A stretch of 64,000 nt of DNA, taken from the sequence record MG748547; one strand, written 5' to 3'. Position 1 is the first letter of the stretch, and every line of letters begins with the position of its first letter. The position numbers were made by a program, and so were the translations under genes. Shown in pieces: positions 1-64,000 of this stretch. Under the pieces are notes generated by a model that made no database searches, had not been told where the DNA came from, and saw only the letters and a program-made list of their open reading frames with translations. This DNA comes from Escherichia phage EP75.

Positions 1-42
1 TAGCATTCATCTTGTAGTTCTCACTGTGGGGTAATGGGGCTA

Positions 43-2784
43 TTATGCCCCGAGAATACGTTTTGAAATAGCCTTCACAAATCTAGTGGCATCTTCAATC
101 GCGTTGTGTGCCGAAGGCTGATATGTTGACATCATGAATTTCACCAAACGATGACATTCAACTCGGTATCGGTTTTTGGCCTTTTGCTTTTGAGATATAG
201 TGCTAGTGACCTTTATCTCATCAAATCCTTCAGCAGTTAATTTTTCATTCAATAAATCAACAACTTGAGTTAACTGGTTACAGGCGCGGAAAAATCTCGT
301 AGTTGAGAAAGGCATTTCTATATGATAATGTAATTCCTCAACAGCCTTGCGGAAATAACCGTACCCCGATCCAGACGGATTTCGTTTGGCCAGCATACGA
401 ACAATCTTCCATTCTTCTTCAGTGATTTGTTGTTTCGCATAACCGATGATTGCTTTTGCCCTGTGTTGATGATGGGCATAGCCATCCGTAACTTTTCCAT
501 GGGAATCAATCAACAGCTTGGCACCATAATCAATGCGATGAGACATGATGTTTATGCCCTTGCGAAGTTTCAGGAGTTTCTTAGATTCAAGCGCCTGAAA
601 TTCATCTTTATAATGCTCAAGCAACATATCAAACACTGCGTCAATGGGGATGAATACTTCAGGAAATTTCTTCATCATCGGAACAGATTTACGACGCGCA
701 AGAACGATTGTTGGATGTGCTCCCAGCAAATCAAACAGGTTTTCGTTTCCATTCTCGCCGAACTTCGTTCTTTCCATCGCTTCACGCAAATGTCCAGCCG
801 TGGATTGTCGTAAGGTATTACCATGAATTTTATGGATACCTTCTCGGCCAGATACTTCGATATATACGATCTTTTTGCCCGAATCAATAATATCTGAAAC
901 GGTTTTTCCATCTAATTCATAAACGCTGTCGAAGTTAAATGAATTGTAATGGAAACTAAACATCCCAGGATCTTTTTCAACGGTCGGGCGAACATATTCC
1001 ATTTCATGCATGAAATAGACTTCATCCGGATTGAATAAATCGCCAAAGACCTCGATCAGTTTATCGGCAAAGACCAGGTAGTCCGGCGTTGTTTCTTGTA
1101 CACCGATCCATGATTCAAAATAAGACTTCAATTCCTCATGGTTGGTAAATGATTCTTTATGTGCCGCCAGCTGATTCCGATTACTGAAATAATTTTCATT
1201 CGGTTTGACGACGATAACGACATTGAAGTTATTGCGTGCTGTTTGTATCTTCAGGTTTCGAGCACGATTCGAGTTATCAATAATAACAGCAATTTTTGAT
1301 TTAGATTTCAACCAATTTCCGACAGAGTTCACATAAATGCTGTCGTGTACTACACCGTTGTCGTGTACTTCAATTTCGTAAGGACTACCAATAGACCGGA
1401 AAGGTGCATCCAAAGAGTAATCGCGCACGACGTCCGGCGCTCCGATATAACGGAACGTGCCTTTGTAGAAACGGTTATCTGCAGGAAATTCTCGCTCCAC
1501 TAATTTACGGAAACCGCTACCGAACATATCAGTCAGCTGAGTCTTTTTCATATACAACATAAGAGGACCCATTGACTCCGCTTGGCGAAGTTCATACATC
1601 TTCGCTTGCATGATATTTTCGGCCACATGCTTGAACACGCGGTTCAGGCTTTCACGAGTGAATTCGTCGTATGACAAGTCTTCGCGTGACGGCGGTACAT
1701 TCAGTTCTCCAAGTTCGAAGAAGGTATAGGAACTCGGGAATTTTTCCAGCACGGTGCATATTTCAGAGTCCAATTGGTCGAGATCTATCGGGTAAGAAAC
1801 CCCGCCCATGACAGCATAGTGGATGTTGTCGGAATCTGACTTCGGTTGGATATATGTGTTGCCTACACGGTTTTCGAAGTTGATGTCAGACCAACGGAAA
1901 GAATAACTGGCGTTTTCAACCTTCGGTCGCATTGAAGGTCGCATCACTCGACCCAAACGGACCAACTCTTGTTCAAAGGCGGTAAAACGCTGATTCTTTA
2001 CAGGAACTTTAACAGTCAGGCCGTTGAACTCATCAGTGTCTTCCGGTTTAGGATCACGGGTATCTAAATCCTTGGTAATGAGATCTACAGTTGGGATTCT
2101 GTCCGCATTCAGATACATCAGGAAGCGATACAGTTTCCCTTCATAGCGACTTTCTACTGTAAATGAATCAGATACCGCAAATGGGGATTTAGAACCTAGC
2201 CCAAACGCCCCTATTTGCCCGTCGTCGTCCTCTTTTGTACTATGGAAGAGTGTTGTATACAAACCAGGACCACGAATGATCTCGCCATCCTCAGCGCGGA
2301 ATACCAGTACCCCATTATAATAACCAGGTGTACCAATAACAGCAGTGCTATCAGGGATTTCGTCTTCCTTCACGACGATATTACCTTCAACCAGCACTTC
2401 ATCTTCACGCGCTGTAATAGGCTCGCCGATGATCATTTCTAATGGAAGACCAACCCCATAATCTTTAATTTCCAGCCAGGGTTCCATAACATCCGGTAAA
2501 TGTACAACAACAGGAGTTCCCTTGGGGGCAAGATGTTTGCTGTATCGTTGAGGCATAGGAGTGAGAGGAGCATAATGCGATGGCATCCAGCGTTGTTGGC
2601 GATCACGCATATTATGTGAGTCTATACCATTACACAACGTCTCACGCAAAGACGCCGCCTCTTTATATTTGTAGAGACTTGAAAATAATGTTTCAAATAA
2701 TTTATCCGTCATCTTGACATTGAATGTCTGTCCGACGATGGTAGAAGAAGAGCGCACGAAATGCTCGGACTTGCGCATTTTCAT
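43..2784 (-). CDS. rIIA: rIIA-like protein (lysis-inhibition / membrane-associated, GHKL-ATPase-like G-x-G-x-G segment GAFGLGSKSPFAV)
   Basis: 913-aa ORF; GHKL-type glycine-rich motif; size and position typical of rIIA in T4-like phages; rIIB would lie left of the window. Confidence 0.6.
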   Translation of the reverse strand: MKMRKSEHFVRSSSTIVGQTFNVKMTDKLFETLFSSLYKYKEAASLRETLCNGIDSHNMRDRQQRWMPSHYAPLTPMPQRYSKHLAPKGTPVVVHLPDVMEPWLEIKDYGVGLPLEMIIGEPITAREDEVLVEGNIVVKEDEIPDSTAVIGTPGYYNGVLVFRAEDGEIIRGPGLYTTLFHSTKEDDDGQIGAFGLGSKSPFAVSDSFTVESRYEGKLYRFLMYLNADRIPTVDLITKDLDTRDPKPEDTDEFNGLTVKVPVKNQRFTAFEQELVRLGRVMRPSMRPKVENASYSFRWSDINFENRVGNTYIQPKSDSDNIHYAVMGGVSYPIDLDQLDSEICTVLEKFPSSYTFFELGELNVPPSREDLSYDEFTRESLNRVFKHVAENIMQAKMYELRQAESMGPLMLYMKKTQLTDMFGSGFRKLVEREFPADNRFYKGTFRYIGAPDVVRDYSLDAPFRSIGSPYEIEVHDNGVVHDSIYVNSVGNWLKSKSKIAVIIDNSNRARNLKIQTARNNFNVVIVVKPNENYFSNRNQLAAHKESFTNHEELKSYFESWIGVQETTPDYLVFADKLIEVFGDLFNPDEVYFMHEMEYVRPTVEKDPGMFSFHYNSFNFDSVYELDGKTVSDIIDSGKKIVYIEVSGREGIHKIHGNTLRQSTAGHLREAMERTKFGENGNENLFDLLGAHPTIVLARRKSVPMMKKFPEVFIPIDAVFDMLLEHYKDEFQALESKKLLKLRKGINIMSHRIDYGAKLLIDSHGKVTDGYAHHQHRAKAIIGYAKQQITEEEWKIVRMLAKRNPSGSGYGYFRKAVEELHYHIEMPFSTTRFFRACNQLTQVVDLLNEKLTAEGFDEIKVTSTISQKQKAKNRYRVECHRLVKFMMSTYQPSAHNAIEDATRFVKAISKRILGA

Positions 2785-2859
2785 AGTATAGAATTCCTGT
2801 TCAGATCAAAGAAGAACACATTATTGGGTAAGGTTATGATACTGGCGGGTGGTTCAATA

Positions 2860-2886
2860 GAAAAGCCTCCAATCGGAGGCTTTAAT
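2860..2886 (-). terminator. GC-rich hairpin AAAGCCTCC-AATC-GGAGGCTTT between minus-strand genes
   Basis: perfect 9-bp stem read directly; intergenic position. Confidence 0.4.
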
Positions 2887-2891
2887 CAGGA

Positions 2892-3245
2892 TTAACTTCC
2901 CTGAACGTTTACAACGGTGGCGTTGAAATTGAATATCGGGTGGGTGGCACCTGGCTCTAACGTCTCTTCCAGATAACCCACAATATTGCGTGTCACAGAT
3001 TTCGGCTCTGCGCGGGAAGGCTTCGTTGCGCCGAGGTCAATAATGCTCGAAGTGACTTGTTCAACCTGAGTGTGATTGACAACAAAATGATAACGACTAC
3101 CGAAGGCCGCAACTTCAACTTCTGTTATTTCTAAACCACTCAATTCAGAGCTGTTCAACTGCTTCACATTCAATTGAGAGCGGAGGTGCTCTACAATATT
3201 GCTGTAAACATATTGTGGTGTGATCAGCTGTTCAATAGAACTCAT
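2892..3245 (-). CDS. hypothetical protein
   Basis: 117-aa ORF co-oriented with neighbours. Confidence 0.5.
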   Translation of the reverse strand: MSSIEQLITPQYVYSNIVEHLRSQLNVKQLNSSELSGLEITEVEVAAFGSRYHFVVNHTQVEQVTSSIIDLGATKPSRAEPKSVTRNIVGYLEETLEPGATHPIFNFNATVVNVQGS

Positions 3246-3254
3246 GACATATCC

Positions 3255-3446
3255 TCATTTCTTTGGGGGTTTATTGTTACTTAAACGGATCACCTCTGCT
3301 CGAAGGAAGAGGATTTCATCGGCCATCATTTTACCTTCTTGAAACATAACATGACATCGTGATGATCTGGGTTCACCTTCCGATAATGCGTAAAGGCGAT
3401 ATTCGGGGATGACATCATTTACGGCGTTTCTTTTTGTTCTTTCCAT
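3255..3446 (-). CDS. hypothetical small protein (start uncertain)
   Basis: ORF 3255..3548 trimmed to an internal Met to limit overlap with the 3415..3621 gene; weak RBS. Confidence 0.25.
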   Translation of the reverse strand: MERTKRNAVNDVIPEYRLYALSEGEPRSSRCHVMFQEGKMMADEILFLRAEVIRLSNNKPPKK

Positions 3447-3621
3447 GGGTCTTGGCCTTTTTAGGACGACTGACGGAAGGACGAGCATGCCCAGGTTCCC
3501 CAGGGGTACACCCTTGTGCATAACGATGATCATCCCAGAGACGACCATTATGCGTCATATCTTCAGCCATGGCGGACAAAGCAAGGGTTGCTACAGCCGC
3601 AGCAGATAATGGTTTAGACAT
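3415..3621 (-). CDS. small secreted protein with signal peptide and lysine/arginine-rich C-terminal tail
   Basis: AAGGAG RBS 7 nt upstream of internal ATG (MSKPLSAAAVATLALSAMA...); signal-peptide-like N-terminus; KKKRRK tail. Confidence 0.4.
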   Translation of the reverse strand: MSKPLSAAAVATLALSAMAEDMTHNGRLWDDHRYAQGCTPGEPGHARPSVSRPKKAKTHGKNKKKRRK

Positions 3622-4060
3622 TTGTTTCTCCTTTTGCTGCATACGACAGAGCTTTTACGATCATAACAGCCAAACCGATAGGATCGTATGCATTGTCGAA
3701 TTCTTGTTCTATGTTCTGACGAATTTCATCAGAAGATTGTACTTCAGAGCAGTTCTTACTCTGTCTGCGTTGCTCTTGCTCGACTAGATCTTTGAACAGA
3801 AGGTCTTTGAAAGAATACTCATCGAAGTTTTCAAGATACCGTTGGATGCTTGGTTGTTTTACATCCATCGTTTGACGCAAATTGCTAATAGTTGAACTTG
3901 CCTGTTCGCGGTGTTTGTTCATAACAGCAAAGTTAACGGGCTTGCCCCAAGCATTCATCACTGGATTAGAGCATACTTGGCCAAAGAGATCTTGGAAGGC
4001 ATCATCCATGTGGATCAACGCAGTGGCCAATTCCTCATAAGTCGGTTTTTGAGTAGTCAT
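3614..4060 (-). CDS. hypothetical protein
   Basis: 148-aa ORF. Confidence 0.5.
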   Translation of the reverse strand: MTTQKPTYEELATALIHMDDAFQDLFGQVCSNPVMNAWGKPVNFAVMNKHREQASSTISNLRQTMDVKQPSIQRYLENFDEYSFKDLLFKDLVEQEQRRQSKNCSEVQSSDEIRQNIEQEFDNAYDPIGLAVMIVKALSYAAKGETNV

Positions 4061-4434
4061 TTTCGTTTACTCCGATTTTTATATTTCTTAGCCTGACGTT
4101 TATGTTGGGCGGCTCCATATAGGCGCGGCGGCTTTTGATAACGTTGTGACGCAATTATGTCTCTGTCATCGGCTTCACAATACGAAATATCTGCCTTCCG
4201 TAACTGAGCCACCGCTTGAGATACCAAGGTTTTGCGTTCACTTTCTACCAGATCATCACAAATTATCATGCGTTCACCTGGTTCACAACGACGTTTAGGA
4301 ATATCGTCTACACTGATACATTCTACTTCAACGCCTTTCAACTTTTCTTGAAGGATAAAGGCCATAGCACGAGCGCCCACCCCTCCTCCAATAATTGCAA
4401 TCTTTCTTGGCTTGTCAGACATAATACATTCCAT
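4057..4434 (-). CDS. hypothetical protein with Rossmann-like GxGxxG N-terminus (IAIIGGGVGARA) and basic tail
   Basis: 125-aa ORF; glycine-rich dinucleotide-binding-like motif seen in translation. Confidence 0.45.
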   Translation of the reverse strand: MECIMSDKPRKIAIIGGGVGARAMAFILQEKLKGVEVECISVDDIPKRRCEPGERMIICDDLVESERKTLVSQAVAQLRKADISYCEADDRDIIASQRYQKPPRLYGAAQHKRQAKKYKNRSKRK

Positions 4435-4452
4435 AAAAAGGAGGATAGAGCA

Positions 4453-4482
4453 ATAATACCCTATCCCCCTTTATTGAAGAAC
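4453..4482 (-). promoter_or_regulatory. sigma70-like promoter candidate (GTTCTT-N18-TATTAT) with TTCAATAAA element and hairpin; -10 lies in the hairpin loop
   Basis: minus-strand reading CGTTCTTCAATAAAGGGGGATAGGGTATTATTGCTCTATCC; same architecture at 7577..7606 and 12194..12223. Confidence 0.35.
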
Positions 4483-4484
4483 GA

Positions 4485-4910
4485 TTAGTCTTTGGATTCT
4501 ACTTTATCACCGCGCAGATCCTGGACGGGTTTGCCATCCGGCGACATGATGTAGATGGTGTTAATTGTCTCAAACCAGGATAGTTCATCAACTCCTTCAG
4601 TGTATGGAGTTACCGGAACTGAAGTTTTGATATGATCACCATCGTTATTTGGGGTGCCATCAGACTTCAGCACTGGCACCAGGAAGGCGAAACGACCATT
4701 TGGATAAATCACCCCGCCTTTAAACATCCGGATCTTCTTGCGAGGGTTGTTGGCCTCGCCAAGGCACACGACCAGATGATGGATCATCTCCGGACGGGTA
4801 AGCAACGTGTCGTCACGGATGATACCCTGTTTAATAGCGGAGATCACCACTTCGTCCAACAGCGCCTGCTGCTGGTCCAGCGTCAGTGATTCAGTAAGTT
4901 TCAGAGCCAT
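4485..4910 (-). CDS. hypothetical protein
   Basis: ORF trimmed to MALKL start. Confidence 0.45.
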   Translation of the reverse strand: MALKLTESLTLDQQQALLDEVVISAIKQGIIRDDTLLTRPEMIHHLVVCLGEANNPRKKIRMFKGGVIYPNGRFAFLVPVLKSDGTPNNDGDHIKTSVPVTPYTEGVDELSWFETINTIYIMSPDGKPVQDLRGDKVESKD

Positions 4911-5042
4911 TATTCGTACCCCAAACATTTGTTTAAGAAAGTCAGGACATCGTCCATGGTCTTGACCTCAATTTCAATGCCGAGTTGTTCCGCCAACTTG
5001 TTGGTGTTCTCGACGATCTCTTTGTCTCGCGCTGACATGATG

Positions 5043-5612
5043 TCAGCCTTTGAAGTTGATCGGTTTCTGAACCCCAGCGTCAAACGCGGCCTGGGTGCGG
5101 GTATCGCTCACCACCTGGCAGGTCTTGTCAAGATCGATGCGCGGGTAGCCAAACACACCAGCAATCAACGAACCAGGGAACTGAGCCAGCTTGGTTTCGT
5201 ACATCGCGCAGATGTCAAGCTTCTTGGTCTGACTGATACGGAACTCATCGCGGCCTGAGCTGATGACAACCTGGATCTCTTTGTACAGGCTGGAATCGAA
5301 CTGAATGTTCTGTTCCTGGATCCACTGCATCACAGCCTTGGAACCATCAGCGCCATAACGCCCTTCGAATGTACCTTTGATCACTTCCTTCAGGCCGTCT
5401 TTGTACATGTCAGGAATCTGCGCCGTCTCCTGAACTTTGAGCGTGTAGTTGCTCAGGTAGTTCTCGGAGTCTTTGTTGAACTTCTTGACCTGCTGCTCAG
5501 TGCGGTTGAAGTCGTTGAAATAACTGACGAAACTACCAACACCGATTACAACAAAAGCCAGAATCGCCAAACCGATGATCCAACCAATTGAAATACCTTT
5601 ACGCTGCGACAT
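5043..5612 (-). CDS. LemA-family-like membrane protein (N-terminal TM helix; C-terminal FPGSLIAGVFGY motif)
   Basis: N-terminal hydrophobic helix plus RDEF...AMYETKLAQFPGSLIAGVFGYP resembling the LemA C-terminal signature (recalled, not searched). Confidence 0.45.
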   Translation of the reverse strand: MSQRKGISIGWIIGLAILAFVVIGVGSFVSYFNDFNRTEQQVKKFNKDSENYLSNYTLKVQETAQIPDMYKDGLKEVIKGTFEGRYGADGSKAVMQWIQEQNIQFDSSLYKEIQVVISSGRDEFRISQTKKLDICAMYETKLAQFPGSLIAGVFGYPRIDLDKTCQVVSDTRTQAAFDAGVQKPINFKG

Positions 5613-5627
5613 CTTTACTTCCTCTTG

Positions 5628-6737
5628 TTAAAACAAACGTTTGTAAGTGCGACCATTGTACTGCATATGGCCTAATATGAAAATTGCGGTAAACGGAACA
5701 CAACCTAATAAAACGACGATAATCACTTCCCATGTCTTGAGGTCACGCCATTTCAGATACTCCATTTCCTTCATTTCAACGCGGTTATAGCCTTTGCTTA
5801 TATTGACTGCAACTTCTTGGAATACTGATATCCCCATGGGTTTGCCAGTCAATGAAAGACCGTTTCGGGAATGAAGTTCCATGTTATTCATCCCATCAGC
5901 AAATGACGTGGATTTACCCCAATTGATTTTCATATCCTTCGATATGTCAGTAACCACAATGACATCGTTCTTTTTACCACCAGACCATGCATATAGCAGC
6001 CCCTGAAAATATTCCACAGGCTGGCCAGAAGTCACTACCCACACGATATTGACCTGACGTGATGCCCCCAATGTTTTCAAAGTGTTGTTCAGATAATCAT
6101 TCCAATAATCAACGGGAATATCCATCCCTGACATATTCAAAACACGGGTTACTCGGTAATAATCATACACCCTCGGATATGACGGGATATGATCTTTGAA
6201 CTTCTCAGCGAATTGCTGGTCAGATTTAGAGAATAATGAATCTTTGTTGCCCAGCACATAATTCATATATGAATGTTCACGTGCCGCAGGTTCCCCGATT
6301 TTAACTTGTGCCCAACGCGGAGGCTCTGTAGTACCCTGACGATCAATACGGTCAATGCTCAGATCACCGACGGTTGTTAATACGTCCCAATCAACGTCAT
6401 AAGAGTGCTCATAGCACGTGCTGCAATGACGCGTTTGTGTACAAGATCGGTTATTTCCTGAACCAGAGCAAGAAGTTGTGTAATAGCACATACATTCATA
6501 AGAATGGCTACAACCCACCTTATTTCGTTGCTTGTCAGTAACGTACCCATTCAAAATTTCAACATCTCCCGAACTACCCAGGGAAAATGCAGCGTATGCT
6601 CCCGACTGGATAAGGCAAGACAATACGATAACAATGGCCGTGGCGATCAAAGTCTCCTTTGGCTCATGAGTCTTGCGGTGATATATCACAAACAAGATGG
6701 CCAAAATTACAGGAACCACAAACAGAAGGTAAATCAT
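5628..6737 (-). CDS. membrane protein with cysteine-rich ectodomain (two N-terminal and one C-terminal TM helices)
   Basis: 369-aa ORF; hydrophobic segments at both ends; CSHSYECMCYYTTSCSGSGNNRSCTQTRHCSTCYEH cluster. Confidence 0.5.
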   Translation of the reverse strand: MIYLLFVVPVILAILFVIYHRKTHEPKETLIATAIVIVLSCLIQSGAYAAFSLGSSGDVEILNGYVTDKQRNKVGCSHSYECMCYYTTSCSGSGNNRSCTQTRHCSTCYEHSYDVDWDVLTTVGDLSIDRIDRQGTTEPPRWAQVKIGEPAAREHSYMNYVLGNKDSLFSKSDQQFAEKFKDHIPSYPRVYDYYRVTRVLNMSGMDIPVDYWNDYLNNTLKTLGASRQVNIVWVVTSGQPVEYFQGLLYAWSGGKKNDVIVVTDISKDMKINWGKSTSFADGMNNMELHSRNGLSLTGKPMGISVFQEVAVNISKGYNRVEMKEMEYLKWRDLKTWEVIIVVLLGCVPFTAIFILGHMQYNGRTYKRLF

Positions 6738-7120
6738 AACACACCATCCACGAGTTGTTCCTTCGTCATACCAAGAAGTTGATTTTTATGAGAACTGTGC
6801 GCCCCGTTCAATTTGAGCAATTCCCAGCGTTCTTCATGATACTGTGGAGTTATTGCATCGTCAAAAGAAACATGGTGGCGATGCATAATTGTTGCAACGG
6901 TGTGAAGAACGATTGCTGTTGCTCTTTTTAAAGCACGTGTATCCGTGATGTGGTCTTCGTATTCGATTCCCATCAAATCGAGTTCTTTTCGGATATATGC
7001 TATAGACAAATCACCTTCAGAATGCAATTTAACGATAGTCGCTTTCTTAGGATGTAACACGCCGTCTGTTTCTTTCATGAACAGATCGTACAAATATTGT
7101 TTGTATTCGGGGCGCTTCAT
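6734..7120 (-). CDS. hypothetical protein
   Basis: 128-aa ORF, 4-nt overlap with upstream gene. Confidence 0.45.
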   Translation of the reverse strand: MKRPEYKQYLYDLFMKETDGVLHPKKATIVKLHSEGDLSIAYIRKELDLMGIEYEDHITDTRALKRATAIVLHTVATIMHRHHVSFDDAITPQYHEERWELLKLNGAHSSHKNQLLGMTKEQLVDGVL

Positions 7121-7338
7121 CTCGTAATCCCTCCGGCACAGATAATATTCAGTTCACCGCGACGGAAACCGCCTTGCCCACCGTTCAATTTAGTCGGAAG
7201 CGTATCTTGAACTTTTTGTGCGAACCCTTCCGACACTACCAGATGACCCTTTTCTTGTTTCGGGGTAGATTCAAAATAATCGCCAAATGTCGCTTCCATA
7301 TCGAGCACAGACATGTCTTCAATTCGTTGCATTGCCAT
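7117..7338 (-). CDS. hypothetical protein
   Basis: 73-aa ORF translationally coupled. Confidence 0.4.
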   Translation of the reverse strand: MAMQRIEDMSVLDMEATFGDYFESTPKQEKGHLVVSEGFAQKVQDTLPTKLNGGQGGFRRGELNIICAGGITR

Positions 7339-7349
7339 GATATAGGACC

Positions 7350-7541
7350 TCAGTATAATTTCGTATAAACTTGTTTAACGCCAATATCGGCAGGAGCTGT
7401 GCTCTGCTGCATATTATAGAATGCCAAATCTGCTTGTTCTTTGTTTTCAAAATCAACTACAACTGTGTGTACTGATATTGCTTCACCCTGTCCATAAGCA
7501 TAACAACGGCTGGTGACCAATATTTTGTATTGAGGTGTCAT
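7350..7541 (-). CDS. hypothetical small protein
   Basis: 63-aa ORF preceded by AAGGA RBS and hairpin promoter element. Confidence 0.35.
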   Translation of the reverse strand: MTPQYKILVTSRCYAYGQGEAISVHTVVVDFENKEQADLAFYNMQQSTAPADIGVKQVYTKLY

Positions 7542-7576
7542 AAATCAATCCTTGCAAAAGAAAGGGGAACGGGCTA

Positions 7577-7606
7577 ATAATAACCCATTCCCCTTTATTG
7601 AAGAAC
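7577..7606 (-). promoter_or_regulatory. sigma70-like promoter candidate (GTTCTT-N18-TATTAT) inside TTCAATAAA + near-perfect 10-bp hairpin followed by TTTTCTTTT
   Basis: minus strand CGTTCTTCAATAAAGGGGAATGGGTTATTATTAGCCCGTTCCCCTTTTCTTTTG; may also act as terminator. Confidence 0.35.
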
Positions 7607-7621
7607 GCAATCGCAGTCAGA

Positions 7622-7789
7622 TTACTTTTTCTTCAGCTCTTCCAGCTTGGCTTCAATTTGGTCCAGAATCTCTTTACCTTTCTGGACGATGGCTTCACCG
7701 TCTTGCGCGTGTTTACGAAAAACCAGAGCGCCAGCTACGAAGCCGACAACAACGCCAGGAAGCGCATACACCAACAGATCTTGTAACAT
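7622..7789 (-). CDS. small membrane protein (55 aa, one TM helix), below ORF-track size cutoff
   Basis: minus-strand ORF MLQDLLVYALPGVVVGFVAGALVF... with GAGGAAATAAATC-ATG RBS; co-oriented with neighbours while listed plus-strand ORFs here are antisense. Confidence 0.35.
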   Translation of the reverse strand: MLQDLLVYALPGVVVGFVAGALVFRKHAQDGEAIVQKGKEILDQIEAKLEELKKK

Positions 7790-7827
7790 GATTTATTTCC
7801 TCACTTTTATAAGCAAGGATATTTATA

Positions 7828-9063
7828 TCATCGTTTCAACAAAGACATGAGGTTTACACTGGTCGACTTCGGATTGTCCTCTATATTCCGGACGGGCATT
7901 TTCAGATTAGTGTAAACCTCAGATGGTTCCCAACGCGTACCCTGCTGCAGGTGCCATATATGTAGAGGAACACCCGTTTCAAAGAACACAGGCATCTTCC
8001 ACTTCTGGACGCCAGGAACGTGCCCTGCAGGAGCTTTTTCGCACAACAGGGTATCTGGTAGCCAGAGGGAACGGGCTTCCCATAATGCCTTACAGGAGTA
8101 CTCAGGCCAGATGCGTTCCATGTAGTCGATCTCATCCCAAGTACGCTCGGCATCCCACCCGATGTAACGGGTATTCTTCAGACGGAAGAATTTCTTAAGC
8201 CAACAAGCACCGGAGGTCTCAAAGTTCAGACGATTGATGAACGTGATGTGGCCGAACTCTTCAACGCATTCCTGAAACGCTTTCTCAAGGTCGTTTTCGA
8301 GTATATCACATTCTTCGTCTGTAATAGGACAACCGTTGATCTTTTTCTTCCCGTGCTTGGTCACCCAATCATCACGGTTGGATAAGAACGCCGCGCCGTT
8401 ACGATTGGATTCGCTACCATCACGGTCACGCAACATGAAACCAGGGACGTCTATATCCCATATGTTACCGAAGACCATGTTCAGGGCTTCCAGGAAGTTC
8501 CATGCGCTCAGGCGACCGAAGTATTTCCATGACATCGCCGTATTCCACAGTTCAGTGAACTGGTCTTCCTTGGTAGTGCATTCCAACATCCAACGAAAAG
8601 AATCCATTTGGGTTTTACCACCCAACCAATCGATATAGGACTGAACGCACGGAATCATCTTCGACTTACGATAACGACAATCTGTATCGAAGCGCATACG
8701 ATCAAAGTTCAGGTTATACCAATCAGAAAATCGCTGAAACTCTTTCGGAGATTGTGGGGGTACAGGAAATTCACTGTAAATTGTCCATGGTCCAATCCCA
8801 TTATAGCAACAACCCCACAAAAAGGCCATCCAAATCTTGCGCTCGATCTTCTCGAGCTGTGTGATGCCTTCTGTAACCTCTATGGCATAATCCATCAGAC
8901 GGACTTGCTGGTTATGCTCTTCAGTGTAGGATAGCGCCTCCACCCATGCCTTGAGCAGGTACATGCGATTTTCTGGCTTACGATAATCTACTGCCAGATC
9001 AATCGGGTATTTCCATTTTTCAGGGGCTTTATACCCCTGCGGCATTTTAGAAATGTGTATCAT
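7828..9063 (-). CDS. 411-aa enzyme of unknown fold; candidate DNA-base hypermodification enzyme (possibly thymine pyrophosphorylase-type aminotransferase)
   Basis: large Trp/Cys-rich ORF in the same tightly packed minus-strand operon as a P-loop kinase and HAD phosphatase; function is inference from context. Confidence 0.3.
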   Translation of the reverse strand: MIHISKMPQGYKAPEKWKYPIDLAVDYRKPENRMYLLKAWVEALSYTEEHNQQVRLMDYAIEVTEGITQLEKIERKIWMAFLWGCCYNGIGPWTIYSEFPVPPQSPKEFQRFSDWYNLNFDRMRFDTDCRYRKSKMIPCVQSYIDWLGGKTQMDSFRWMLECTTKEDQFTELWNTAMSWKYFGRLSAWNFLEALNMVFGNIWDIDVPGFMLRDRDGSESNRNGAAFLSNRDDWVTKHGKKKINGCPITDEECDILENDLEKAFQECVEEFGHITFINRLNFETSGACWLKKFFRLKNTRYIGWDAERTWDEIDYMERIWPEYSCKALWEARSLWLPDTLLCEKAPAGHVPGVQKWKMPVFFETGVPLHIWHLQQGTRWEPSEVYTNLKMPVRNIEDNPKSTSVNLMSLLKR

Positions 9064-9245
9064 CCGATTTTACTCCCGAGTTCAACACGGAACGCCAGAT
9101 AGAAGAAAGTGGCGATCGATACTGGACAGATCACCAAGAATGGGCGCTGTTGCACCCCTTCTGTGACCATGACGCCGACCAGCGAAACCGTAAAGATAAC
9201 GAACATCAGCATCATGAAGATAAAATCAACATGCTTGATTTTCAT
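9060..9245 (-). CDS. small membrane protein
   Basis: 61-aa ORF with two hydrophobic helices; overlaps neighbours by 4 nt. Confidence 0.4.
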   Translation of the reverse strand: MKIKHVDFIFMMLMFVIFTVSLVGVMVTEGVQQRPFLVICPVSIATFFYLAFRVELGSKIG

Positions 9246-9612
9246 CTTTCACTTCCTCTACAGGAGAAACAACTTCAGGCTCAGCTTCGGGAGCCAGCTG
9301 AATTTCTTCGGGGCTTACTACGGGCTGTCCCAGAGACCAGATAGGCAGGAAACGACGATCATTCGTCACCAACCAAATTTGCTTGGCGGTTTTCGTCTTT
9401 TCGGAAATAAAATGCTGGGCATTGACCTGGGTACGAGCCAAACCCACCTGACGCCAAGAACCGAAATCCTTAGAAGAAGGATTGGTATTCAGTTGAAATT
9501 GTGGGACGATTTTATTCTGTTCCGGATAGTAACGGACAGCGTTAATCATCTTCGCATCACCACGGTAATCAATAGCAACAGCGACAACGTTGCGTGGAAT
9601 GAGGATTTTCAT
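9226..9612 (-). CDS. hypothetical protein
   Basis: 128-aa ORF. Confidence 0.45.
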   Translation of the reverse strand: MKILIPRNVVAVAIDYRGDAKMINAVRYYPEQNKIVPQFQLNTNPSSKDFGSWRQVGLARTQVNAQHFISEKTKTAKQIWLVTNDRRFLPIWSLGQPVVSPEEIQLAPEAEPEVVSPVEEVKDENQAC

Positions 9613-9613
9613 T

Positions 9614-9817
9614 TTAATTCCTTTTGAAACTCTGAATTATGTTATAGACGAAAGGCGTTAATAAGATAGCACCCCCCAAATAATATAACGCGTAAACGTT
9701 CAATATTTCGGTTGAATCCAACTCAACGATGCCCAAATATTTCATGACACCGACAAGCACAGCTGTGATACACATCACCAATCCGACGAACACAAAATAT
9801 TTAGACATCTGTTTCAT
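9614..9817 (-). CDS. small membrane protein
   Basis: 67-aa ORF, two TM helices. Confidence 0.4.
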   Translation of the reverse strand: MKQMSKYFVFVGLVMCITAVLVGVMKYLGIVELDSTEILNVYALYYLGGAILLTPFVYNIIQSFKRN

Positions 9818-9819
9818 TT

Positions 9820-18388: not shown

Positions 18389-19714
18389 TCAATCAGGGGT
18401 AAACTCGTTCACAGGAACTTGTTCCGGCATAGACAATTCGGGGCATGCTGCCTTCATTGACTCAATATATGGCTTGCTACCCACAATCCAGAACAGAGTA
18501 TTTTCGTTGAGCAGTTCTGGCTTATGCTGTTGGATCCAGGTCATGACCTTGCCTTCATAGCGTGGATGCAGCTCAATATCGCCCCACTGATAATCCATCA
18601 GGTCATTATAGCGAACCCAATTCGTTGTGTGTAAATCCCAATGGTGTACTGCAAAGCGTGGGAGCGTTATCTCCGGCTCTCCCTTCTCGCGGATACCCAT
18701 CAGGAGGCCAGCCAGCGAAACGCTCTTAGAGGCATGCTGAAGATCCTTCTTGCCGTACACATAATCTGGGTTGTCGTGATAGCAACGAGTGAAATCCGTT
18801 ATGTGTGGAAGATTAGCTTGTTTTCCAATAACACGCAAACGGCTTTCAATAAAGTCCAGACGGTTGGGACCAATCCCGATCAGATATACATTTTTCAGAT
18901 TCGGTTTCGGGTGCATAGCCAGCCCTGTCAAAATGCTGGTACAAGAATTACATGAACCCGCAGGAATGATCAGATCTGTGATATGGTCCGGAATGTTAGC
19001 AACCTGCTCGCCGCCCAGCATATGGAATCCTGCAATTCGCTCCGGAGAATGCAACGTATGATCCAAAGTGATCCCATATTCTAGATAATATGCTTTTGGA
19101 TTCTGCTGCTCAATCAATTTCTTGCAGCGCGGTTGGATAGTGCTGTTGTAACCCGAACCGACGAAGTTGAATTCGCTGCCGAACCATGCACTCATCTTAA
19201 CCATATCGTGGTTCATACAGGTGGTTGGTTTGGTCGCGCCCAGGACTGTAGTTGTCTTGCCGCCAAAATGCCGAGAGACTGCCGTCGCCATAGGGGACTG
19301 CGGACTACCAACAACAGTGCCATGGATAAGGTCGGGGGAGCCTCCGACCTTGAGGTGCTCAACCATCAGCCAGATGGCCTGACGCAATTTACTACCATTG
19401 ATCCCCTGCTTACCATTCATATAACAAGACAGCGGCGCGAAGTAATCTTCACGTTTGAACCAGACCTGCTGATTGGTTTCGGGGTTGGCAACGAGTTCGC
19501 ACGGGGTGTGTTTGTAGAGGTAGTCTTCCCAGTGAATGATATTTCTATCAAGTGAGAGAGCATTGAAGATTGTTTTACGCCCTGCCATAAGGGCGTCAGG
19601 GGTATATGGGGCAAAGATGATACCTTCTTTCGCCATCTCTTCTTTTAGAGTAGTGGCCAAGAGTTCTTCCACTTCTTCACCGTGTAAAATTTCTTGTTCG
19701 GATGTAGGCTTCAT
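18389..19714 (-). CDS. PLP-dependent enzyme, fold-type II-like (ACC-deaminase/D-cysteine desulfhydrase-like motif)
   Basis: VWFKREDYF...GSKLRQAIWL resembles IKRDD...GGNKxRKL of ACC deaminase family (recalled). Confidence 0.4.
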   Translation of the reverse strand: MKPTSEQEILHGEEVEELLATTLKEEMAKEGIIFAPYTPDALMAGRKTIFNALSLDRNIIHWEDYLYKHTPCELVANPETNQQVWFKREDYFAPLSCYMNGKQGINGSKLRQAIWLMVEHLKVGGSPDLIHGTVVGSPQSPMATAVSRHFGGKTTTVLGATKPTTCMNHDMVKMSAWFGSEFNFVGSGYNSTIQPRCKKLIEQQNPKAYYLEYGITLDHTLHSPERIAGFHMLGGEQVANIPDHITDLIIPAGSCNSCTSILTGLAMHPKPNLKNVYLIGIGPNRLDFIESRLRVIGKQANLPHITDFTRCYHDNPDYVYGKKDLQHASKSVSLAGLLMGIREKGEPEITLPRFAVHHWDLHTTNWVRYNDLMDYQWGDIELHPRYEGKVMTWIQQHKPELLNENTLFWIVGSKPYIESMKAACPELSMPEQVPVNEFTPD

Positions 19715-19783
19715 TCTATTTCTCCTGTAGACATTGGCTTATCATAGCGTATCTACAGGAGTATAGAAAAGGAGAATCTGAGA

Positions 19784-20461
19784 TTACTTGGTCAGAAAAT
19801 CCATCAGGCGGCGGAAAAACGATTTGCGTTCTACTGGTTTCTTAGATTCAGGGACCGGAATAGAACTATCATATTTAACAACCGGAGCACCCTGATCGTT
19901 CAGAACACGACTGGCTGGTGGAGTCGGTGGAGTCGGCTTCAAAGATTTGATCGCCTGATTCAGATCGGAATTGTCCACAACACTCGCTTCTTCAGCCACA
20001 GAAACACACGGCTTGATTAAAACAGATTTCTTGGACTGCTCATACTGATGAGCGATATCTAGATATTTCTTGCGCTCAGCGTAGAAATCTACGTTCTTAA
20101 CTTTACGGCGGCGAGCAGTAGAACTCTCTTCACCATAAAAGTCATATCCATTTTTGAACATCCAATTCACTGCTTGCTCAAATGAATTGAATACCATATA
20201 CAGGCCGCGCCGCCCGTTGACCATATCGTCTTCGCTGGAATAACCGATGAACACCGCTTGGCCTTTCTTGTTCAGATCAAATGGGGTGCAGACGCCCGTA
20301 TCATCTAGGGAACGCGGTGCGAGGTGCCCGTCTCTGTAAATGTAAGCCGGATACAAGAACTCATTCAGAGTGCGCTTGTTGCCTTTATATGTGTACAGAC
20401 GAGCAAATGGAGGCAGATCACAAACAACATCATTGTAATCCCAAATTGTTACATTGCGCAT
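19784..20461 (-). CDS. hypothetical protein
   Basis: 225-aa ORF. Confidence 0.5.
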   Translation of the reverse strand: MRNVTIWDYNDVVCDLPPFARLYTYKGNKRTLNEFLYPAYIYRDGHLAPRSLDDTGVCTPFDLNKKGQAVFIGYSSEDDMVNGRRGLYMVFNSFEQAVNWMFKNGYDFYGEESSTARRRKVKNVDFYAERKKYLDIAHQYEQSKKSVLIKPCVSVAEEASVVDNSDLNQAIKSLKPTPPTPPASRVLNDQGAPVVKYDSSIPVPESKKPVERKSFFRRLMDFLTK

Positions 20462-20532
20462 GGTGTTTCCTCAAATCAATGAAGGGGTTTATAAACGGTT
20501 AAATTTTAAACCCCTTATTGTCATTGAACAAA

Positions 20533-21048
20533 TCAAATACTGGTCATATAGAGTGGGACAACCTGCTCAGCGATGAAGATGGCTTCCGTAATGGTAAAAT
20601 CATTTCCATAAGATCTGGCAATAATTTGACTACCGTTTGTTGCTAAATTACCGTCCTTGTCCACACTGAAGAATGTAGGAAATGACAAGATATCTTGTCC
20701 CGTTAACGCAGCGTCTCGACTTTTCGTTAATTGGTTCCCCGCAGACCCAACAAAATTCAGTTCTAATGTTCGGTTATTGGTGGATCCTTGCCATGCGCCT
20801 ATCAAATTTATTTTCAGCGTTACAGTTGAGTCATTATTAAAAACTTTGAATTTATTAGTTGCTAAATCAAAGAATGGTGTCATCGCCGTAGAACCAGCGA
20901 CAGGAGTTTTATCAACAAACAACGACAATAAATCTACGCCAGTTGCACCAGTAGGAATATTGAGAGACAATCCGGAAAATCTGACTTCTGTTTTGATGCG
21001 ATGGGTCTGAAGCATATTCCCCAAATAGGGAGATGTCAAAATGGCCAT
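20533..21048 (-). CDS. hypothetical protein
   Basis: 171-aa ORF. Confidence 0.5.
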   Translation of the reverse strand: MAILTSPYLGNMLQTHRIKTEVRFSGLSLNIPTGATGVDLLSLFVDKTPVAGSTAMTPFFDLATNKFKVFNNDSTVTLKINLIGAWQGSTNNRTLELNFVGSAGNQLTKSRDAALTGQDILSFPTFFSVDKDGNLATNGSQIIARSYGNDFTITEAIFIAEQVVPLYMTSI

Positions 21049-21057
21049 ACTCCCTCC

Positions 21058-21291
21058 TTAAGAAACGATAACCGTCGCATCAGAATTAATTGCCTTAACC
21101 CATCCCACCGTCGGCGGGGTTAAAACGACCATATTTCCTTGATATATGATATGCGCGTTGTTACCCGTTGGAGTGCTGGGGCTATCACACAGATACACAG
21201 AACCGTGAGTCACTTGAAGAGTTTTCAAAGATGTGCCGTCTGAGACTTGCGTCCATGTACTTGCGTTTGGTGTGATCTTAGCAGTTGCCAT
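21058..21291 (-). CDS. hypothetical small protein
   Basis: 77-aa ORF with AAGGAGG RBS. Confidence 0.45.
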   Translation of the reverse strand: MATAKITPNASTWTQVSDGTSLKTLQVTHGSVYLCDSPSTPTGNNAHIIYQGNMVVLTPPTVGWVKAINSDATVIVS

Positions 21292-21329
21292 AATAGACCT
21301 CCTTTACAAGTCAGATCTATTTATTACAG

Positions 21330-21360
21330 ACAAAAAGAAACCCGATCATCCTGATCGGGC
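21330..21360 (-). terminator. terminator hairpin CCCGATCA-GG-TGATCGGG followed by TTTCTTTTT, closing the tRNA-region transcript
   Basis: read on minus strand. Confidence 0.5.
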
Positions 21361-21774
21361 TATGTTAAACCATCGTGGGGATGGAAAGACTACTCACAGC
21401 AATTTCTGATAATGGGCGTTGGGAGAGTGCGTCGGGAATCGAACCCGAAATCGTCAGGACGCTGAAAGCTATTTGCATTTCACTTGCATATCCTGCGACT
21501 TTCTTAACTTCCTTAACCCCAGATTGTTATGAAGTCGGCATGCACACCTTCTTCATCTTCAGGAAGTCACACTCATAATTTGATTTGCGATGATGAACCC
21601 ATTTCATCTGGGGTTGGGTGAGTGGGAGTTGAACCCACAACGCTTGGCTCGCTTTCCCTACCATTCAGGCCACCCAATTCCAGGAGGTAGAGCACCTTTG
21701 CCGTCGGTGCCCATATGCCAGTCTTCCGCCCTGGCCTCCACTCGCGTCTGGGATTTCCGCGATGATCGCAAATT

Positions 21775-21858
21775 TGGTGTGAGTGGATGGATTTGAACCA
21801 CCGCGCTGTTACGGGGAGATTTACAGTCTCCTGCATTCGACCGCTCTGCCACACTCAC
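21775..21858 (-). tRNA. tRNA-Tyr (anticodon GTA), class II with long variable arm, CCA encoded
   Basis: hand-folded cloverleaf: acceptor GTGAGTG/CACTCAC perfect, anticodon loop CTGTAAA, T-arm GGTGG-TTCAAAT-CCATC. Confidence 0.8.
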
Positions 21859-22253
21859 ATTTAGTCTACCGCCGCGTGCTGGGCCACGCTTGAGGACATC
21901 GGCCATCCTTCCTCAGCTAATCCACGCGGCGGTAGATTTGGATCAGAGTGTACGGTGTAGCATTCCGCAGGGGTGCACCTACTGTAGCCCTTCCACTCTG
22001 AAATTGGTGGGTGTTACTTCCGTCGGGTTCAGATTCCGTTCGGCTATTGGACTTCGCTTCAAGAGCTTGTCGTTCGCGTACTTCGTGCTTACTTGCTTTC
22101 GTTCACACCCATTGTTTGTCGTCGGGTGGGGGATTCAAACCCCAATCTTTAGTTTGCGTTTCTTCAAAGCTATCATATGTTCACTTTGAATAATAAACTC
22201 CCCTGGACATCATAACAGGATCTCTATTTCATCCTGCAAGACCCGACATAATA

Positions 22254-22329
22254 TGGCGACGATGACAGGACTTGAACCTGCGACATATGGATTAACAGTC
22301 CACCGTTCTACCGACTGAACTACATCGTC
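22254..22329 (-). tRNA. tRNA-Asn (anticodon GTT), CCA encoded
   Basis: hand-folded: acceptor GACGATG/CATCGTC perfect, D-arm GTTC-AGTCGGTA-GAAC, anticodon loop CTGTTAA, T-loop TTCAAGT. Confidence 0.85.
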
Positions 22330-22471
22330 AAATTTTGTGAAGACCAAACGCCGGATCGTAACGGTCGTATGTCTTCGGGTGGCTGTCGTTCTTGATGCTT
22401 ACCATGCGCAGATCATAAGACTGATTCTGCAGGACATACACCAACCACAGCTGTTTTATAAATTCCATCAT
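22328..22471 (-). CDS. small ORF (47 aa) between tRNA-Met and tRNA-Asn
   Basis: minus-strand ATG with GGTGAGG RBS; stop overlaps tRNA-Asn 5' end by 2 nt. Confidence 0.25.
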   Translation of the reverse strand: MMEFIKQLWLVYVLQNQSYDLRMVSIKNDSHPKTYDRYDPAFGLHKI

Positions 22472-22514
22472 AAAGATACCTCACCAAATTTTATTGAACA
22501 ACTGGTTTATTTAG

Positions 22515-22590
22515 TGGTGACCCTGGCTGGACTTGAACCAGCGACCAATCGATTATGAGTCGACTGCTCTAACCACTGAGCTACGGGGCC
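22515..22590 (-). tRNA. tRNA-Met/Ile2-type (anticodon CAT), CCA encoded
   Basis: hand-folded: D-arm GCTC-AGTGGTTA-GAGC, anticodon loop CTCATAA, T-arm GCTGG-TTCAAGT-CCAGC; one C-A mismatch in acceptor stem. Confidence 0.7.
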
Positions 22591-24784
22591 AAAATTGGCG
22601 GGGTCTGAGGCTTTTCACCTCACCTGCTGGATTGGCCTCCAGCTGTTCTCTCTGGGGACTCGCTGTCCGGACAGCTATCCCTTAAACTATCGCCCCATAT
22701 TCAATTGCACCAGAGCATAATTACCGCTATACGACCACCCTCTCGGGCAGGTTGGTTCTGACCCAACGTCTCTCTGATGCGTTTTATTGTGTGCCCAATC
22801 AAGGACTGTCAACCTTTTATCCCGTTTGTGCATGATCAGTTCATGCATGCCTCTTGTGCGCCTCACGGCAACGCGCTTCTGTAGGTCATCGACTTGCACT
22901 GTAGTCTCACCACAGGCGTTTATTTTTCCAGGGCTTTCCACTTACAAGTCTTAACCAGATCGGGATACGGGCTTGTAAGATCGGATTGGACACAACTTTG
23001 ATGGCTCTAGGACTAAAGATCCCGCGTCACCCATAGACTTGGTTTATAAAATCTAGAGCCATCAAAGTTGCAACCAATGTCGCAACTCGCACTTCAGCGT
23101 CTTCGTCTCGCTTCAGCACTTGTCCTCTACGTTCGGACCAAACGAGGCTGGCCGACAGAAACATAACACCACTCATCACTAGAGCGAGGATGTGGTTGAT
23201 AGCCACGATGTTACGTCTCTGTCGTAGAGTGATCACACTTGTCAGGATGATCACTGTTTTGCGAACTTGAAAATACTGCGCCTGTCTCGGGTTTCCCCTT
23301 AGTTCGGCCTCTCATTGTTCGTCTGGTCAGGGAGCTACCCTTGATGACCAGCTTATTTTGAGATCTTCGCCAGCACCCACTAGTGTCTAGAATATGTAGG
23401 TGTCGAGGTCTGCAAGGCATTGCCCTATTTCATACAACGCTCTCTCAAGTGCGCAAATCGAAGTTCTCTGGGCTTAACAGGTTCGACCCAACATGTTGTA
23501 TATCGCCTAACTTGCTCATGGGACGGACACATCTGTGTACAGACCTTGAGGGTTAAAAGATATACCCAGAGAACTTCGATTTGCGTAGCCCTTCACTTGC
23601 CAAAGATCAGGGCTAATAACAAGACTTCGCTCACATCTTTGAGGACACTGCGCGGGACTCGAACCCGCCATGAACATCTGGCGCCAAATGCTTCCACCTG
23701 TCAATGTCCTCAAAGATGTGGAGCCGTTTTAGGGAGTCGAACCCAAATGATTGGCCAGCGCTGACCTCACATCCCATCTGACTTAGGCAACCCACCTCTG
23801 CTACTCAGGAGCTTATCCCCTTTGGACAGTCAGATATAACGGCTTTGGGATTGGAGGAAGGACTCGAACCTTCTCATGTACGCTCCTGATTTCTCAGAAG
23901 TAGCCTGCTCCCATCGACCTATTAAGTACACGCTCCGCTCATTGTTCGGCGGGAGCTTATTAATCACACCCTCCCACCTATTGTTAGTGCGCCGAATTTT
24001 GTTATGAGGAATCGGAAGACCTCACTGACTTATAGGCTATTACGCCGCCATCAGAACTTCGGAATCATTAGCAGTTATTTGCTTGGTCAGTTTCTAAAAA
24101 CCCGCAAAGTCACGCACAACGAAAACGAAAACCTGTTTGAGTCCTAAACCTACCTGTCTTGGTCTCACATCGATATGAGTGGCCAGGACTCAAACAGCTT
24201 GCCGTTCAGTGAGTTAACTATACTTTGTAACCCGTTATTGATAAAACCTTTTATTTTGTTGGCGAGGGTGCGGAATCGAACCACACTTCTGAGCGCTACC
24301 CCGTGTCACCAATGCACCACCTCACCATCGATTTGCCGGAACTTACGCATCCGGCCTCGTCCTGTCGGTGTTCTTCTGAATCCGGGAAGATCAGCAGGAA
24401 CTATGAATCAAGTTAATTCAACCAACAGGAATCCTCTTGTTGCCCTTTGACGCAACATTATGAACCCTCTATGAAGACTCATAATGTTGTCGGCGTGATG
24501 GAGATTAGCGCCCCCGACCTCCCCTTATATGTTGGTGTCGACTTGCCAACAGGGTGCTCTCTGATTCTGAGCTAATCACGCTACAACAGGGAGTTTCGTT
24601 CTCCGACGGTCAAGTGCGTCCACTGACACCAGCGAGGTGGCTATTACGCCTCTATTCACACAAGCCCCTGAGACTAGGGGTTAACTGGTTTTGGGCTGCA
24701 AACCCGACTCCCACTGTGTTATTTCCCTCATGTTTAATACTTTACCGCAGCCCAGCTAATTTGAAAAGTCCTCTCCCCTTTGAG

Positions 24785-24931
24785 CTACACTGCCCACAGC
24801 AGTGCGGACGAACCTTCACTCAAAACCGGATGCGCCGAAGTGGGCAACTGTTTACCGGACTGATCGGGTAGACCCAGGAGAGAGCAGGTAATCCCGATCA
24901 GGAGGATGAGGAGTAACATCATGTAAAACAT
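24785..24931 (-). CDS. small hydrophobic protein (48 aa, one TM helix)
   Basis: minus-strand ORF MFYMMLLLILLIGITCSLLG... with GGAAGGGAGGG RBS. Confidence 0.3.
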   Translation of the reverse strand: MFYMMLLLILLIGITCSLLGLPDQSGKQLPTSAHPVLSEGSSALLWAV

Positions 24932-24988
24932 AGTGTTCCCTCCCTTCCATGCAACTAACTTTACTACAATTATTTATTGAATAAAGCG

Positions 24989-25558
24989 TTATTTTAACAC
25001 TTCTAACTTCACAACACGACGCAGAAGGTAAACATATTCGCCAGCAGCTTCATGCGTCATATAATGGGTAGAAGGTGTGGAATGATTGTTCTGGGTTTCT
25101 TTTAATCCAACACGTTCTGCCCAACCATTAATAGAGTTCCCATAGAAACCGATAATCGCGCCAAAATAAATGCGCTGGCTTTCTGGCTCTAAAACATAGT
25201 TGACAGTGAAGCAAATATCAGAACGAATAGACTCCAGTTTCATACCAACACGACCTTCGGAGAATTCGTTACGAACATATAAATGACGGAAACGATCGCG
25301 CCGCGCTTGTGATGATTCTTCCAATTCTTGTCGGAGTGAAGAAGTTACGTCAATATTAAATGAAAATGTTGGATTCTGTAAATCGGAACGGGCCAACTCT
25401 AACGCAGATTCAACAACGCGACGGAAATTGATACTTTTACCTGTCAGGCGTTTCACTTCATCTGTGATTGTTCCAAAAGGGATTTTCGTGGCGCGTTCCC
25501 CTTCGTATTTTGCCAATAAAGGAATAATGTGTTTCATGATTGCTGTGTTAATGTGCAT
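24989..25558 (-). CDS. hypothetical protein
   Basis: 189-aa ORF; upstream TTCAATAAA + TATAAT hairpin element. Confidence 0.5.
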   Translation of the reverse strand: MHINTAIMKHIIPLLAKYEGERATKIPFGTITDEVKRLTGKSINFRRVVESALELARSDLQNPTFSFNIDVTSSLRQELEESSQARRDRFRHLYVRNEFSEGRVGMKLESIRSDICFTVNYVLEPESQRIYFGAIIGFYGNSINGWAERVGLKETQNNHSTPSTHYMTHEAAGEYVYLLRRVVKLEVLK

Positions 25559-25873
25559 TCCGGAGCCTCACCGAATTGATTAAATGTCTCCATTATTATA
25601 TTGGAGATACGTTTATTGAATATAAACACAGGAATGGCCAATAAAATAATGACAGTGATTATTAATAGGTAAAAACTACTTTTCTACAACATCAAGAAAC
25701 TGTATCTTAACGCGGTGCCCTTCGAGTTGTGAGTGTTAACGAACAACGAGAAGCAGCCTCCATGGCTGCGGAATGGGACTGCCTGTCAAGGCGGTGTTAC
25801 GAGCGAGGGCTTTAGCCCCCTCGCGAGTATATTCGAATAAATTAACGCGCGAGAGCGTTTTGATTCCCTTTGG

Positions 25874-25880
25874 CTAAATA
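25874..25880 (+). promoter_or_regulatory. late-promoter-like motif CTAAATA
   Basis: one of 9 copies of (A)CTAAATA 20-45 nt upstream of structural gene starts; resembles T4 late TATAAATA. Confidence 0.4.
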
Positions 25881-25920
25881 TCTTCAACACCATATTCAAA
25901 CTCAGGTGATGGAGATTATC

Positions 25921-27702
25921 ATGGCCACGCAAACAGTTCCTTCACTCGACGTCAGAGCATTTGAATACATTATTAAACAGCGAATGAAAGCTGATCCCAC
26001 CTTTAAAGATTATGACTTTGAAGGTTCTGGTCTTAGTGCGATTATTCGTTTGTTGGCATCTGACGCGAACGCCATAGCCTTTATGCAAAACATGCTTAAT
26101 GGTGAAGGCCATTTGAAGACAGCAAATCAACGTTCAAACGTCGGTTTATCTGCTGCATTTCTTTCCTACACGCCTGACAACTATCGGGCAGCATACATGT
26201 ATGTCAACATCAAAGTTACGCCTTATGACGCCAGCACAGCCCCCAATGAGATCATCATGGATCGGCGCGTAATGTTCGTTGGGGCAAAAGACGGCAGTTC
26301 CTACAACTTTACTGTTGAGAAACCAGTGTCAGCAACGTTGACTGCAGACGGTTATTACATGTTCAACAATGTAAAGTTGGTACAGGGGAATTGGTTGTAC
26401 AAGACATATGATGTTGAAGGAAGCGCGATTTCAACATATACGATTCCTTCTGGGAATGTCGATATCAATCATATGGTCGTGCAAGTACAAGAATCAGAGT
26501 CTTCCGACGTTTCGACGACATATCAACGTTACAACAGTCCATTTGATCTGAGCCAATATGCTTACCTGTATTTCGTAGAATTGGGTATTGACGGTCTGTA
26601 TGTGTTTGAATTCGGTGATGGTTATCTGTCTCGCCGAGTAGAAGACGGAAACGTTATTTTCCTCCAGTATTTAGAAACTTCTGGTGCAGAAGGTAACGAC
26701 ATCACCAGCTTGTCTTCCGCGTCTTCGATAGGCGGGTTTAACCAGGTTGACGTGGAATTGGTTTCTGAACGCAGCGCGGGCGGCGGGGATCCAGAATCTA
26801 TTGAAGACATCAAACGTCTGGCTCCTTTAGCTTATCAGGCCGATGGCGCTGCCGTTACGGAAACGGATTATGGTGTGTTGACAGAAAGGCTGTTCTCTAA
26901 CGTTGCCCGTGCCAAATCTTATGGTGGTGACACGCTTTCTCCACCGGATTCCGGCTACGTTTATATTGCTGTGATACCATCTGTTGGTGAGACTCTTTCA
27001 GACGCGGAGAAGGCTGATATCGTTGCTTCTTTGGACAAATATAATGTGGGGTCTATCACTCCCAAAGTGGTGGACTCAGACATAACATATATCCAAGTTG
27101 CGACAACAATATTTTGGGATCCGACTTCGACAGTTTATGTTGAAGAACAGATGAAAGTCGTGGTTGGCAACAGTATTGTCAAATGGGGCGAAAACAATCT
27201 CGGCGGGTTTGATCAGTTGTTCGACAAAGAGATATTGCAGGAAGCAATTACGAAAATGGAACGTTCCATTAACTCAAATATCACGTCTGTCGGTTATAAA
27301 CGTCATTTCAAACCTGATTATGGTGTGTTGGATAGCTTTACTTTCAGTTATGGCAGAAGCATTAAACCTGGTTCTGTAAAAATAACAGGGTTTAAACCAC
27401 TTCCGGCCGAAGTTGATTTCACTTATTACATGCGTGATGAAAATGGAAATTTGAACATGTATAAGGTGAATAACAATGACACAACCAAAGAATTTTTGGT
27501 TCAGAAAACAGGCGTTGTGGATTACACCAACGGTGTCGTCGACCTTCAGCAGATTACGGTTTCAAATTATAATCCTGAAGGGATAACGATTGTCGTGCTA
27601 CCAGATGGACTGAATCAAAATATACAGGCTTCACAGAACCAAGTATTCAAAATTGGTGATGTGGTTGTTACGCCAGAGGTGCGCTATGTCCAAAGATCTT
27701 AA
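25921..27702 (+). CDS. baseplate wedge subunit (T4 gp6-like)
   Basis: N-terminal DYDFEGSGLS...RLLASD...KTANQRSNV matches remembered T4 gp6 N-terminal motifs; start trimmed to MATQTVP with GGAG RBS. Confidence 0.6.
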   Translation: MATQTVPSLDVRAFEYIIKQRMKADPTFKDYDFEGSGLSAIIRLLASDANAIAFMQNMLNGEGHLKTANQRSNVGLSAAFLSYTPDNYRAAYMYVNIKVTPYDASTAPNEIIMDRRVMFVGAKDGSSYNFTVEKPVSATLTADGYYMFNNVKLVQGNWLYKTYDVEGSAISTYTIPSGNVDINHMVVQVQESESSDVSTTYQRYNSPFDLSQYAYLYFVELGIDGLYVFEFGDGYLSRRVEDGNVIFLQYLETSGAEGNDITSLSSASSIGGFNQVDVELVSERSAGGGDPESIEDIKRLAPLAYQADGAAVTETDYGVLTERLFSNVARAKSYGGDTLSPPDSGYVYIAVIPSVGETLSDAEKADIVASLDKYNVGSITPKVVDSDITYIQVATTIFWDPTSTVYVEEQMKVVVGNSIVKWGENNLGGFDQLFDKEILQEAITKMERSINSNITSVGYKRHFKPDYGVLDSFTFSYGRSIKPGSVKITGFKPLPAEVDFTYYMRDENGNLNMYKVNNNDTTKEFLVQKTGVVDYTNGVVDLQQITVSNYNPEGITIVVLPDGLNQNIQASQNQVFKIGDVVVTPEVRYVQRS

Positions 27703-28540
27703 TAATGGACACAATGGGGTTAAGTATGAAACCCCATTGTTCTATCAGAACGATTTTCCTCTGTTCATAGAGTTCATGGACACGTTCTTTAATTGGCTGT
27801 ATCGGCAGCAGGGCTTCACTCAAGAAGAAATTTTGGCATATCTGGCAGACACTTCGAGTTGGATGAACCCTGAAAGTGAAGATTCTCCTGTTAAACAACT
27901 CATAGATTTGAAGGCCGACAAAACGCCAGGCTCTGAAGCCAAAGATTATCTGTCAGATAAATTTTTGGTCAGAACATTTGAGAACATGATGGCACTTGAT
28001 GCTGAGACGTTGTTGGATGCTGATGGAAGACCATTATTTTCTATTGAAGATAAGAATAAGCAGATAGACGACTGGTATAATGATTTTGGGTTTCAACGAA
28101 CTGTCGATAAATCATTTCAAGAATTTGGACATTTTATCCCAGTCGGTTCGGATTCGTTGTTGACGGCCACGGGCGATACGTTCTCTGTCTATATTGAAGG
28201 AACTAACCGAAGAACTCTGGATCATCCGCGTTGGCTTAAATTGTTGAAGCACATCTATAAAATACGTGGAACAAAGAAAGCGATTGAATTGTTCTTTTGG
28301 ATATATTTCGGTTGTCCAGTCAGCGTCTATTTTACGAAAGAAGACATAGGCGGTCTGGACGGAAATTTTGAATGTGACGGCACGACAGGGATGCGTGATG
28401 ATTACTATTATGATGAATACACTTATGTTATAGGAGTCCCAGGCGACGTATCTGATTTTGAAGGTGTGTTTGAACGCGTCTTCCGTCAGCATTTCCATCC
28501 TGCTGGATTTACTGTATTCCTAGAAAGCACAAGGAGCTAA
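27686..28540 (+). CDS. baseplate-associated structural protein
   Basis: 284-aa ORF coupled to gp6-like gene. Confidence 0.45.
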   Translation: MSKDLNNGHNGVKYETPLFYQNDFPLFIEFMDTFFNWLYRQQGFTQEEILAYLADTSSWMNPESEDSPVKQLIDLKADKTPGSEAKDYLSDKFLVRTFENMMALDAETLLDADGRPLFSIEDKNKQIDDWYNDFGFQRTVDKSFQEFGHFIPVGSDSLLTATGDTFSVYIEGTNRRTLDHPRWLKLLKHIYKIRGTKKAIELFFWIYFGCPVSVYFTKEDIGGLDGNFECDGTTGMRDDYYYDEYTYVIGVPGDVSDFEGVFERVFRQHFHPAGFTVFLESTRS

Positions 28541-28542
28541 AA

Positions 28543-29733
28543 ATGGCCGATTTCCTGAGTCAATATACAGGTCAGCAGATAGATCAGATATTAGGTTCTG
28601 TTGATGACAAAGTAAGTAAAAACGACGTCATTGATGATTTTGAAGTCAGTGACCCATTGTTTCCGCCTTCTGCTCGCCTGACTTATGAGTTGAAAAGGTC
28701 TGTGGATACGATTAATGACACCCTGACCAACAAAGTTATAAGAACGGATAGTGGTGAACAGACAATCAACGGTAAGAAGACATTTAATGCGCTGTTGGTG
28801 ACCAATGGGGGCATACAAGTCCCCGCTGGGAAATCTGTTTCAATCGCGGACGAACCAACCAACTCAACAGACGGTGTCAACCTGAGTATGTTGAGGAAAC
28901 ATGGTGTCAGTGAAGACACTACCCCGCCTGGTTCTGGTTTGGCTGGGGAGTTGTTGACATCCGGATATTACAAATTCAATTTGGATTTCACCAGATTGTC
29001 TGCGTATACCGGACCAACGTTGCCGACTTCAGTTCCTGTGCAGACAGATTCTGGAGCGCGTTATTGGACAATGACTGCATTTTTTGATGCGTTGTTTGCA
29101 GACAACCGATTTAATGGATATGTGACAACGACAGCGTATGACGCAGATATGCTGAGTCTAGAGTCTCAGATTAATAACATCAACACGTCGTTGAACGGGA
29201 AAGTCAACACCTCGACTTACAACACTAAGATGGCGTCGTTGGATTTGAGTATCTCCAATATCAACACGTCTCTGGGTAATAAAGTCGAGGTCAGCACGTA
29301 CAACACGAAGATGACATCTCTGGATAACAGCATCAGTTCTCTTTCCAGTGATAAAGTTAGTGTATCAACGTATAATGCCAAGATGACCTCTATCGACAAC
29401 AGTTTGGGGAACGCCGTTTATCGTACCAAAACGAATTTGTCGTCATACACGGTTTCGGCTTCGGGAACGACGGCTCTTCCAGATTTTGATTTGGTGAACC
29501 TTTGTCAAATACTGGTAACTGCGCAATGGGGGACAGGTAACGTTGTTGACACATATCGAGTAACCATAACTCGTGACGGAACGATCAAATCAGAGTTGTT
29601 GGTTCAGAAAAGTACGAGCGGTACAGTGACGTTCACAGGGGCTGTGGTGGGTGGTAAATTGAGAATTTCCGTTGTTAATGCAAATACAACAACCGCTTGT
29701 TCTGTCGATTATTCTATTACAGCTTCTTTCTAA
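28543..29733 (+). CDS. tail fiber-like structural protein with tandem ~20-aa repeats
   Basis: repeats ...STYNTKM(A/T)SLD(N)SIS... x3-4; coupled to baseplate genes. Confidence 0.5.
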   Translation: MADFLSQYTGQQIDQILGSVDDKVSKNDVIDDFEVSDPLFPPSARLTYELKRSVDTINDTLTNKVIRTDSGEQTINGKKTFNALLVTNGGIQVPAGKSVSIADEPTNSTDGVNLSMLRKHGVSEDTTPPGSGLAGELLTSGYYKFNLDFTRLSAYTGPTLPTSVPVQTDSGARYWTMTAFFDALFADNRFNGYVTTTAYDADMLSLESQINNINTSLNGKVNTSTYNTKMASLDLSISNINTSLGNKVEVSTYNTKMTSLDNSISSLSSDKVSVSTYNAKMTSIDNSLGNAVYRTKTNLSSYTVSASGTTALPDFDLVNLCQILVTAQWGTGNVVDTYRVTITRDGTIKSELLVQKSTSGTVTFTGAVVGGKLRISVVNANTTTACSVDYSITASF

Positions 29734-29735
29734 AA

Positions 29736-29742
29736 CTAAATA
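29736..29742 (+). promoter_or_regulatory. late-promoter-like motif CTAAATA followed by hairpin
   Basis: AACTAAATACCCCTAGATGACATGAATACATTTAGGGGTATT upstream of tail spike gene. Confidence 0.4.
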
Positions 29743-29779
29743 CCCCTAGATGACATGAATACATTTAGGGGTATTACAA

Positions 29780-32700
29780 ATGGCCAACAAACCAACACAG
29801 CCTCTTTTCCCTTTGGGTTTAGAAACTTCTGAGTCTTCGAACATAAAAGGCTTCAACAACTCCGGCACTATTGAGCATTCCCCTGGTGCCGTAATGACAT
29901 TCCCTGAAGATACTGAAGTTGCAGGTCTTCCATCTTCTGTGCGTTACAATCCCGATAGCGATGAATTTGAAGGTTATTACGAAAACGGTGGTTGGTTGTC
30001 TTTGGGGGGCGGCGGAATACGCTGGGAAACGCTCCCTCACGCTCCCTCTAGCAATTTGTTAGAAGGTCGCGGCTATCTCATTAATAACACCACAGGGGCA
30101 TCTACAGTGGTTCTCCCTTCCCCTACGCGTGTTGGGGATTCCGTTACTATTTGTGATGCCTATGGGAAATTCGCGACGTATCCATTGACCGTATCTCCAG
30201 CGGGAAATAACCTGTATGGTTCCACTGAAGACATGGCTATAACAACTGATAACGTATCAGCAACGTTCACTTGGTCTGGACCTGAACAAGGTTGGGTTAT
30301 CACATCCGGCGTCGGCCTTGGCCAAGGCCGTGTCTACAGTCGTGAAATCTTTACACAAATTTTGGCGTCTGAAACAAGTGCTGTCACTCTCAATACTCCA
30401 CCAACAATCGTGGACGTGTACGCTGACGGAAAACGTCTTGCGGAATCCAAATATTCACTAGATGGGAATGTGATCACTTTCAGTCCTTCTTTGCCAGCCA
30501 GCACAGAACTTCAGGTGATTGAATATACTCCTATTCAATTGGGTAATGGCGGTGGTTCTGGTTCTTCTACGATTACCTGGGTCTATAATGGGGGTTCAGC
30601 GGTTGGCGGTGAAACCGAAATCACGTTAGACATCGTTGTCGATGATGTTCCAGCCATTGATATAAACGGAAGTCGCCAGTATAAAAATCTGGGGTTCACA
30701 TTCGATTCATTAACCAGTAAAATCACTCTTGCGCAAGAACTGGATGCAGAGGATGAAGTTGTTGTAATTATCAATGGAACGCCAAACATCTATAATCAAA
30801 TTGATTATACTTTGCGGGAAGTGGCTCGTGTAACCAATGTTAAAGATACAGAGGTCATTTATTTTAGTGTTGGTGCTGTGTTAAGTGGGTATAAAGTTAT
30901 CTATGATAAAGTAACACAGAGATCATATTTTATTCCAGAGCTACCGACTGGAACCACGGCAGTCAGCCTTAGTTCTTCGGCTGTACTTGTGCATTCAGCT
31001 GGTAGTGTTGATCTGGGCGCATTAGCTGTATCTCGCGAAGAGTATGTTACCTTGTCTGGGACATTTGATTCTGGTGCTGTCATCAATACTAAAAATGAAT
31101 TACTCACCCATACGAACGGTAAGTATCGCTGGGATGGTTCACTTCCTAAAACTGTCGATGCTGGATCAACACCTGAAACATCTGGTGGAGTTGGTATTGG
31201 TGAATGGGTAAGTGTTGGTGATGCTTCTTTAAGATCTGATTTGAATTCGACAAATGGAGCTGGAATTGTAAAAACTGGAAATGGGAATACTGTACAAGAA
31301 ACATTTGATTTTATAAAAAATGTTCAACAAACAAATCTACATCCTTTTGTTCCTTCAGGCAATTTCGGTTCTGGACTTCCTTTTGATTCTTCGTTACAGG
31401 TATTCAAGTATAATGATGAATATTACTCATACAAAGGACCTATTGTCCCAGGTTCGACAGTTCCGGCAACCCCATCCGTTGACTCAAACTGGAAAAAAGA
31501 ACCTATTTCTGATTACATAGAAAATTACGGTGGTGGTGTGCATGTAGCTGATCAGACACCTGCAATTATGGCGGCTATATCTGCTGGTGTTCGCCGTATC
31601 ATATTTCCTAAAGGTGAACTTAGAATGTCTCAGTGTGATATCCCAGAGTACACACAAGGCCTCACGTTTGAAGGGCAAGGTGCCAATCAGGCGTACACTG
31701 GAACAACAGTGATCAAACCGTTAAATGATAATCAAAATTGTTTATTTAATTCTGGCGTAAACCAGCACGGACAGGATTCTATAAAATTTAAAAACATTCA
31801 ATTTGACGGAGAATGGCGTTGCAATCATGCAATATTGCATGAGTCTGGAGCTGGTTGGTACTATGAAAAACTGACAGGTAAAAATTTCAATACATGGGTT
31901 ATCTACGATGATCAGGGTTTGACTGTAATGCGTGACGTTTATACCGAAGCAACCAGTTCAGATCTGACGAAAAGAGCTACAGGTGGGTGTATCCGTATAT
32001 ACTCAGATTCTGTAATGGACACCGTAAACTGTTATGGTGGAAGTGTTCCGCTATTGCTCGCTGCTGGTGGAAACCGAATTACGAATATCTGGGCAAATGG
32101 TGGGTATGATGTTGGCGCAATAATGTTGATGCCAAAAAATGACAGTACTAACCATATCAATACCGCTATGAGCAATATCTATATCGGAGAAAGCACAAAT
32201 ACATCTGCAACTGCAATTCCAGTTCTTCACATACAAGGTAACTCAATTCGTCGCGTATCTGGTGTTCAGATTTCAAATGCACATTTTGTGCATGCTGACT
32301 TGACTCTCAATACAAACATGGTGATGATACGAACCGATAAAGTTGATGGTTTTGTGATGTCATCTTTTGATGTTCTTGGACGAGGCGAGTACAGTTCTGC
32401 AAGCAGTCGCACATATAATTTCTTAAATGCGACAGATTCTACCGGAATGGCTTTTTCTGCCGGAAGTGTAAGAGGTATTAATAATAACCCAATAGTTTTA
32501 TCATCAGGGTCTAGGTTAGCTATTGATGCCGTTGAATTCGATGGGTGGAGTACGAACTCTGATTCAGGTATAGAGAATAAAGCTGCTATACGTTCATCTG
32601 GTGCTGGAACAAGGTGCTGCATTGGTAGCTCATGTACTTTCAATGCTTCGCAAGCGGATGCTTACGCTGTGTATGCAGGGGATGAATTTGCAGTTGATAT

Positions 32701-32821
32701 TTCTATTCTTAATCTTAACTATCCTAGTAGCAATATAATAATTCCTGCAAATACAAATTACAGTTACATGTATAAGCGACCAGGCGGAAAATTAACCTTA
32801 GTCAACACATTGACAATTTGA
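29780..32821 (+). CDS. tail spike protein (longest N-terminal extension; shared spike module at aa ~340-480)
   Basis: contains module EVIYFSVGAVLSGYKVIYDKVTQRSY...SVDLGALAVSREEYVTL...GKYRWDGSLPKTVDAGS shared with three downstream genes. Confidence 0.7.
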   Translation: MANKPTQPLFPLGLETSESSNIKGFNNSGTIEHSPGAVMTFPEDTEVAGLPSSVRYNPDSDEFEGYYENGGWLSLGGGGIRWETLPHAPSSNLLEGRGYLINNTTGASTVVLPSPTRVGDSVTICDAYGKFATYPLTVSPAGNNLYGSTEDMAITTDNVSATFTWSGPEQGWVITSGVGLGQGRVYSREIFTQILASETSAVTLNTPPTIVDVYADGKRLAESKYSLDGNVITFSPSLPASTELQVIEYTPIQLGNGGGSGSSTITWVYNGGSAVGGETEITLDIVVDDVPAIDINGSRQYKNLGFTFDSLTSKITLAQELDAEDEVVVIINGTPNIYNQIDYTLREVARVTNVKDTEVIYFSVGAVLSGYKVIYDKVTQRSYFIPELPTGTTAVSLSSSAVLVHSAGSVDLGALAVSREEYVTLSGTFDSGAVINTKNELLTHTNGKYRWDGSLPKTVDAGSTPETSGGVGIGEWVSVGDASLRSDLNSTNGAGIVKTGNGNTVQETFDFIKNVQQTNLHPFVPSGNFGSGLPFDSSLQVFKYNDEYYSYKGPIVPGSTVPATPSVDSNWKKEPISDYIENYGGGVHVADQTPAIMAAISAGVRRIIFPKGELRMSQCDIPEYTQGLTFEGQGANQAYTGTTVIKPLNDNQNCLFNSGVNQHGQDSIKFKNIQFDGEWRCNHAILHESGAGWYYEKLTGKNFNTWVIYDDQGLTVMRDVYTEATSSDLTKRATGGCIRIYSDSVMDTVNCYGGSVPLLLAAGGNRITNIWANGGYDVGAIMLMPKNDSTNHINTAMSNIYIGESTNTSATAIPVLHIQGNSIRRVSGVQISNAHFVHADLTLNTNMVMIRTDKVDGFVMSSFDVLGRGEYSSASSRTYNFLNATDSTGMAFSAGSVRGINNNPIVLSSGSRLAIDAVEFDGWSTNSDSGIENKAAIRSSGAGTRCCIGSSCTFNASQADAYAVYAGDEFAVDISILNLNYPSSNIIIPANTNYSYMYKRPGGKLTLVNTLTI

Positions 32822-32860
32822 TAACAAGAACCCATGATTCATAAATTTTATTAGTTCAGA

Positions 32861-32867
32861 CTAAATA
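32861..32867 (+). promoter_or_regulatory. late-promoter-like motif CTAAATA + conserved hairpin
   Basis: AGTTCAGACTAAATACCCCATATTGG...TATGGGGTAT; near-identical ~60-bp block at 35072..35134. Confidence 0.4.
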
Positions 32868-32900
32868 CCCCATATTGGTCATCCTTTATGGGGTATTATC

Positions 32901-35027
32901 ATGATTTCTCAATTCAATCAACCACGCGGCTCCACTTCTATAGAAGTTAACAAACAATCTATCGCTCGAAATTTCGGTGTCAAAGAAGACGAAGTCATTT
33001 ATTTCACTGCTGGTATTGATCTCAGTGGATTTAAAGTAATTTATGATGAGTCTACCCAACGGGCTTATTCTCTTCCTTCAGGTATTGTTTCAGGAACGAC
33101 TGCGATAAGTCTGAACGAACAAGCCATCCTTACTCATTCTTCTGGCTCTGTTGACCTTGGGGAATTAGCAGTAAGTCGCGAAGAATATGTGACTTTACCT
33201 GGTTCTTTTAATTTCGGCCATACCATTAATGTGAAAAATGAACTTCTTGTTCACGATGATAAAAAATATCGATGGGATGGTTCACTTCCTAAAACTGTCG
33301 ATGCTGGCTCAACACCTGAAACATCTGGTGGCGTTGGTTTAGGTGCATGGTTGAGTGTTGGTGACGCAGCATTTAGACAGGAAGCCAACAAAAAATTCAA
33401 ATATTCAGTAAAGTTATCTGATTATTCTACATTACAGGATGCAGCGACAGCAGCCGTAGATGGATTGCTTATTGATATCAATTACAACTTCACAGATGGT
33501 GAGTCTGTAGATTTTGGTGGTAAGACTTTAACCATTAACTGTAAGGCTAAGTTTATTGGAGATGGGGCTTTAATCTTTAATAATATGGGGCCAGGCTCGG
33601 TAATTAATCAACCATTCATGGAGAGCAAGACTACTCCATGGGTCATTTTCCCGTGGGATGCTGATGGTAAATGGATTACAGATGCTGCCCTTGTTGCTGC
33701 AACGCTGAAGCAATCAAAGATTGAAGGCTATCAACCTGGGGTAAATGACTGGGTTAAATTCCCTGGATTAGAGGCATTACTCCCACAGAACGTTAAAGAC
33801 CAACATATTACAGCCACTCTAGATATTCGCAGTGCCAGCCGAGTAGAAATAAGAAATGCTGGTGGTCTTATGGCTGCTTACCTTTTCCGTAGTTGTCATC
33901 ACTGCAAGGTAATTGATTCAGATAGCATCATTGGTGGTAAAGATGGAATCATTACCTTTGAGAACCTTAGTGGTGATTGGGGATTAGGTAATTATGTTAT
34001 TGGTGGACGTGTTCATTATGGTTCTGGTAGTGGTGTTCAGTTCCTGAGAAATAATGGTGGTGAATCCCACAATGGTGGAGTTATTGGTGTTACATCATGG
34101 CGAGCTGGTGAGTCTGGTTTCAAGACTTATCAGGGTTCCGTTGGTGGTGGTACTGCACGTAACTATAATCTACAGTTCAGGGATTCTGTTGCATTGTCTC
34201 CTGTTTGGGATGGTTTTGACTTGGGTTCTGACCCAGGTATGGCACCAGAACCGGATAGACCTGGGGATTTACCTGTATCTGAATATCCATTCCACCAACT
34301 GCCTAATAACCATTTGGTTGATAATATTCTTGTTATGAACTCACTTGGTGTTGGTTTAGGTATGGATGGTCGTGGTGGGTATGTTTCTAACGTTACCGTA
34401 CAGGATTGTGCTGGTGCAGGTATGCTTGCACATACTTACAACCGTGTATTTTCTAACATTACAGTTATTGATTGTAACTACCTTAATTTTGATTCTGACC
34501 AAATTATCATTATAGGTGATTGTATTGTTAATGGGATTAAGGCTGCTGGGATTAAACCACAACCATCAAATGGCCTGGTTATCAGTGCACCAAACTCCAC
34601 AATAAGTGGGTTGGTCGGTAATGTTCCTCCAGATAAAATTCTTGTTGGTAACTTACTTGACCCAGTATTAGGTCAGTCTAGAGTCATCGGGTTCAATAGT
34701 GATACTGCTGAGTTGGCTCTACGTATTAACAAGCTGTCAGCTACTCTGGATAGTGGTGCTTTACGTTCCCATCTGAACGGTTCTGCTGGTTCTGGTTCAG
34801 CATGGACTGAGTTAACTGCACTCTCTGGTTCAACCCCTAATGCTGTATCTCTCAAGGTTAACCGAGGAGATTATAAGACAACTGAGCTACCTATTTCTGG
34901 TACAGTATTACCGGATGAAGGTGTGTTGGATATTAATACAATGTCCTTGTACTTAGATGCGGGTGCACTGTGGGCTTTGATACGACTCCCTGATGGAAGT
35001 AAAACACGTATGAAGTTATCTGTGTAA
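32901..35027 (+). CDS. tail spike protein
   Basis: shared spike module at N-terminus; divergent C-terminal region. Confidence 0.7.
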   Translation: MISQFNQPRGSTSIEVNKQSIARNFGVKEDEVIYFTAGIDLSGFKVIYDESTQRAYSLPSGIVSGTTAISLNEQAILTHSSGSVDLGELAVSREEYVTLPGSFNFGHTINVKNELLVHDDKKYRWDGSLPKTVDAGSTPETSGGVGLGAWLSVGDAAFRQEANKKFKYSVKLSDYSTLQDAATAAVDGLLIDINYNFTDGESVDFGGKTLTINCKAKFIGDGALIFNNMGPGSVINQPFMESKTTPWVIFPWDADGKWITDAALVAATLKQSKIEGYQPGVNDWVKFPGLEALLPQNVKDQHITATLDIRSASRVEIRNAGGLMAAYLFRSCHHCKVIDSDSIIGGKDGIITFENLSGDWGLGNYVIGGRVHYGSGSGVQFLRNNGGESHNGGVIGVTSWRAGESGFKTYQGSVGGGTARNYNLQFRDSVALSPVWDGFDLGSDPGMAPEPDRPGDLPVSEYPFHQLPNNHLVDNILVMNSLGVGLGMDGRGGYVSNVTVQDCAGAGMLAHTYNRVFSNITVIDCNYLNFDSDQIIIIGDCIVNGIKAAGIKPQPSNGLVISAPNSTISGLVGNVPPDKILVGNLLDPVLGQSRVIGFNSDTAELALRINKLSATLDSGALRSHLNGSAGSGSAWTELTALSGSTPNAVSLKVNRGDYKTTELPISGTVLPDEGVLDINTMSLYLDAGALWALIRLPDGSKTRMKLSV

Positions 35028-35040
35028 TAAGTAACTTATG

Positions 35041-35066
35041 CCCCGCTTTGGCGGGGTTCTTATTAT
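35041..35066 (+). terminator. rho-independent terminator CCCCGC-TTTG-GCGGGG + T-rich
   Basis: read directly. Confidence 0.55.
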
Positions 35067-35096
35067 ACCTTTGTTCATAAATTTTATTAGTTCAGA

Positions 35097-35103
35097 CTAA
35101 ATA
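35097..35103 (+). promoter_or_regulatory. late-promoter-like motif CTAAATA + conserved hairpin
   Basis: duplicate of 32846..32898 block. Confidence 0.4.
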
Positions 35104-35124
35104 CCCCATATTGGCAAATCCTTT

Positions 35125-37905
35125 ATGGGGTATTTTCAAATGACTAGAAATGTAGAAGAATTATTCGGCGGCGTAATCACAGCTCCCCACCAGATTCCTT
35201 TCACGTATAAATCAAATGTCGGTGGAGAAACTTTCCTTTCCTTGCCGTTCTATCCTGTCACTGGCGTAGTCACAATCAACGGTGGTATGCAAGTTCCGTT
35301 AGACAACTTTGAAATCGAAGGAAATACGTTGAATCTCGGGCGCGCATTGTCCAAAGGCGATGTTGTGTATTGCTTATTCGATAAAATTCTTTCGCCAGAA
35401 GATACAGCCAAAGGTATCCGCATATACAAATTTCAAGCCGTAGGAGGTGAAACCGAGTTCACTCCTGATTTCACATCTTATGGAGTCCAATCTCTTTATA
35501 TCGGTGGCGAGTACAAAACACCCGAAATTGAATATTCCTATAACAGCATGACAGGGAAAGTATCTTTGCAAACTGCACTGACTGCAGGCGTTTGGGTAGT
35601 CGCTGAAATGTCTGTTAGACAACCGAATATCAGTCCGGCATTTGATCGAAGTATTCAAGAAATCGCCCGTTCTGCTAATGTAAAAGACTCTGAAGTCATC
35701 GTTAGTACGGACACCATATCTTTGTTGGATGGGAAGAAAGTTGTTTATGATATAGCGACGCAAACCAGTTATGGTTTACCAACCATACCTGATGGTTCTG
35801 TCATTTCTTCTGTATCTGCTGGGAAATTGAATTACAACCCAGGTGATGTGCAGGTTGATTTGTTGCCTTTAGAAGATTCATTTATTAATGTGATAAACAC
35901 TCTGGGGCGCAATGATGGTGCCAAGTATATTGGAGAATGCCATTCTGTTGCTGATCTCAGGAATACTGAACCCACTATGGATGGACAACGCATTATTCTT
36001 AAGCAACACACTGCGGGTACTCTTCTTGGTGGAGGGGTATTCCGTGCGTTAATTGATGGTACAGGAAAGACTGATAATAACGGTACTGTGATCAAAACTG
36101 TTGGCGGCGCAGCATGGTTACGTGTTAATGCTGATAGAGTTAACCCATTCATGTTTGGTGCTTTGGGTGGTTCTAATGATGATACTATTCCAGTACAATC
36201 TTGTGTGGATAGTGGTAAGGCCACACAATTAACTGATGCACATTACGTTAGCAATATCCAGTTAAAATATAATACGTCGTCTATTTATGGGTCTGGATTA
36301 CATTACTCAAGGTTGCATCAGTTGCCTTCTGCTACTGGGAATTGTATTACCATAAAAGATACATGCTCCCTTATTGTATTAGACGCCTTTGGGGTATATG
36401 GCACAGGTGCACAACAAGGCACGTCATTTACTGCGGGCACAACAGGTATCTATGTAGAAACTCCTTCAGGTCTCTCAGCCGATTATCCGTTCCACACTAC
36501 CGCAGACCCAAGACGCGACTTGTGTATTTCTAAAGTCCATATAGCAGGTTTTGATGAATATGGGTTAAATATTGATAGTGGTAACTTTAGTGTTACTACA
36601 GATTCTCTTTTAGTCAACCACATCAATCAGGTGGGTGTCCGTTGTGCTACTACTGATTGGACTTGGACAAATATCCAGGTTAATACCTGCGGTAAACAAT
36701 GTCTGGTTCTTGATGGTTGTGGTAATGGTCGTATTATTGGCGGTAAATTCATTTGGGCTAACTGGCAACCTTATGGTACAGTAGGACAGTTCCCAGGCAT
36801 TACTATTAATAACAGCCAGAATATGGTTATTAATGGTATTGAGGTACAAGATTGTGGTGGGAATGGCATTGAGATTAGCGATTCATATTCAATTTCCATG
36901 AACGGATTGAACACCAATCGTAACGGCATCAATGCTAACAACACTTTCTACAACATCGTATTTAACAAAAGTGATGCAGTTATCAACGGATTCGTAGGAC
37001 TCAATTATGCCGCGAATAGTGGTTCAGGTGCTAACTCTAGTGCAGGCAATTTTCAGTTCCTGTCTAATGATTGTAGTGTCACCATTAATGGTGTGGTTGA
37101 GACTGGTTATATGGGCATTAACTTTATTGGTGATAACAATATTATCAACCCCACCAATTCCGACCTGAGCATTAACGGATTGGTTAATTATTCCAAGACT
37201 GGTTTGCAAACCATGAACGAGACCCCTACATTTGATGGTGTTAGCACTACACCTGTTTATGTAAGTGTCCCATCTTCTGTAGGGCAAGTAAATGGTCTGA
37301 GACTATCACAAGCCAACAAAGATAAATTACTGTACTCAAGAACAGCAGGTCCAGAAGGTATTACCATGGCTGCTGTTATAGTACCTACTATATCTGGAGC
37401 TGAAGTATTTAACTTCATGGCCATTGGTTCAGGGTTTAGTGATACATCCAACAGTCTTCATCTTCAATTAGTTATAGACGCTTCTGGAAAACAAACAATT
37501 GCTTTGCTATTGGGGGGCGATGGTACAACCCAAATTTTATCTGGGGATTTACCTAACGACCTTAAACTACAAAGTGGTGTGCCATATCATATAGCTATTG
37601 GTGCTAAACCTGGATATTTCTGGTGGAGTATTCTTAATATTCAGACGGGTAAGAGAATCAGACGGTCATTCCGAGGCGCTTATTTAGCCGTACCATTTAA
37701 TTCTATATTCGGATTAACTTCCTCATTAACATTCTTCTCGGATAGCAATGCTGGTGGGGATGCTTGTTCTGGGGTGGGCGCTAAAGTGTATGTTGGTATG
37801 TTCTCTTCTGAGAACGATTATGTAGCTTCACGATACTACAACCTGATTAATCCTGTAGACCCTACTAAGTTAATTAGTTACCGTATATTGGATTCTTCTA
37901 TTTAA
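35125..37905 (+). CDS. tail spike protein with distinct N-terminal baseplate-attachment-like domain
   Basis: weaker copy of the shared module (SEVIVSTDTISLLDGKKVVYDIATQTSYGLP); glycine/serine-rich beta-rich remainder. Confidence 0.6.
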   Translation: MGYFQMTRNVEELFGGVITAPHQIPFTYKSNVGGETFLSLPFYPVTGVVTINGGMQVPLDNFEIEGNTLNLGRALSKGDVVYCLFDKILSPEDTAKGIRIYKFQAVGGETEFTPDFTSYGVQSLYIGGEYKTPEIEYSYNSMTGKVSLQTALTAGVWVVAEMSVRQPNISPAFDRSIQEIARSANVKDSEVIVSTDTISLLDGKKVVYDIATQTSYGLPTIPDGSVISSVSAGKLNYNPGDVQVDLLPLEDSFINVINTLGRNDGAKYIGECHSVADLRNTEPTMDGQRIILKQHTAGTLLGGGVFRALIDGTGKTDNNGTVIKTVGGAAWLRVNADRVNPFMFGALGGSNDDTIPVQSCVDSGKATQLTDAHYVSNIQLKYNTSSIYGSGLHYSRLHQLPSATGNCITIKDTCSLIVLDAFGVYGTGAQQGTSFTAGTTGIYVETPSGLSADYPFHTTADPRRDLCISKVHIAGFDEYGLNIDSGNFSVTTDSLLVNHINQVGVRCATTDWTWTNIQVNTCGKQCLVLDGCGNGRIIGGKFIWANWQPYGTVGQFPGITINNSQNMVINGIEVQDCGGNGIEISDSYSISMNGLNTNRNGINANNTFYNIVFNKSDAVINGFVGLNYAANSGSGANSSAGNFQFLSNDCSVTINGVVETGYMGINFIGDNNIINPTNSDLSINGLVNYSKTGLQTMNETPTFDGVSTTPVYVSVPSSVGQVNGLRLSQANKDKLLYSRTAGPEGITMAAVIVPTISGAEVFNFMAIGSGFSDTSNSLHLQLVIDASGKQTIALLLGGDGTTQILSGDLPNDLKLQSGVPYHIAIGAKPGYFWWSILNIQTGKRIRRSFRGAYLAVPFNSIFGLTSSLTFFSDSNAGGDACSGVGAKVYVGMFSSENDYVASRYYNLINPVDPTKLISYRILDSSI

Positions 37906-37957
37906 AAAATATACCCCTCTTCGGAGGGGTCTTTACTAGAAAAACAATGAGGTACTT

Positions 37958-40222
37958 ATGAACGAAATGTTTAGTCAAGGTGGTAAAGGTTCAACTGGAA
38001 TCTTAACCAATAAACAAGCAGTAGCCAGACACTTTGGAGTTAAACAATCTGAGGTTGTTTATTTCTCAGTTGGTGTAGATTTAGGTGGGTATAAAGTTAT
38101 CTATGACAAGGAAACGCAAAGAGCTTATTCCTTACCTGTTGGTATTGCTTCTGGTACTACTGCCGTCAGTCTTAGTACTGCTGCTGTACTTGTACATTCA
38201 GCAGGTTCTGTAGACTTAGGTGCATTAGCTGTATCTCGTGAAGAATATGTTACCTTGGCTGGGACATTTGATTCTGGCTCTACGCTTAACGTTAAAAATG
38301 AATTACTTACTTATACAGATGGTAAGTATCGCTGGGATGGGGCATTACCTAAAACTGTCGATGCTGGTTCTGCCCCAGCTTCAAGCGGTGGAGAAGGTCC
38401 TGGTGGATGGATTAGTGTTGGTGATGCTTCTCTTCGATCTTATTTAGCAACGAACTCAGGTTCTGGCGCTGTTGGCTATAGCTTCAAAGGTCTTGTGAAT
38501 GCATCCCATAGAAAAGTAAACGAGAAATTGGATGAGTATGCTAGCCTTTGGGATTTCCACTGTGACTCAAGTGGTAACGTCATCCAACCTGGGTTATCCA
38601 CAGATAGCAGGCAGTATATTCAGAACGCGGTTGACGCTATTTCTGATGCTGGCGGTGGCACATTAGTTATTCCCGTTGGTTATACATGGTATCTAAACAG
38701 CACAGACCCTGCATCTGGGCACAGCGGTATTATTCAGCTCAAGAGTAATGTCAATATCCAGATTGAAGGAACCATAAAGATAGGTCCTGCATTAGCTTCT
38801 TCATCATTTCAGATATTCGTAGGGTTCGATAATGGAAGCCCGGCTGCATCAGGCAACCTGAATAACTGTCATATCTACACTAATGGCAATGGTACAATAG
38901 ACTTTGGTGGATACGATTTTGATAACACTTCTCAATTAAGGAACGGTATTGCCTTTGGTAAGAGCTATAACTGTTCCGTGTCTCGTATTATCTTCCAAAA
39001 TGGTGATATTACATGGGCCGTAACTACAGGCTGGAATGGGTACGGTAGTGATTGTGTGGTGCGGAAGTGCCGTTTCATTAACCTCATCCAGAGCAATAAC
39101 AACGCAGACCACAGTACTGTTTACATCAACTGCCCCTACAGTGGTGTTGAGGGTTGTACATTCCGTGCCTCATCTACTCGTGCACAGATGATTGCTTGCA
39201 CTGTAGAACTACACCAGCATGATACTTGGTACAGGGATTCTTTCATCGAAGGGTATGTACGTGGGTGCTACATTGCCCTGCATGGTGTAGAGGCGGCTGG
39301 GGCTGGTACTTATATCTACAATGCTGTTGTATCAGGCGTTACTGGTGACATCTCAGGTCAGGCTATTATATTAGCAGCAGGACCTGACTCCGTGACAACT
39401 ACACACATCAATGGTGTTTCTGTGGAGAATTGCAGAATTACTGCTGGCAACCAAGCTGGAATGTGTAGCTTTATTGACTTCTTCCAGGATAGTAACTCTG
39501 ACTCAAGCCAGTACCTTATTAACCACGTTACGGTTAAGGGGTGTAGTTTTATTGTAGACCGTAATCGTGCACTCAGTGCAGCAATAACAATTAACGGCAG
39601 CATACAGGGTATTACGTTCCAAGATAACTTCTTTGACGTTAAACAAGCCATGGTGTCTGAATTGCCTTCAGGAAAAACAGTGCAGTTAGTACGGTTTAAC
39701 TGGGATGAAAGTAATATCATTGGTGATGATAACACTGGTACGCGTAATGCCCTCAATCTGTTCGAGACTCGGCGTGTCTCCAGTATGACCAAATGCAATA
39801 TATCTTTGCGTATGCGTCAGCCAAGCCCAGAGTTATTTAGCCTTATGTATTTTAGACCAAATGAAACCACTTTCAGTGACTGTACATTTGAGGTACTGCC
39901 ATACAACTGGTCGTGCACATCAGGAAACCCTATAGTTTTTGAAACTACAGATACCCCACCATCTGGAATGCGTGTTCGTTTTCCTAAGTCAATTTCATTT
40001 ACGTTGCCTGCTGGTTCGAACGCCCAACGTGCTACAGGGGGTTCTGGTTATTCTTGGGTGGCTAGAGCAGATGCTCTTGATAGGCGTAGCATTTCTGGGC
40101 AATTTGACGCTCCGGCATCTTACTCCGGATCTAGTGATGGTAAATTGATTGGAATAGGGTGGCAGTTAGACGGAGTACAGCATACCTACGACCATAATGT
40201 GTATTTGCAAAACTTTACATAA
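37958..40222 (+). CDS. tail spike protein
   Basis: shared spike module at N-terminus (VVYFSVGVDLGGYKVIYDKETQRAYSLP...GKYRWDGALPKTVDAGS). Confidence 0.7.
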   Translation: MNEMFSQGGKGSTGILTNKQAVARHFGVKQSEVVYFSVGVDLGGYKVIYDKETQRAYSLPVGIASGTTAVSLSTAAVLVHSAGSVDLGALAVSREEYVTLAGTFDSGSTLNVKNELLTYTDGKYRWDGALPKTVDAGSAPASSGGEGPGGWISVGDASLRSYLATNSGSGAVGYSFKGLVNASHRKVNEKLDEYASLWDFHCDSSGNVIQPGLSTDSRQYIQNAVDAISDAGGGTLVIPVGYTWYLNSTDPASGHSGIIQLKSNVNIQIEGTIKIGPALASSSFQIFVGFDNGSPAASGNLNNCHIYTNGNGTIDFGGYDFDNTSQLRNGIAFGKSYNCSVSRIIFQNGDITWAVTTGWNGYGSDCVVRKCRFINLIQSNNNADHSTVYINCPYSGVEGCTFRASSTRAQMIACTVELHQHDTWYRDSFIEGYVRGCYIALHGVEAAGAGTYIYNAVVSGVTGDISGQAIILAAGPDSVTTTHINGVSVENCRITAGNQAGMCSFIDFFQDSNSDSSQYLINHVTVKGCSFIVDRNRALSAAITINGSIQGITFQDNFFDVKQAMVSELPSGKTVQLVRFNWDESNIIGDDNTGTRNALNLFETRRVSSMTKCNISLRMRQPSPELFSLMYFRPNETTFSDCTFEVLPYNWSCTSGNPIVFETTDTPPSGMRVRFPKSISFTLPAGSNAQRATGGSGYSWVARADALDRRSISGQFDAPASYSGSSDGKLIGIGWQLDGVQHTYDHNVYLQNFT

Positions 40223-40235
40223 TAGATTAATTAAC

Positions 40236-40265
40236 AAAAACCCCGCTTCGGCGGGGTTTTTATTT
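40236..40265 (+). terminator. rho-independent terminator CCCCGC-TTCG-GCGGGG-TTTTTATTT
   Basis: read directly; identical core at 53781..53805. Confidence 0.65.
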
Positions 40266-40288
40266 CTATCCTGTTTGTTGGCTGTATA

Positions 40289-40295
40289 CTAAATA
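40289..40295 (+). promoter_or_regulatory. late-promoter-like motif CTAAATA
   Basis: GTATACTAAATATCTC ~35 nt upstream of the 1612-aa gene. Confidence 0.4.
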
Positions 40296-40328
40296 TCTCT
40301 ATAAAATGGCACTCTATGGAGCATCAAA

Positions 40329-43300
40329 ATGCAATCTACAAATTTAAACCGTCGCCCGTATTGGGATGACTGGAATCCTGGGAAACGTTTTTCACGGATT
40401 CTTTTTCGTCCGATGCCTATCAAGGTTCAGACTCGCGAACTGAACCAGATGCAGACTATTCTTCAGGATCAAATTGAAAAACTGGGCAACCATTTGTTCA
40501 AAGATGGTTCTATGGTTATCCCTGGTGGTCTGACGATTACCAATGCCGCAGTCTCTTTGAAATTCACTTTGGCTGGTGGTACTGAATTCACTGATCTGGA
40601 AGGTATTTCTGAACTCTACGTTTTGGGGAAGGACAATAATGCCAAAGCGCGTGTGTTGTCTCTTGAACGTGATCTGTCTGCTCCTGATACGATGCTGGCT
40701 ATCCTTGAGATGACTGAAGCGGGTAATGCTGACGGATTCCATGTTAACGATAATCTGTATTTCCAGACTTACGACGTGAATGATAATTTCATTCGTATTG
40801 GTTATGGTATCGCAGCTGCAGTGACTGGTTCTATCGTCGCTCGTATGACAAAAGGCGTTTACTTCATTCGTGGGATGTTCCTAGACGTTGATGACGCAAC
40901 TCTTATCGTTGATAAAACTTCTAACATCACTTCCCACCGCATCGGATTTAAAGTCACCGAAACTATTGTCACCGAAACAGAAGATGAATCCCTTTATTCA
41001 AATGCTCAGGGAACGATTAACTCTAAAGCCCCAGGCGCTCATCGTCTTCGAATAGATCTGGTCTTATCTCGATTTGATTATGATGCTGTGGTTGAAGACT
41101 TTGTTGAACTGGCCAAAGTTCGTGAAGGTAAAATCCAGTCTATGGTGACTCAGTCCACCTATAATATTCTGGAAGACACGTTAGCCCAACGGACTTATGA
41201 AACCAATGGCGATTACAACGTTTCAACCCACCAGATCGATATTCGTGAACACCTGAAAGTCAATAACAATGGCGGGGTATTCAATGCCGCTGATGGCGGT
41301 GACGAGAGCAAATTTGTTTCTGTGATGAAACCAGGCATATCCTATGTTCGCGGTCGACGTATCGAAAACGTCGGGGAAGAGTTGGTGATCGTTGATAAGG
41401 CGCGGGATACCGATGTCCTGAACAACACCCCTGTTGCGGTGGCCACAGGCAATTATCTGGTCACTAAGAATTCTAAAGGTGTGCCAGTGATATCCCGCAC
41501 CGTTCGATACAAATTACTGAATGCTTCAGGCGTTACCCAGGCTACAGCACTTTGTATATCAGCTGAACGTAATTCAACAGAATTTCGTCTGTATATGCGC
41601 GACCTGGTCGTTACTGGCGATGCATCCACTATCACCAAAGTGTCTTACGAAGAAAGCGGTATCACCATGTTCTCTGCTGAACTGGAATCCAATCAGTTTA
41701 ACCAGAGTTCTATGATAGATCTGATCTTCTCTCTTCCGGTATTCGGTGTCAAGACTTTAGCACCAACTGGCTCCGTGGATATCAACTACACTGTTCTCAG
41801 AACGTATAAAGTGACGTTGGACAACAGCGGCGCGGGTTCTATTTCTGCTCCATTGGGATATAGTTTTTCCCCAGAATTTTCGTTATACTCTGCAGCGAAA
41901 TCAGATGGTTCGGAAGCGCAGTTCGATATCTCTGGTTCTTTGTCTTTGACTGGTTCTCCGGTCGGTTCGGCGCTGCAGATTTCTCTGGGCAGTGGTAATG
42001 CTAACCAGTCAATCAATTTGCTGGCGCTGATGATTCGTACCACGGCCACAATCAAAACGAAGACCATCACTGAAACAACTGAAACAGTGACGTTCACCTC
42101 GCAGACTAGCCGCCCTTTGGCGAATCACGATGGTTGGAAATTGGTGTCGGTCAAAAACGATACTGGCGCAGACGTGACCTCCAGCTTCGTCCTAGATGGC
42201 GGACAGCGTGATGCAGGGTATTACAAGTCTAACTTGTTATCCAGCGCTGGAGCAATCTCAGGGACGTATACAGTGGTGTATCAATACTTCGCCCACAGTT
42301 CCGGTGATTTCTTCTCTGCTGATTCGTATACTTCGATGGATTATAAAGATATCCCGAATTATACATCTTCTACATCAGGCGCGGTGTACGGCCTGGCAGA
42401 TAGTTTGGATTTCCGTCCGAAAATCACCAACGGAACTTCTGACACAGATATGGTTCGTCCAAACACTGCAGTTATTCTGGACACAGAATATTATCTGCCG
42501 CGTATTGACGCGATTTATCTGGCAGACAACGGCGTGTTCGGAGTGGCTCGTGGCATCAGTTCGAACAATCTGGCTTCTCCAGCAATCCCAGCGAACGCCA
42601 TGCGTTTGTATGAATTGTTGATCCCGCCGTATACACCGAATATTGATGATATTCAAATTCGAACTATTGATAATCGTCGTTATACGATGCGCGATATCGG
42701 TAAACTGGAAACCCGTATTTCCAATGTTGAATACTATACCTCTCTGTCACAGCTGGAATCTTCAGCGATGACACAGCAAGTGTTCGACCCCATCACGGGT
42801 AATCCCCGTTTCAAAAATGGTATTGCGGCTGATCCGTTCAAAGACTTCCGGTTGATTGATGACTTGTCTGAAGATTGGATGGGTTCTATCGATACCGAAA
42901 ACGGACGTCTGCGCCCGTTTGTACAACAAAACGTTGTTGACATGACTCCTGTTGGCTGGAACAAAGTGATGGATGGGATGGTGGTTTGCAATTACACGCC
43001 TGAAATCTCAGTGAACCAAGAATATGCGACGACGACGATCAACGTTAACCCGTATGCAGTATTCAATTGGGAAGGTTTCTTGAAGATTAACCCGACCACA
43101 GACTACTGGTTCGAAAACTATTATGTTGCGCCGCGTATTATCAATGAAACGATCAACACCCGTGGTACTGTACAAGAAGGTTCAGTGTACGGAACATGGC
43201 GTACTGTTTCTGTTTCTGATCGTGTTTGGGAACCGCATGGCGCTGGTGGTGTGTGGTGGGGATATCGTTACCGCACGACTGTTTCTGCCCGTGATGTCAC

Positions 43301-45167
43301 CACATATACATACACGGACAAAACAACCACGACCATGACTGGTGAACAGATTGTGGAGACGCAAGTTATCCCATACATGCGCGAGATCGATATTTCTTTC
43401 GACGCATCTGGGCTGCGACCTTTCACTCGTATGTATGCGTTTTTCTCTGGTCGTGACGTTAATCTGTATTGCAAACCGAATGGTGGTAATTTCGGAGACC
43501 CAATCACCACTGATGCCAATGGTGCTGTTAAAGGTGTATTCCGCGTTCCACAGAACGATACAATCAAGTTCAACACAGGCGACAACGTGTTCCGCTTAAC
43601 GGATAGCCCTGTTGACAGTAAATCTGCGGATGATACACTGACCAATGCAGAAATTGTTCATAAATCTTTCGGTAAGAAACAAGGTATTCAAAAGACCTTT
43701 GTCAACACTCGTGTCCTGGGTTACACTGCTAGTACTCGCACCGAAACTTCTACTTCTGAAGTGGTTGTTGATCAATGGCGTGATCCGATTGCCCAATCGT
43801 TTATGGTGGCGACTAAGAATGGCGGCGAGTATATCGAAGGCGTGGAAGTATTCTTCTCTACCAAGTCACGTGATGTTCCGATCACTCTGGAAATTCGCGA
43901 GATGGAGAATGGCTTACCTTCTCATACAGTCATTACTCGTAAAACTTTGAACCCGTCTGAAGTAACGATCTCTACAGACTCTTCCGGCGGTACGAAGTTC
44001 ACCTTTGATTATCCGGTGTATCTGCAAGCATCGACTGAGTTTGCTATCGTTTTGTTGGCGAATACTCAGGATTACAACGCGTATATCGCGGAAATGGGCA
44101 AGAAAAACCTTCTGTCCAACGAATATATCGCCAAACAACCGTATACGGGGGTGTTCTTCACTTCTTCAAACGGTTCAACTTGGTCTCCGAACCAAATGGC
44201 CGATATGAAATTCCGCATATATCGTTGCAACTTTGCGGCTGGTCAGAACGTTGTAACATTTGATCCGAAGCTCGGGCCAAAACAACGTCCGTTGGGATTG
44301 AACACTCTGAACTGCGTAAGCGGGTCTTCTGTTGTGACTGTGTTTGCACCTGGTCATGGTTTGGTTGCTGGGAACAATGTCACGCTTTCTGAATTGACAG
44401 GCGGTTGTGGCTTTACTCCTGAACAACTTAACAAAACGTTTACTGTGACAGATGCGAGCTATACTTCATTCAAGATTGACGTCGGTACGGCAGCAGACAG
44501 CAATGGACAAATCGGTGGAGATAATGCTTCTTTCTTGGGCAATTATCTGGTTGATATGTTCTATGCCAGCGTTACCAATTCGGCTCTGGAAGGTTCAATT
44601 CTGAAATTGGAATACCGTTATCGCGATGCCACTTCAAATTCTATGTCTGATTGGGCTGAGTTTGAAACTGACACTGACGTGGCATTGCCGACTGAAGGTA
44701 TCTATCGTCAGGTCGGGGATTTCCAAATCCGAGCCACCATGACGCGTAGTGAAAACAACGTGTACACTGCTCCAATGATTGATGGTGATGACCTAAGTGT
44801 GATCTTCAACTCTTATGGCGTAGATCCTTTTGAAGACGTTTTCAAATATGTCACAAAGGACATTGGTTTCGATAACCCATGTTCGACTGTGAAACTGTTC
44901 TTCGGGGCGATGCTGCCTTCTCAATCCTCCATGAAGGTGCAGGTGAAACTTCTAAGAGCAGGGCAAGAGATGGATAGTGTGGCTTGGGAAGACGTCACCC
45001 CAACTTCGCCTCTGGTTAACGACGGTTCCACATTCTTTGAATATGAGTATGACAAGACTGTGGCGAGCAATAACCCGTTTGTTGGCCTGAAAGTCCGAGC
45101 GCTTGTACGGGGGAACCGCGTTGCTCCTCCATCATTCAAAGACTTCCGTCTTATTGCTCTGGCATAA
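40329..45167 (+). CDS. large virion structural protein (1612 aa; baseplate/tail-fibre class, possibly gp7-like)
   Basis: size and position between tail spikes and neck genes; no catalytic motifs recognised. Confidence 0.5.
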   Translation: MQSTNLNRRPYWDDWNPGKRFSRILFRPMPIKVQTRELNQMQTILQDQIEKLGNHLFKDGSMVIPGGLTITNAAVSLKFTLAGGTEFTDLEGISELYVLGKDNNAKARVLSLERDLSAPDTMLAILEMTEAGNADGFHVNDNLYFQTYDVNDNFIRIGYGIAAAVTGSIVARMTKGVYFIRGMFLDVDDATLIVDKTSNITSHRIGFKVTETIVTETEDESLYSNAQGTINSKAPGAHRLRIDLVLSRFDYDAVVEDFVELAKVREGKIQSMVTQSTYNILEDTLAQRTYETNGDYNVSTHQIDIREHLKVNNNGGVFNAADGGDESKFVSVMKPGISYVRGRRIENVGEELVIVDKARDTDVLNNTPVAVATGNYLVTKNSKGVPVISRTVRYKLLNASGVTQATALCISAERNSTEFRLYMRDLVVTGDASTITKVSYEESGITMFSAELESNQFNQSSMIDLIFSLPVFGVKTLAPTGSVDINYTVLRTYKVTLDNSGAGSISAPLGYSFSPEFSLYSAAKSDGSEAQFDISGSLSLTGSPVGSALQISLGSGNANQSINLLALMIRTTATIKTKTITETTETVTFTSQTSRPLANHDGWKLVSVKNDTGADVTSSFVLDGGQRDAGYYKSNLLSSAGAISGTYTVVYQYFAHSSGDFFSADSYTSMDYKDIPNYTSSTSGAVYGLADSLDFRPKITNGTSDTDMVRPNTAVILDTEYYLPRIDAIYLADNGVFGVARGISSNNLASPAIPANAMRLYELLIPPYTPNIDDIQIRTIDNRRYTMRDIGKLETRISNVEYYTSLSQLESSAMTQQVFDPITGNPRFKNGIAADPFKDFRLIDDLSEDWMGSIDTENGRLRPFVQQNVVDMTPVGWNKVMDGMVVCNYTPEISVNQEYATTTINVNPYAVFNWEGFLKINPTTDYWFENYYVAPRIINETINTRGTVQEGSVYGTWRTVSVSDRVWEPHGAGGVWWGYRYRTTVSARDVTTYTYTDKTTTTMTGEQIVETQVIPYMREIDISFDASGLRPFTRMYAFFSGRDVNLYCKPNGGNFGDPITTDANGAVKGVFRVPQNDTIKFNTGDNVFRLTDSPVDSKSADDTLTNAEIVHKSFGKKQGIQKTFVNTRVLGYTASTRTETSTSEVVVDQWRDPIAQSFMVATKNGGEYIEGVEVFFSTKSRDVPITLEIREMENGLPSHTVITRKTLNPSEVTISTDSSGGTKFTFDYPVYLQASTEFAIVLLANTQDYNAYIAEMGKKNLLSNEYIAKQPYTGVFFTSSNGSTWSPNQMADMKFRIYRCNFAAGQNVVTFDPKLGPKQRPLGLNTLNCVSGSSVVTVFAPGHGLVAGNNVTLSELTGGCGFTPEQLNKTFTVTDASYTSFKIDVGTAADSNGQIGGDNASFLGNYLVDMFYASVTNSALEGSILKLEYRYRDATSNSMSDWAEFETDTDVALPTEGIYRQVGDFQIRATMTRSENNVYTAPMIDGDDLSVIFNSYGVDPFEDVFKYVTKDIGFDNPCSTVKLFFGAMLPSQSSMKVQVKLLRAGQEMDSVAWEDVTPTSPLVNDGSTFFEYEYDKTVASNNPFVGLKVRALVRGNRVAPPSFKDFRLIALA

Positions 45168-45219
45168 ATAATGTTGAAAGGTGGGCGTAAAGCCCACCAA
45201 ACCAATAGAGGATAAAGAT

Positions 45220-45468
45220 ATGCGTGGAATGAAAGTACAGGGGCACGCATCCATGTTGAGAAGCAGTTCTTGCCCTGGCGCGATTATTTGCACCGATCAC
45301 GCCGCTGGTATGGCTGCATTGCAAGCCCGTCAACGCAATGAAACCCGTGAAGCCACCATTGTTGAACAATCAAACCAGATATCTAATCTGGAGGCAACAA
45401 TCAAAATGATGGCCGAAAAGTTGGGGATTGAAATCCCCGAAGGAGGTCAGAATGGCGACGCAAGCTGA
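45220..45468 (+). CDS. hypothetical small protein
   Basis: trimmed to ATG with AGAGGA RBS (ORF track starts at GTG). Confidence 0.35.
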   Translation: MRGMKVQGHASMLRSSSCPGAIICTDHAAGMAALQARQRNETREATIVEQSNQISNLEATIKMMAEKLGIEIPEGGQNGDAS

Positions 45469-45793
45469 AAGAACGGGGCTTGACATCCGTGGTATCTTAA
45501 CCGCTGTCGTGGCTTCTGCATTGGTCTCGGCAGCATCGTTCCTTTGGTTCATGGGCGGGATGGAAACGCGCGTGAATGTATTGGAACGAGATTCCAACAA
45601 GATGGATCAAGTTCTTCAGAAAGTGAATGACATGAGTGAACGTATGGCGATCATGAATACTGACCTCGCATATGTCAAACAAAACATGGCTGAGTTAAAA
45701 CTCAATAGCAGCAGTCTTTCAGATGATGTTCGCACACTGCGGATTACTGTATCTGATTTGCAGCAAAAGGGGAATAACAATGGCCGTCAATAA
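45452..45793 (+). CDS. membrane-anchored coiled-coil protein
   Basis: trimmed to MATQAERTG with GAAGGAGG RBS; one TM helix then heptad-like region. Confidence 0.4.
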   Translation: MATQAERTGLDIRGILTAVVASALVSAASFLWFMGGMETRVNVLERDSNKMDQVLQKVNDMSERMAIMNTDLAYVKQNMAELKLNSSSLSDDVRTLRITVSDLQQKGNNNGRQ

Positions 45794-46532
45794 GATTCGA
45801 GACAAAAAATCTTTTATGAATTATGTCTTGCGTAAATTGGGCGCTCCTGTGATCCAAATTAACCTTGACAGTTCACAAGTCGAAGATGCAGTCGATGATG
45901 CTCTGCAGAAATTTTGGGAATATCATCGTGATGGTAGCCAAGATGCGTTCTTCCTGTACCAAGTTAAACAAGAAGATATCGACAAGGGATATATAGAATT
46001 CCCCGATGATATTGACGATGTGATTGAAGTTATCCCTGGACCTCCTATTGAGTCAATCGGAAACTGGGCAACTCCTCAATGGCAAATGGCTCAAGCAATG
46101 CTTGTCCCCAAAGCAGCGCTGGTTTCTATTCGTCTCATTGATTATGTTTCCATGCAACAACGTCTGTCGGATATCACAAGCGTCTTAAATGTTCGCCGTA
46201 ATTTTGTGTACAAGAAGTTCCAGCGACGCCTTTACCCGCAGTTTGCTGCCATTGTTGATGAAACCCTGGCTTTTCGTTGTTATCAAAATATCGACCCCGA
46301 ATCGGAAGAAAACGCTGAAGCATGGAATGATATGTGGTTGAAAGCGTATGCGACTGCATTGGTCAAGCGCCGTTGGGCAGAGGTGCTTAAGAAGGCAAGA
46401 GGCATCCGTCTCCCTGGTGGTATCGAACTGGATGGTGATAGTATGTTCAGTGAGGCCGAGACCGAGATAGAGCGGCTGGAGGAAGAATTGCGTACTGGTC
46501 AGCAATACCCTATCGATTTTATGATGGGATAA
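45780..46532 (+). CDS. neck protein (T4 gp13-like)
   Basis: position immediately upstream of gp14-like gene in T4 order; start trimmed to MAVNKIR. Confidence 0.45.
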   Translation: MAVNKIRDKKSFMNYVLRKLGAPVIQINLDSSQVEDAVDDALQKFWEYHRDGSQDAFFLYQVKQEDIDKGYIEFPDDIDDVIEVIPGPPIESIGNWATPQWQMAQAMLVPKAALVSIRLIDYVSMQQRLSDITSVLNVRRNFVYKKFQRRLYPQFAAIVDETLAFRCYQNIDPESEENAEAWNDMWLKAYATALVKRRWAEVLKKARGIRLPGGIELDGDSMFSEAETEIERLEEELRTGQQYPIDFMMG

Positions 46533-46535
46533 GAG

Positions 46536-46565
46536 AAGGCGGGTTATCCCGCCTTTCTTTTTATA
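46536..46565. terminator. bidirectional terminator AAGGCGGG-TTAT-CCCGCCTT + TCTTTTTAT
   Basis: between convergent genes. Confidence 0.55.
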
Positions 46566-46773
46566 ACTTGATGTCGCGTCCGGAAGGATCTGAATTTGCT
46601 AGAATATAACCATCAACCACGTTCTTTTCGTCCCACCATTCAATAAAATCATTACCCTTTTCGCCTTTGATAAGACCCACAATGTTATATGAACCATCGG
46701 CGATTTTAGCATCTACACAGATAATTCTCACACGCCTTCCGTCACGAGTTTCTTTAATATCTTCAACCTTCAT
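46561..46773 (-). CDS. hypothetical small protein
   Basis: 70-aa ORF adjacent to endonuclease cassette. Confidence 0.4.
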   Translation of the reverse strand: MKVEDIKETRDGRRVRIICVDAKIADGSYNIVGLIKGEKGNDFIEWWDEKNVVDGYILANSDPSGRDIKL

Positions 46774-46800
46774 TTATCAATTCCTCAAAAGAATTAATGA

Positions 46801-46857
46801 TTGACTAAATACCTTCAAAATTGAGGGTAAAGTCATGGCTACTTCAAAATATTTCTG
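46801..46857 (+). repeat. 57-bp degenerate direct repeat of the gp14 promoter/5' end (copy 1, truncated after 7 codons)
   Basis: ACTAAATAccTTcAAAaTTGAGGgtAAAgTcATGGCTACTTC vs 47577..47633. Confidence 0.6.
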
Positions 46858-47549
46858 ATAAAATCTACGACTGATCCATCGTATACAAACCATTCGGTAG
46901 CACCGTCAAAATCCTTATACCCCGCGCTCTTACACATTCTATGGGCAATTCTTTCCAACCTGGAAACAAATAATCCGTCGGTTGAATTAAATATTTCTAG
47001 AACGTTGAAGTAAAACGGGGTGGTGCTTCTCAAACAATTTATACGTTTCTTAGGCGAGTTGGTTATTCCCACTTTCATACAACCTTCGTCGTTGACTAGA
47101 ATATATAAGAAACCTTCCTTAGAATAATTGTAACCCGATTCTGCGCAATACGGACACCAACTTCGGCTGTTGACTAAATTACCGTACCTGGATTCCCACC
47201 TGTGCGTTTCAGAACATTCCATGACACAAATTGTCACGTTGTCTTTGTACTTCCCGCCAATGAAATTTATGAATTTACCACCGTTGCTTACGGCGTACTC
47301 CGATATCCTGATTTTAGCTTCTTCATTTGAGATCTTCTTGTTTCCACGACACGAAGGACACCAACTTCCTTTATTTATCAAATTCGCATAAGTTGCTGAG
47401 TTCCATTCATGACCAAATTCGCAAGACAAAATGCACTTAGTTTGGTTGGTGACAAATTTACCACCGACAAATCCGTGAAATATTCCACCTCTAGAAGAAG
47501 CATATGATTTGATTCTTTTAGAAGCAATTCCTTCTGTCAGGACGATCAT
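46839..47549 (-). mobile_element. free-standing endonuclease-like gene: two zinc-ribbon repeats (CxxC...WCPxC) + C-terminal T5orf172/GIY-YIG-like domain
   Basis: 236-aa ORF opposite to flanking late genes; repeated GGKF...GHEW...NL(I/V)N.GSWCP(S/Y)C; C-terminal GFLYILVN...KVGIT...R; flanked by direct repeats. Confidence 0.5.
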
Positions 47550-47576
47550 ATTGATTCACCTTAAAAACAAATTCAA

Positions 47577-47583
47577 CTAAATA
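47577..47583 (+). promoter_or_regulatory. late-promoter-like motif CTAAATA
   Basis: 24 nt upstream of gp14-like ATG; part of repeat copy 2. Confidence 0.4.
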
Positions 47584-47607
47584 TATTTAAATCTTGAGGA
47601 AAATATT

Positions 47608-48249
47608 ATGGCTACTTCTCGATACTTCAATTACACTGCACACCAAGGTACTCAAAAATTAATTGATGACTTGGTGGTCGAGATGATACAATTGCGTGGG
47701 ATTGACGTCAAGTATATCCCACGTTCTATTGTTGAAAAATACCCAATTTTAAACGAGGCTGAACACAAATTCGACCAAGCGTTTGACATCGAAGTGTACA
47801 TGCAGGATTATCAAGGCTTCAACACACAGATGTGGGAAAAGTTCGGCGGTATCCAATTACAAGATGAAGTGACCTTCACTATTGCTCGTCGTCGTTTTTC
47901 AGAAGTTATTGGTAATGGTCCAGGCCTTGAACAAATGCCTCAAGAAGGTGATTTGATATATCTGCCTATGGCTAACAAAATATTTAAAGTGAATAACCCG
48001 AACAACGATGAAGAATTCATGCAATTTGGGAAATGGTACACATATTCCCTACCATGTACGTTGTTCCAATACGGTAACGAAGATTTCGATACAGGTGTAT
48101 CTGAAATAGACGATATCGATAAACGATTGCAGGATCTGGAAGGAGACGGTGTGTACAAAGACGCCAGCCTGCAAACGGATAACCAATTTGCGGACGAAAT
48201 AGAGAAAGATCTTTCGCCCAATAAAATGAAGATAGACTTCGGGGAATAA
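47608..48249 (+). CDS. neck protein (T4 gp14-like)
   Basis: IQLRGIDVKYIPR and EGDLIYLPMANKIFKVNNP resemble remembered T4 gp14 segments. Confidence 0.55.
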   Translation: MATSRYFNYTAHQGTQKLIDDLVVEMIQLRGIDVKYIPRSIVEKYPILNEAEHKFDQAFDIEVYMQDYQGFNTQMWEKFGGIQLQDEVTFTIARRRFSEVIGNGPGLEQMPQEGDLIYLPMANKIFKVNNPNNDEEFMQFGKWYTYSLPCTLFQYGNEDFDTGVSEIDDIDKRLQDLEGDGVYKDASLQTDNQFADEIEKDLSPNKMKIDFGE

Positions 48250-48251
48250 TC

Positions 48252-48950
48252 ATGGCCAGACCATTTGAAAAATATTTCTATCATGAATCATTGTTGAAAT
48301 ACATACATGTGTTCAACGCTATCATGTCAGATTTAAAAGTCAAAACCGAACGTGGCTTGATGGAAATCCCGCTGCATATGGCCATTGGCCGCCGTAATGA
48401 CCTCAACAGGAACGTGCCAGCCAATATGCTGCCATTTGCAACAATGTCCTTTGGTCAGTTCGAAATCAATAAACAGGTGACGAAGTCATACCACAACCAA
48501 ATATCGACCGCTACGGCACGGTCCAAACAACGCATTCCGATCATTATAGATTTTGAATACAATATCAGAACTAAAAAATTGGTCGAAATGTTGCAAGTAT
48601 TAGAACAAATTTATTCTGTGTTCACTCCTTCTATTGATTGTCAGATAAAAGACAACGATACGCTATCTCAAGATCAGAACGTGAAGATAATGTTGGTAAA
48701 TCACACGATTTCTGACAACTGGGAAGGAGACGCAACAGAATCACCACACATAGATTGTTCATTCAATTTTCAATTACATGGTCACATCTATGGAGAAGAT
48801 TATTGGGTTGATGATGGTTCGGGCGGTGGGGATCCAAACGTCATCAAAGAGATAATTATTGAAATGTCTAATGATTTGAACATGCCATGGTCGGAACTTC
48901 CTGAATGGTTCCGAGTTGATAAAGACGGCATACATCATCCGGAGGATTGA
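48252..48950 (+). CDS. tail completion / sheath stabiliser (T4 gp15-like)
   Basis: synteny gp14-gp15-terminase; weak motif similarity. Confidence 0.45.
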   Translation: MARPFEKYFYHESLLKYIHVFNAIMSDLKVKTERGLMEIPLHMAIGRRNDLNRNVPANMLPFATMSFGQFEINKQVTKSYHNQISTATARSKQRIPIIIDFEYNIRTKKLVEMLQVLEQIYSVFTPSIDCQIKDNDTLSQDQNVKIMLVNHTISDNWEGDATESPHIDCSFNFQLHGHIYGEDYWVDDGSGGGDPNVIKEIIIEMSNDLNMPWSELPEWFRVDKDGIHHPED

Positions 48951-49633
48951 TCATGAGCAATATGTCAGAAAGGTTACTCGCCACACTTGATGCGGTGACT
49001 GCCCGAGACGAAGTTGGGAAGGAGGCAATGGAGGCTGTCGCCCCTCGTCCAGGTATTGACTTCGATGAAAATACAGGTGAATGGTTTGGTGAACGTCCGG
49101 AAGGGTATCAGCCGATTCCTGAACCGCCTTCATTGGAGGATATTGCTTCCAAGGAATCCAAAGTACCTGAGTTTGCGGACACTGATGCTACAACGGATTA
49201 CAAACGGATACGCGACACAACATATGCCATGCAAGAAGCCACAATGTTCATGATGGGACAAGCCGCTAAATTGGCTGCATCCACAGAAGCTCCGCGAGCA
49301 TTTTCTGTTTTCCGTGAATTGGGTGAACTCATGCGCGGTCTGAATAAAGACCTGATGGAAAACCAGAAAACCATCAAGGCGGTGACAGGTGATAAAGAAC
49401 CACCTGTTGATGACACGACAGTGGATGTTACAACTTCACCAGACGGAACAACAACAGTATCGGTTGGGAAAAAGGCGCGATCTTCTCGCGATTTATTGAA
49501 GACGATTGAAGATGCCCGTCGTCGCGCTGAAGAAAGAGCACAAGCAAAGGCCGCACAACAACCAGAAGATGAAATCATTGATGGTGAAACAGTTGATGTG
49601 AAGGAAGAAGACGATGGCGTATCAGAAGCGTGA
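48947..49633 (+). CDS. terminase small subunit (gp16-like)
   Basis: immediately upstream of and overlapping terminase large subunit. Confidence 0.5.
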   Translation: MIMSNMSERLLATLDAVTARDEVGKEAMEAVAPRPGIDFDENTGEWFGERPEGYQPIPEPPSLEDIASKESKVPEFADTDATTDYKRIRDTTYAMQEATMFMMGQAAKLAASTEAPRAFSVFRELGELMRGLNKDLMENQKTIKAVTGDKEPPVDDTTVDVTTSPDGTTTVSVGKKARSSRDLLKTIEDARRRAEERAQAKAAQQPEDEIIDGETVDVKEEDDGVSEA

Positions 49634-51824
49634 TATAGAATATGCCCCAATTAAAACGGGGTTCAAAATAGACGATGTGAAATTGCGTATGGACCAAACG
49701 TTCATGCGCAAACCTTCTGTGCGTGCTCCCCGAGTCGAGTTAATGCTGACAGATGAACAAGAAGACGAATTCGTTGAATGTTCTATGGATGCACACTACT
49801 TCGCCGCCAACTATTACAAGATAACCACGATCGATAAAGGCTTTATCCTTTTCGATATGCATGATTATCAGAAGCAGTTGTTCCACGACTTTCAGGACTA
49901 TCGATTCAATGCGGTCGTCCAGGCTCGTCAGTCCGGAAAATGTGTAAAAGGCGACACGCTTGTCACAGTTTACGATACTCTCAGCCAAGAGGAGTTGCTC
50001 CTGACTATAGGGGAGCTTCACAGTCGCTTCGAGGACGTCAACCACGCTGTGCCGCTGAATACCATTGGCAACCATGACAAGTTCGTGGACAGCCGCTTCG
50101 GCAAACGTTACTTTGTACAATCCGATAGTGGCTGGGTTCCGGTTATCGCAGCGCATAAGACGAAGAAATATGCGGAATTCGTTATTGTCACCGTTACCGG
50201 AAGGCGAATTAACGTGGCCGATGAACATATGTTCTTCACTCCGGACATGAAGGAGATATTTGCCAAAGACCTGAATGCTGGGTCATACATCATGACGACA
50301 GAAGGTCCAGAAGAAATCCGTGAGATTTGGCAGACTGGTGAATATCACCATATGTACGATCTGCAGGTCAAATCTAGTGATCAACGTTATTACACGAATG
50401 GCTTTCTCAGTCATAACACGACCGTGGTGGCGGCGTTTCTTCTTTGGTACGCGATGTTCCATTCTGATAAGGAAATCGCAGTACTGGCAAACAAAGAGAA
50501 ACAAGCGATAGAAATTCTTGACCGTATCAGAAAGGCATACCAAGACCTTCCATTCTTCCTTCAGCAGGGTTGTGAGAAGTTTGGTTCTACCCTGATAGAG
50601 TTTGAGAATGGTTCTAAGATATACGCTTATGCCACGTCTTCGGACTCCATCCGTGGTCGTTCTGTATCGCTCTTGTACGTTGACGAAGTCGCGTTTATCG
50701 AAAACGACTTTGAATTTTGGGAATCAACTTTCCCAGCCATTGCATCTGCCGATACATCACGCTGTATTTTGACAAGTACTCCGAAAGGCCAGCGAGGGTT
50801 GTTCTATGATATTGTCACCAAAGCAGATCCGCGCCATCCACAATACAACGACTTCCACCTAACTGAAGTCCCATGGTATAAGGTTCCGGCATATACCAAA
50901 GATCCAGATTGGGAAACCAAACAACGTGCCCGTCTGGGGGATGCTCGTTTCGATCAAGAATTTGGCATTAAGTTCCGTGGTTCCGTGGGTTCATTGATTC
51001 CGGCCAAATGCTTAGATAAAATGACGTCCAAGTTGTATCGGGAACCTAATGAATTCACCAAGATTTATAAGGAATACGACCCACAACGTCTCTACTTTGG
51101 GATTGCGGACACTGGGAAGGGGGTGGAAGGAGATTATTCCGTCTTAACAATTCTGGATATAACTGAATATCCGCATGTTATAGCAGCCAAGTACAGGAAT
51201 AACACGATACCTCCTATGATGTATGCATACACGATAGCTGATATGTGCACCGAATACGGGGAATGCCCTGTCCTTGTTGAAACAAACAACGACGTCGGCG
51301 GTCAGGTTATTACAATTCTTTATCAAGAGATAGAATATCCAGAAATCATATTCACATCAACAGATAACAAAGGGACGGGGAAACGGATTGGTGGACGTAA
51401 ACCGGAACCTGGTATCAATACCAACAGAAAAGTCCGATCTATCGGTTGTGCTAACCTGAAAGCGCTCATTGAGAAAGAAATGTTGGTGATAGAAGACCAG
51501 GACACGATAGATGAACTCAGTACATTTGTGTTCAAAGGCGCTCGGTATGAAGCCGATGACGGTTGTCACGATGACTGTGTCATGCCGTTGGTCTTATATT
51601 CATGGGCGGTAAAACAAGAATGGTTCAGTGATTTGACATCTACAAGTATTTCTCAGGACATGAGAAACCGAATGTCTTCAACTGAATCTCAGCAGGTATT
51701 CCCATTTGGTGGTTTAGTCGTTGGAGACACCCCATCCGAAACTGAGCATTTGCCTGGTTTCGGGGGTATTCAAGTTTTCAACGAAATGTCAGGGATGACC
51801 ATGGATGAGTGGTTTAAGAATTGA
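49614..51824 (+). CDS. terminase large subunit (gp17-like), intein-containing precursor
   Basis: Walker A QARQSGK|TTVVAAFLLWY split by insertion; 736 aa precursor, about 574 aa after splicing. Confidence 0.9.
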   Translation: MAYQKRDIEYAPIKTGFKIDDVKLRMDQTFMRKPSVRAPRVELMLTDEQEDEFVECSMDAHYFAANYYKITTIDKGFILFDMHDYQKQLFHDFQDYRFNAVVQARQSGKCVKGDTLVTVYDTLSQEELLLTIGELHSRFEDVNHAVPLNTIGNHDKFVDSRFGKRYFVQSDSGWVPVIAAHKTKKYAEFVIVTVTGRRINVADEHMFFTPDMKEIFAKDLNAGSYIMTTEGPEEIREIWQTGEYHHMYDLQVKSSDQRYYTNGFLSHNTTVVAAFLLWYAMFHSDKEIAVLANKEKQAIEILDRIRKAYQDLPFFLQQGCEKFGSTLIEFENGSKIYAYATSSDSIRGRSVSLLYVDEVAFIENDFEFWESTFPAIASADTSRCILTSTPKGQRGLFYDIVTKADPRHPQYNDFHLTEVPWYKVPAYTKDPDWETKQRARLGDARFDQEFGIKFRGSVGSLIPAKCLDKMTSKLYREPNEFTKIYKEYDPQRLYFGIADTGKGVEGDYSVLTILDITEYPHVIAAKYRNNTIPPMMYAYTIADMCTEYGECPVLVETNNDVGGQVITILYQEIEYPEIIFTSTDNKGTGKRIGGRKPEPGINTNRKVRSIGCANLKALIEKEMLVIEDQDTIDELSTFVFKGARYEADDGCHDDCVMPLVLYSWAVKQEWFSDLTSTSISQDMRNRMSSTESQQVFPFGGLVVGDTPSETEHLPGFGGIQVFNEMSGMTMDEWFKN
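49941..50426 (+). other. mini-intein (162 aa, Hint domain only) inserted in terminase Walker A P-loop
   Basis: begins Cys (CVKGDTLVTV), block B GRRINVADEHMFFT, block F/G MYDLQV...NGFLSHN, +1 Thr restores GKT. Confidence 0.75.
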
Positions 51825-51826
51825 TC

Positions 51827-51833
51827 ACTAAAT
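51827..51833 (+). promoter_or_regulatory. late-promoter-like motif CTAAATA
   Basis: upstream of tail sheath gene. Confidence 0.4.
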
Positions 51834-51876
51834 ATCTTTCAAATTGAGCGAAACTCTACCGAGAAGGAATGATATT

Positions 51877-53772
51877 ATGGCAACTCAAAGCTTCAGCGTT
51901 GCGCCGTCCGTTCAGTGGACTGAGCGTGATGCCACGCTTCAGACGTCCCCGTCCGTTGTTGTTCAGGGCGCGACCGTCGGCAAATTTCAATGGGGTGAAG
52001 TTGAACTTCCAGTGCTGGTGACTGGTGGTGAGACAGGTTTGGTGAAGAAATTCTTCAAACCCAACGACAGTACTGCGACCGATTTTCTCGTAATCGCGGA
52101 CTTTTTGTCTTACAGCTCTATGGCATGGGTGACCCGTGTTGTTGGTCCTCTGGCCAAGAACTCTGTTACCAAAGGTCAGACAGCGATTGCGATCAAAAAC
52201 AAACTGGATTTTGAAACAGCAAGTCCTTCGGCGTCCATCACTTGGACTGGTCGTTATCCAGGTTCCCTGGGTAATGATATTGCTATCAATGTTTGTGATG
52301 CTGCTGGATTCTCAACTTGGGAATTCCGTAATAACTTTGCATACGCACCTCAGTCTGGTGAATTCCATGTAGTTGTCGTAGACAAAGTTGGTCGCATTAC
52401 CGACTCTGCTGGCGCGGTCGGTCAGGTTGACCGTATCTCCGTTTCTGGTACGGCTACTGCTGCTGGCACCATCAGTGTGGCAGGTGAAGATATCGCATAT
52501 CTGGATACTGATACTCCAGCCACTTTGGCAACCAAAATCGGTACAGCGCTAACTTCCCTGACAAGTGTTTATTCTTCTGTTGTCGTGAAGTCCAACACTG
52601 TCATCGTGACCCATAAAGCTATCGGTCCTCAGGCCGTTACAGCTATCGTTCCTGATGATAAAGGACTGACTGCAACAGCCGTAATCACTACTGTTGGCGC
52701 TTCTGGTTCCATCATTGAAAAATACGAACTGATGCAGAACACCCAGGGTTCTAAAAAATCCGATGGCGCGAATGCGTACTTCAAAGACGTGATCAACGAT
52801 ACTTCAAATTGGGTGTATACCTTCGCGGGCGAACTGGTTGCAGGTGTCGTTGAATTAGAAGGCGGCGTAGACGATTATAACATCAACCGCGTGGCAGCTA
52901 TCCAAGTCTTGAACAATGCTGAAGCATATGATGCGAAGCCAGTATTTGCGTACTGTGAAGAACTGATTGAGCAACAAGCATTGATCGACTTATCTACTGA
53001 GCGAAAAGATACCGTATCTTTCGTATCCCCGCTCCGTGATACGGTTGTTGGCAACCGTGGTCGTGAAATGGATGATGTCGTTGCTTGGCGTGAAAGCCTT
53101 GTTCGCGACTCTTCTTATTTCTTCATGGATGATAACTGGGCATACGTGTACGACAAGTACAACGACAAAATGCGTTGGATTCCGGCTTGTGGTGGCACCG
53201 CAGGTGTTTGGGCGCGAAGCATTGAAATCGCGGGTATCTACAAATCTCCTGCGTTCCACAACCGTGGCAAATACAACAACTACAATCGAATGGCGTGGTC
53301 TGCGTCTTCCGATGAACGTGCCGTGTTGTACCGCAACCAGATTAACAGCATTGTGACCTTCTCCAATGAAGGTATCGTGTTGTATGGTGACAAAACTGGC
53401 CTGACTCGTCCGTCTGCTTTCGATCGTATCAATGTTCGCGGTCTGTTTATTATGGCAGAACAGAACATCGCTGCAATCGCCAAATATTACCTTGGTGAGA
53501 ACAATGATGCGTTCACTCGCAGTCTGTTCAGCAACGCTGTTCGTCCTTATATTCGCCAGCTGGCAAATATGGGTGCGATTTACGATGGTAAAGTCAAGTG
53601 TGATGAAGATAACAACACTGCTGATGTTATCGCAGCAAATCAGCTTGTAGCGGGCATTTGGTTGAAGCCTGAGTACAGCATTAACTGGATTTATTTGGAT
53701 TTTGCTGCAGTTAGACCAGACATGGAGTTCTCGGAAATCGAATCGGGCGGTGGCATCGTTGCTGCATCCTAA
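51877..53772 (+). CDS. tail sheath protein (gp18-like)
   Basis: GKFQWGE near N-terminus and C-terminal YGDKTG...PSAFDRINVRGLF match T4 gp18 motifs; start trimmed to MATQSF. Confidence 0.85.
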   Translation: MATQSFSVAPSVQWTERDATLQTSPSVVVQGATVGKFQWGEVELPVLVTGGETGLVKKFFKPNDSTATDFLVIADFLSYSSMAWVTRVVGPLAKNSVTKGQTAIAIKNKLDFETASPSASITWTGRYPGSLGNDIAINVCDAAGFSTWEFRNNFAYAPQSGEFHVVVVDKVGRITDSAGAVGQVDRISVSGTATAAGTISVAGEDIAYLDTDTPATLATKIGTALTSLTSVYSSVVVKSNTVIVTHKAIGPQAVTAIVPDDKGLTATAVITTVGASGSIIEKYELMQNTQGSKKSDGANAYFKDVINDTSNWVYTFAGELVAGVVELEGGVDDYNINRVAAIQVLNNAEAYDAKPVFAYCEELIEQQALIDLSTERKDTVSFVSPLRDTVVGNRGREMDDVVAWRESLVRDSSYFFMDDNWAYVYDKYNDKMRWIPACGGTAGVWARSIEIAGIYKSPAFHNRGKYNNYNRMAWSASSDERAVLYRNQINSIVTFSNEGIVLYGDKTGLTRPSAFDRINVRGLFIMAEQNIAAIAKYYLGENNDAFTRSLFSNAVRPYIRQLANMGAIYDGKVKCDEDNNTADVIAANQLVAGIWLKPEYSINWIYLDFAAVRPDMEFSEIESGGGIVAAS

Positions 53773-53780
53773 GACAACAA

Positions 53781-53805
53781 CCCCGCTTCGGCGGGGTTTT
53801 TATTT
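53781..53805 (+). terminator. rho-independent terminator CCCCGC-TTCG-GCGGGG-TTTTTATTT
   Basis: identical to 40241..40265. Confidence 0.65.
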
Positions 53806-54588
53806 CCTGCTGATATGCCATCCTGTAGTGTTTGTTCTCTTCAGTGAAGATTTCCTGTAAGGTTTAGGGATGGGATTCTGCATCCTTCCAGCTAATGCCA
53901 TGTTGAAAGATTCTATACACAAACATTGTTCTTGACAAAATTTGTTTAGATTCTTGATTTCATATTTTTCACCATCTGGTGAAAGAAGTGTAAACCATCT
54001 TCCGAGAGATCGTTTTATTTTCTCTTGGTATTCAGGATTCATGCGCACTTTGTTCATAGCGGCACGGAGATTTTCTTTACATTTTGGATTTTCGTACGCT
54101 TTCTTCAAACATTGTGAATGTATATGGCGTTTGTTTTTGTCCCAAGCCTTGGTTTGAGATTCAGACATTTTCGTTTTTGTTTCTTCGGAAAGTTTAATGC
54201 CTGTCATTGAATGAACAAACAAAACATTCCAACCAGCATCTTTAACTGGTTTCATCCCGATGAATTCTCTGGTTTCTATATCATATGCTGCTGCCATACC
54301 CGATATGTCTATTTGACCACCATGACTGATGTTCAGTCCACCTTCAGAGATATGAGTCTTATGTAATTTTATGAGTTCAATTTCTTTAGAATTTAGTTCA
54401 TCGACTTGGCATTCCAGCAATATCTCTTGGTCAGTAATTCCATATTTTCGGATATAATTGTAGAGGATAGTTTTATTTCCTCTTCTGGCCTCACCCAGAT
54501 GCTCCTTTATTCGGTGTTCAACCCCATTTCTTGTTTGTCCAATATACTTCTTTCCACCAACGATTAACATGTAAATGTGACCGATCAT
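53800..54588 (-). mobile_element. GIY-YIG homing endonuclease (Seg/I-TevI-like) with NUMOD-like C-terminal repeats
   Basis: MIGHIYMLIVGGKKYIGQTRNGVEHRIKEH; start trimmed to MIGH with GGAGGTG RBS; opposite strand to flanking sheath/tube genes. Confidence 0.7.
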
Positions 54589-54655
54589 ACAACACCTCCA
54601 AGAACATGATACCCCGAAATTGTTCAACACTAAATAAAATAGAGGTGAATTTGAA

Positions 54656-55114
54656 ATGATATACGCATACAAAATTGAAACGATAACTAATGGAAAGGTC
54701 TACATCGGTGTGACCAATCACCCACAACGAAGATATGATCAGCATTTTGCGAATGCTTTTCATCATGGAGTCCAAAGTGAATTGTATGATGCCATGCGTA
54801 AGTATGGAACATCTGGATTTACTTTCGTTGTAATTGCTCAGACCGATGAAGTCCATAAATGGGAATTAGAGAAGCAACTCATCGCTCAATATAATTCTTA
54901 TGAGATGGGTTACAACATGAATAAAGGCGGTAATGATGGAAGTCATATGCTGGGTAAAACTGCAGCAAAATTGACATCTACAGGTGAACACATTGGTCTT
55001 GTTTCTCTCATAGATCCCCGTTGGGAATTGTGTGAAATCGAACCCGTTTTAAGCAATGTTGACCACGGATTTGATTTTTCTTCCATGAAGATTAAAAGAT
55101 TGACGACTAATTAG
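54656..55114 (+). mobile_element. GIY-YIG homing endonuclease-like protein
   Basis: MIYAYKIETITNGKVYIGVTNHPQRRYDQH. Confidence 0.6.
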
Positions 55115-55144
55115 AATTGTGTACTCTTATTTGGAGATATAAAA

Positions 55145-55678
55145 ATGGCGACAGTCAATGAGTTTCGCGCAGCCATGTCACGAGGGGGCGGCGTACAACG
55201 CCAACACCGCTGGCGTGTGACTGTAAACTTTCCTTCTTTTGTTGCTGGTTCCGACACAATTCGCGACGTGTCCTTGCTAGCTGTAACTACCAACACCCCG
55301 ACAGGTCAGCTGGGTGAAATTCTGGTGCCCTGGGGTGGTCGTGAACTTCCATTCCCAGGCGACCGTCGTTTCGAAGCACTGCCTGTAACATTCATTAACG
55401 TTGTGAACAACGCGCCGTACAACGCATTTGAAGTGTGGCAGCAATTCATCAATGGTAGTGAAAACAACCGCGCCAGCGCGAATCCAGATGATTATTTCCG
55501 TGATATCATCATGGATCTTCTGGATGCGAATGACAATGTCACCAAGACATGGACTTTGCAGGGCGGCTGGCCTCAAAACCTCGGCCAATTGGAACTCGAT
55601 ATGTCTGCTATGGACTCTTATACACAGTTCACCGTCGATCTGCGTTATTTCCAAGCCGTGTCAGACAAATCTTTATAA
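55145..55678 (+). CDS. tail tube protein (gp19-like)
   Basis: C-terminal QGGWPQNLGQLELDMSAMDSYTQFTVDLRY resembles T4 gp19 KGLWPTNVGELQLDWDS...FEVTLALDY. Confidence 0.8.
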   Translation: MATVNEFRAAMSRGGGVQRQHRWRVTVNFPSFVAGSDTIRDVSLLAVTTNTPTGQLGEILVPWGGRELPFPGDRRFEALPVTFINVVNNAPYNAFEVWQQFINGSENNRASANPDDYFRDIIMDLLDANDNVTKTWTLQGGWPQNLGQLELDMSAMDSYTQFTVDLRYFQAVSDKSL

Positions 55679-55745
55679 TGTCCTCAGTGCTGGGGGAATC
55701 ATATTCCCCCTCACTAATTACAAGAAAATGTTGAGGACTTAGATC

Positions 55746-57428
55746 ATGGCTGGATACGGCAGAGGGTTCTTCGGTTTGTTTGGCGGCGGCGGTTTGGTGA
55801 ACGCTAAAGTCGACACCGATAAGTTAGCCCAAAAACAAGATGAACGGTTGCTAACCAAAGCGACAGTTGTTGCTCTGGACGACGCTCAAGACGGTTCTAT
55901 AATCCTTCAGGGTGGTGCGAACACCTACAACTATGTTGGCGTTGAAAGTGAACTTCTCAGCGTTAAAACTGTTGTAGAAGAATATCAGTCCATGGCCCAG
56001 CAGCCTGAAATTCGCAAAGCGGTGGACATTATTGTCAACGATGTTGTCACATGTGAGGAAGATGAAACTCCAGTGACAGTAAATCTTGACAAAGTTGAAG
56101 GGATATCTGATACTGTTAAAGAATCTATCACCGAATGCTTCAAAGAAGTTATGCACTTGATGGACTTTGACAATACGGCATACCAGAAGATCCGGAAATG
56201 GTATGTTGACGGTAGACAAGCATATCATGTCATCGTTGACCCCACGAATAAAAAAGGCGGGATCAAGAAATTGGTCATGTTGGATTCCCGTTGTATTCGC
56301 CCTGTGTACATCGTAGAAAAGGTGATGCGAGAAGGTGGTATCGAAGCCATCGAATCTGTAACGCTGAAATATTATTACAACCCGAATTACAACCGGAACC
56401 AATTCACTGGTCAGTCAGGGACTTCTCAAAACTTCCAGCCTTCACAACAAGAACTCGTATTCGATGACGAAAGTATTGTTTACATCGATAGTGGTGAAGA
56501 GCCATTGGCCAACGGTATTGTTCCAGGGCTTTTAAACCCTGCTATCCGTCCGTTGAATAACCTGGTCACAACTGAAGATGCGACTGTAATTTATGCCATC
56601 ACTCGCGCCCCCGAAAAACGCGCATTCTATCTTGACGTCGGTACTCTTGGTAAGAAATCTGCTGAAGAATACATGACCATGATGATGGGCAAATTCAAAA
56701 ACCGTAACGCATATGACCGCACCACTGGTAAAATCACAGGCAACGCCCATCTTATGGGTATTGCAGAAGATTATTGGTTGCCGCGCCGCGAAGGTCAGAA
56801 TGCTACAGAGATCGCGACTGTTGGTGGTGGGAATCAATTGGGCGAAATGGATCACGTGAACTATTTCCGTGAAAAACTCTATGATGCTCTAATGATCCCT
56901 AAGAGCCGCCTCCAAGAGGAAGGATCTATTAACATTGGGGGTTCTAACCTTGCGGAGATTACACAGGAAGAGCTGCGTTTCAGCAAGTTCTGTGCTGGGT
57001 TGCGTCGCCGTTACTCCCATTTCTTTATGGAGTTTTTACGTCGTCAATTAATTTTGAAAGGCGTAACGGATGAAAAGGATTGGAATGAGAAGATCAAACC
57101 ATTTATCAAGTTTGAATTCACTTCCGACAGTTATATCCGTGAGCAACAAGAAAACGCAATCCTAAATGATCGCCTGGCTTCTCTGAACACTGTTGAGCCT
57201 TTTGTTGGTTCTATATTCTCCATCGATTATGTCATGCGGAATGTTCTGCGTATGTCAGACGAAGAAGTTAAAGAACAACAGGCTAAGATCGCGGAAGAGA
57301 AGAAGAAAGGTCTCTATCCGAAGGTTCAAGCAGATGAAACTGGCAATTATAGTGGTTCAGATGTTAGTCCGTTGAAGTTTAAACCTGAGACTATCCCATT
57401 CTCCGGTTCAACAGACGATAGTATTTAA
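55746..57428 (+). CDS. portal vertex protein (gp20-like)
   Basis: 560 aa, position between tube and prohead genes. Confidence 0.75.
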   Translation: MAGYGRGFFGLFGGGGLVNAKVDTDKLAQKQDERLLTKATVVALDDAQDGSIILQGGANTYNYVGVESELLSVKTVVEEYQSMAQQPEIRKAVDIIVNDVVTCEEDETPVTVNLDKVEGISDTVKESITECFKEVMHLMDFDNTAYQKIRKWYVDGRQAYHVIVDPTNKKGGIKKLVMLDSRCIRPVYIVEKVMREGGIEAIESVTLKYYYNPNYNRNQFTGQSGTSQNFQPSQQELVFDDESIVYIDSGEEPLANGIVPGLLNPAIRPLNNLVTTEDATVIYAITRAPEKRAFYLDVGTLGKKSAEEYMTMMMGKFKNRNAYDRTTGKITGNAHLMGIAEDYWLPRREGQNATEIATVGGGNQLGEMDHVNYFREKLYDALMIPKSRLQEEGSINIGGSNLAEITQEELRFSKFCAGLRRRYSHFFMEFLRRQLILKGVTDEKDWNEKIKPFIKFEFTSDSYIREQQENAILNDRLASLNTVEPFVGSIFSIDYVMRNVLRMSDEEVKEQQAKIAEEKKKGLYPKVQADETGNYSGSDVSPLKFKPETIPFSGSTDDSI

Positions 57429-57434
57429 AGTTCA

Positions 57435-57441
57435 ACTAAAT
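57435..57441 (+). promoter_or_regulatory. late-promoter-like motif CTAAATA
   Basis: upstream of small prohead gene. Confidence 0.4.
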
Positions 57442-57469
57442 ATAGAAAATTAATTCGGAGATCAAAATC

Positions 57470-57640
57470 ATGAGCGCAATTGATATCGTTCGTGCAGTAA
57501 TTGATGGCGACACAGATACTGCTGTTGCAGAATGCAACATGGAACTTGATGCACGTAGTCAAGAACTATTGAACCAAGGTACAGCATATGTTTTGGATTC
57601 TATCGCGGCTGATATGAATTCAAATAACGACGGTCAGTAA
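57470..57640 (+). CDS. small acidic prohead core protein candidate (56 aa), below ORF-track cutoff
   Basis: ORF MSAIDIVRAVIDGDTDTAVAECNMELD... with GGAG RBS in the gp67/68-equivalent position. Confidence 0.3.
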   Translation: MSAIDIVRAVIDGDTDTAVAECNMELDARSQELLNQGTAYVLDSIAADMNSNNDGQ

Positions 57641-57648
57641 GGAGACGC

Positions 57649-57966
57649 ATGATGGAAATCACAGAGATCGCCACGTTCGCTGATTTCCTGGCCTCTCGTA
57701 TGGACGAGCAGCGAGTCATCGATAAAGTGAACGCTCGTGGTAAACGCCGCCGCCGACTGAAATGTGCCCCTGGGTTCAAATTGTCGGCTGATGGTTCACG
57801 TTGTGAAGTTATGGACGCCAGCGAACGTCGTGTTCGCAAGATCGGCAACCGCAAAGCCCTCCGCTCTAAAAAGCGTATGGGAATGGGCTATCAACGTAAA
57901 ATCGAGCGCCGCAAGAAAAAGGCTATGAAGTTCCGCAAAATGATGGGACTGAGTAAGAACAAGTAA
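57649..57966 (+). CDS. basic prohead core / internal protein candidate
   Basis: 105 aa, K/R-rich, AAGGAG RBS, between portal and protease. Confidence 0.4.
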   Translation: MMEITEIATFADFLASRMDEQRVIDKVNARGKRRRRLKCAPGFKLSADGSRCEVMDASERRVRKIGNRKALRSKKRMGMGYQRKIERRKKKAMKFRKMMGLSKNK

Positions 57967-57973
57967 GGAGTTT

Positions 57974-58642
57974 ATGATGAAACTGTTGCGTGAGATCACA
58001 GCGATAGGGAAGGATCTTCAAATCGGTGAGGCCACAACCTCAACTGGTGGGAAGGCCATGTTCATCGAAGGTCCGTTTGTGATGTGTAACCAAGTCAACC
58101 GTAACGGGCGTAACTATGATCTGCAGAAAGTGGGTATTCCTGCTGTCGAAGCATACGACAAAGAGTATATCCAAGATCGTCGCGCAATCGGTGAAGTCAC
58201 ACATCCTGACTATCCTTTCCCTAATTTAGTGGAAGCTGCACTCAAAACCGAATCCCTTCGTTGGGAAGGCACTAATGCCATCGGACGGGCGCGAATTTTA
58301 AACACACCGAAAGGCCAAATCATTCGTGCACTGGCCGAAGCAGACTTCAATCTGGCCGTGTCTACTCGTGGCCTGGGTGAGACTAAGTCGGTAAACGGTT
58401 ATGATGACGTTCAGCCTGGCTTTATGCTTACCGCCGTTGATGCAGTTGACCGTCCTTCTGGACAAGTTTGTTATGTTAAGGCTGTGAGTGAATCTGTTGA
58501 ATGGCAGCTGGACGAGGCTTCTGGTATTTGGATGCCTCGTGATGTTAAAGGGAAAGTTGTAGACCAGTTGGTGAAAGCCAATATCCAGGTTGAAGACGAT
58601 TTCCTGCGCCGCCTTGATGCAGCATTGAATCATCTGGGCTGA
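57974..58642 (+). CDS. prohead core protease (gp21-like)
   Basis: NRNGRNYDL and VSTRGLGETKS resemble T4 gp21 SRNGRIYP / MSSRGSGS. Confidence 0.7.
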   Translation: MMKLLREITAIGKDLQIGEATTSTGGKAMFIEGPFVMCNQVNRNGRNYDLQKVGIPAVEAYDKEYIQDRRAIGEVTHPDYPFPNLVEAALKTESLRWEGTNAIGRARILNTPKGQIIRALAEADFNLAVSTRGLGETKSVNGYDDVQPGFMLTAVDAVDRPSGQVCYVKAVSESVEWQLDEASGIWMPRDVKGKVVDQLVKANIQVEDDFLRRLDAALNHLG

Positions 58643-58653
58643 AATTCAGCTCA

Positions 58654-58660
58654 CTAAATA
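58654..58660 (+). promoter_or_regulatory. late-promoter-like motif CTAAATA
   Basis: upstream of scaffold gene. Confidence 0.4.
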
Positions 58661-58688
58661 CTGAAAAATCGTTCAGAAGGAAACTATC

Positions 58689-59525
58689 ATGAAACCTGAA
58701 TTGCAAAACCTGTTTGAAGGCGTTAACGGCATCAGCCCAGATTTCCTGGATAAAGTATCCAATCTGCTGGAATCTAAAGTTGAAGCGGCTCGTCTGAAAG
58801 CTATCCAAGAAACCGAAGCAGCTGGCAACGCCGAGCGCCTGAATCTGGTCGAATCCCACCAGAAAGAAATCGCCGACCTGAAAGAAAATTTCATTCTGCA
58901 ATTGGCTGGGAAAGTTGACTCATTCCTCAATGCGGTAGTTGAAGAATGGGCTAACAAAAATGCCCCAGCTATTGACGCTCAGATCAAAACTGAAGCTGCT
59001 GAACGCTTCCTCACTGGTTTCTCCAACGTTCTGAAAGAAGCAGGTGTGAATTTCGCTACTGACCCAGACGGTCAGATCGCTGCTCTTACCAGTCGCCTTG
59101 CTGAAGCAGAACAACGCGCCAACATGGCTAATACCGAATTGAACCAACTCAAAGAAAGCGAAACTAAACGCCAGCGCACTGACGTGATTGATCGCATCTG
59201 TGAAGGTATGGTTGACACCAAGAAAGACACTGTCGTCAACCTGCTGGAAGGTATTGAATTCCAGACCGAATCTGAATTCGAATCACGTGTTCGCACCTTC
59301 CGCAATCTGGTAGAAGGCAAAGATGACTTCTCTGACAAAGTCGGCAAAGACAATGAAAAGGGTAAGCCAAATGGCGACAAAGATGAAAAGGACATCAAAG
59401 AAGGCAAAAAACCGAAAAAAGAAGGCGATGACAAAGACGACGATGATGACGATGACAAAGACGAAGTTGGTAAAGAAGTCAACGAATCCGTCCGTCGCCA
59501 GATCAGCGCCTTGCTGAACGGCTAA
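58689..59525 (+). CDS. prohead scaffolding protein (gp22-like)
   Basis: helical, highly charged, KDDDDDDDKDE tract near C-terminus. Confidence 0.65.
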   Translation: MKPELQNLFEGVNGISPDFLDKVSNLLESKVEAARLKAIQETEAAGNAERLNLVESHQKEIADLKENFILQLAGKVDSFLNAVVEEWANKNAPAIDAQIKTEAAERFLTGFSNVLKEAGVNFATDPDGQIAALTSRLAEAEQRANMANTELNQLKESETKRQRTDVIDRICEGMVDTKKDTVVNLLEGIEFQTESEFESRVRTFRNLVEGKDDFSDKVGKDNEKGKPNGDKDEKDIKEGKKPKKEGDDKDDDDDDDKDEVGKEVNESVRRQISALLNG

Positions 59526-59616
59526 TTTTAGCAGCCACAGCCCTCGAAAGGGGGCTTGATTTTGAACTACTAAGTAATTTCAACTTAACTGAATATCAAT
59601 GTAAGGAACGAGCATC

Positions 59617-60939
59617 ATGACTAAGAAACTTGTAACCGAAGAAATGCGCAAACAGTGGCTGCCAGTTCTCCAAAAAGAATCTGAAGCCATCCAACCTCTG
59701 TCTGCCGAAAACGTAACCATCCGTCTGATGCAAAACCAGGCCGAGTGGAACGCTAAAAACCTGGGCGAATCCGACGCTCCTGGTTCTGTAAACAGCACTG
59801 TCGGTAAATGGCAGCCAGTCCTGATCGACATGGCAAAACGTCTGGCGCCGATCAACATCGCAATGGACTTCTTCGGAGTTCAGCCGCTGTCTGGTCCTGA
59901 CGGTCAGATCTTTGCGCTGCGTGCTCGCCAAGGTATTGGTGACGGTTCCACCACCGCACAGGCGCGTAAAGAACTGTTCATGAACGAAGCCGATTCTGGC
60001 TACTCTGGTGATGGCACTGTACAGGCTGGTGACCCGTCAGGCTTCAGTCAGGCTGAGATCGAAGGTTCTGGCTCTGCTGTGACCACTATCGGTAAAGGTA
60101 TGCCGTCATCCGACGCGGAACTGCTGGGTACTACCACCAATCCGTGGGCGCGTGTTGGTATCACCGTTCAGAAAGCGACCGTTACTGCCAAGTCTCGTGG
60201 TCTGTATGCTGATTACAGCCATGAACTGCGTCAGGATATGATGGCAATTCACGGCGAAGACGTGGATAATATCCTGTCTGACGTGATGGTAACTGAAATT
60301 CAGGCGGAAATGAACCGTGAATTCATCCGTACCATGAACTTCAGTGCTGTTCGCTTCAAAAAATTCGGCACCAACGGTGTTGTTGATATCGCGCAGGACA
60401 TCTCTGGTCGTTGGGCGCTGGAAAAATGGAAGTTCCTGACTTTCATGCTGGAAGTTGAAGCGAACGGTATCGGTGTTGACACCCGTCGTGGTAAAGGCAA
60501 CCGTGTTCTGTGTTCTCCGAACGTGGCATCCGCTCTGGCGATGTCTGGCATGCTGGACTATGCTCCGGTTCTGCAGGAAAACACCAAGCTGGCTGTTGAT
60601 CCGACCGGCCAGACCTTCGCGGGTGTTCTGTCCAACGGTATGCGCGTCTATGTTGACCCGTATGCTGTAGCAGAATATATCACCCTGGCGTACAAAGGCG
60701 CGACCGCGCTGGATGCTGGTATCTTCTTCGCGCCGTATGTGCCGCTGGAAATGTACCGCACCCAGGGTGAAACCACCTTCGCTCCGCGTATGGCGTTCAA
60801 AACCCGTTACGGCATCTGTGCTAACCCGTTCGTTCAGATTCCGGCTAACCAAGACCCGCAGGTTTACGTGACTGCTGACGGTATTGCTCAAGACAGCAAC
60901 CCGTATTTCAGGAAAGGTCTGATAAAGTCGCTGTTTTAA
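59617..60939 (+). CDS. major capsid protein (gp23-like)
   Basis: extensive motif agreement with T4 gp23 (FGVQPLSGPDGQIFALRA, AKSRGL, AGVLSNGMRVYVDPYA, FKTRYGICANPF). Confidence 0.9.
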   Translation: MTKKLVTEEMRKQWLPVLQKESEAIQPLSAENVTIRLMQNQAEWNAKNLGESDAPGSVNSTVGKWQPVLIDMAKRLAPINIAMDFFGVQPLSGPDGQIFALRARQGIGDGSTTAQARKELFMNEADSGYSGDGTVQAGDPSGFSQAEIEGSGSAVTTIGKGMPSSDAELLGTTTNPWARVGITVQKATVTAKSRGLYADYSHELRQDMMAIHGEDVDNILSDVMVTEIQAEMNREFIRTMNFSAVRFKKFGTNGVVDIAQDISGRWALEKWKFLTFMLEVEANGIGVDTRRGKGNRVLCSPNVASALAMSGMLDYAPVLQENTKLAVDPTGQTFAGVLSNGMRVYVDPYAVAEYITLAYKGATALDAGIFFAPYVPLEMYRTQGETTFAPRMAFKTRYGICANPFVQIPANQDPQVYVTADGIAQDSNPYFRKGLIKSLF

Positions 60940-60968
60940 TAGCTAAAACAAAGACTTACGCTATAATC

Positions 60969-60998
60969 AAACCCCGCCATATGCGGGGTTTTCTTTTC
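60969..60998 (+). terminator. rho-independent terminator CCCCGC-CATAT-GCGGGG-TTTTCTTTT
   Basis: read directly after capsid gene. Confidence 0.6.
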
Positions 60999-61036
60999 TA
61001 AGATATGGGGTTATATTACTCAGAAAGGAGATCATT

Positions 61037-61882
61037 ATGACCCCGTATGTGTACAGAATAAAATCTAAACAAGGACATTTCTATTACGGATGTCGTTATT
61101 CCAAAGATTGCCATCCCGATGATTTGTGGGCAACATATTTCACTTCTTCCTCCCTGGTTAAATCTTTAATAGAAGAAAATGGGTTAGAATTCTTTGACAC
61201 CAAGATTGTTATGGTATGTGAAACTCCAGAAGATGCTCTGCGCGTAGAAGGATTATTAATATCAAAGACTCATAAGTTTCCTGGCTGTTTGAATCAATTC
61301 CTTTGTCGTAAAGATGGGACGCCTGTCCACCTGGGTACATATGGCACTCCTTCTGAAAAGGTACGACAGAAAATTTCTTCGTCAAACAAAGGTAAAAAGA
61401 GGACAAAGGAGACAAGAGAAAGAATTAAGTTAGGGAAAACAGGAACCACTTGGTCTGAAGCACAAAGGGATGGTGTCAAGGCTTTCCAACAAACAGAAGC
61501 GTACCAACAATTAAGAAACAAAATCAATACAACCAATAAGAATAGAACAAAAACTCCCGAAGAGTTGGCTTCCATTTCAGCTTCCCTGAGAGGACGTAAG
61601 AAGCCCGCTGGATTTGGGGAAAAGGTATCAGCCACCAATAAAGTAAGAAACTCTTCTCTGAGCATTTGGCAAACGAATAGAGCCAAACCATTACAACACG
61701 TTTGGGCTATGGCCGACCAATTCTATCAATTATGGAAGAATGAAGGTTGGGGGCATGAACGATTTTGTAACCGGATGAACGACGGGAATAATATTCGAGT
61801 GTTCTATAACATGTACAAAATGTTCAAATACGAAAATTGGGTTCCTATGGAAGACCCTGAATGGGTAAAAGATTTCATGTAG
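61037..61882 (+). mobile_element. GIY-YIG-like homing endonuclease (Seg-like) with NUMOD-type repeats
   Basis: YVYRIKSKQGHFYYGCRY at N-terminus; repeated basic motifs (TKETRERIKLGKTG; TPEELASISASLRGRK). Confidence 0.5.
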
Positions 61883-61942
61883 TTTTTCTTTATCTACCCT
61901 CAGTGCTATCATGATATTGTCTATCACTGAGAGATCTATATT

Positions 61943-62383
61943 ATGTCAAAAGAAAAATACATATTCATCAGCCCCGCTACGAAAGAGTTCTTCATCTCTG
62001 ACGTGAAAGATCGTGTTGAGAAGTTCCGCTACATGCGCAGCTATGGTCTGGCATCCGGTGATATTGATTATCAGTCACTGGACAATGATCGCCAAGATCT
62101 GATCGACGACGGTTGGCGTTTAGTTCCGTCCCCTCAGTACATTCATATCACGTTGTACTATATGAAGGACAGCGGGAAGTTCTATTCCGAAGGTGAACTC
62201 GTACTCAATCGAGGAGAAGCAGAAGCCGAACCTGCCAAAACCTGGATGTTGGCGATGGATCAGATCCGTGAATTGCTGGACTCCGGTAATCTGCCTGGCC
62301 TGATCAAGGGTTCAAAATTCGACGTGTTCGTTACTGGCCAGGGTCATCCTGGTGGATACCCACATCTGTTCCGTATTAACTGA
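61943..62383 (+). CDS. hypothetical protein
   Basis: 146-aa ORF. Confidence 0.45.
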   Translation: MSKEKYIFISPATKEFFISDVKDRVEKFRYMRSYGLASGDIDYQSLDNDRQDLIDDGWRLVPSPQYIHITLYYMKDSGKFYSEGELVLNRGEAEAEPAKTWMLAMDQIRELLDSGNLPGLIKGSKFDVFVTGQGHPGGYPHLFRIN

Positions 62384-62391
62384 GGTCAATT

Positions 62392-62766
62392 ATGAGCAAT
62401 TTACCACTGCTTCAAGTCGGTGACGTATTCATTCTCACAGAAGAAATGACCATTGAAACTCAGGTGCCTAAGCATTTCTTGTATTCTAATTGCAAGGGAG
62501 ATTGGCAAACGGACTCTGGTTATATCACCCCTGAGGGATTCTTCGGTTACATGCAAGGGCATTATGTCGTTACCAAAACAGCCCTACAAGGCGGTAGCAC
62601 TGGTCATGATCCATACCCTGACGGCCATCATGTTTGGGCACAGCATACCGAAAATGAACGCATCAGAATCTGTTTCTATCAGACAGGTAGTTTCAGGAAT
62701 ATGCACCGGAATGTTCCAGTAGTCGGAAAGGCTAAGGCGCAAACATGGACTTGGGAGAAATTATGA
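62392..62766 (+). CDS. hypothetical protein
   Basis: 124-aa ORF. Confidence 0.45.
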   Translation: MSNLPLLQVGDVFILTEEMTIETQVPKHFLYSNCKGDWQTDSGYITPEGFFGYMQGHYVVTKTALQGGSTGHDPYPDGHHVWAQHTENERIRICFYQTGSFRNMHRNVPVVGKAKAQTWTWEKL

Positions 62767-62999
62767 AAATCAAAAAGATAGGTGCAAGCCCATTGACGGG
62801 AACAATCTTCCAGGGTACTTTGAACACCAAGACCAGTATGTGGGTCGGTGAGAAGACTGATGTGACCGAGGACTGTGTAGCGGCCACGGCCGAACACTTG
62901 CGCCACATTAAAAAGAAATACTGCTGGCCGACAACCGACGGCAAGTTCTTAGTGTTGTCTGCTCAGGTGTATGACACCCTCCCTGACGAATTCAAATAG
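62763..62999 (+). CDS. hypothetical small protein
   Basis: trimmed to MKIKKIG with GGAGAAATT RBS overlapping upstream stop. Confidence 0.35.
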   Translation: MKIKKIGASPLTGTIFQGTLNTKTSMWVGEKTDVTEDCVAATAEHLRHIKKKYCWPTTDGKFLVLSAQVYDTLPDEFK

Positions 63000-63021
63000 T
63001 TAAAAGAATTCAATAAACGGG

Positions 63022-63050
63022 GTTTACTTCTTCAATAAACCCCGTATACT
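63022..63050 (+). promoter_or_regulatory. T4-early-like sigma70 promoter GTTTAC-N17-TATACT overlapping hairpin CGGGGTTTA/TAAACCCCG
   Basis: GTTTACTTCTTCAATAAACCCCGTATACT; same as 16141..16169. Confidence 0.5.
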
Positions 63051-63099
63051 TCATTCCATAAGCAGCACAACACTGACTCTGAAATGAAGGAACTACACC

Positions 63100-63537
63100 A
63101 TGACCACAGCAAAAGTTACCATCTACGCTTTCGACGCTTTCTCTAAATTCGACGCATTCGTCTCCTCCGCATTTGGTATCAAAGAAGTTGAAGCAGAGAA
63201 AACTTTCTGTGGTGGACTCGGCAAGTTTGCCAACCTGAGTTTATCCCTGACAGAGTTCATGAAATCTCTTGAAGGTCACTTTGACGCCGAAACCATTCGC
63301 ACTTCCTTACTCAAGAAAGACGGCACCCCTCGCAAACTGTCTGGCAAGACTAGAATTTACGATGCTGACGGCTTTACTGTGTCTGTGCATTTTACTGAAG
63401 AACCTGTGTACGAACTTTTCAGCGGGTCTGAAGACCTCACTCACTATGTGGTCAGGAAAGGCGATTCCCGCCCTGTGTTCGAATCTGGCGACATCCTCGC
63501 CGCTATCAAAGAACTTGCGCGTCTGAATAGCCTCTAA
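63100..63537 (+). CDS. hypothetical protein
   Basis: 145-aa ORF downstream of early-like promoter. Confidence 0.5.
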   Translation: MTTAKVTIYAFDAFSKFDAFVSSAFGIKEVEAEKTFCGGLGKFANLSLSLTEFMKSLEGHFDAETIRTSLLKKDGTPRKLSGKTRIYDADGFTVSVHFTEEPVYELFSGSEDLTHYVVRKGDSRPVFESGDILAAIKELARLNSL

Positions 63538-63612
63538 CAGACGTTTGTTCTAAACCTTTGAACGGGGTATGGTTAATCCATACCCTATCCCATACAAATA
63601 GAGGACTTTATC

Positions 63613-63957
63613 ATGACTACAAGAATCCCACCGCAGTCGATTGAAATCTCGAAGGTCGTCAATATCGAACCTCGTCGCGGAACCCGTAAACCCCGCACGG
63701 GGCGTCATTTGACAACCAAGCTGGATCTTCTGAAACAGAAGTTTAGCGACCACAGTGTGTTTACCCGTATCCGCAACGCATTAAAGGAAGGGCGAACCGA
63801 GTTGGAGCTATATCGCCCAAACGGTTCGACTCGTGCGTATCAGACCACCGACGGTTTGCTGGAACTGATCCGCCTCTCGGGAATGAGCATAGAACCTCGT
63901 TCATCAGGGACTCCCTTGTGCAGCCTGTACGTCATCAGCAATCTTGGGGCACTGTGA
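63613..63957 (+). CDS. hypothetical protein
   Basis: 114-aa ORF. Confidence 0.45.
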   Translation: MTTRIPPQSIEISKVVNIEPRRGTRKPRTGRHLTTKLDLLKQKFSDHSVFTRIRNALKEGRTELELYRPNGSTRAYQTTDGLLELIRLSGMSIEPRSSGTPLCSLYVISNLGAL

Positions 63958-64000
63958 GTTCTATGAAGAAATATGTCGTGCTCATCACAGGTTCCCGCTC

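What the first reader, a model, noticed from the sequence alone, without database searches (positions are those of the whole stretch)
21866..23720. tRNA-region contains several long perfect inverted repeats (13-20 bp stems) enclosing 40-95 nt
Inverted-repeat pairs: CTACCGCCGCGTG/CACGCGGCGGTAG (21866..21937), CAACTTTGATGGCTCTAG/CTAGAGCCATCAAAGTTG (22993..23070), GCAAATCGAAGTTCTCTGGG/CCCAGAGAACTTCGATTTGC (23452..23584), CACATCTTTGAGGACA/TGTCCTCAAAGATGTG (23633..23720). Stems this long are far beyond ordinary terminators. They may be RNase III processing sites for the tRNA precursor, stable small RNAs, or miniature mobile elements. One (23633..23720) encloses a tRNA-like T-arm that does not complete a cloverleaf.
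Basis: seen in the sequence. Interest (0 to 1): 0.6.

Follow-up and report, generated by a model that had tools for sequence, protein, structure and literature searches.

The report
Long-stem RNA modules beside phage tRNAs
The long inverted repeats are real, evolutionarily maintained RNA hairpins ("stalk plus cargo" modules) that share a gene-free stretch of a Salmonella Kuttervirus genome with its tRNA genes, several tRNA look-alikes and an unannotated RNA that resembles the tag-encoding part of bacterial tmRNA.

Summary
All four inverted repeats exist as described, give or take 1-8 nt, and there is a fifth at 24124-24206. They are the strongest inverted repeats in the 64-kb window. The window is a Kuttervirus (Ackermannviridae). 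[quoted passage not shown]

Across about 50 related loci the stems stay paired through many compensatory changes. In H1, 8 of 14 pairs changed on both sides (0/500 shuffles matched this); in H3, 9 of 20. G·U pairs fall on the tRNA (minus) strand 65 times against 16 on the other. These are therefore RNA structures, not terminators or MITEs.

Each module is a 14-22 bp stalk carrying a 40-95 nt cargo. The H1 cargo is nearly invariant in 245 phage genomes and sits in an unrelated stalk in N4-like phages. The H4 stalk carries at least five different cargos, or none.

The neighbours are tRNA-like RNAs with encoded CCA ends and a tmRNA-like tag template encoding ANDSEVLMAA**. That template is also found in T1-like and N4-like phages and in lambdoid prophages.

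Most likely the stalks act as processing or stability handles, probably as RNase III substrates, for small cargo RNAs. Function is inferred, not shown.

The parts
21865..21936 (-). H1: 14-bp perfect stalk enclosing a 44-nt conserved core (GAUUAGCUGAGGAAGGAUGGCCGAUGUCCUCAAGCGUGGCCCAG). The core has an inner hairpin GAGGA/UCCUC and a possible GGCC/GGCC pseudoknot.
   Evidence: Stalk covariation: 96.7% paired, 8/14 pairs changed on both sides, 0/500 shuffles. Core found in 245 phage records. Same core in an unrelated 21-bp stalk in N4-like phages. Inner stem covaries GAGGA/UCCUC -> GUGGA/UCCAC.
21943..22001 (-). H1b: neighbouring hairpin module (13-nt arms UCAGAGUG.../...CACUCUGA). It swaps order with H1 in Klebsiella phages.
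   Evidence: (z -2.1).
22985..23078 (-). H2: stalk of 19 continuous pairs plus a 4-bp outer helix, with ~42-nt cargo that includes the conserved UAUGGGUGAC.
   Evidence: RNAalifold on 9 sequences: 29 pairs, 4 changed on both sides, none broken. In Klebsiella phages the distal stalk is replaced by the H4-type sequence.
23452..23585 (-). H3: 21-bp perfect stalk with a 92-nt cargo predicted to form a three-way junction.
   Evidence: -60.3 kcal/mol, z -7.6. 19 unique homologues: 97.9% paired, 9/20 pairs changed on both sides, 0/1000 shuffles. The arm is annotated only as 'repeat_region' in GenBank MT074472.
23632..23720 (-). H4: 19-22 bp stalk whose 53-nt cargo is a tRNA-like body. It has a hairpin capped by GCGC where the anticodon arm would be and a perfect T-arm GCGGGUUCGAGUCCCGC, but no D-arm and no CCA.
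   Evidence: weak mascRNA and tRNA-Sec matches only. The same stalk carries five different cargos, or a bare 6-nt loop, in relatives.
23719..23843 (-). M7: 125-nt tRNA-like RNA. Acceptor GCCGUUA/AAACGGC, then discriminator N and an encoded CCA; a long arm at the D position; a GCGC-capped hairpin at the anticodon position; a T-arm. Its CCA overlaps the first 2 nt of the H4 stalk.
   Evidence: Acceptor covaries (GCCGCU/AGCGGC in MK-13). It is the most conserved module, 91-98% identical even in Klebsiella phages.
23846..23914 (-). M8: 69-nt tRNA-like RNA. Acceptor AUGGGAG/CUCCAAU with a G3.A70 mismatch, a GAAA-capped hairpin, a T-arm, then C and an encoded CCA. Absent from Se-J, Det7 and MK-13.
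23986..24126 (-). tmRNA-like mRNA-like domain. Resume codon GCU at 24072-24070; ten codons at 24072-24043 encoding ANDSEVLMAA; stops UAA UAG at 24042-24037; a P5-like helix and a downstream H-type pseudoknot.
   Evidence: Sub-threshold Rfam matches to tmRNA models. ARAGORN reports it only at -ps80.
24124..24206 (-). H5: fifth stalk hairpin, lying immediately 5' of the tag-template RNA and just downstream of a conserved sigma70-like promoter.
   Evidence: (minus -38.8 against plus -30.8 kcal/mol). N4-like phages have a different stalk at this position, carrying the H1 core.
24217..24244 (-). Promoter-like site (TTATCA-16-TATAGT). Relatives have TTGTCA...TATAGT at the same place.
   Evidence: relatives' sequences.
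24261..24330 (-). tRNA-like element (acceptor GGUGAGG/CCUCGCC, T-arm UGUGGUUCGAUUCCGCA, GCGC at the anticodon position, no CCA). Absent from many relatives.
   Evidence: (ARAGORN only at 80% threshold).
21775..22590 (-). Canonical tRNA genes interleaved with the modules: Tyr 21775-21858, Asn 22254-22329, Met 22515-22590.
21339..21361 (-). Strong intrinsic-terminator-like site (10-bp stem followed by UCUUUUU) that closes the RNA island on the minus strand.

Best explanation
The inverted repeats are the base-paired stalks of discrete structured-RNA modules encoded on the minus strand, the strand of the phage tRNA genes. They lie in a protein-gene-free RNA island at about 24250-21340.

Each module is a long, nearly perfect helix (14-22 bp) presenting a 40-95 nt apical cargo. 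The stalk is generic: in H1 and H3 only pairing is selected, and in H4 one stalk serves many cargos. The cargo is the specific, functional part: the H1 core is nearly invariant across two phage families.

Most likely mechanism (inferred, not shown): the island is transcribed as one or a few precursors from sigma70-like promoters. The canonical tRNAs and the CCA-ended tRNA-like units (M8, M7) would be cut out by RNase P and 3' trimming, so that they punctuate the transcript. The long stalks would bring the two ends of each cargo together, serving as double-stranded processing sites (RNase III, as in rRNA operons and T7) and/or as protective end-helices that make the cargo a stable small RNA.

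The cargos are a pseudoknot-like core and tRNA-like bodies that lack an anticodon. They sit beside a tmRNA-like tag-template RNA. This suggests that the products act on the host's tRNA, ribosome or trans-translation machinery.
For: SHOWN
- The repeats exist and are far beyond chance.
- Pairing is kept through compensatory change. H1: 96.7% paired, 8/14 pairs changed on both sides, 0/500 shuffles, and slid controls only 25-49% paired. H3: 97.9% paired, 9/20 double changes, 0/1000 shuffles. H2: 4 double changes, none broken. H4/H2 stalk family: 8/18 double changes.
- Strand: G.U against A.C is 18:6 for H1, 14:5 for H3, 23:5 for the H4/H2 family and 10:0 for H5 (one non-homologous row dropped). 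H4, H5 and H2 fold 3-9 kcal/mol better on the minus strand.
- Flanking genes and all tRNAs are on the minus strand.
- Modularity: modules are individually present, absent or reordered among genera. The H4 stalk carries cargos of 53, 50, 54 or 97-98 nt, or just a 6-nt loop. The H1 core is in 245 records and sits in an unrelated 21-bp stalk in N4-like phages.
- Transcription signals: a promoter-like site at 24244-24217, conserved in relatives, and a terminator at 21361-21339. None of the hairpins has a U-tract (for relatives).
- Punctuation: M8 and M7 end in an encoded CCA, and H4 starts within M7's CCA.

FROM ESTABLISHED KNOWLEDGE
- E. coli RNase III cleaves helices of roughly two turns largely regardless of sequence, so perfect 18-22 bp stems in an enterobacterial transcript are expected substrates.
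Against: There are no expression, 5'/3'-end or cleavage data, so the RNase III step and co-transcription are inference.

The H1 stalk is only 14 bp (18 bp if the inner GCUG/CAGC helix is counted), which is short for a classic RNase III site.

The H4 stalk sequence is conserved across genera, not merely its pairing. This hints at a sequence-specific partner, either a protein or a DNA-level site, that a pure 'generic stalk' model does not explain.

The G.U/A.C counts are taken over related sequences, so they are not independent events. Some A.C mismatches do occur; these appear to be recombinant arms (L029, L018).

The cargo functions are unknown. No Rfam family matches any of them.
Confidence: 0.6

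Rival explanations
1. The hairpins, tRNA-like units and tag-template RNA are parts of one functional system: a multi-piece, phage-encoded trans-translation-like device or a set of anti-tmRNA/SmpB decoys. The stalks would then be the equivalent of tmRNA helix P2, and the cargos would be equivalents of the tRNA-like domain or pseudoknot 1.
For: In N4-like phages the H1 core sits in the hairpin directly 5' of the tag template, which is where H5 sits in the window.

The tag template is conserved with frame-preserving and synonymous changes, and its pseudoknot covaries.

It is followed by T-arm/CCA units in Ackermannviridae, N4-like phages and lambdoid prophages.

A tmRNA reduced to its tRNA-like domain is known from mycobacteriophage DS6A, and such a molecule is reported to inhibit tmRNA (PMC4131195, PMC11915505).
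Against: No alanine-type acceptor (G3.U70) is joined to the tag template.

The T1-like phage C1 has the tag template but no T-arm at all.

H1-H4 are missing or placed elsewhere in many genomes that keep the tag template.

No convincing pairing between the tag RNA and the tRNA-like units was found (uninformative).
Confidence: 0.2
2. The repeats are DNA-level elements: cruciform- or hairpin-forming sites that serve recombination, homing-endonuclease targeting, replication or packaging. The conserved arms would drive cassette exchange between co-infecting phages.
For: The region is strikingly mosaic, with cargo swaps precisely between conserved arms.

HNH homing endonuclease genes are inserted in this region in CBA120, 0507-KN2-1, Mutine, Se-G and Phi_10.

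Mixed left and right arm alleles suggest recombination inside the modules.

The H4 arm sequence is conserved across genera.
Against: G.U against A.C asymmetry of 65:16 favours one transcribed strand.

Cargo interiors are conserved and covary as RNA: the H1 inner stem and the H4 T-arm.

The same modules occur in four unrelated phage backbones, always co-oriented with tRNA genes and downstream of promoters.

The 'repeat_region' features and genome start placed here in some GenBank records are just the arms themselves and an arbitrary linearisation.
Confidence: 0.1
3. The repeats are miniature inverted-repeat mobile elements that inserted into the tRNA region.
For: There is presence/absence polymorphism and inverted termini.
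Against: Each arm is single-copy in 64 kb.

The 'empty' state keeps the whole stem with a 6-nt loop, so the arms belong to the site and not to the insert.

The arms of different hairpins are unrelated (apart from the H2/H4 resemblance) and drift by compensation.

No target-site duplications are visible in the alignments.
Confidence: 0.04
4. The hairpins are peripheral domains of a single very large ornate RNA, similar in kind to GOLLD or ROOL, which also lie next to tRNAs in phages.
For: About 2.3 kb of conserved, structured, protein-free sequence lies next to tRNA genes and is 73-80% identical between genera.
Against: Modules are reordered (H1/H1b) and individually lost, gained or replaced. 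The stretch is interrupted by CCA-ended tRNA-like units, which are expected to be excised. There is no Rfam match to GOLLD, ROOL or any large RNA.
Confidence: 0.06

Closest known systems
RNase III processing stalks (E. coli rRNA operon stems flanking 16S/23S; phage T7 early-mRNA RNase III sites)
   Same: Long helices formed by sequences flanking a functional RNA. Selection acts on pairing rather than on sequence. They lie inside polycistronic transcripts that also contain tRNAs.
   Different: The cargo here is only 40-95 nt. Several stalks in a row carry unrelated cargos. One stalk (H4) is conserved in sequence and can be empty. Cleavage has not been demonstrated.
Phage T4 'species 1' and 'species 2' stable RNAs (rnaC/rnaD) in the T4 tRNA gene cluster (from my own knowledge)
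   Same: Small, stable, non-tRNA RNAs of unknown function, encoded among phage tRNA genes and matured from the same precursors. From memory, species 1 is an RNase III substrate in vitro.
   Different: Homology was not tested here. The Kuttervirus set is much larger, modular, and associated with a tmRNA-like RNA.
tmRNA (ssrA), including two-piece/permuted forms and the version in mycobacteriophage DS6A that is reduced to its tRNA-like domain
   Same: The neighbouring element has a GCN resume codon, a 10-codon ANDxxxLxAA-type tag, double stops inside a helix, and a covarying downstream pseudoknot. T-arm/CCA units lacking anticodons lie next to it. In permuted tmRNA genes the tRNA-like domain sits at the tip of a long helix, which is a stalk/cargo layout.
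   Different: Scores are below the Rfam gathering threshold (21-34 bits against 47). No G3.U70 acceptor is joined to the tag. In H4 the T-arm is on the 3' side of the cargo (ordinary tRNA topology), not the 5' side as in permuted tmRNA. T1-like phages have the tag template with no tRNA-like domain.
tRNA-like punctuation elements: MALAT1-mascRNA, and the murine gammaherpesvirus 68 tRNA-miRNA (TMER) genes (from my own knowledge)
   Same: tRNA-like units without decoding function are followed directly by long stem-loops. The tRNA-processing enzymes define the ends of the neighbouring RNAs. The H4 cargo gives a weak mascRNA match (17.7 bits).
   Different: Those are eukaryotic or eukaryotic-virus systems. 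The match is far below threshold. The bacterial hairpins carry cargos and are not miRNA precursors.
Bacterial Y RNA YrlA (a long Ro-binding stem plus a tRNA-like module)
   Same: A long terminal stem closes a module that contains a T-arm. The host, Salmonella, encodes Rsr/YrlA.
   Different: No Rfam Y-RNA match. In H4 the T-arm is the last element before the 3' strand, so the long stem takes the acceptor position rather than the anticodon-stem position expected for YrlA.

Membership tests
tRNA | Cloverleaf with a 7-nt anticodon loop, detected by ARAGORN or by Rfam RF00005 at or above 29 bits | tested here: not met
   Only Tyr, Asn and Met are called. The H4 cargo, M7 and M8 have tetraloops (GCGC, GCGC, GAAA) at the anticodon position and no D-arm. 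Their best matches are tRNA-Sec at 16.8-17.4 bits against a threshold of 47.
tmRNA (applies to the neighbouring element 24126-23986 and, by association, to the T-arm cargos) | Tag reading frame with a resume codon, stop codon(s) and a conserved tag | tested here: met
   GCU AAU GAU UCC GAA GUU CUG AUG GCG GCG UAA UAG. Six 10-codon tag variants keep the frame, in 28 unique sequences from four phage groups, with synonymous changes (two further 10-codon variants in two T1-like phages, read from the alignment).
tmRNA | tRNA-like domain (acceptor with G3.U70, T-arm, CCA) covalently joined or base-paired to the tag template | tested here: not met
   No GGRGCYG 5' strand. ARAGORN at default settings finds no tmRNA in 24 loci. 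The C1 phage RNA has no T-arm. The M7 acceptor is G1-C72/C2-G71/C3-G70, and M8 has G3.A70.
tmRNA | Rfam gathering score (RF00023, RF04321, RF01849-51) | tested here: not met
   Scores of 21.5-33.7 bits against a threshold of 47 for tmRNA_permuted, 17-21 bits against 84 for beta_tmRNA, and 20.2 bits against 47 for a match to only the tRNA-like domain in the prophage.
tmRNA | Pseudoknot downstream of the tag, supported by covariation | tested here: met
   Stem 1 and stem 2 are 100% paired, with 3 and 2 covarying pairs respectively. The P5-like helix is 99% paired with an A-U to G-C switch. None of 1000 shuffles reached the observed pairing.
RNase III processing stalk | Uninterrupted dsRNA of about two helical turns formed by the flanks of the released RNA | tested here: met
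   H2 has 19 bp, H3 21 bp, H4 19-22 bp, and H5 about 17-22 bp with extensions. H1 has only 14 bp.
RNase III processing stalk | Staggered cleavage in the stem that depends on rnc | not testable with these tools
   No transcript-end data are available.
Intrinsic terminator | GC-rich hairpin followed directly by a U-tract | tested here: not met
   The scan reports no terminator at any of the five hairpins on the minus strand. The sequences 3' of the stems (CUAAAUG, UGUCCAAUC, CACUUGAG, AGCGAAG) lack U runs.
MITE / small mobile element | Several dispersed copies with shared terminal inverted repeats and target-site duplications; the empty site lacks the repeats | tested here: not met
   Each arm is single-copy in the window. 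The empty H4 site keeps both arms. No duplications are visible in the alignments.
Bacterial Y RNA (YrlA) | Rfam match and Y-RNA topology (terminal stem in the anticodon-stem position, closed acceptor-like hairpin) | tested here: not met
   No Y-RNA match at E <= 5. In H4 the order is hairpin, then T-arm, then 3' strand, which is ordinary tRNA topology.
Large ornate phage RNAs (GOLLD, ROOL) | Rfam match; a single conserved multi-domain fold | tested here: not met
   No match. Modules are reordered and individually lost or replaced.

The most novel reading that the evidence does not exclude
The stalk hairpins, the anticodon-less CCA-ended tRNA-like RNAs and the tag-template RNA together form a previously unrecognised, modular phage system that takes over or imitates bacterial trans-translation. 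This could be a split tmRNA decoded without a conventional alanine tRNA-like domain, or a decoy set aimed at tmRNA-SmpB. The stalks would act as interchangeable sockets that present functional RNA cargos. One such cargo is the H1 core, whose topology and GAGG/CCUC stem recall tmRNA pseudoknot 1 (a resemblance from memory, not tested). The system is shared by Ackermannviridae, N4-like and T1-like phages and by lambdoid prophages.
Probability: 0.22. Interest if true: 0.9.

Novelty: new variant of a known kind. Interest (0 to 1): 0.72.

Why it matters
Kutterviruses (ViI, CBA120, Det7 and relatives) are widely studied and used for biocontrol. [quoted passage not shown]

This analysis shows that the region is dense with selected RNA structure. 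It gives a simple anatomical rule, stalk plus cargo. It identifies one cargo (the H1 core) as a nearly invariant 44-nt motif in 245 phage genomes from two families.

The hairpins are also physically tied to an unannotated tmRNA-like tag-template RNA. That RNA occurs in four unrelated phage backbones and in 124 of 5,426 complete E. coli genomes.

If these RNAs are expressed, they offer a tractable entry into how virulent phages manipulate tRNA processing, ribosome rescue or RNA-targeting host defences. They could also provide natural "sockets" for expressing small RNAs from phage genomes.

Tried and rejected
- Rfam at gathering and at permissive thresholds, on the window and sub-windows. Only the three tRNAs pass. 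The miRNA-precursor "matches" to the hairpins merely reflect long stems.
- ARAGORN with introns and lowered thresholds. This gave mostly noise. It was useful only for flagging the tag peptide and the weak tRNA-like element at 24261-24330.
- Search for a tmRNA 5' acceptor strand, GGRGCYG: none found.
- RNA-RNA duplex prediction between the tag RNA and M7, M8, H4 or the element at 24261-24330 (timed out). z-scores ranged from -1.5 to +0.5 and the predicted interior loops were unrealistically large, so the result is uninformative.
- YrlA/Y-RNA idea: rejected on topology and on the lack of any Rfam match.
- The idea that genome termini or terminal repeats lie here, prompted by "repeat_region" features and by records that start in this region. 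The features turned out to be the hairpin arms themselves and the record starts are arbitrary.
- IMG/VR, metagenome and GTDB scans for the H1 core and for a conserved 22-mer. These added little diversity. The single GTDB hit is a chance match inside an actinobacterial coding region.
- Protein-flank search in IMG/VR: only close relatives.
- Literature searches for Ackermannviridae non-coding RNA, phage tmRNA-like RNAs and the tag peptides. No prior description was found in the searchable library. One search was badly posed.
- The 13-bp inverted repeat at 7848-7921 lies inside a 411-aa ORF and was not pursued.


Full report
**Identity of the window.** The region is 97.5% identical to Salmonella phage Se-J and 96% identical to S118 (Kuttervirus, Ackermannviridae). 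The finding lies in an ORF-poor stretch of about 3.6 kb, between a conserved 189-aa gene (24989-25558, minus strand) and small genes downstream of 21300. All flanking genes and the three canonical tRNAs (Tyr 21775-21858, Asn 22254-22329, Met 22515-22590) are on the minus strand. [quoted passage not shown] GenBank records leave it blank, fill it with short hypothetical ORFs, or mark a hairpin arm as "repeat_region".

All four inverted repeats are present, with 14, 18 (26 with mismatches), 21 and 16-19 nt arms. A fifth sits at 24124-24206. They fold at -38 to -60 kcal/mol with z-scores of -4.2 to -7.6. In a scan of the whole 64-kb window they rank as inverted repeats 1, 2, 3, 4 and 8. Each arm is single-copy. 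None is followed by a U-tract, and the terminator scan reports none at these positions.

**The hairpins are selected RNA structures on the tRNA strand.** I compared about 50 loci: Kuttervirus, Taipeivirus, Agtrevirus, Limestonevirus, unclassified Aglimvirinae, and IMG/VR and metagenome contigs.
- H1 stalk: 96.7% of cells are paired, 8 of 14 pairs changed on both sides, no shuffle out of 500 did as well, and sliding the partner by 1-3 columns drops pairing to 25-49%. In Klebsiella phages the whole stalk is replaced (UCUGGAACCCGGUU/AACCGGGUUCCGGA against UCUACCGCCGCGUG/CACGCGGCGGUAGA) while the enclosed 44 nt stay identical.
- H3 stalk: 19 unique sequences, 97.9% paired, 9 of 20 pairs with double changes, 0/1000 shuffles.
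- H2: four double changes and no broken pair.
- H4/H2 stalk family: 8 of 18 pairs with double changes.
- Strand: non-Watson-Crick cells are overwhelmingly G·U when read on the minus strand. The counts are 18:6, 14:5, 23:5 and 10:0 against A·C, a total of 65:16. H4, H5 and H2 are 3-9 kcal/mol more stable as minus-strand RNA.

These counts come from related sequences and are not independent events. Even so, their direction is consistent across all the stalks counted (H1, H3, H5 and the H4/H2 family).

**Anatomy: stalk plus cargo.** The region is a mosaic of discrete 65-145-nt modules. Each can be present, absent, replaced or reordered on its own. Two complementary patterns appear.
- In H1 the cargo is fixed and the stalk is free. 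The core GAUUAGCUGAGGAAGGAUGGCCGAUGUCCUCAAGCGUGGCCCAG occurs in 245 phage records, covering Ackermannviridae from six host genera (Salmonella, Klebsiella, Escherichia, Dickeya and others) plus N4-like Gamaleyavirus coliphages, and it is essentially never annotated as a feature. In the N4-like phages it sits in an unrelated 21-bp stalk. Its inner helix shows a compensatory change, GAGGA/UCCUC to GUGGA/UCCAC.
- In H4 the stalk is fixed and the cargo is free. The arms AUCUUUGAGGRCAUU/AGUGYCCUCAAAGAU are kept across genera. They enclose a 53-nt T-arm cargo (this window, Se-J, ST-W77), a 50-nt cargo (Det7), a 54-nt cargo (May, EspM4VN), a 97-98-nt cargo (ViI, CBA120, S118, MK-13, 0507-KN2-1), or just a 6-nt loop (Madison, Zahir, PH4, ZQ1).

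In Klebsiella phages H2 uses nearly the same stalk sequence as H4. Loose searches turned up further long-stalk hairpins with other cargos in relatives.

**What the H4 cargo is.** It has ordinary tRNA topology with the long stalk in the acceptor position. It has no D-arm, a hairpin capped by GCGC where the anticodon arm would be, and a perfect T-arm. Rfam gives only weak mascRNA and tRNA-Sec matches. The same body plan recurs in the two units just upstream on the RNA. M8 (23914-23846) has a GAAA-capped hairpin and the acceptor AUGGGAG/CUCCAAU followed by C-CCA. M7 (23843-23719) has a GCGC-capped hairpin and the acceptor GCCGUUA/AAACGGC followed by N-CCA. Both have encoded CCA ends, and the M7 acceptor covaries. 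The H4 stalk begins inside M7's CCA. N4-like phages carry comparable 66-67-nt and 124-nt CCA-ended tRNA-like RNAs, and the acceptor of the 124-nt one also covaries.

**Neighbour: a tmRNA-like tag template.** BLAST showed that 23986-24126 is shared at 71-83% identity with unrelated phages, with nothing annotated there. On the minus strand it reads AUAACU|GCU AAU GAU UCC GAA GUU CUG AUG GCG GCG UAA UAG, which encodes ANDSEVLMAA**. Among 28 unique homologues every tag has 10 codons, starts AND or ANE, and ends L-x-[A/V/S]-A. Variants include ANDDVVLMAA, ANDNTFLAVA, ANDNAYLAVA and ANEEAYLMVA, with synonymous differences within a given tag. For comparison, the E. coli tag is ANDENYALAA (from my own knowledge). 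The stop codons lie in a helix that covaries (A-U to G-C). A downstream H-type pseudoknot is 100% paired with covarying pairs in both stems. Rfam tmRNA models hit this element in every locus, but below threshold: 21-34 bits against 47. ARAGORN reports it only at a lowered threshold.

The element has its own sigma70-like promoter in Ackermannviridae and in T1-like phages. It lies among tRNA genes in N4-like phages. It also occurs in 124 of 5,426 complete E. coli genomes; in the one prophage examined (E. coli 55989) it lies between the antiterminator Q gene and the holin gene of a lambdoid prophage. I could not find a conventional alanine-type tRNA-like domain attached to it, so how it would be decoded remains open. 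No paper in the searchable library mentions these tags or a tmRNA-like RNA in such phages. The 2014 and 2025 tmRNA surveys list phage tmRNAs only from mycobacteriophages and Bacillus phage G (PMC4131195, PMC11915505).

**Link between the hairpins and the tag RNA.** In the window, H5 is the 5'-terminal hairpin of the tag RNA. In N4-like phages the hairpin at that same position carries the H1 core. In the lambdoid prophage the tag template is flanked by two 16-bp stalk hairpins with different cargos; in the T1-like phage C1 the corresponding hairpin lies on its 3' side (read from the sequences). The stalk/cargo design therefore travels with this RNA across phage families.

**Mechanism (inferred).** The island probably gives one or a few precursors, running from the promoter-like sites at about 24997 and 24244 to the terminator at 21361-21339. 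Canonical tRNAs and the CCA-ended tRNA-like units should be excised by RNase P and 3' trimming, and so cut the precursor into pieces. The long stalks pair the two ends of each cargo. In an enterobacterial cell, perfect helices of 18-22 bp are expected RNase III substrates (established knowledge). The stalks would therefore either be cleaved to release the cargo, as in rRNA maturation, or remain as protective terminal helices. This accounts for three things: free drift of stalk sequence under a pairing constraint, conservation of the cargos, and a stalk that persists without cargo. It does not explain why the H4 stalk sequence itself is conserved, and it does not say what the cargos do.

**Rivals.**
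- A functional unit with the tmRNA-like RNA (0.2). This is attractive because of the positional link, but the tRNA-like domain problem is unsolved.
- DNA-level recombination or endonuclease sites (0.1). The mosaicism and nearby HNH genes fit; the strand asymmetry and cargo conservation do not.
- MITEs (0.04). Contradicted by single-copy arms and by stems retained at empty sites.
- One giant ornate RNA (0.06). Contradicted by the reordering of modules and the interspersed excisable units.

**Verdict.** The "processing sites / stable small RNAs" reading is the best supported, while the "mobile element" reading is not. The hairpins belong to no described family. They represent a new, modular variant of the small structured RNAs that phages encode among their tRNA genes. 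They also point to an adjacent, apparently undescribed tmRNA-like RNA with a wide distribution.

Noticed in passing
window 23986-24126 (minus strand); tag codons 24072-24043, stops 24042-24037: An unannotated tmRNA-like tag-template RNA encoding ANDSEVLMAA**, with a covarying stop-codon helix and downstream pseudoknot. It is shared at 71-83% identity with T1-like phages (C1, SG01, VLCpiS13d), N4-like phages (EC1-UPM, FSL SP-076, PhAPEC7) and lambdoid prophages. It scores below Rfam and ARAGORN thresholds, and no attached alanine-type tRNA-like domain was found.
   Followed up: partly
L052 (E. coli 55989 chromosome) 3300-4100; 124 of 5,426 complete E. coli genomes: The same tag template (ANDDVVLMAA**) lies between the antiterminator Q gene and the holin gene of a lambdoid prophage. 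It is flanked by two 16-bp stalk hairpins (CACAAC-A-GGUAAGAGCA ... UGCUCUUAUC-GUUGUG). About 250 nt downstream there is a match to just the tRNA-like domain of tmRNA (RF00023, 20 bits) ending GCCACAAC-CCA.
   Followed up: partly
window 23843-23719 (M7) and 23914-23846 (M8), minus strand: Two anticodon-less tRNA-like RNAs with encoded CCA ends. M7 (125 nt) is the most conserved module of the whole island. M8 (69 nt) has a G3.A70 mismatch in its acceptor and is an indel among close relatives.
   Followed up: partly
window 24261-24330, 23843-23719 and 23632-23720, minus strand: Three tRNA-like bodies carry the palindrome GCGC exactly where an anticodon loop would be (A-GCGC-U, A-GCGC-U, G-GCGC-C). 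It might mediate loop-loop contacts or protein recognition. Unexplained.
   Followed up: no
L035, L021, L055, L056 (N4-like Gamaleyavirus loci): N4-like coliphages encode a 124-nt CCA-ended tRNA-like RNA whose acceptor covaries (UACUGGU/ACCAGUA against UACCAGU/ACUGGUA). A probable pseudoknot replaces the anticodon arm. The same loci also carry 66-67-nt mini tRNA-like RNAs (seen in L021 and L035), all next to the tag template.
   Followed up: partly
window 23986-24212 compared with relatives: The tag-template and H5 modules exist as sharply different alleles (about 75-79% against 96-99% identity) among phages that are otherwise 95-97% identical. For example, Se-J is 78.9% identical in the tag element. 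This indicates recombinational exchange of single RNA modules.
   Followed up: partly
window 22133-22150 and 21617-21680, minus strand: Orphan T-arm-like sequences (GGGGUUUGAAUCCCC; GUGGGUUCAACUCCCAC) without a complete tRNA. In relatives, tRNA-Ser and a 'pseudo tRNA' are annotated near the second site. They look like remnants of replaced tRNA cassettes.
   Followed up: no
window 23100-23450, minus strand: Another strongly conserved, ORF-free block between H2 and H3 (for example GGCCGAACUAAGGGGAAACCCGAGACAGG, identical across genera), with 1-nt indels that rule out coding. Its structure was not analysed.
   Followed up: no
relatives: CBA120 orf221, 0507-KN2-1 orf90, Mutine, Se-G, Phi_10: HNH homing-endonuclease genes are inserted at various points of this RNA island in some relatives but not in the window. 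They may drive the module shuffling.
   Followed up: no
window 7848-7921: A perfect 13-bp inverted repeat with a 48-nt spacer, lying inside the 3' part of a 411-aa ORF (7828-9063, minus strand).
   Followed up: no
window 23592-23622, minus strand: A small hairpin (UAGCCCU...AGGGCUA) between H4 and H3, conserved in Klebsiella phages with changes in the loop region. S118, MK-13 and Det7 have about 150 nt of other sequence here.
   Followed up: no

Follow-up and report, generated by a model that had tools for sequence, protein, structure and literature searches.

The stretch of Escherichia phage EP75 DNA analysed here (MG748547; 64,000 nucleotides, hereafter the window) is, judged by its sequence, a segment of a ViI-like phage genome of the genus Kuttervirus (Ackermannviridae), with 94–99% nucleotide identity to the Kuttervirus genomes of Salmonella phages Maynard, ST-W77 and Se-J. 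The heptamer CTAAATA occurs in the window 19 times, both strands considered, and 14 of these copies are found in sense orientation ahead of start codons, for the most part those of virion genes, the gene names being transferred from the annotation of ST-W77.

On the plus strand, the first of the 14 sites lies at 25874–25880 before the baseplate wedge gene gp6 (ATG 25921), followed by three sites of the longer form CTAAATAcccc at 29736–29742, 32861–32867 and 35097–35103, before the first, second and third tail spike genes (ATG 29780, 32901 and 35140, respectively); the region upstream of the 35097 site nearly duplicates that of the 32861 site. The site at 40289–40295, before the gene for a 1612-aa VriC-like protein (ATG 40329), stands just past a terminator (40236–40261) and is accompanied by a weak hairpin only. 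A remnant gp14 promoter at 46805–46811 is followed by seven codons (MATSKYF) and a stop, this gp14 copy being of Kuttervirus type and lying to the left of a homing endonuclease insertion; the site at 47577–47583, which has no hairpin, precedes the functional gp14 neck gene (ATG 47608), a copy of Limestonevirus type. Further sites were found before the gp18 tail sheath gene (51828–51834, ATG 51877), a GIY-YIG homing endonuclease gene (54630–54636, ATG 54656), a 56-aa ORF (57470–57640) that is the first of the gp68-like/gp21 prohead genes (57436–57442, ATG 57470) and the gp22 scaffold gene (58654–58660, ATG 58689). Variants with T at −8 (CTAATTA) precede the gp19 tail tube gene (55107–55113) and the gp20 portal gene (55714–55720), and a variant with G at −8 (CTAAGTA, 59570–59576) precedes the gp23 major capsid gene (ATG 59617) by 40 nt, itself immediately preceded by an intrinsic terminator at 59539–59556. 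An observation at odds with a late promoter function is that this non-consensus form stands before gp23, which among late genes has the highest expression.

On the minus strand, CTAAATA at 17897–17903 precedes the gene at 17406–17864 (phrog_3852), and CTAAATAcccc at 18376–18382 precedes the gene at 17900–18349 (phrog_4700). The third minus-strand site, at 22508–22514, adjoins the CCA end of tRNA-Met and overlaps a TTCAAT box, and its membership of the promoter set is doubtful. The full 11-mer CTAAATACCCC was thus present at four of the 14 sites (29736, 32861, 35097 and minus-strand 18376), the remaining ten having the 7-mer core only. All ten plus-strand coordinates listed in the original prediction, although counted there as nine, carry the motif; 51827, 57435 and, for the capsid gene variant, 59569 denote the preceding A, whereas the others are exact, and the site at 54630 and the three minus-strand sites in promoter position (17897, 18376 and 22508) had been missed. 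The distance of 20–45 nt to gene starts given there is close to that measured at the 14 sites (19–42 nt from the motif end, 26–49 nt from the motif start, to the ATG), and the CTAAGTA variant does precede the capsid gene.

None of 100 dinucleotide-preserving shuffles of the window reached 19 copies of CTAAATA (expected 6.9 ± 2.7), and placement was a stronger signal than the count. Under a strict rule, by which the ATG of an ORF of at least 60 aa had to lie 12–50 nt downstream and close to the ORF 5' end, 11 of the 19 copies qualified, against 4.4% of all window positions (binomial P = 7e-11), compared with 12 of 139 one-mismatch copies (all 21 variants pooled; Fisher P = 2e-6 versus CTAAATA). 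Five copies within genes or antisense (9798, 26668, 37681, 38441 and 39834, all on the minus strand) are at chance level in number and clearly non-functional. In the whole genome of ST-W77, about 16 of 22 CTAAATA copies are in promoter position, including those before gp48 and a helicase gene; the total of 22 was not above a mononucleotide block shuffle (32 ± 5.6), so that the signal in that genome is positional, with no global excess.

Orthologous positions were conserved: each of the 24 relatives compared, with protein identity ranging from 99% to 40%, has CTAAATA before gp18 amid diverging flanks, and the motif was likewise in place before orthologues of gp14, gp19, gp20, gp22 and gp23 in diverged genera and beyond, the gp22 site being conserved down to 25% protein identity. 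At the three positions where the window has a variant, the consensus heptamer was found in relatives of other genera: before gp19 in L011, L018 and L019, before gp20 in L018 and L019, and before gp23 in L018, L019 and L025.

Extended, the consensus around the sites reads a-CTAAATA-yCyy-a-a-A. The heptamer is invariant in all 14 sites and identical to ATAAATA at six of seven positions; A is present at −13 in 11 of 14 sites, and positions −5 to −2 are pyrimidines in 10–12 of 14, with C commonest at −4 and −2. Between −47 and −14, information content stays at or below 0.5 bit throughout, and no −35 element is conserved. A single copy of the T4 consensus TATAAATA was found in the window, which is chance level.

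The CTAAATA motif, described earlier both in this phage family and in the T4 relative Aeromonas phage Aeh1, is a known and ordinary feature. The form CTAAATAcCcc was reportedly first described by Adriaenssens et al. in 2012 (Arch Virol 157:2035). It is a published regulatory motif of the Ackermannviridae ('Viunalikevirus'; PMC7283392), and the window, from the same family, has the same sequence together with the companion early motif TTCAAT[N14]TATAAT, although the cCcc extension is missing at 10 of the 14 sites. The late promoter of Aeh1 was given as CTAAATA by Nolan et al. in 2006 (PMC1524935; also Geiduschek and Kassavetis 2010, PMC2988020), having been found in silico before orthologues of T4 late genes, and shares with the window the identical 7-mer, C at −12 and a/g at −13. 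However, Aeh1 belongs to another family (Straboviridae), and the T4 pocket motif NPHAYI(S/T), retained in Aeh1 gp55, is replaced by NFFSWVT in the Kuttervirus homologue, a longer protein (263 aa versus 173–185 aa); as the pocket sequences differ, the shared C at −12 is not explained by a shared pocket sequence.

In T4, gp55 recognises the late promoter TATAAATA (−13 to −6) together with gp33 and the sliding clamp gp45, and A at −13 is also a common variant (PMC2988020). The window sites resemble it in having an A/T-rich −10-like element without a −35 element, upstream of virion genes, in a lineage with homologues of all three factors. They differ in having C for A at −12, where the T4 base is flipped by gp55 into a pocket to lie against Y97 (PMC7892883), and in being pyrimidine- and C-rich from −5 to −2, where T4 late promoters are A/T-rich (PMC2988020). 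The original prediction was right that the 7-mer core differs from the T4 consensus by one base (C in place of A at −12), and its suggestion that the motif may define the late promoter of this lineage held in so far as the sites behave as T4-type late promoters in the respects testable in sequence, except that −5 to −2 is not A/T-rich; the novelty it implied did not hold, since the motif had been published (PMC1524935, PMC2988020, PMC7283392).

Taken together, CTAAATA is very probably the −10-like element (−12 to −6) of Kuttervirus late promoters of T4 type, with C replacing A at −12; promoter activity, late timing and start sites we infer from the T4 case. A phage gp55-like late sigma factor on the host RNA polymerase core would allow the DNA to be melted at CTAAATA, assisted by a gp33-like co-activator and a gp45-like sliding clamp, and transcription would start about 6 nt past the last A of the motif. 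Starts are accordingly predicted near 25886, 29748, 32873, 35109, 40301, 47589, 51840, 54642, 57448 and 58666 on the plus strand and near 17891 and 18370 on the minus strand, with those of the weaker or variant sites near 55119, 55726 and 59582. The virion genes with a sense-oriented CTAAATA are gp6, the three tail spike genes, the VriC-like gene, gp14, gp18 and gp22, and those with variants are gp19, gp20 and gp23; late status of the genes at 17406–17864, 17900–18349 and 57470–57640 is assumed. The genes for gp55, gp33 and gp45 are not within the 64-kb window and were therefore checked in the close relative ST-W77, which encodes a homologue of the late sigma factor gp55 (phrog_234, E = 1.6e-53), a gp33-like co-activator (PF16805, E = 4.6e-19) and a sliding clamp homologous to gp45 (phrog_223, E = 1.5e-65). 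Among the T4 gp55 residues with described roles (N13, F86, Y97 and T99; PMC7892883), N13, F86 and T99 are kept in the Kuttervirus homologue and Y97 is aligned with W. A search of the literature found neither mapped transcript 5' ends nor data on timing or on transcription in vitro for EP75 or any member of the Ackermannviridae.

Six of the 14 sites have a strong hairpin (−9.2 to −19.6 kcal/mol) whose 5' arm consists of the motif tail and the 7–11 nt that follow it, and whose 3' arm contains the Shine-Dalgarno (SD) sequence; these are the sites of gp6, the three tail spike genes, the phrog_4700 gene and the remnant gp14 promoter. The gp6 hairpin (25880–25916, −11.6 kcal/mol) pairs TCTTCAaCACC, directly after the motif, with GGTGaTGGAGA, which includes the SD, and its orthologue in L040 has TCTCC/GGAGA, a change from U.G to C-G. 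A 14-bp hairpin at 29739–29775 (−19.1 kcal/mol) pairs AATACCCCTAGATG with CATTTAGGGGTATT, its 3' arm being the SD (GGGGT), and the SD is sequestered likewise at 32864–32897 (AATACCCCATA with TATGGGGTATT, −19.6 kcal/mol), in a hairpin of the same type at 35099–35135 (−18.8 kcal/mol), at 46810–46829 (TACCTTCA with TGAGGGTA, −9.2 kcal/mol) and, on the minus strand, in an 11-bp hairpin at 18352–18378 (ATACCCCATAC with GTGTGGGGTAT, −17.2 kcal/mol), whose orthologues retain the stem with variable loops. Although the stems differ, all pair (CCCCATA/TATGGGG, CCCCTAG/CTAGGGG, CCCCCAT/ATGGGGG, CCTTCA/TGAGGG and TCTTCA.CACC/GGTG.TGGAGA), with loops that differ between orthologues, and stability was lost when the 12 nt after the motif were swapped among sites (sum −116.9 versus −67.7 ± 10.8, with none of 20000 permutations as low as the observed sum; P < 5e-5). 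The probability of an unpaired SD was 0.25 in read-through RNA against 0.41 for control genes (P = 0.007), with 0.01–0.22 at the six hairpin sites, and rose to 0.50 in promoter-initiated RNA. The hairpin accounts for the cCcc extension at four of the six sites: in this subset of genes the extension is the 5' arm that pairs with the SD, and it is no general part of the promoter. CCCCATA nevertheless also follows the motif at orthologues of the 17897 type that lack a complementary 3' arm, so part of the role of the C-run may lie in the promoter or in initiation. In L018 and L019 the hairpins were absent from head and tail promoters (swap test P = 0.70).

Inhibitory hairpins with an embedded late promoter are known from T4 genes e, soc, 49 and I-TevI and from Aeh1 mobE (PMC3014915). 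As in these, the putative late promoter lies in or beside the 5' arm with the SD in the 3' arm, and RNA started at the promoter is expected to be without the 5' arm, a geometry that fits if the start is 6 nt past the motif, as in T4. By this analogy we tentatively suggest, with somewhat less than even confidence, that each of the six genes depends on its own late promoter: in read-through transcripts from upstream the ribosome site would be closed, or termination would be partial, while transcripts from the embedded promoter, without the 5' arm, would be translated, so that expression would hang on that promoter as for T4 e, soc, 49 and I-TevI. Ahead of 29736 and 32861, the stretch back to the upstream gene has no terminator-like site, and canonical terminators precede 35097 and 46805. 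Unlike the e type, in which the T4 genes are reached by early transcripts, the hairpins here are on baseplate and tail spike genes within the late cluster, with a function drawn from the analogy. Points against such a role are that no more than six of the 14 sites have the hairpin, that L018 and L019 lack it, and that every gene upstream in the tail spike region is a late gene too, so that blocking read-through translation there would be of doubtful benefit.

It is unlikely that the six hairpins are instead intrinsic terminators of the upstream gene, with no part played by SD sequestration and the embedded promoter restarting transcription, even though this would have the same net effect, namely dependence on the gene's own promoter. 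The stems are G+C-rich, and if they are taken to end at GGGG, moderately U-rich tails follow (UAUUUUC at 35097; UAUUUUA and UAUUUGA in relatives). However, the minimum-energy folds pair the UAU after GGGG with AUA of the motif, so that the tails left over have few U residues (for example ACAAAUG, AUCAUG and CUAUGAAA), and none of the six hairpins was flagged by a terminator scan, which elsewhere in this module did find canonical terminators followed by long T-runs (46535, 53779, 59539, 60969, 35040 and 40236); the 35097 hairpin is, moreover, already preceded by a separate canonical terminator at 35040–35057. A wider reading, rather doubtful yet worth stating, is that a subset of Ackermannviridae late genes (tail spikes, gp6 and a few others) would form insulated cassettes: the hairpin around each late promoter would either close the ribosome binding site of RNA arriving from upstream or end its transcription, and each gene would be expressed from its own promoter only. 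The near-identical promoter-hairpin joints, as at 32838–32900 and 35074–35139, could also serve as recombination points through which tail spike modules are exchanged. If true, insulated cassettes would extend control of the T4 gene e type to a new class of genes, and the joints would tie it to host-range modularity, tail spikes being host-range determinants.

As regards the motif itself, a conserved 5'-UTR or DNA signal other than a promoter, for instance a site that governs RNA processing or stability, or one bound by a phage regulator, is very improbable. The fixed position 19–42 nt before the ATG would suit an RNA-level element too, and a translational-repressor or endoribonuclease gene is annotated in the Ackermannviridae; against this, the motif matches the T4 late −10-like element at six of seven positions and is exactly the element found upstream of T4 late-gene orthologues in Aeh1, a dedicated late sigma factor is encoded in the lineage, and sites right after intrinsic terminators (40236/40289, 59539/59570 and 46535/46805) need a new transcription start. 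Host sigma-70 promoters, with TAAATA as an imperfect −10 hexamer and no phage sigma factor, have an extremely small likelihood: TAAATA agrees with TATAAT at four of six positions and the A/T-rich context is compatible, but there is no conserved −35 element or TG extension, the invariant C at −12 has no role in the sigma-70 −10 element, and sigma-70-like matches in the region were at shuffle level (43 versus 33.4; 47 versus 45.7). Early genes are served by a separate, sigma-70-like motif class, TTCAATAA-N-TATAAT (TTCAAT-N14-TATAAT), which is confined to them and absent from the structural module of the window. The chance accumulation of an A/T-rich 7-mer in A/T-rich intergenic DNA, with which the clearly non-functional copies (5 of 19) and the unexceptional ST-W77 total would agree, is effectively refuted by the placement tests (P = 7e-11, with no such placement of one-mismatch variants of the same composition) and by orthologous conservation down to 25–40% protein identity.

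On sequence identity, the window is assigned to a Kuttervirus genome (Ackermannviridae, ViI-like phages): positions 1-25000 were 94.6% identical to Salmonella phages Se-H/I/J, positions 25001-50000 were 96.7% identical to Salmonella phage ST-W77 (covering 90% of the segment) and positions 55000-62000 were 98.8% identical to Salmonella phage Maynard. Annotation transfer placed an early/replication block on the minus strand at 1-25558 (rIIA, DNA polymerase, many small ORFs and a tRNA cluster) and a structural block on the plus strand from 25921, the latter consisting of gp6, two more genes, four tail spike genes, a 1612-aa VriC-like gene, gp13, gp14, gp15, terminase genes gp16/gp17, gp18, gp19, gp20, prohead genes gp68-like/gp21/gp22 and the major capsid gene gp23.

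The heptamer CTAAATA occurred 19 times in the window, both strands counted, compared with 6.9 +/- 2.7 in dinucleotide-preserving shuffles, and 0 of 100 shuffles reached 19. All ten coordinates listed in the original prediction of a late promoter motif were correct, although its total had been given as nine, and the positions 51827, 57435 and 59569 (a variant site) were those of the A preceding the 7-mer rather than of the 7-mer itself. Additional copies that it missed were found at 54630 (plus strand), before a GIY-YIG homing endonuclease gene, and on the minus strand at 17897, 18376 and 22508, upstream of genes on that strand. The distance from the end of the motif to the start codon was 19-42 nt at the 14 well-placed copies. 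Five other copies (9798, 26668, 37681, 38441 and 39834, all minus strand), about the number predicted by chance, were intragenic or antisense and lacked the flanking preferences of the remainder.

Under a strict mechanical rule, by which a copy must precede an ORF start and which 4.4% of window positions satisfy, 11 of the 19 CTAAATA copies were promoter-placed (binomial P = 7e-11), compared with 12 of 139 for all 21 one-mismatch variants pooled (Fisher P = 2e-6 vs CTAAATA). The only variants sharing this placement were CTAAGTA (gp23), CTAATTA (gp19, gp20) and, less so, ATAAATA. Position and variant controls were used because the global count proved to be the wrong statistic: the whole ST-W77 genome, with its sequence reassembled from fetched segments, showed no global excess (22 copies vs 32 +/- 5.6 in mononucleotide block shuffles). 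Some 16 of these 22 copies nevertheless lay in promoter position, including those before gp48 and a helicase gene. Use of the T4 consensus TATAAATA by EP75 was rejected, its single occurrence in the window being at chance level.

When the 14 sites were aligned and numbered as in T4 (C = -12, last A = -6), 11 had A at -13 and 10-12 had pyrimidines at -5 to -2, where G was nearly missing, and the segment from -1 to +2 was A-rich. Every position from -47 to -14 carried at most 0.5 bit across these aligned sites, and hence there was no -35 element. A terminator scan identified canonical intrinsic terminators on the plus strand at 35040, 40236, 46535, 53779, 59539 and 60969, and the motifs at 35097, 40289, 46805 and 59570 lay directly downstream of terminators, as expected for points at which transcription restarts. 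The early block carried a separate signal, TTCAATAA-N-TATAAT, at 25620, 20528, 12219, 7602 and 4478 (minus strand); plus-strand copies were located near 16150 and 63030, and the signal was absent from the structural module of the window. This signal is the second published Ackermannviridae motif, TTCAAT(AA)-N14-TATAAT; it lies 40-70 nt upstream of early-region genes and is probably an early, host sigma-70 promoter class. Late-promoter status is doubtful for the CTAAATA copy at 22508, since it adjoins the CCA end of tRNA-Met, in the tRNA cluster (Tyr, Asn, Met; 21775-22590, minus strand), and overlaps a TTCAAT box.

The relatives compared were IMG/VR loci surrounding homologues of gp18 and gp6, and CTAAATA preceded gp18 in every relative fetched, from 99% to 40% protein identity, with the flanks replaced; orthologues of gp14, gp19, gp20, gp22 and gp23 likewise had the motif upstream. 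Two loci from more distant genera (L018 and L019, gp18 identity 73% and 66%) showed a perfect CTAAATA before gp19, gp20 and gp23, where the window reads CTAATTA or CTAAGTA, so that the window sites are orthologous promoters with a substitution at -8. At -8, where T4 gp55 places a base in one of its pockets, the promoters of gp23 (59570), gp19 (55107) and gp20 (55714) have G or T, and these variants were conserved in Kuttervirus, LIMEstone1 and two other relatives, with the consensus A in L018 and L019; the most abundant virion protein, the major capsid protein gp23, keeps a non-consensus promoter. The IMG/VR contigs L024 and L026 (gp18 42-47% identical) retained CTAAATA before gp18; aCTATATA was present at the corresponding position before gp14, gp20, gp22 and gp23 in L026 and before gp23 only in L024, where the gp22 orthologue keeps CTAAATA, which suggests that the late promoter consensus has drifted further. 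Late promoters of the T4 type with C at -12 reach well beyond Ackermannviridae, to uncultured relatives at 25-40% protein identity.

In T4 the late promoter comprises 8 bp, from -13 to -6, and lacks a -35 element; gp55 flips its non-template bases A(-12), A(-9) and A(-8) into pockets, and the window phage has C in place of the flipped A(-12). The ST-W77 genome has genes for a late sigma factor (phrog_234, E = 1.6e-53), for a co-activator of the gp33 type (PF16805, E = 4.6e-19) and for both a sliding clamp and the clamp loader, and the same three homologues have been reported in published analyses of CBA120, ViI and AG3. The most likely mechanism here is a T4-type late system with C at -12, in which transcripts would begin about 6 nt past the motif. 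For the CTAAATA sites we infer promoter activity, activity late in infection and the positions of the start sites; literature searches found no experimental mapping of Ackermannviridae late transcripts. Kuttervirus gp55 had no PDB match by phmmer and no Pfam family match. In an alignment of the T4, Aeh1 and Kuttervirus proteins, Aeromonas phage Aeh1 shared the T4 pocket NPHAYI and Kuttervirus alone differed (NFFSWVT). No simple protein correlate of C(-12) emerged: Aeh1 resembles the window phage in using CTAAATA but, unlike Kuttervirus, has a T4-like pocket, so no simple pocket substitution explains the C.

The original prediction was correct in both motif and interpretation, its observation of CTAAATA being confirmed by counts, placement and conservation and its late-promoter reading supported, but the feature is already known, as the motif had been published for both Aeh1 and Ackermannviridae. 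CTAAATA, from -12, was given as the late promoter consensus of Aeh1 by Nolan et al. 2006 (PMC1524935) and repeated by Geiduschek and Kassavetis 2010 (PMC2988020). For Ackermannviridae, PMC7283392 quotes the regulatory motif CTAAATAcCcc. The CBA120 paper of 2011 stated that the ViI-family late promoter sequence was not yet identified, and the search in the AG3 paper was made with the T4 consensus. The main value lies in confirming annotation: likely late transcription units of this Kuttervirus are mapped, with promoters and terminators around the gp6, tail spike, neck, sheath, tube, portal, prohead and capsid genes, and nothing here is surprising enough for a high ranking. The published Ackermannviridae motifs, CTAAATAcCcc among them, were reportedly first described by Adriaenssens et al. 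2012 (Arch Virol).

Folding identified hairpins embedded in six of the 14 promoter sites (25874, 29736, 32861, 35097, 46805 and, on the minus strand, 18376), with energies of -9 to -20 kcal/mol, in which the 5' arm consists of the last motif bases plus the next 7-11 nt and the 3' arm holds the Shine-Dalgarno (SD) sequence, GGGGT or GGAG. The arms differ from gene to gene and are always complementary; among orthologues the stems persist while the loops vary, with U.G to C-G or U-A changes. The stability was lost when the 12 nt after the motif were exchanged among sites: the observed summed energy was -116.9, compared with -67.7 +/- 10.8 after exchange, and 0 of 20000 permutations were as low. 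This swap test was used in place of a formal covariation count (MAFFT alignment) because the loops differ in length and any anchor for the 3' arm would presuppose the fold. Predicted SD accessibility was 0.25 in read-through RNA vs 0.41 for control genes (P = 0.007) and rose to 0.50 in RNA from the predicted start site. The same design of promoter-embedded hairpin is seen in T4 genes e, soc, 49 and I-TevI and in Aeh1 mobE.

That the hairpins serve to occlude the SD is a reading we hold tentatively, leaning slightly against it; in the tail spike region the gain from blocking read-through is uncertain, as the upstream genes there are late genes as well. Action of the hairpins as terminators is retained as a rival, although the terminator scan flagged none of them and their U-tracts are poor. 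The idea that SD pairing characterizes the whole promoter class was rejected, and the pairing is confined to a subset, since eight of the 14 window sites lack it and the L018/L019 head and tail promoters gave no hairpin signal (swap-test P = 0.70). At the four sites whose motif carries the published 'cCcc' extension, the hairpin accounts for it; a purely anti-SD origin holds only in part, as CCCCATA also follows the motif at 17897-type orthologues without a complementary 3' arm. Host-range engineering usually targets tail spike genes; these appear to carry promoter-embedded hairpins, and an insert that disrupts the hairpins might change expression. Phage engineers and specialists in transcription could find both this and the C at -12 of interest.

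Two different tail spike genes are preceded, at 32838-32900 and 35074-35139, by nearly the same intergenic cassette of some 60 nt (TTCATAAATTTTATTAGTTCAGA-CTAAATA-hairpin), which may serve as a junction for swapping tail spike modules. In ST-W77 (NC_049378, about 147000-147040, minus strand; locus L051), CTAAATACCC is followed by a 13-bp SD-sequestering hairpin preceding an unannotated 111-codon ORF beside a RuvC-like resolvase gene, an arrangement reminiscent of T4 gene 49 (endonuclease VII), which is controlled by a hairpin and a late promoter.

Homing endonuclease insertions were also observed. In the gp14 region (46780-47640), gp14 is interrupted after codon 7 by an endonuclease ORF on the minus strand (46839-47549, phrog_681 / HNH); to its left are a Kuttervirus-type gp14 promoter, seven codons and a stop, identical to ST-W77, and to its right gp14 has a full promoter and 5' end that match those of Limestonevirus (LIMEstone1) exactly. 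The region resembles a homing-endonuclease cassette, one flank of which was co-converted from a Limestonevirus-like donor. Two further homing-endonuclease genes occupy the gp18-gp19 interval (53800-55114), one on the minus strand (53800-54588, phrog_314) and the GIY-YIG gene on the plus strand (54656-55114), which has its own CTAAATA.

Follow-up and report, generated by a model that had tools for sequence, protein, structure and literature searches.

The four-tailspike cluster of Escherichia phage EP75, its known branched arrangement, and a possible Citrobacter link of the TSP4 receptor-binding domain

Four consecutive genes of Escherichia phage EP75 code for proteins that share a conserved module, which raises the question of whether their products form a single branched apparatus for adsorption, with as many as four receptor specificities, as an earlier sequence-only reading of this DNA had proposed. 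The window analysed here is a stretch of 64,000 nucleotides from sequence record MG748547, and the ORF listing contains the four plus-strand open reading frames on which that proposal was based, at 29780-32821, 32901-35027, 35125-37905 and 37958-40222. These almost certainly constitute the cluster tsp4-tsp3-tsp2-tsp1 (5' to 3') of a Kuttervirus (Ackermannviridae), with TD1-TD2 heads joining the spikes in one branched unit. Both the four-tailspike cluster and its branched reading are correct and already known in the literature, and a link of the TSP4 receptor domain to Citrobacter freundii is the one new lead amid this known picture. The features of the region are as follows:

29736..29775, plus strand: CTAAATACCCC motif (late-promoter-like) with a 14-bp hairpin, the 3' arm of which includes the ribosome-binding site AGGGG, 4 nt ahead of the tsp4 ATG
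29780..32821, plus strand: tsp4, 1013 aa, predicted to be baseplate-anchored and to carry the rest of the complex; syntenic with S117 'tail spike 4'
29780..30793, plus strand: anchor and gp10-like XD1-XD2-XD3 domains of TSP4 (aa 1-338), matching 7REJ, 7RFO and 7RFV
30809..31249, plus strand: internal module copy of TSP4 (TD1 aa 344-421, TD2 to about aa 490)
31277..32818, plus strand: receptor-binding domain of TSP4 (aa 500-1013), a predicted right-handed β-helix
32838..32897, plus strand: CTAAATACCCC promoter-like motif and hairpin upstream of tsp3 (repeat families D4 and D7)
32901..35027, plus strand: tsp3, 708 aa; TD1-TD2 head (aa 1 to about 160) and Det7/P22-type endorhamnosidase β-helix (aa 161-706)
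35040..35057, plus strand: intrinsic-terminator-like hairpin after tsp3
35074..35137, plus strand: CTAAATACCCC promoter-like motif and hairpin upstream of tsp2; the 3' arm contains the ATG at 35125
35140..37905, plus strand: tsp2, 921 aa from the ATG at 35140 (the longest ORF, from 35125, has 926 aa); XD2-XD3, TD1 and an O157-specific β-helix
about 35608-35910, plus strand: TD1 of TSP2
37958..40222, plus strand: tsp1, 754 aa; TD1-TD2 head (aa 1-157; 37958-38428) and HK620-like endoglycosidase β-helix (aa 158-754)
40236..40261, plus strand: strong intrinsic-terminator-like hairpin after tsp1, at the end of the cluster before vriC
40329-45167: gene for a DUF4815 protein (vriC), downstream of the cluster

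The cluster is flanked by a gp6-like wedge gene, two small conserved genes and the DUF4815/VriC gene. Its gene order is syntenic with the annotations of S117, SJ3, SenALZ1 and CBA120, all four of which proved to be Kutterviruses on individual inspection of their records, and the run of four consecutive tsp genes between the wedge block and vriC is that of the Kuttervirus TSP1-4 branched receptor-binding complex. A search of a phage collection matched the region to 353 records, mostly of Salmonella and Escherichia phages; no single record in this collection contained all four spikes, the best (SJ3/ST-W77) covering 83% of the region, and the TSP1 receptor domain was found in only 8 records, at 94.9% identity. 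Compared with CBA120, identity is 95.19% for TSP4 aa 1-499, 92.7% for the N-terminal 165 aa of TSP3, 99.46% for TSP2 (against orf211) and 86.19% over 181 aa of the TSP1 N-terminus. These values agree with those published for EP75 TSP4, TSP3, TSP2 and TSP1 (95.2%, 93%, 99.5%, and 86.2% at 24% coverage, respectively; PMC8217332), as do the identities to HK620 and to ST-W77/moki/SJ3. The published EP75 spikes, in which TSP1-4 are gp167, gp168, gp169.1 and gp169 (Witte et al. 2021, PMC8217332), are of the same four types in the same order; in this comparison, made via published values rather than by direct alignment, no difference was detected.

The element upstream of tsp4 has an identical counterpart preceding CBA120 orf213, and over 41 nt the copies upstream of tsp3 and tsp2 match perfectly (100%); a sigma-70 promoter scan gave no information, with 25 sites versus 30 expected. 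For tsp2 the start is most likely the ATG at 35140: the alignment with CBA120 TSP2 begins at residue 6 of the ORF, and the annotated length in relatives is 2766 nt; the start at 35125 was rejected on the basis of this alignment.

The shared module is real, with similarity far above chance in pairwise blastp comparisons (62-71% identity, E 5e-56 to 7e-66), and the motifs originally used to describe it are present in the alignment. TSP4 aa 335-489 align with TSP3 aa 8-163 (62%, E 5e-56), TSP4 aa 346-497 with TSP1 aa 20-172 (71%, E 5e-62), and TSP3 aa 1-159 with TSP1 aa 1-160 (67%, E 7e-66). The module had been described as N-terminal in three spikes, but blastp places it there only in TSP3 and TSP1; its internal location in TSP4 is borne out, from aa 344 to about 490, after the anchor domain and XD1-3. 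In the literature the module is known as the TD1-TD2 (D1-D2) head of the trimeric spikes. Its second half is the Pfam domain PF18668 (Tail_spike_N, the TSP1/Gp66 N-terminal domain; gathering threshold 25 bits), scoring above threshold in TSP4 (aa 416-481, E 2.8e-22, 79 bits), TSP3 (aa 90-155, 94.6 bits) and TSP1 (72.5 bits), with no match in TSP2 in the Pfam profile search. The GTTAVSL motif lies at aa 391 of TSP4, aa 65 of TSP3 (as GTTAISL) and aa 66 of TSP1; the published positions are equal for TSP4 and TSP3, and 65 for TSP1.

For the 35125..37905 protein, TSP2, a degenerate copy behind a different N-terminal domain had been claimed. Such a copy is indeed present (34-35% identity, E 1e-8 and 2e-6), but it stops short of the second half: it spans ORF aa ~166-268, the first half only, and the alignment ends after TD1, so that TSP2 has XD2-XD3 and TD1 without TD2. 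The N-terminal region is not wholly different either: ORF aa 105-249 align with TSP4 aa 274-417 (36%, E 1e-18), and the stretch before the module is therefore homologous too. Similarity to relatives breaks off at the end of the module, at aa 482 in TSP4 (versus S117) and at aa 157-158 in TSP1 (versus S117 and SJ3). The conserved module end very probably doubles as a homologous-recombination junction for the exchange of receptor domains, and the head itself very probably works in assembly, as a plug, instead of binding receptors.

The C-terminal domains of all four spikes are β-helices, as judged for TSP1-3 from sequence similarity to solved structures and for TSP4 from an AlphaFold2 model. In PDB sequence searches TSP1 aa 159-741 matched the HK620 tailspike 2VJI (E 4e-157), and its C-terminus has 44.7% identity to HK620 (published 45%) and 78.8% to the tailspikes of the E. 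coli O18:K1:H7 phages K1ind1-3. The HK620-like part is reported to begin at Ser158 and to contain the catalytic residues D384/E417, equivalent to D339/E372, the Asp/Glu pair of the HK620-type endo-N-acetylglucosaminidase (PMC8217332), and all three residues lie at the positions given there. TSP1 is thus probably an HK620-like endoglycosidase with E. coli O18A as its expected target, the specificity assayed for EP75 TSP1 (PMC8217332). TSP3 aa 151-708 matched the Det7 tailspike 2V5I (E=0) and the P22 tailspike (E 1e-223; 1TSP family), and PF09251 spans aa 161-706 (E 9.5e-303, 1005 bits, covering positions 2-551 of the 552-position profile). A Det7/P22-type endorhamnosidase is hence predicted, with Salmonella O4/O9 (and O7) as expected target, and EP75 TSP3 was assayed to act on Salmonella O4/O9/O7 (PMC8217332). 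TSP2 matched 6W4Q (E=0, ORF aa 6-926 on chain aa 1-921), and its assayed target is E. coli O157 (PMC8217332).

The TSP4 receptor domain had no sequence match in the PDB. Its AlphaFold2 model (pLDDT 88.8, pTM 0.83) is nearly all β, and the top Foldseek matches are β-helix enzymes and tailspikes, including alginate epimerases, at probability 1.0 and TM-scores of 0.3-0.47, modest values that in this model point to the fold class and to no specific enzyme family or chemistry. Domains of this type are common to EP75, SJ3, ST-W77, moki, SPTD1 and SenALZ1, and homologues at 90-94% identity occur in other phage types. In two scans of one-genome-per-species bacterial contigs it was represented only by a Chryseobacterium fragment (30% identical).

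Given that all four C-termini are β-helices and that the Kuttervirus complex has been published, the branched four-spike reading, with up to four receptor specificities, is therefore supported, and it matches published work on Kutterviruses (PMC8825819, PMC8432352, PMC11721090) and on EP75 (PMC8217332). C-terminal domains devoid of β-helix or enzymatic folds, which would have told against the earlier reading, were not what was found. Gene order, domain homologies, β-helix folds, catalytic residues and mosaic breakpoints were seen here, and the physical assembly order and enzymatic specificities are drawn from the literature. TSP4 aa 1-338 match the CBA120 TSP4-N crystal structures 7REJ/7RFO (E 4e-219), and in the published CBA120 complex XD2 of TSP4 is the docking site of TSP2 and XD3 that of TSP1 (PMC8825819). 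By analogy, the N-terminal anchor domain of TSP4 would bind the baseplate, its XD2 would bind XD2 of TSP2, its XD3 would take the TSP1 head, and the TSP3 head would dock on the TSP2:TSP4 complex, resulting in one branched unit with four different C-terminal β-helix depolymerases. This order was determined for CBA120, not EP75, by ultracentrifugation, in which TSP1 binds TSP4 XD3 and TSP3 binds only the pre-formed TSP2:TSP4 complex (PMC8825819). With EP75, adsorption is blocked when the cells have first been treated with TSP1, TSP2 or TSP3 (PMC8217332), and specificities are experimentally known for these three of the four spikes (PMC8217332, PMC9965104).

One could instead suppose that the four spikes attach separately to the baseplate via their own module copies, with no branching, as the module occurs in all four proteins and a common baseplate-binding head, comparable to the head-binding domain of P22, is conceivable. 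This we regard as very improbable: the anchor domain is confined to TSP4, T4 gp10-like XD adaptor domains are present in TSP2 and TSP4, and the N-termini are 86-99% identical to those of CBA120, in which the above ultracentrifugation results were obtained. The chance that repetition of the module is an artefact of assembly or duplication is vanishingly small, with nothing in its favour beyond the repetition itself; the copies have diverged (62-71% in protein and about 70-79% in DNA among TSP4, TSP3 and TSP1), and the same arrangement in the independently sequenced S117, SJ3, SenALZ1 and CBA120, along with the 353 matching records, refutes it.

An alternative that accepts the branched complex holds that only three spikes work and that the TSP4 C-terminus is a decayed or structural remnant, kept because the TSP4 N-terminus is needed for anchoring. 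On the test strains of EP75 and SPTD1 this TSP4 type had no halo, adsorption or plating effect (PMC8217332, PMC9965104), and the SPTD1 authors explicitly raised its non-functionality (PMC9965104); as TSP4 was inactive on all strains tested in two studies, four functional specificities are not proven. A remnant is nevertheless unlikely, since the domain is intact with a confident β-helix model, is under purifying selection (dN/dS 0.08-0.12 at dS ~0.4), and retains the acidic residues D591, D743 and E804 (query D92, D244 and E305) that are invariant in 25 homologues down to 26% identity. Furthermore, tailspikes of two phage backbones unrelated to this one, a lambda-like prophage of C. freundii and a siphovirus-like contig, match it from aa 530 on at 92-94% identity. 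This conservation pattern, as read from sequence, would fit a working enzyme whose host is missing from the test panels. In the C. freundii prophage, a gtrA/gtrB/gtrC-type cassette for O-antigen modification adjoins the tailspike gene. The domain is also ~70% identical to the tailspike of a P22-like prophage of E. coli NCTC8623, which has a GtrC homologue (73% identical); this strain is listed as O125:H2 in one methods section only (PMC5704137), and it was the only match in a search of complete E. coli genomes for the P22-like homologue, which is too few for a serogroup association. It is possible, if somewhat short of probable, that the TSP4 receptor domain is an active depolymerase for a C. 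freundii O-antigen, perhaps with cross-reactivity toward an O125-like antigen of E. coli. If true, this would add a third host genus for EP75-type Kutterviruses.

The branched architecture explains how several O-serotypes across genera are infected by one myovirus, and domain swaps after the TD2 junction have already been used for host-range engineering. The one thing that this window adds is a concrete, testable candidate host for the orphan TSP4 domain; this matters because EP75 and SPTD1 are in commercial use for biocontrol and diagnostics, and hosts outside the target range count there.

Among the known systems close to this one is the branched complex of CBA120 (orf210-213; Plattner et al. 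2019; PMC8825819, PMC7506556, PMC6517402), with the same gene order and anchor/XD/TD architecture. TSP2 is nearly identical in the two phages (99.5%) and identity in the N-terminal assembly regions is 86-95%, whereas TSP1, TSP3 and TSP4 have receptor domains with no sequence relationship to their CBA120 counterparts, being HK620-like, Det7/P22-like and orphan in EP75. In CBA120 the targets are Salmonella O:21 and E. coli O77 and O78. HK620 gp9 and the K1ind1-3 tailspikes (E. coli O18) share a homologous β-helix and the conserved catalytic Asp and Glu with TSP1 but differ in the N-terminal head, and the published specificity of TSP1 is O18A as against O18A1 for HK620 (PMC8217332). Similarly, Det7 gp207 and P22 gp9 possess the same endorhamnosidase domain (PF09251 in full length) as TSP3, which has the Kuttervirus TD1-TD2 instead of the P22 head-binding domain. 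The gp10-like XD docking platforms are alike in G7C gp66/gp63.1 and T4 gp10, with a PF18668-type head on the docked spike (PMC8825819, PMC10408124); however, G7C has two receptor-binding proteins versus four here, and T4 gp10 docks gp11 and gp12 rather than depolymerase spikes.

Four consecutive open reading frames on the + strand, proposed as tail-spike genes by the sequence-only reading, were borne out exactly:

29780-32821, +, tsp4, ORF of 1013 aa
32901-35027, +, tsp3, ORF of 708 aa
35125-37905, +, tsp2, longest ORF, 926 aa
37958-40222, +, tsp1, ORF of 754 aa

The annotation of phage S117 gives the identical order (tail spike 4, 3, 2, 1). The cluster is bordered on its 5' side by a gp6-like baseplate wedge block and two small conserved genes, and on its 3' side by a 1612-aa DUF4815 protein, named VriC in the annotation of relatives. 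In megablast searches 353 phage records, nearly all from Salmonella or Escherichia phages, match the region, with the best single phage record spanning 83% of it; all four of the compared records (S117, SJ3, SenALZ1 and CBA120) are classed as Kuttervirus, family Ackermannviridae. The VriC-like protein (window 40329-45167) contains three DUF4815 stretches, and its gene, which follows the spike cluster, is preceded by its own CTAAATATCTC motif. Directly upstream of tsp4 lies a 396-aa homologue of CBA120 orf215 (window 28543-29733), whose several tandem VSTYNTKMTSLDNSIS-like repeats of ~14 residues and weak BppL_N match suggest a possible trimeric fibre or adaptor beside the spikes.

The module common to the spikes is real, with similarity far beyond chance (E 5e-56 to 7e-66): TSP4 aa 335-489 and TSP3 aa 8-163 share 62% identity (E 5e-56), TSP4 aa 346-497 and TSP1 aa 20-172 share 71% (E 5e-62), and TSP3 aa 1-159 and TSP1 aa 1-160 share 67% (E 7e-66). 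DNA identity among these three copies is 70-79%, and all the peptide motifs quoted in the sequence-only reading are present in the alignment. This module is the TD1-TD2 (also D1-D2) head, the second half of which is the curated Pfam domain PF18668 (Tail_spike_N; TSP4 aa 416-481, TSP3 aa 90-155, TSP1 aa 91-156). It had been described as N-terminal in three spikes, but is so in only two. The degenerate copy proposed for the 926-aa protein, TSP2, is present (34-35% identity, E 1e-8 and 2e-6), but comprises the first half of the module only, with the PF18668 half absent; the account of a different N-terminal domain in front of it is incomplete, since that region is partly homologous to TSP4 (TSP2 ORF aa 105-249 versus TSP4 aa 274-417, 36% identity, E 1e-18). 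The end of the module doubles as a recombination junction. TSP1 ceases to resemble S117 and SJ3 at aa 157-158, and TSP4 ceases to resemble S117 at aa 482; proposals based on the GTTAVSL motif and an anchor-end motif (PMC8432352; PMC10408124), as well as engineered chimeras (PMC9965104), agree with a junction at this point. In SJ3 (KJ174318.1, 12178-14714 of the compared stretch) the tsp1 annotation is split just past the TD1-TD2 junction, into a "tailspike protein" of 558 nt and a "hypothetical protein" of 1917 nt; a frameshift, an error in sequencing or disruption of TSP1 could account for this.

The first 338 residues of TSP4 match the anchor/XD1-3 region of CBA120 TSP4 as solved in crystal structures (7REJ, E 4e-219). 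Over aa 151-708, TSP3 is matched by the tailspikes of Det7 (2V5I, E=0) and P22 (E 1e-223), and PF09251 is matched at full length. TSP2 shares 99.46% identity with its CBA120 counterpart, the O157-specific spike (6W4Q, 5W6P). For TSP1, the HK620 tailspike aligns over aa 159-741 (E 4e-157); identity is 44.7% with HK620 and reaches 78.8% with the spikes of K1ind1-3, phages that infect E. coli O18:K1:H7. The C-terminal domains of TSP1-3 match solved β-helix tailspikes, and for the TSP4 C-terminus the fold was modeled with AlphaFold2 from a 25-sequence alignment (pLDDT 88.8, pTM 0.83), giving nearly all β-strands. Foldseek searches of the PDB with this model recovered right-handed β-helix proteins with probability 1.0, namely epimerase modules of AlgE4/AlgE6 along with tailspikes of CBA120, Sf6 and Pam1; with TM-scores of just 0.3-0.47, this gives the fold class of TSP4 but not its chemistry.

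As the C-terminal domains are all β-helical, that of TSP4 by its model, the proposed branched adsorption apparatus with up to four receptor specificities is supported, in line with the published Kuttervirus assembly. The assembly model is that of CBA120, which shares 86-99% identity with the spikes of the window in their N-terminal regions, and is based on a crystal structure and analytical ultracentrifugation (PMC8825819). There, the TSP4 anchor domain attaches the spike to the baseplate, TSP4 XD2 binds TSP2 XD2, TSP4 XD3 binds the TSP1 head, and TSP3 joins only the pre-formed TSP2:TSP4 complex (PMC8825819; reviewed in PMC11721090). Halos form with purified EP75 TSP1 on E. coli O18A, with TSP2 on E. 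coli O157 and with TSP3 on Salmonella O4/O9/O7, and all three proteins block adsorption of the phage; a target of TSP4 was not detected in the published assays (PMC8217332). The original observation was largely right and its interpretation right, the branched four-spike arrangement being already known.

The closest non-Kuttervirus relatives of the TSP4 receptor domain are PF18668-headed tailspikes of ~655 aa with 90-94% identity. One of these belongs to a lambda-like Citrobacter freundii prophage (CP057319.1); its identity to TSP4 is 84% across 594 aa and 92.5% from aa 530 onward. Directly 3' of it, a pair of GtrA/GtrB type and a protein of 603 aa read as a putative O-antigen modification cassette. 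A further relative occurs on a 47-kb siphovirus-like contig, and E. coli prophages carry ~70%-identical versions under a P22 head-binding domain, including one in NCTC8623, listed as O125:H2 (PMC5704137), where the 603-aa protein beside the spike is 73% identical to that of Citrobacter. Against its two closest relatives the domain shows dN/dS of 0.12 and 0.08 (dS ~0.4), and three acidic residues (D591, D743 and E804 in TSP4 numbering) are invariant in 25/25 homologues. The close relatives, low dN/dS and invariant acidic residues argue that the TSP4 domain is probably functional and its host missing from the published panels; we hypothesize that a C. freundii O-antigen is the best candidate target. 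The Citrobacter (10001-15120 of the compared stretch) and NCTC8623 (2602-7530) loci represent unrelated temperate phages, a lambda-like siphovirus and a P22-like podovirus, bearing homologous receptor domains, each spike being followed by a homologous gtr-type O-antigen modification cassette on the opposite strand. Since these homologous pairs occur in unrelated phages of C. freundii and E. coli, the spike domain and seroconversion cassette appear to move together across phage types.

A CTAAATACCCC motif, resembling the T4 late promoter TATAAATA, lies directly 5' of tsp4, tsp3 and tsp2 (window 29736-29775, 32861-32897 and 35097-35137, +), with a further match at 18382 (-); the window contains 5 matches at <=1 mismatch against 0.71 expected. 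At these three genes the motif is the 5' arm of a hairpin with 11-14 bp of perfect pairing, and the 3' arm (GGGGTATT) overlaps the probable ribosome-binding site, 3-5 nt ahead of the ATG. In CBA120, orf213, orf212 and orf211 are preceded by these same three elements; tsp1 is without one. By analogy with T4 gene e, transcripts initiated within the hairpin would be open to translation, whereas in read-through transcripts the hairpin would sequester the ribosome-binding site. The start of tsp2 is most likely ATG 35140, yielding 921 aa, because the additional upstream ATG (35125) falls within the hairpin 3' arm. In CBA120, S117 and SJ3 the start lies 15 nt further downstream than that of the longest ORF (window 35125-35139), the CBA120 TSP2 alignment begins at residue 6 of the 926-aa ORF, and tsp2 is annotated at 2766 nt in relatives. 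The tsp4-tsp3 and tsp3-tsp2 intergenic regions share 41 nt at 100% identity (window 32838-32878 and 35074-35114), followed by 21 nt at 95% (repeat families D4 and D7). Conservation here far exceeds that of the coding modules on either side, suggesting either a regulatory element or gene conversion in the recent past.

Comparison with CBA120 gives, for the window and as published for EP75 (PMC8217332) respectively, 95.19% and 95.2% for TSP4 aa 1-499, 92.7% and 93% for TSP3 aa 1-165, 99.46% and 99.5% for TSP2, and 86.19% and 86.2% for TSP1 aa 1-181 (24% of the protein; published coverage 24%). Ser158, the published HK620-like boundary, and the catalytic D384 and E417 are found at exactly those TSP1 positions, and over the TSP4 C-terminus the DNA shares 97-98% identity with SJ3, moki, ST-W77 and SPTD1, relatives named in the published work. 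From these agreements, the window is taken to be EP75 or a Kuttervirus nearly identical to it. The cluster is a textbook, experimentally dissected system in an apparently already characterized phage.

Follow-up and report, generated by a model that had tools for sequence, protein, structure and literature searches.

A duplicated late-promoter and hairpin module before two Kuttervirus tail-spike genes may tie spike translation to promoter-initiated transcripts

The stretch of DNA analysed here, which we call the window, comprises 64,000 nucleotides of Escherichia phage EP75 (MG748547), a Kuttervirus (Ackermannviridae) with 99.5% identity to Salmonella phage SJ3. Its spike genes follow the order published for the modular clusters of the Ackermannviridae, i.e. 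TSP4, TSP3, TSP2, TSP1 and VriC (PMC9965104, PMC8825819). Two of them, TSP3 (Pfam PhageP22-tail, E = 9.5e-303, plus Tail_spike_N) and TSP2, are each preceded by a copy of a near-identical block, as a sequence-only reading of this DNA had claimed. A repeat search of the window places the full copies at 32838–32901 (a 64-nt block, copy 1) and 35074–35138 (copy 2), a few bases away from the 32846–32898 and 35072–35134 proposed in that reading. The copies share 41 nt with 100% identity (32838–32878 and 35074–35114) and a further 21 nt with 20 matching positions (95%; 32881–32901 and 35118–35138), separated by a loop indel that reads TC (2 nt) in copy 1 and CAA (3 nt) in copy 2. Absence of the block from relatives had been named as the finding that would refute that reading; it is present in 268 phage records, and Kuttervirus genomes mostly have it at two sites. 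The features of the locus, together with two further elements of the same kind described below, are listed in Table 1.

Table 1. Positions in the window of the two block copies, the adjoining genes and related elements
Feature	Position	Strand	Details and basis
Minus-strand element, box 18376–18382	18350..18382	−	−19.1 kcal/mol, z = −3.3
Element before TSP4, box 29736–29742, ATG 29780	29736..29775	+	−19.9 kcal/mol, z = −4.4
Copy 1, AT-rich upstream part, TTCATAAATTTTATTAGTTCAGA	32838..32860	+	Identical in both copies
Copy 1, late-promoter box CTAAATA	32861..32867	+	SPTD1 'Kuttervirus late gene promoter(16)' at the equivalent position; motif enrichment
Copy 1, hairpin	32864..32897	+	−20.9 kcal/mol, z = −4.3
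Tail-spike gene TSP3 (copy 1), 708 aa, P22/Det7-type receptor-binding domain	32901..35027	+	Pfam; TSP3 in SPTD1
Intrinsic terminator after TSP3, GCCCCGCTTTGGCGGGGT plus T-rich tail	35040..35057	+	Terminator scan
Copy 2, AT-rich upstream part	35074..35096	+	Repeat search
Copy 2, late-promoter box CTAAATA	35097..35103	+	SPTD1 'Kuttervirus late gene promoter(17)'; motif enrichment
Copy 2, hairpin, 12 bp	35099..35135	+	−23.3 kcal/mol, z = −4.7
Tail-spike gene TSP2 (copy 2), 921 aa from ATG 35140	35140..37905	+	PHROG tail fiber/spike families

Both copies carry the CTAAATA motif, in agreement with the earlier reading. With 19 occurrences in the window this heptamer exceeds the 6.9 expected, and none of 100 shuffled sequences had as many. 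The boxes are found 23–40 nt before the ATG of gp6, TSP4, TSP3, TSP2, VriC, the neck protein, the prohead genes and others. CTAAATA agrees with positions −12 to −6 of T4 (ATAAATA) at six of the seven bases, the T4 late box spanning −13 to −6 (PMC2988020). T4 late promoters have no −35 element (PMC2988020), and the Kuttervirus boxes are likewise without a conserved upstream element: the 23-nt AT-rich upstream part is common to both copies within Kuttervirus only and is unconserved in Agtrevirus, Limestonevirus-like phages, Taipeivirus and Nezavisimistyvirus, where similarity starts at CTAAATA and nothing upstream is shared. CTAAATA stands alone as a −10-type box related to TATAAATA, and no −35 element is conserved. 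In addition, homologues of gp55 (ORF109) and gp45 (ORF050) are annotated in the close relative SPTD1, gp33 has been reported for LPST94, and a reporter has been driven by a late promoter from Ackermannviridae (PMC9965104). We consider it probable, as part of the explanation favoured below, that the blocks contain a T4-type (gp55-dependent) late promoter of which the box is the only recognisable element. From T4 geometry alone, transcription is predicted to start at approximately 32872–32875 in copy 1 and 35108–35111 in copy 2. A scan for sigma-70 promoters was uninformative (26 matches against 32 expected); one 10/12 match, TTGACA-17-CATGAT, lies at 32810–32838, just before copy 1.

The earlier reading had also described an 11-bp hairpin covering the region just 5′ of the start codon, and folding recovered a stem of 11–12 bp that encloses the Shine–Dalgarno sequence. 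In copy 1 the arms AATACCCCATA (32864–32874) and TATGGGGTATT (32887–32897) flank a 12-nt loop (32875–32886) with inner GG/CC pairing, and in copy 2 the same two sequences, at 35100–35110 and 35124–35134, form part of the arms 35099–35110 and 35124–35135 around a 13-nt loop (35111–35123). The Shine–Dalgarno sequence GGGGT lies inside the 3′ arm in both cases (32890–32894 and 35127–35131), 7–9 nt before the ATG of each spike gene. For both hairpins, 0 of 200 shuffles folded equally well. The box itself extends into the stem: positions 32861–32867 overlap the copy 1 5′ arm (32864–32874), and the end of the box with the next 7 nt (AATA-CCCC-ATA) is exactly complementary to the Shine–Dalgarno region (TAT-GGGG-TATT). 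RNA beginning at the predicted +1 folded at only −5.2 and −4.5 kcal/mol (z ~0), no better than shuffled sequences. By prediction, 19–20 kcal/mol would be needed to open the start region of either copy in read-through (long) RNA, compared with 7–8 kcal/mol (copy 1) and 6 kcal/mol (copy 2) in RNA from the predicted +1. Two other roles were considered for the stem and rejected, that of a 5′-end-protecting hairpin, as the box is itself within the stem and the promoter's own RNA cannot contain it, and that of an RNase III site, for which the stems are too short. A scan of 29000–41000 with Rfam 15 covariance models gave no match overlapping the blocks (E up to 1). The only hits in that scan were sub-threshold, seven of the eight at the terminator 40236–40261.

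An arrangement of this kind is known from T4, in which the late promoters of e (lysozyme), soc, 49 (endonuclease VII) and I-TevI lie in the 5′ strand of an inhibitory leader hairpin; long transcripts fold and are poorly translated, and transcripts from the late promoter are without the 5′ arm (PMC3014915). T4 and Kuttervirus are alike in that the 5′ arm contains or adjoins a late TATAAATA-type box and the 3′ arm holds the Shine–Dalgarno sequence or AUG. Both copies have the predicted stem (11–12 bp, z < −4) with GGGGT in its 3′ arm, and, judged by geometry from the predicted start, each promoter would lie in the 5′ strand so that its own RNA could not form the hairpin. The blocks are therefore best modelled as members of the known T4 e/soc/49/I-TevI-type arrangement and not as a new kind of system. 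Within the literature that could be searched, neither the hairpin nor its pairing with the ribosome-binding site is mentioned.

The sequence-only reading had proposed translational control, and the strength of the hairpin and its enclosure of the Shine–Dalgarno sequence agree with this, although it had missed that the CTAAATA box is within the 5′ arm. Since the box forms part of that arm, control would most likely depend on which transcript is present, read-through RNA being closed and promoter-started RNA open, and not on a switch within one RNA. The explanation that we favour, and hold to be probable, is that the block acts as an expression joint for the spike genes, with a hairpin that hides the ribosome site in read-through RNA and leaves it exposed in promoter-initiated RNA. 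Each block would consist of a T4-type late promoter and then a short leader with the Shine–Dalgarno sequence GGGGT. RNA entering from upstream, be it from the preceding spike gene or an early or leaky transcript, would contain both arms and fold into a hairpin of 11–14 bp, burying the ribosome-binding site, and RNA started at the promoter would begin approximately 6 nt after the box, past the CCCC, so that without the 5′ arm the site would be open. Translation of each spike would then be essentially confined to transcripts from its own promoter, which would decouple spike output from read-through, with near-equal promoter and start-site strength for TSP4, TSP3 and TSP2. We infer the existence of read-through RNA, the effect on translation and the dosage rationale.

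Several observations weigh against this expression joint. Promoter-initiated RNA is still weakly structured, requiring 6–8 kcal/mol to open. The genes upstream of the spikes are also late, so the early/late logic of T4 gene e cannot be transferred directly to the spikes, although it can to the RuvC-like resolvase described below; in comparison with T4, the Kuttervirus design sits on structural late genes with late upstream neighbours, and the likely contrast is own promoter versus read-through and not early versus late. The terminator scan detected no terminator between the TSP4 stop (32821) and copy 1, and read-through is therefore possible there, but the terminator at 35040–35057 lies 17 nt before copy 2, where little read-through may arrive. 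As Mutine and CBA120 have a terminator before copy 1 as well, the need for translational insulation is less obvious. Translational coupling, in which an upstream ribosome melts the hairpin, was rejected as a general mechanism, the TSP4 stop being 43 nt from the copy 1 stem; the terminator preceding copy 2 counts against it as well. For TSP4 itself, where a stop lies 6 nt before the stem, coupling is possible.

The same design recurs elsewhere. In the window, CTAAATACCCC with at most one mismatch has five occurrences against 0.7 expected. Five hairpins of common architecture precede TSP4, TSP3, TSP2, ORF301 and a RuvC-like resolvase, the last being the functional counterpart of T4 gene 49. They differ in their apical stems, their loops range from 5 to 17 nt, and GGGG or GGG invariably lies 5–9 nt before the ATG, CCC/GGG replacing CCCC/GGGG in the resolvase hairpin. 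The TSP4 element forms a 14-bp hairpin (29739–29752 and 29762–29775, AAATACCCCTAGATG and CATTTAGGGGTATT), and the minus-strand element has the arms ATACCCCATAC and GTGTGGGGTAT before the ATG at 18349 of an ORF of unknown function (17900–18349, phrog_4700). In SPTD1, the segment following a box pairs with its own start region at a mean of −8.8 kcal/mol, compared with −5.0 kcal/mol for the start regions of other late genes (permutation p = 2e-5), and the preference persists without the five strong cases (p = 4e-4). Strong start-site hairpins accompany five of 17 late promoters, whereas only 2–4 genes in a control set of 149 have them (Fisher p = 1e-4 to 6e-4). A difference from T4 is that the design is present at five of approximately 17 late boxes and is weaker at the rest.

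From the box onward the design is kept in five lineages of the family, with conserved stems and variable apical loops; the TSP4 element is likewise kept in five lineages with variable loops, and the minus-strand element has invariant stems with loops that vary among relatives. Covariation is thin support for the expression joint, given stems that are near-invariant: those of the spike hairpins do not vary in any relative found and so are uninformative. The resolvase hairpin has one compensatory change, A-U to U-A, with 100% of 78 cells paired, an event that is not significant alone (89 of 500 shuffles reach it). Pairs of TSP4-type hairpins between genera were left uncounted, the 3′ arm having been misaligned by MAFFT.

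Promoter function constrains the 5′ arm and ribosome binding the 3′ arm, which could alone conserve both, and this admits a rival explanation in which the complementarity is a by-product. The C-rich stretch would be kept for the promoter and the G-rich Shine–Dalgarno sequence for the ribosome, the hairpin would be non-regulatory, and the duplication would simply provide a strong promoter and ribosome-binding site twice. An anti-Shine–Dalgarno-like CCCC pairs with any Shine–Dalgarno sequence, both arms fall on elements already under constraint, and the stems hardly vary, with almost no covariation. The late promoter consensus of the Ackermannviridae ('Viunalikevirus') was reportedly given by Adriaenssens in 2012 as CTAAATAcCcc, which includes the C's, and the box of both copies matches it exactly. 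However, most late boxes have no following CCCC, which is thus unnecessary for a late promoter: of the 20 CTAAATA boxes in SPTD1, four are followed by CCCC and one more by CCCA, and all five bear hairpins. For this reason the lower-case C's of the consensus probably stem from the hairpin-bearing boxes and not from promoter recognition, which would explain why they are optional. Moreover, the pairing reaches 11–14 bp, well past CCCC/GGGG, with extensions that differ in each paralogue (ATA/TAT, TAGATG/CATTTA, ATAC/GTGT and ATAAC/GTTAT), late boxes with other following sequences still fit their own start regions better than foreign ones (the p = 4e-4 above), and the resolvase hairpin has its compensatory change. 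We therefore regard a mere by-product as unlikely. The CCCC remains awkward for the expression joint in one respect, as in T4 late promoters an AT-rich stretch immediately follows the box (PMC2988020) whereas in the Kuttervirus spike boxes CTAAATA is followed directly by CCCC, an unusual feature by that standard. Searching the literature for the CTAAATA motif in phages gave nothing but unrelated papers; the CBA120 paper describes the late motif as unknown at that time, and the LIMEstone paper counts 33 late promoters with the sequence absent.

The hairpin could instead terminate or insulate against upstream RNA, with promoter-started RNA escaping as the 5′ arm overlaps the promoter. The Mutine annotation alone calls the copy 2 hairpin a 'terminator', overlapping the ribosome-binding site, and the copy 2 stem is followed by UAUUUUC, its A-rich box pairing with the U-rich tail. 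Neither copy was called by the terminator scan, however, and the combination of G+C-rich stem, short loop and U run that marks an intrinsic terminator was found in neither: the loops of 9–13 nt (12–13 nt in the two copies) are long for such terminators, and the tails UAUUAUC (copy 1), UAUUACA (TSP4) and UAUCUAUG (ORF301) are not U-rich. A canonical terminator already stands 17 nt before copy 2, and the feature held constant is the distance from GGGG to the ATG and not a U-tract, all of which makes termination an improbable function. Least probable of all, in our estimate, is a role as operator DNA bound by a dimeric phage regulator that controls late spike expression. The perfect 11-bp inverted repeat does overlap the promoter, and its sequence, not just its pairing, is highly conserved, but the arms are 5 to 17 nt apart depending on the paralogous element and the genus, which would be unexpected for a fixed dimer site, and no candidate regulator was identified.

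Published work on the Ackermannviridae describes TSP1–4 as conserved N-terminal anchor modules joined to exchangeable C-terminal receptor-binding domains (PMC9965104, PMC8825819), and the mosaic in the window follows this pattern, with N-terminal parts conserved and C-terminal parts swapped. To this picture our comparison adds that the 3′ edge of a cassette is the start of the terminator/promoter/hairpin module, and gives exact boundaries for natural spike cassettes: receptor-binding cassettes end exactly at the module starts, 32838/32841 and 35041/35043 (the terminator before copy 2), and relatives that carry another TSP3 cassette mostly regain homology at 35041. It adds further that the modules are paralogous and homogenised to differing extents between phages, with repeat lengths of 23, 46, 64 and 97 nt. 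Such variation suggests that the copies have exchanged or converted sequence more than once, and the duplication probably reflects an old paralogous module whose copies were later homogenised repeatedly.

The earlier reading had taken the blocks for a possible substrate for recombination and spike-cassette exchange, and in an extreme form the block would be mainly a recombination site, a portable homology box for the exchange of whole cassettes between phages and positions. The cassette edges at modules and the varying extent of the repeat bear out the earlier proposal in part. Where relatives carry other cassettes, homology picks up again at 32832, 32838, 32845 or 32861 and at 35041–35097, the Mutine module downstream of TSP4 is homologous to the module after TSP3 in the window including its terminator (92.9% over 98 nt), and both copies in Gloob have a derived CCTCT and the CAA loop. 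A conserved arm of 0.5–3 kb, made up of the block and the N-terminal anchor module of the next spike, has the block as no more than its first 64 nt; the block is therefore not a dedicated recombination site, and the 64 nt are not needed to account for exchange. The 5′ boundaries of the cassettes lie inside genes, after Tail_spike_N, so the unit of exchange is a C-terminal gene half and not a whole gene from block to block. In addition, the design also precedes ORF301 and the resolvase, non-spike genes that are not exchanged, and conservation across genera covers exactly the promoter and hairpin, which fits expression better. A main role in recombination thus appears improbable; comparison of the sequences partly supports the lesser proposal that the module may double as the upstream edge of the homology arm in swaps of receptor-binding cassettes.

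On the expression-joint explanation, a T4 regulatory design extends to a separate family of T4-related phages, including the counterpart of gene 49. Kutterviruses are engineered for diagnostics and biocontrol by spike-domain swaps and by inserting reporters under late promoters; if the model is correct, a gene downstream of the block would depend on transcripts from that promoter for good translation, and keeping or removing the 5′ arm would alter expression from read-through RNA. It is possible, though we find it rather doubtful, that promoter-embedded occlusion of the ribosome-binding site is a rule throughout the Ackermannviridae, with every late box tuned to its own start and the spike joint serving as a plug-and-play connector that equalises TSP4, TSP3 and TSP2. 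Were this so, only transcripts born at their own promoter would be translated efficiently across the family, such 'translational insulation' would equalise spike output whatever cassette or terminator lies upstream, and receptor-binding cassettes could be swapped without disturbing stoichiometry.

The hairpins also bear on annotation. As well as the hairpin labelled a terminator in one deposited genome, that of Mutine, other genomes place the start codons of TSP2 and the resolvase inside the hairpin 3′ arm. In the window an in-frame ATG at 35125, within the copy 2 3′ arm, is probably not the start of TSP2: in phiDP23.1 the upstream in-frame ATG meets a stop codon (ATG GGG TAT TAA), and an MTRN/MSRN/MARN start is conserved across genera.

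The block, a late promoter followed by an mRNA leader, is indeed present in near-identical copies before two tail-spike genes, as the sequence-only reading had proposed, although the positions given there were a few bases off. Positions 32838–32878 and 35074–35114 are identical at 41/41 nt and, after an indel in the loop (TC compared with CAA), 32881–32901 and 35118–35138 match at 20 of 21. The 5′ arm of each hairpin is formed by the last four bases of the CTAAATA box and the next seven, and the 3′ arm holds GGGGT, 7 nt (copy 1) or 9 nt (copy 2) upstream of the ATG; the annotation of phage Mutine puts the ribosome-binding site on these same Gs. The predicted RNA folding energies were −20.9 (copy 1) and −23.3 kcal/mol (copy 2), with z values of −4.3 and −4.7, and none of 200 shuffles folded as well. 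No Rfam family matches the blocks. The Mutine annotation also labels the hairpin as a transcription terminator, but our terminator scan calls neither copy, the tails are not consistently U-rich and a canonical terminator (35040–35057) already lies upstream of copy 2, and the label is probably a software call.

Spike-cluster features and promoter/hairpin elements (window positions unless a record is named)
Feature	Position	Stem arms	Details
Baseplate gp6, then two small structural genes			First in cluster order, ahead of TSP4
TSP4	29780–32821		Tail_spike_N domain
TSP3	32901–35027		P22-tailspike domain (E = 9.5e-303) C-terminal to Tail_spike_N domain
TSP2	35140–37905		Matches to tail fiber and spike PHROGs
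TSP1	37958–40222		Tail_spike_N domain
VriC	40329–45167		
Block copy 1, before TSP3	32838–32901	AATACCCCATA / TATGGGGTATT	Arms 32864–32874 / 32887–32897
Block copy 2, before TSP2	35074–35138	AATACCCCATA / TATGGGGTATT	Arms 35100–35110 / 35124–35134
Element before TSP4	box 29736	AAATACCCCTAGATG / CATTTAGGGGTATT	14-bp stem; −19.9 kcal/mol predicted
Element before ORF 17900–18349	box 18376, minus strand	ATACCCCATAC / GTGTGGGGTAT	−19.1 kcal/mol predicted
Element before resolvase (SPTD1)	45959–45995 of SPTD1, minus strand	AAATACCCATAAC / GTTATGGGTATTT	13 bp; CCC/GGG in place of CCCC/GGGG

The CTAAATA box is the already known late promoter of the family, for which Adriaenssens et al. in 2012 reportedly gave the consensus CTAAATAcCcc. 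The window has 19 occurrences of it where 6.9 are expected, and the plus-strand copies from 25874 onward lie 19–40 nt ahead of structural-gene start codons, at exactly the positions labelled ‘Kuttervirus late gene promoter’ in the GenBank record of the relative SPTD1. Phage T4 late promoters lack a −35 element and consist of one box of 8 bp that spans −13 to −6 (PMC2988020), and CTAAATA aligns to T4 positions −12 to −6; SPTD1 encodes homologues of gp55 and gp45. Between genera, the aligned sequences resemble each other from the box onward and not upstream of it, which fits a promoter without a −35 element.

If the T4 geometry applies and the box occupies −12 to −6, transcripts would start at about 32872–32875 and 35108–35111, after the CCCC; for RNA from these predicted starts, the folding energies are just −5.2 and −4.5 kcal/mol, with z near 0. 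Opening the stretch from the Shine–Dalgarno sequence to the AUG is computed to cost 19–20 kcal/mol when the RNA begins 80 nt upstream or at the box, compared with 6–8 kcal/mol for RNA from the predicted start, and the same contrast was computed for TSP4. In the T4 genes e, soc, 49 and I-TevI, long transcripts make an inhibitory helix, and the late promoter lies in the 5′ strand of that helix, its own transcripts being translated (PMC3014915). On predicted folding and the inferred start, the Kuttervirus block shows the same arrangement of promoter, hairpin and ribosome-binding site, and by this analogy the hairpin may work like the known T4 device: in read-through RNA, whose existence and amount we infer, it would hinder translation, and at the spikes this might serve to equalize dosage. 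We found no description of this hairpin in Ackermannviridae in the searchable literature.

Besides the two block copies, the window contains two more elements of the same design, and the complete SPTD1 genome adds a fifth before the gene for a RuvC-like Holliday-junction resolvase; this gene, which corresponds in function to T4 gene 49, has its annotated SPTD1 start codon inside the 3′ arm. The resolvase sits in a series of genes for replication and recombination that share its strand. The benefit of occlusion is less clear at the spikes than there, because the genes upstream of the spikes are themselves late and the blocks often come after a terminator. We compared, in SPTD1, the pairing of the 15 nt from TAAATA onward with the start region of the same gene and of permuted genes, obtaining means of −8.8 and −5.0 kcal/mol respectively (P = 2e-5), a result unchanged without the duplicate copy. 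With the five strong cases removed, the means were −5.2 and −3.5 kcal/mol (P = 4e-4); own and permuted pairing were nearly equal in the control set, 149 genes lacking a box. Pairing of −12 kcal/mol was reached by five of 17 late-box genes and by 2–4 of the 149 controls (Fisher P = 1e-4 to 6e-4). The view that the complementarity is a by-product of promoter and Shine–Dalgarno sequences is weakened by the permutation result, which holds for boxes without CCCC, and by stem extensions that are gene-specific. Weaker pairings at the neck protein promoter (TACCTTCA with TGAGGGTA, 46805–46835) and the gp6 promoter (ATCTTCA with TGGAGAT, 25874–25915) add to the genome-wide signal that persists without the strong cases.

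The feature is real and conserved. Positions 32700–35300 are 99.5% identical with Salmonella phages SJ3 and ST-W77 and match 320 phage records, nearly all Kuttervirus (Ackermannviridae), and the gene order of the cluster agrees with the annotated SPTD1 and CBA120 clusters. The block itself, used as a 66-nt query, is present in 268 records, Kutterviruses mostly having two places per genome; in Klebsiella, Dickeya, Shigella and Erwinia phages the match is limited to the stretch that begins with the box and ends with the 3′ arm. Both spike-type hairpins were found in all five clusters that we read, from CBA120 (Kuttervirus), Gloob (Agtrevirus), phiDP23.1 (Aglimvirinae, Limestonevirus-like), Magnus (Taipeivirus) and Bue1 (Nezavisimistyvirus). 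Among 18 IMG/VR loci retrieved via the TSP2 N-terminal protein, all 15 Ackermannviridae-sized contigs carry the element; the other three (28–31% identity, 35–73 kb contigs) have no box upstream of the match. In every hairpin class the stems are conserved and the apical loops variable, with TC, CAA, CG, TAACG or TT in the TSP3/TSP2 type, unrelated loops of 9–15 nt in the TSP4 type and five different pentaloops in the type preceding ORF 17900–18349. An inverted repeat serving as a fixed DNA operator is hard to reconcile with this variable arm spacing. In the six distinct sequences of the resolvase hairpin pairing is 100%, and one relative has a compensatory A-U to U-A double change, a variation too small for significance; in relative L042 the box reads GTAAATA.

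The sequence-only reading had also suggested that the blocks are substrates for spike-cassette exchange. In pairwise maps, conserved and variable segments alternate: against Mutine, 28013–31243 and 32838–35790 are conserved, each followed by a variable C-terminal part (of TSP4 and TSP2 respectively), and against CBA120, 28013–31257, 32841–33376 (followed by the variable C-terminal part of TSP3), 35043–38431 and the sequence from 40219 are conserved, with variable segments between. In records numbering in the hundreds, the first joint shows homology beginning again at 32832, 32838, 32845 or 32861, and the second mostly at 35041 (35051–35097 in some records). It is therefore the C-terminal, receptor-binding portions of the spike genes that make up the cassettes, and their 3′ ends adjoin the terminator/promoter/hairpin module. 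The length of the paralogous repeat is 23 nt for CBA120, 46 nt for Gloob, 64 nt both in the window and in SPTD1 and, with the terminator counted, 97 nt for Mutine; the Mutine module after TSP4 is 92.9% identical with the window module after TSP3 over 98 nt, and both Gloob copies share a derived CCTCT. Taken together, these comparisons indicate repeated exchange or conversion between the copies. The suggestion thus holds in part, but the block is just the leading 64 nt of a 0.5–3 kb homology arm and the same design is also found at genes that are not exchanged, so that expression is a better primary explanation than recombination.

The terminators after TSP1 (40236–40261), TSP3 and, in Mutine, TSP4 (5996–6024) are versions of one sequence, CCCCGCTT(C/T)GGCGGGG, with 29/29 identity between those of TSP1 and Mutine TSP4, and would thus appear to be part of the repeated intergenic module as well. 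A repeat of approx. 400 nt with 67–79% identity inside TSP4, TSP3 and TSP1 (30839–31242, 32979–33385 and 38039–38445) represents the conserved Tail_spike_N and neighbouring anchor module ahead of each variable receptor-binding part. TSP2 has two in-frame ATGs, at 35125 in the hairpin arm, annotated as the start in SPTD1, and at 35140, annotated in CBA120; as the upstream ATG meets a stop codon in phiDP23.1, the true start is probably 35140 (MTRNVEE...). TSP1 lacks its own CTAAATA box and is presumably co-transcribed with TSP2; its ATG is preceded by a normal GAGGT Shine–Dalgarno sequence (37949–37960), and after the TSP2 stop comes a tight hairpin with a UUCG loop and a weak T-tail (ACCCCTCTTCGGAGGGGT, 37913–37930).

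Sigma-70-like matches in the region are no commoner than chance. One (TTGACA-17-CATGAT, 10/12) at 32810–32838 overlaps the TSP4 stop just before copy 1, as part of the 3′ end of this particular TSP4 cassette, and if active would yield RNA that includes the complete hairpin. In SPTD1, two of the boxes labelled as late promoters, at record positions 65570 and 60409 (minus strand), look doubtful, one lying in the loop of a hairpin that resembles a terminator (GAAGGGCA-CTAAATATCACG-TGCCCTT, then Ts) and the other in that of a CCCCC/GGGGG hairpin; motif-only annotation over-calls promoters. A further box, at 22508–22514 (minus strand), starts directly behind a tRNA-like sequence (ending in …GGTTCAAGTCCAGCCAGGGTCACCA) and precedes a small ORF, where SPTD1 is annotated with tRNA-Met and then late promoter 13.
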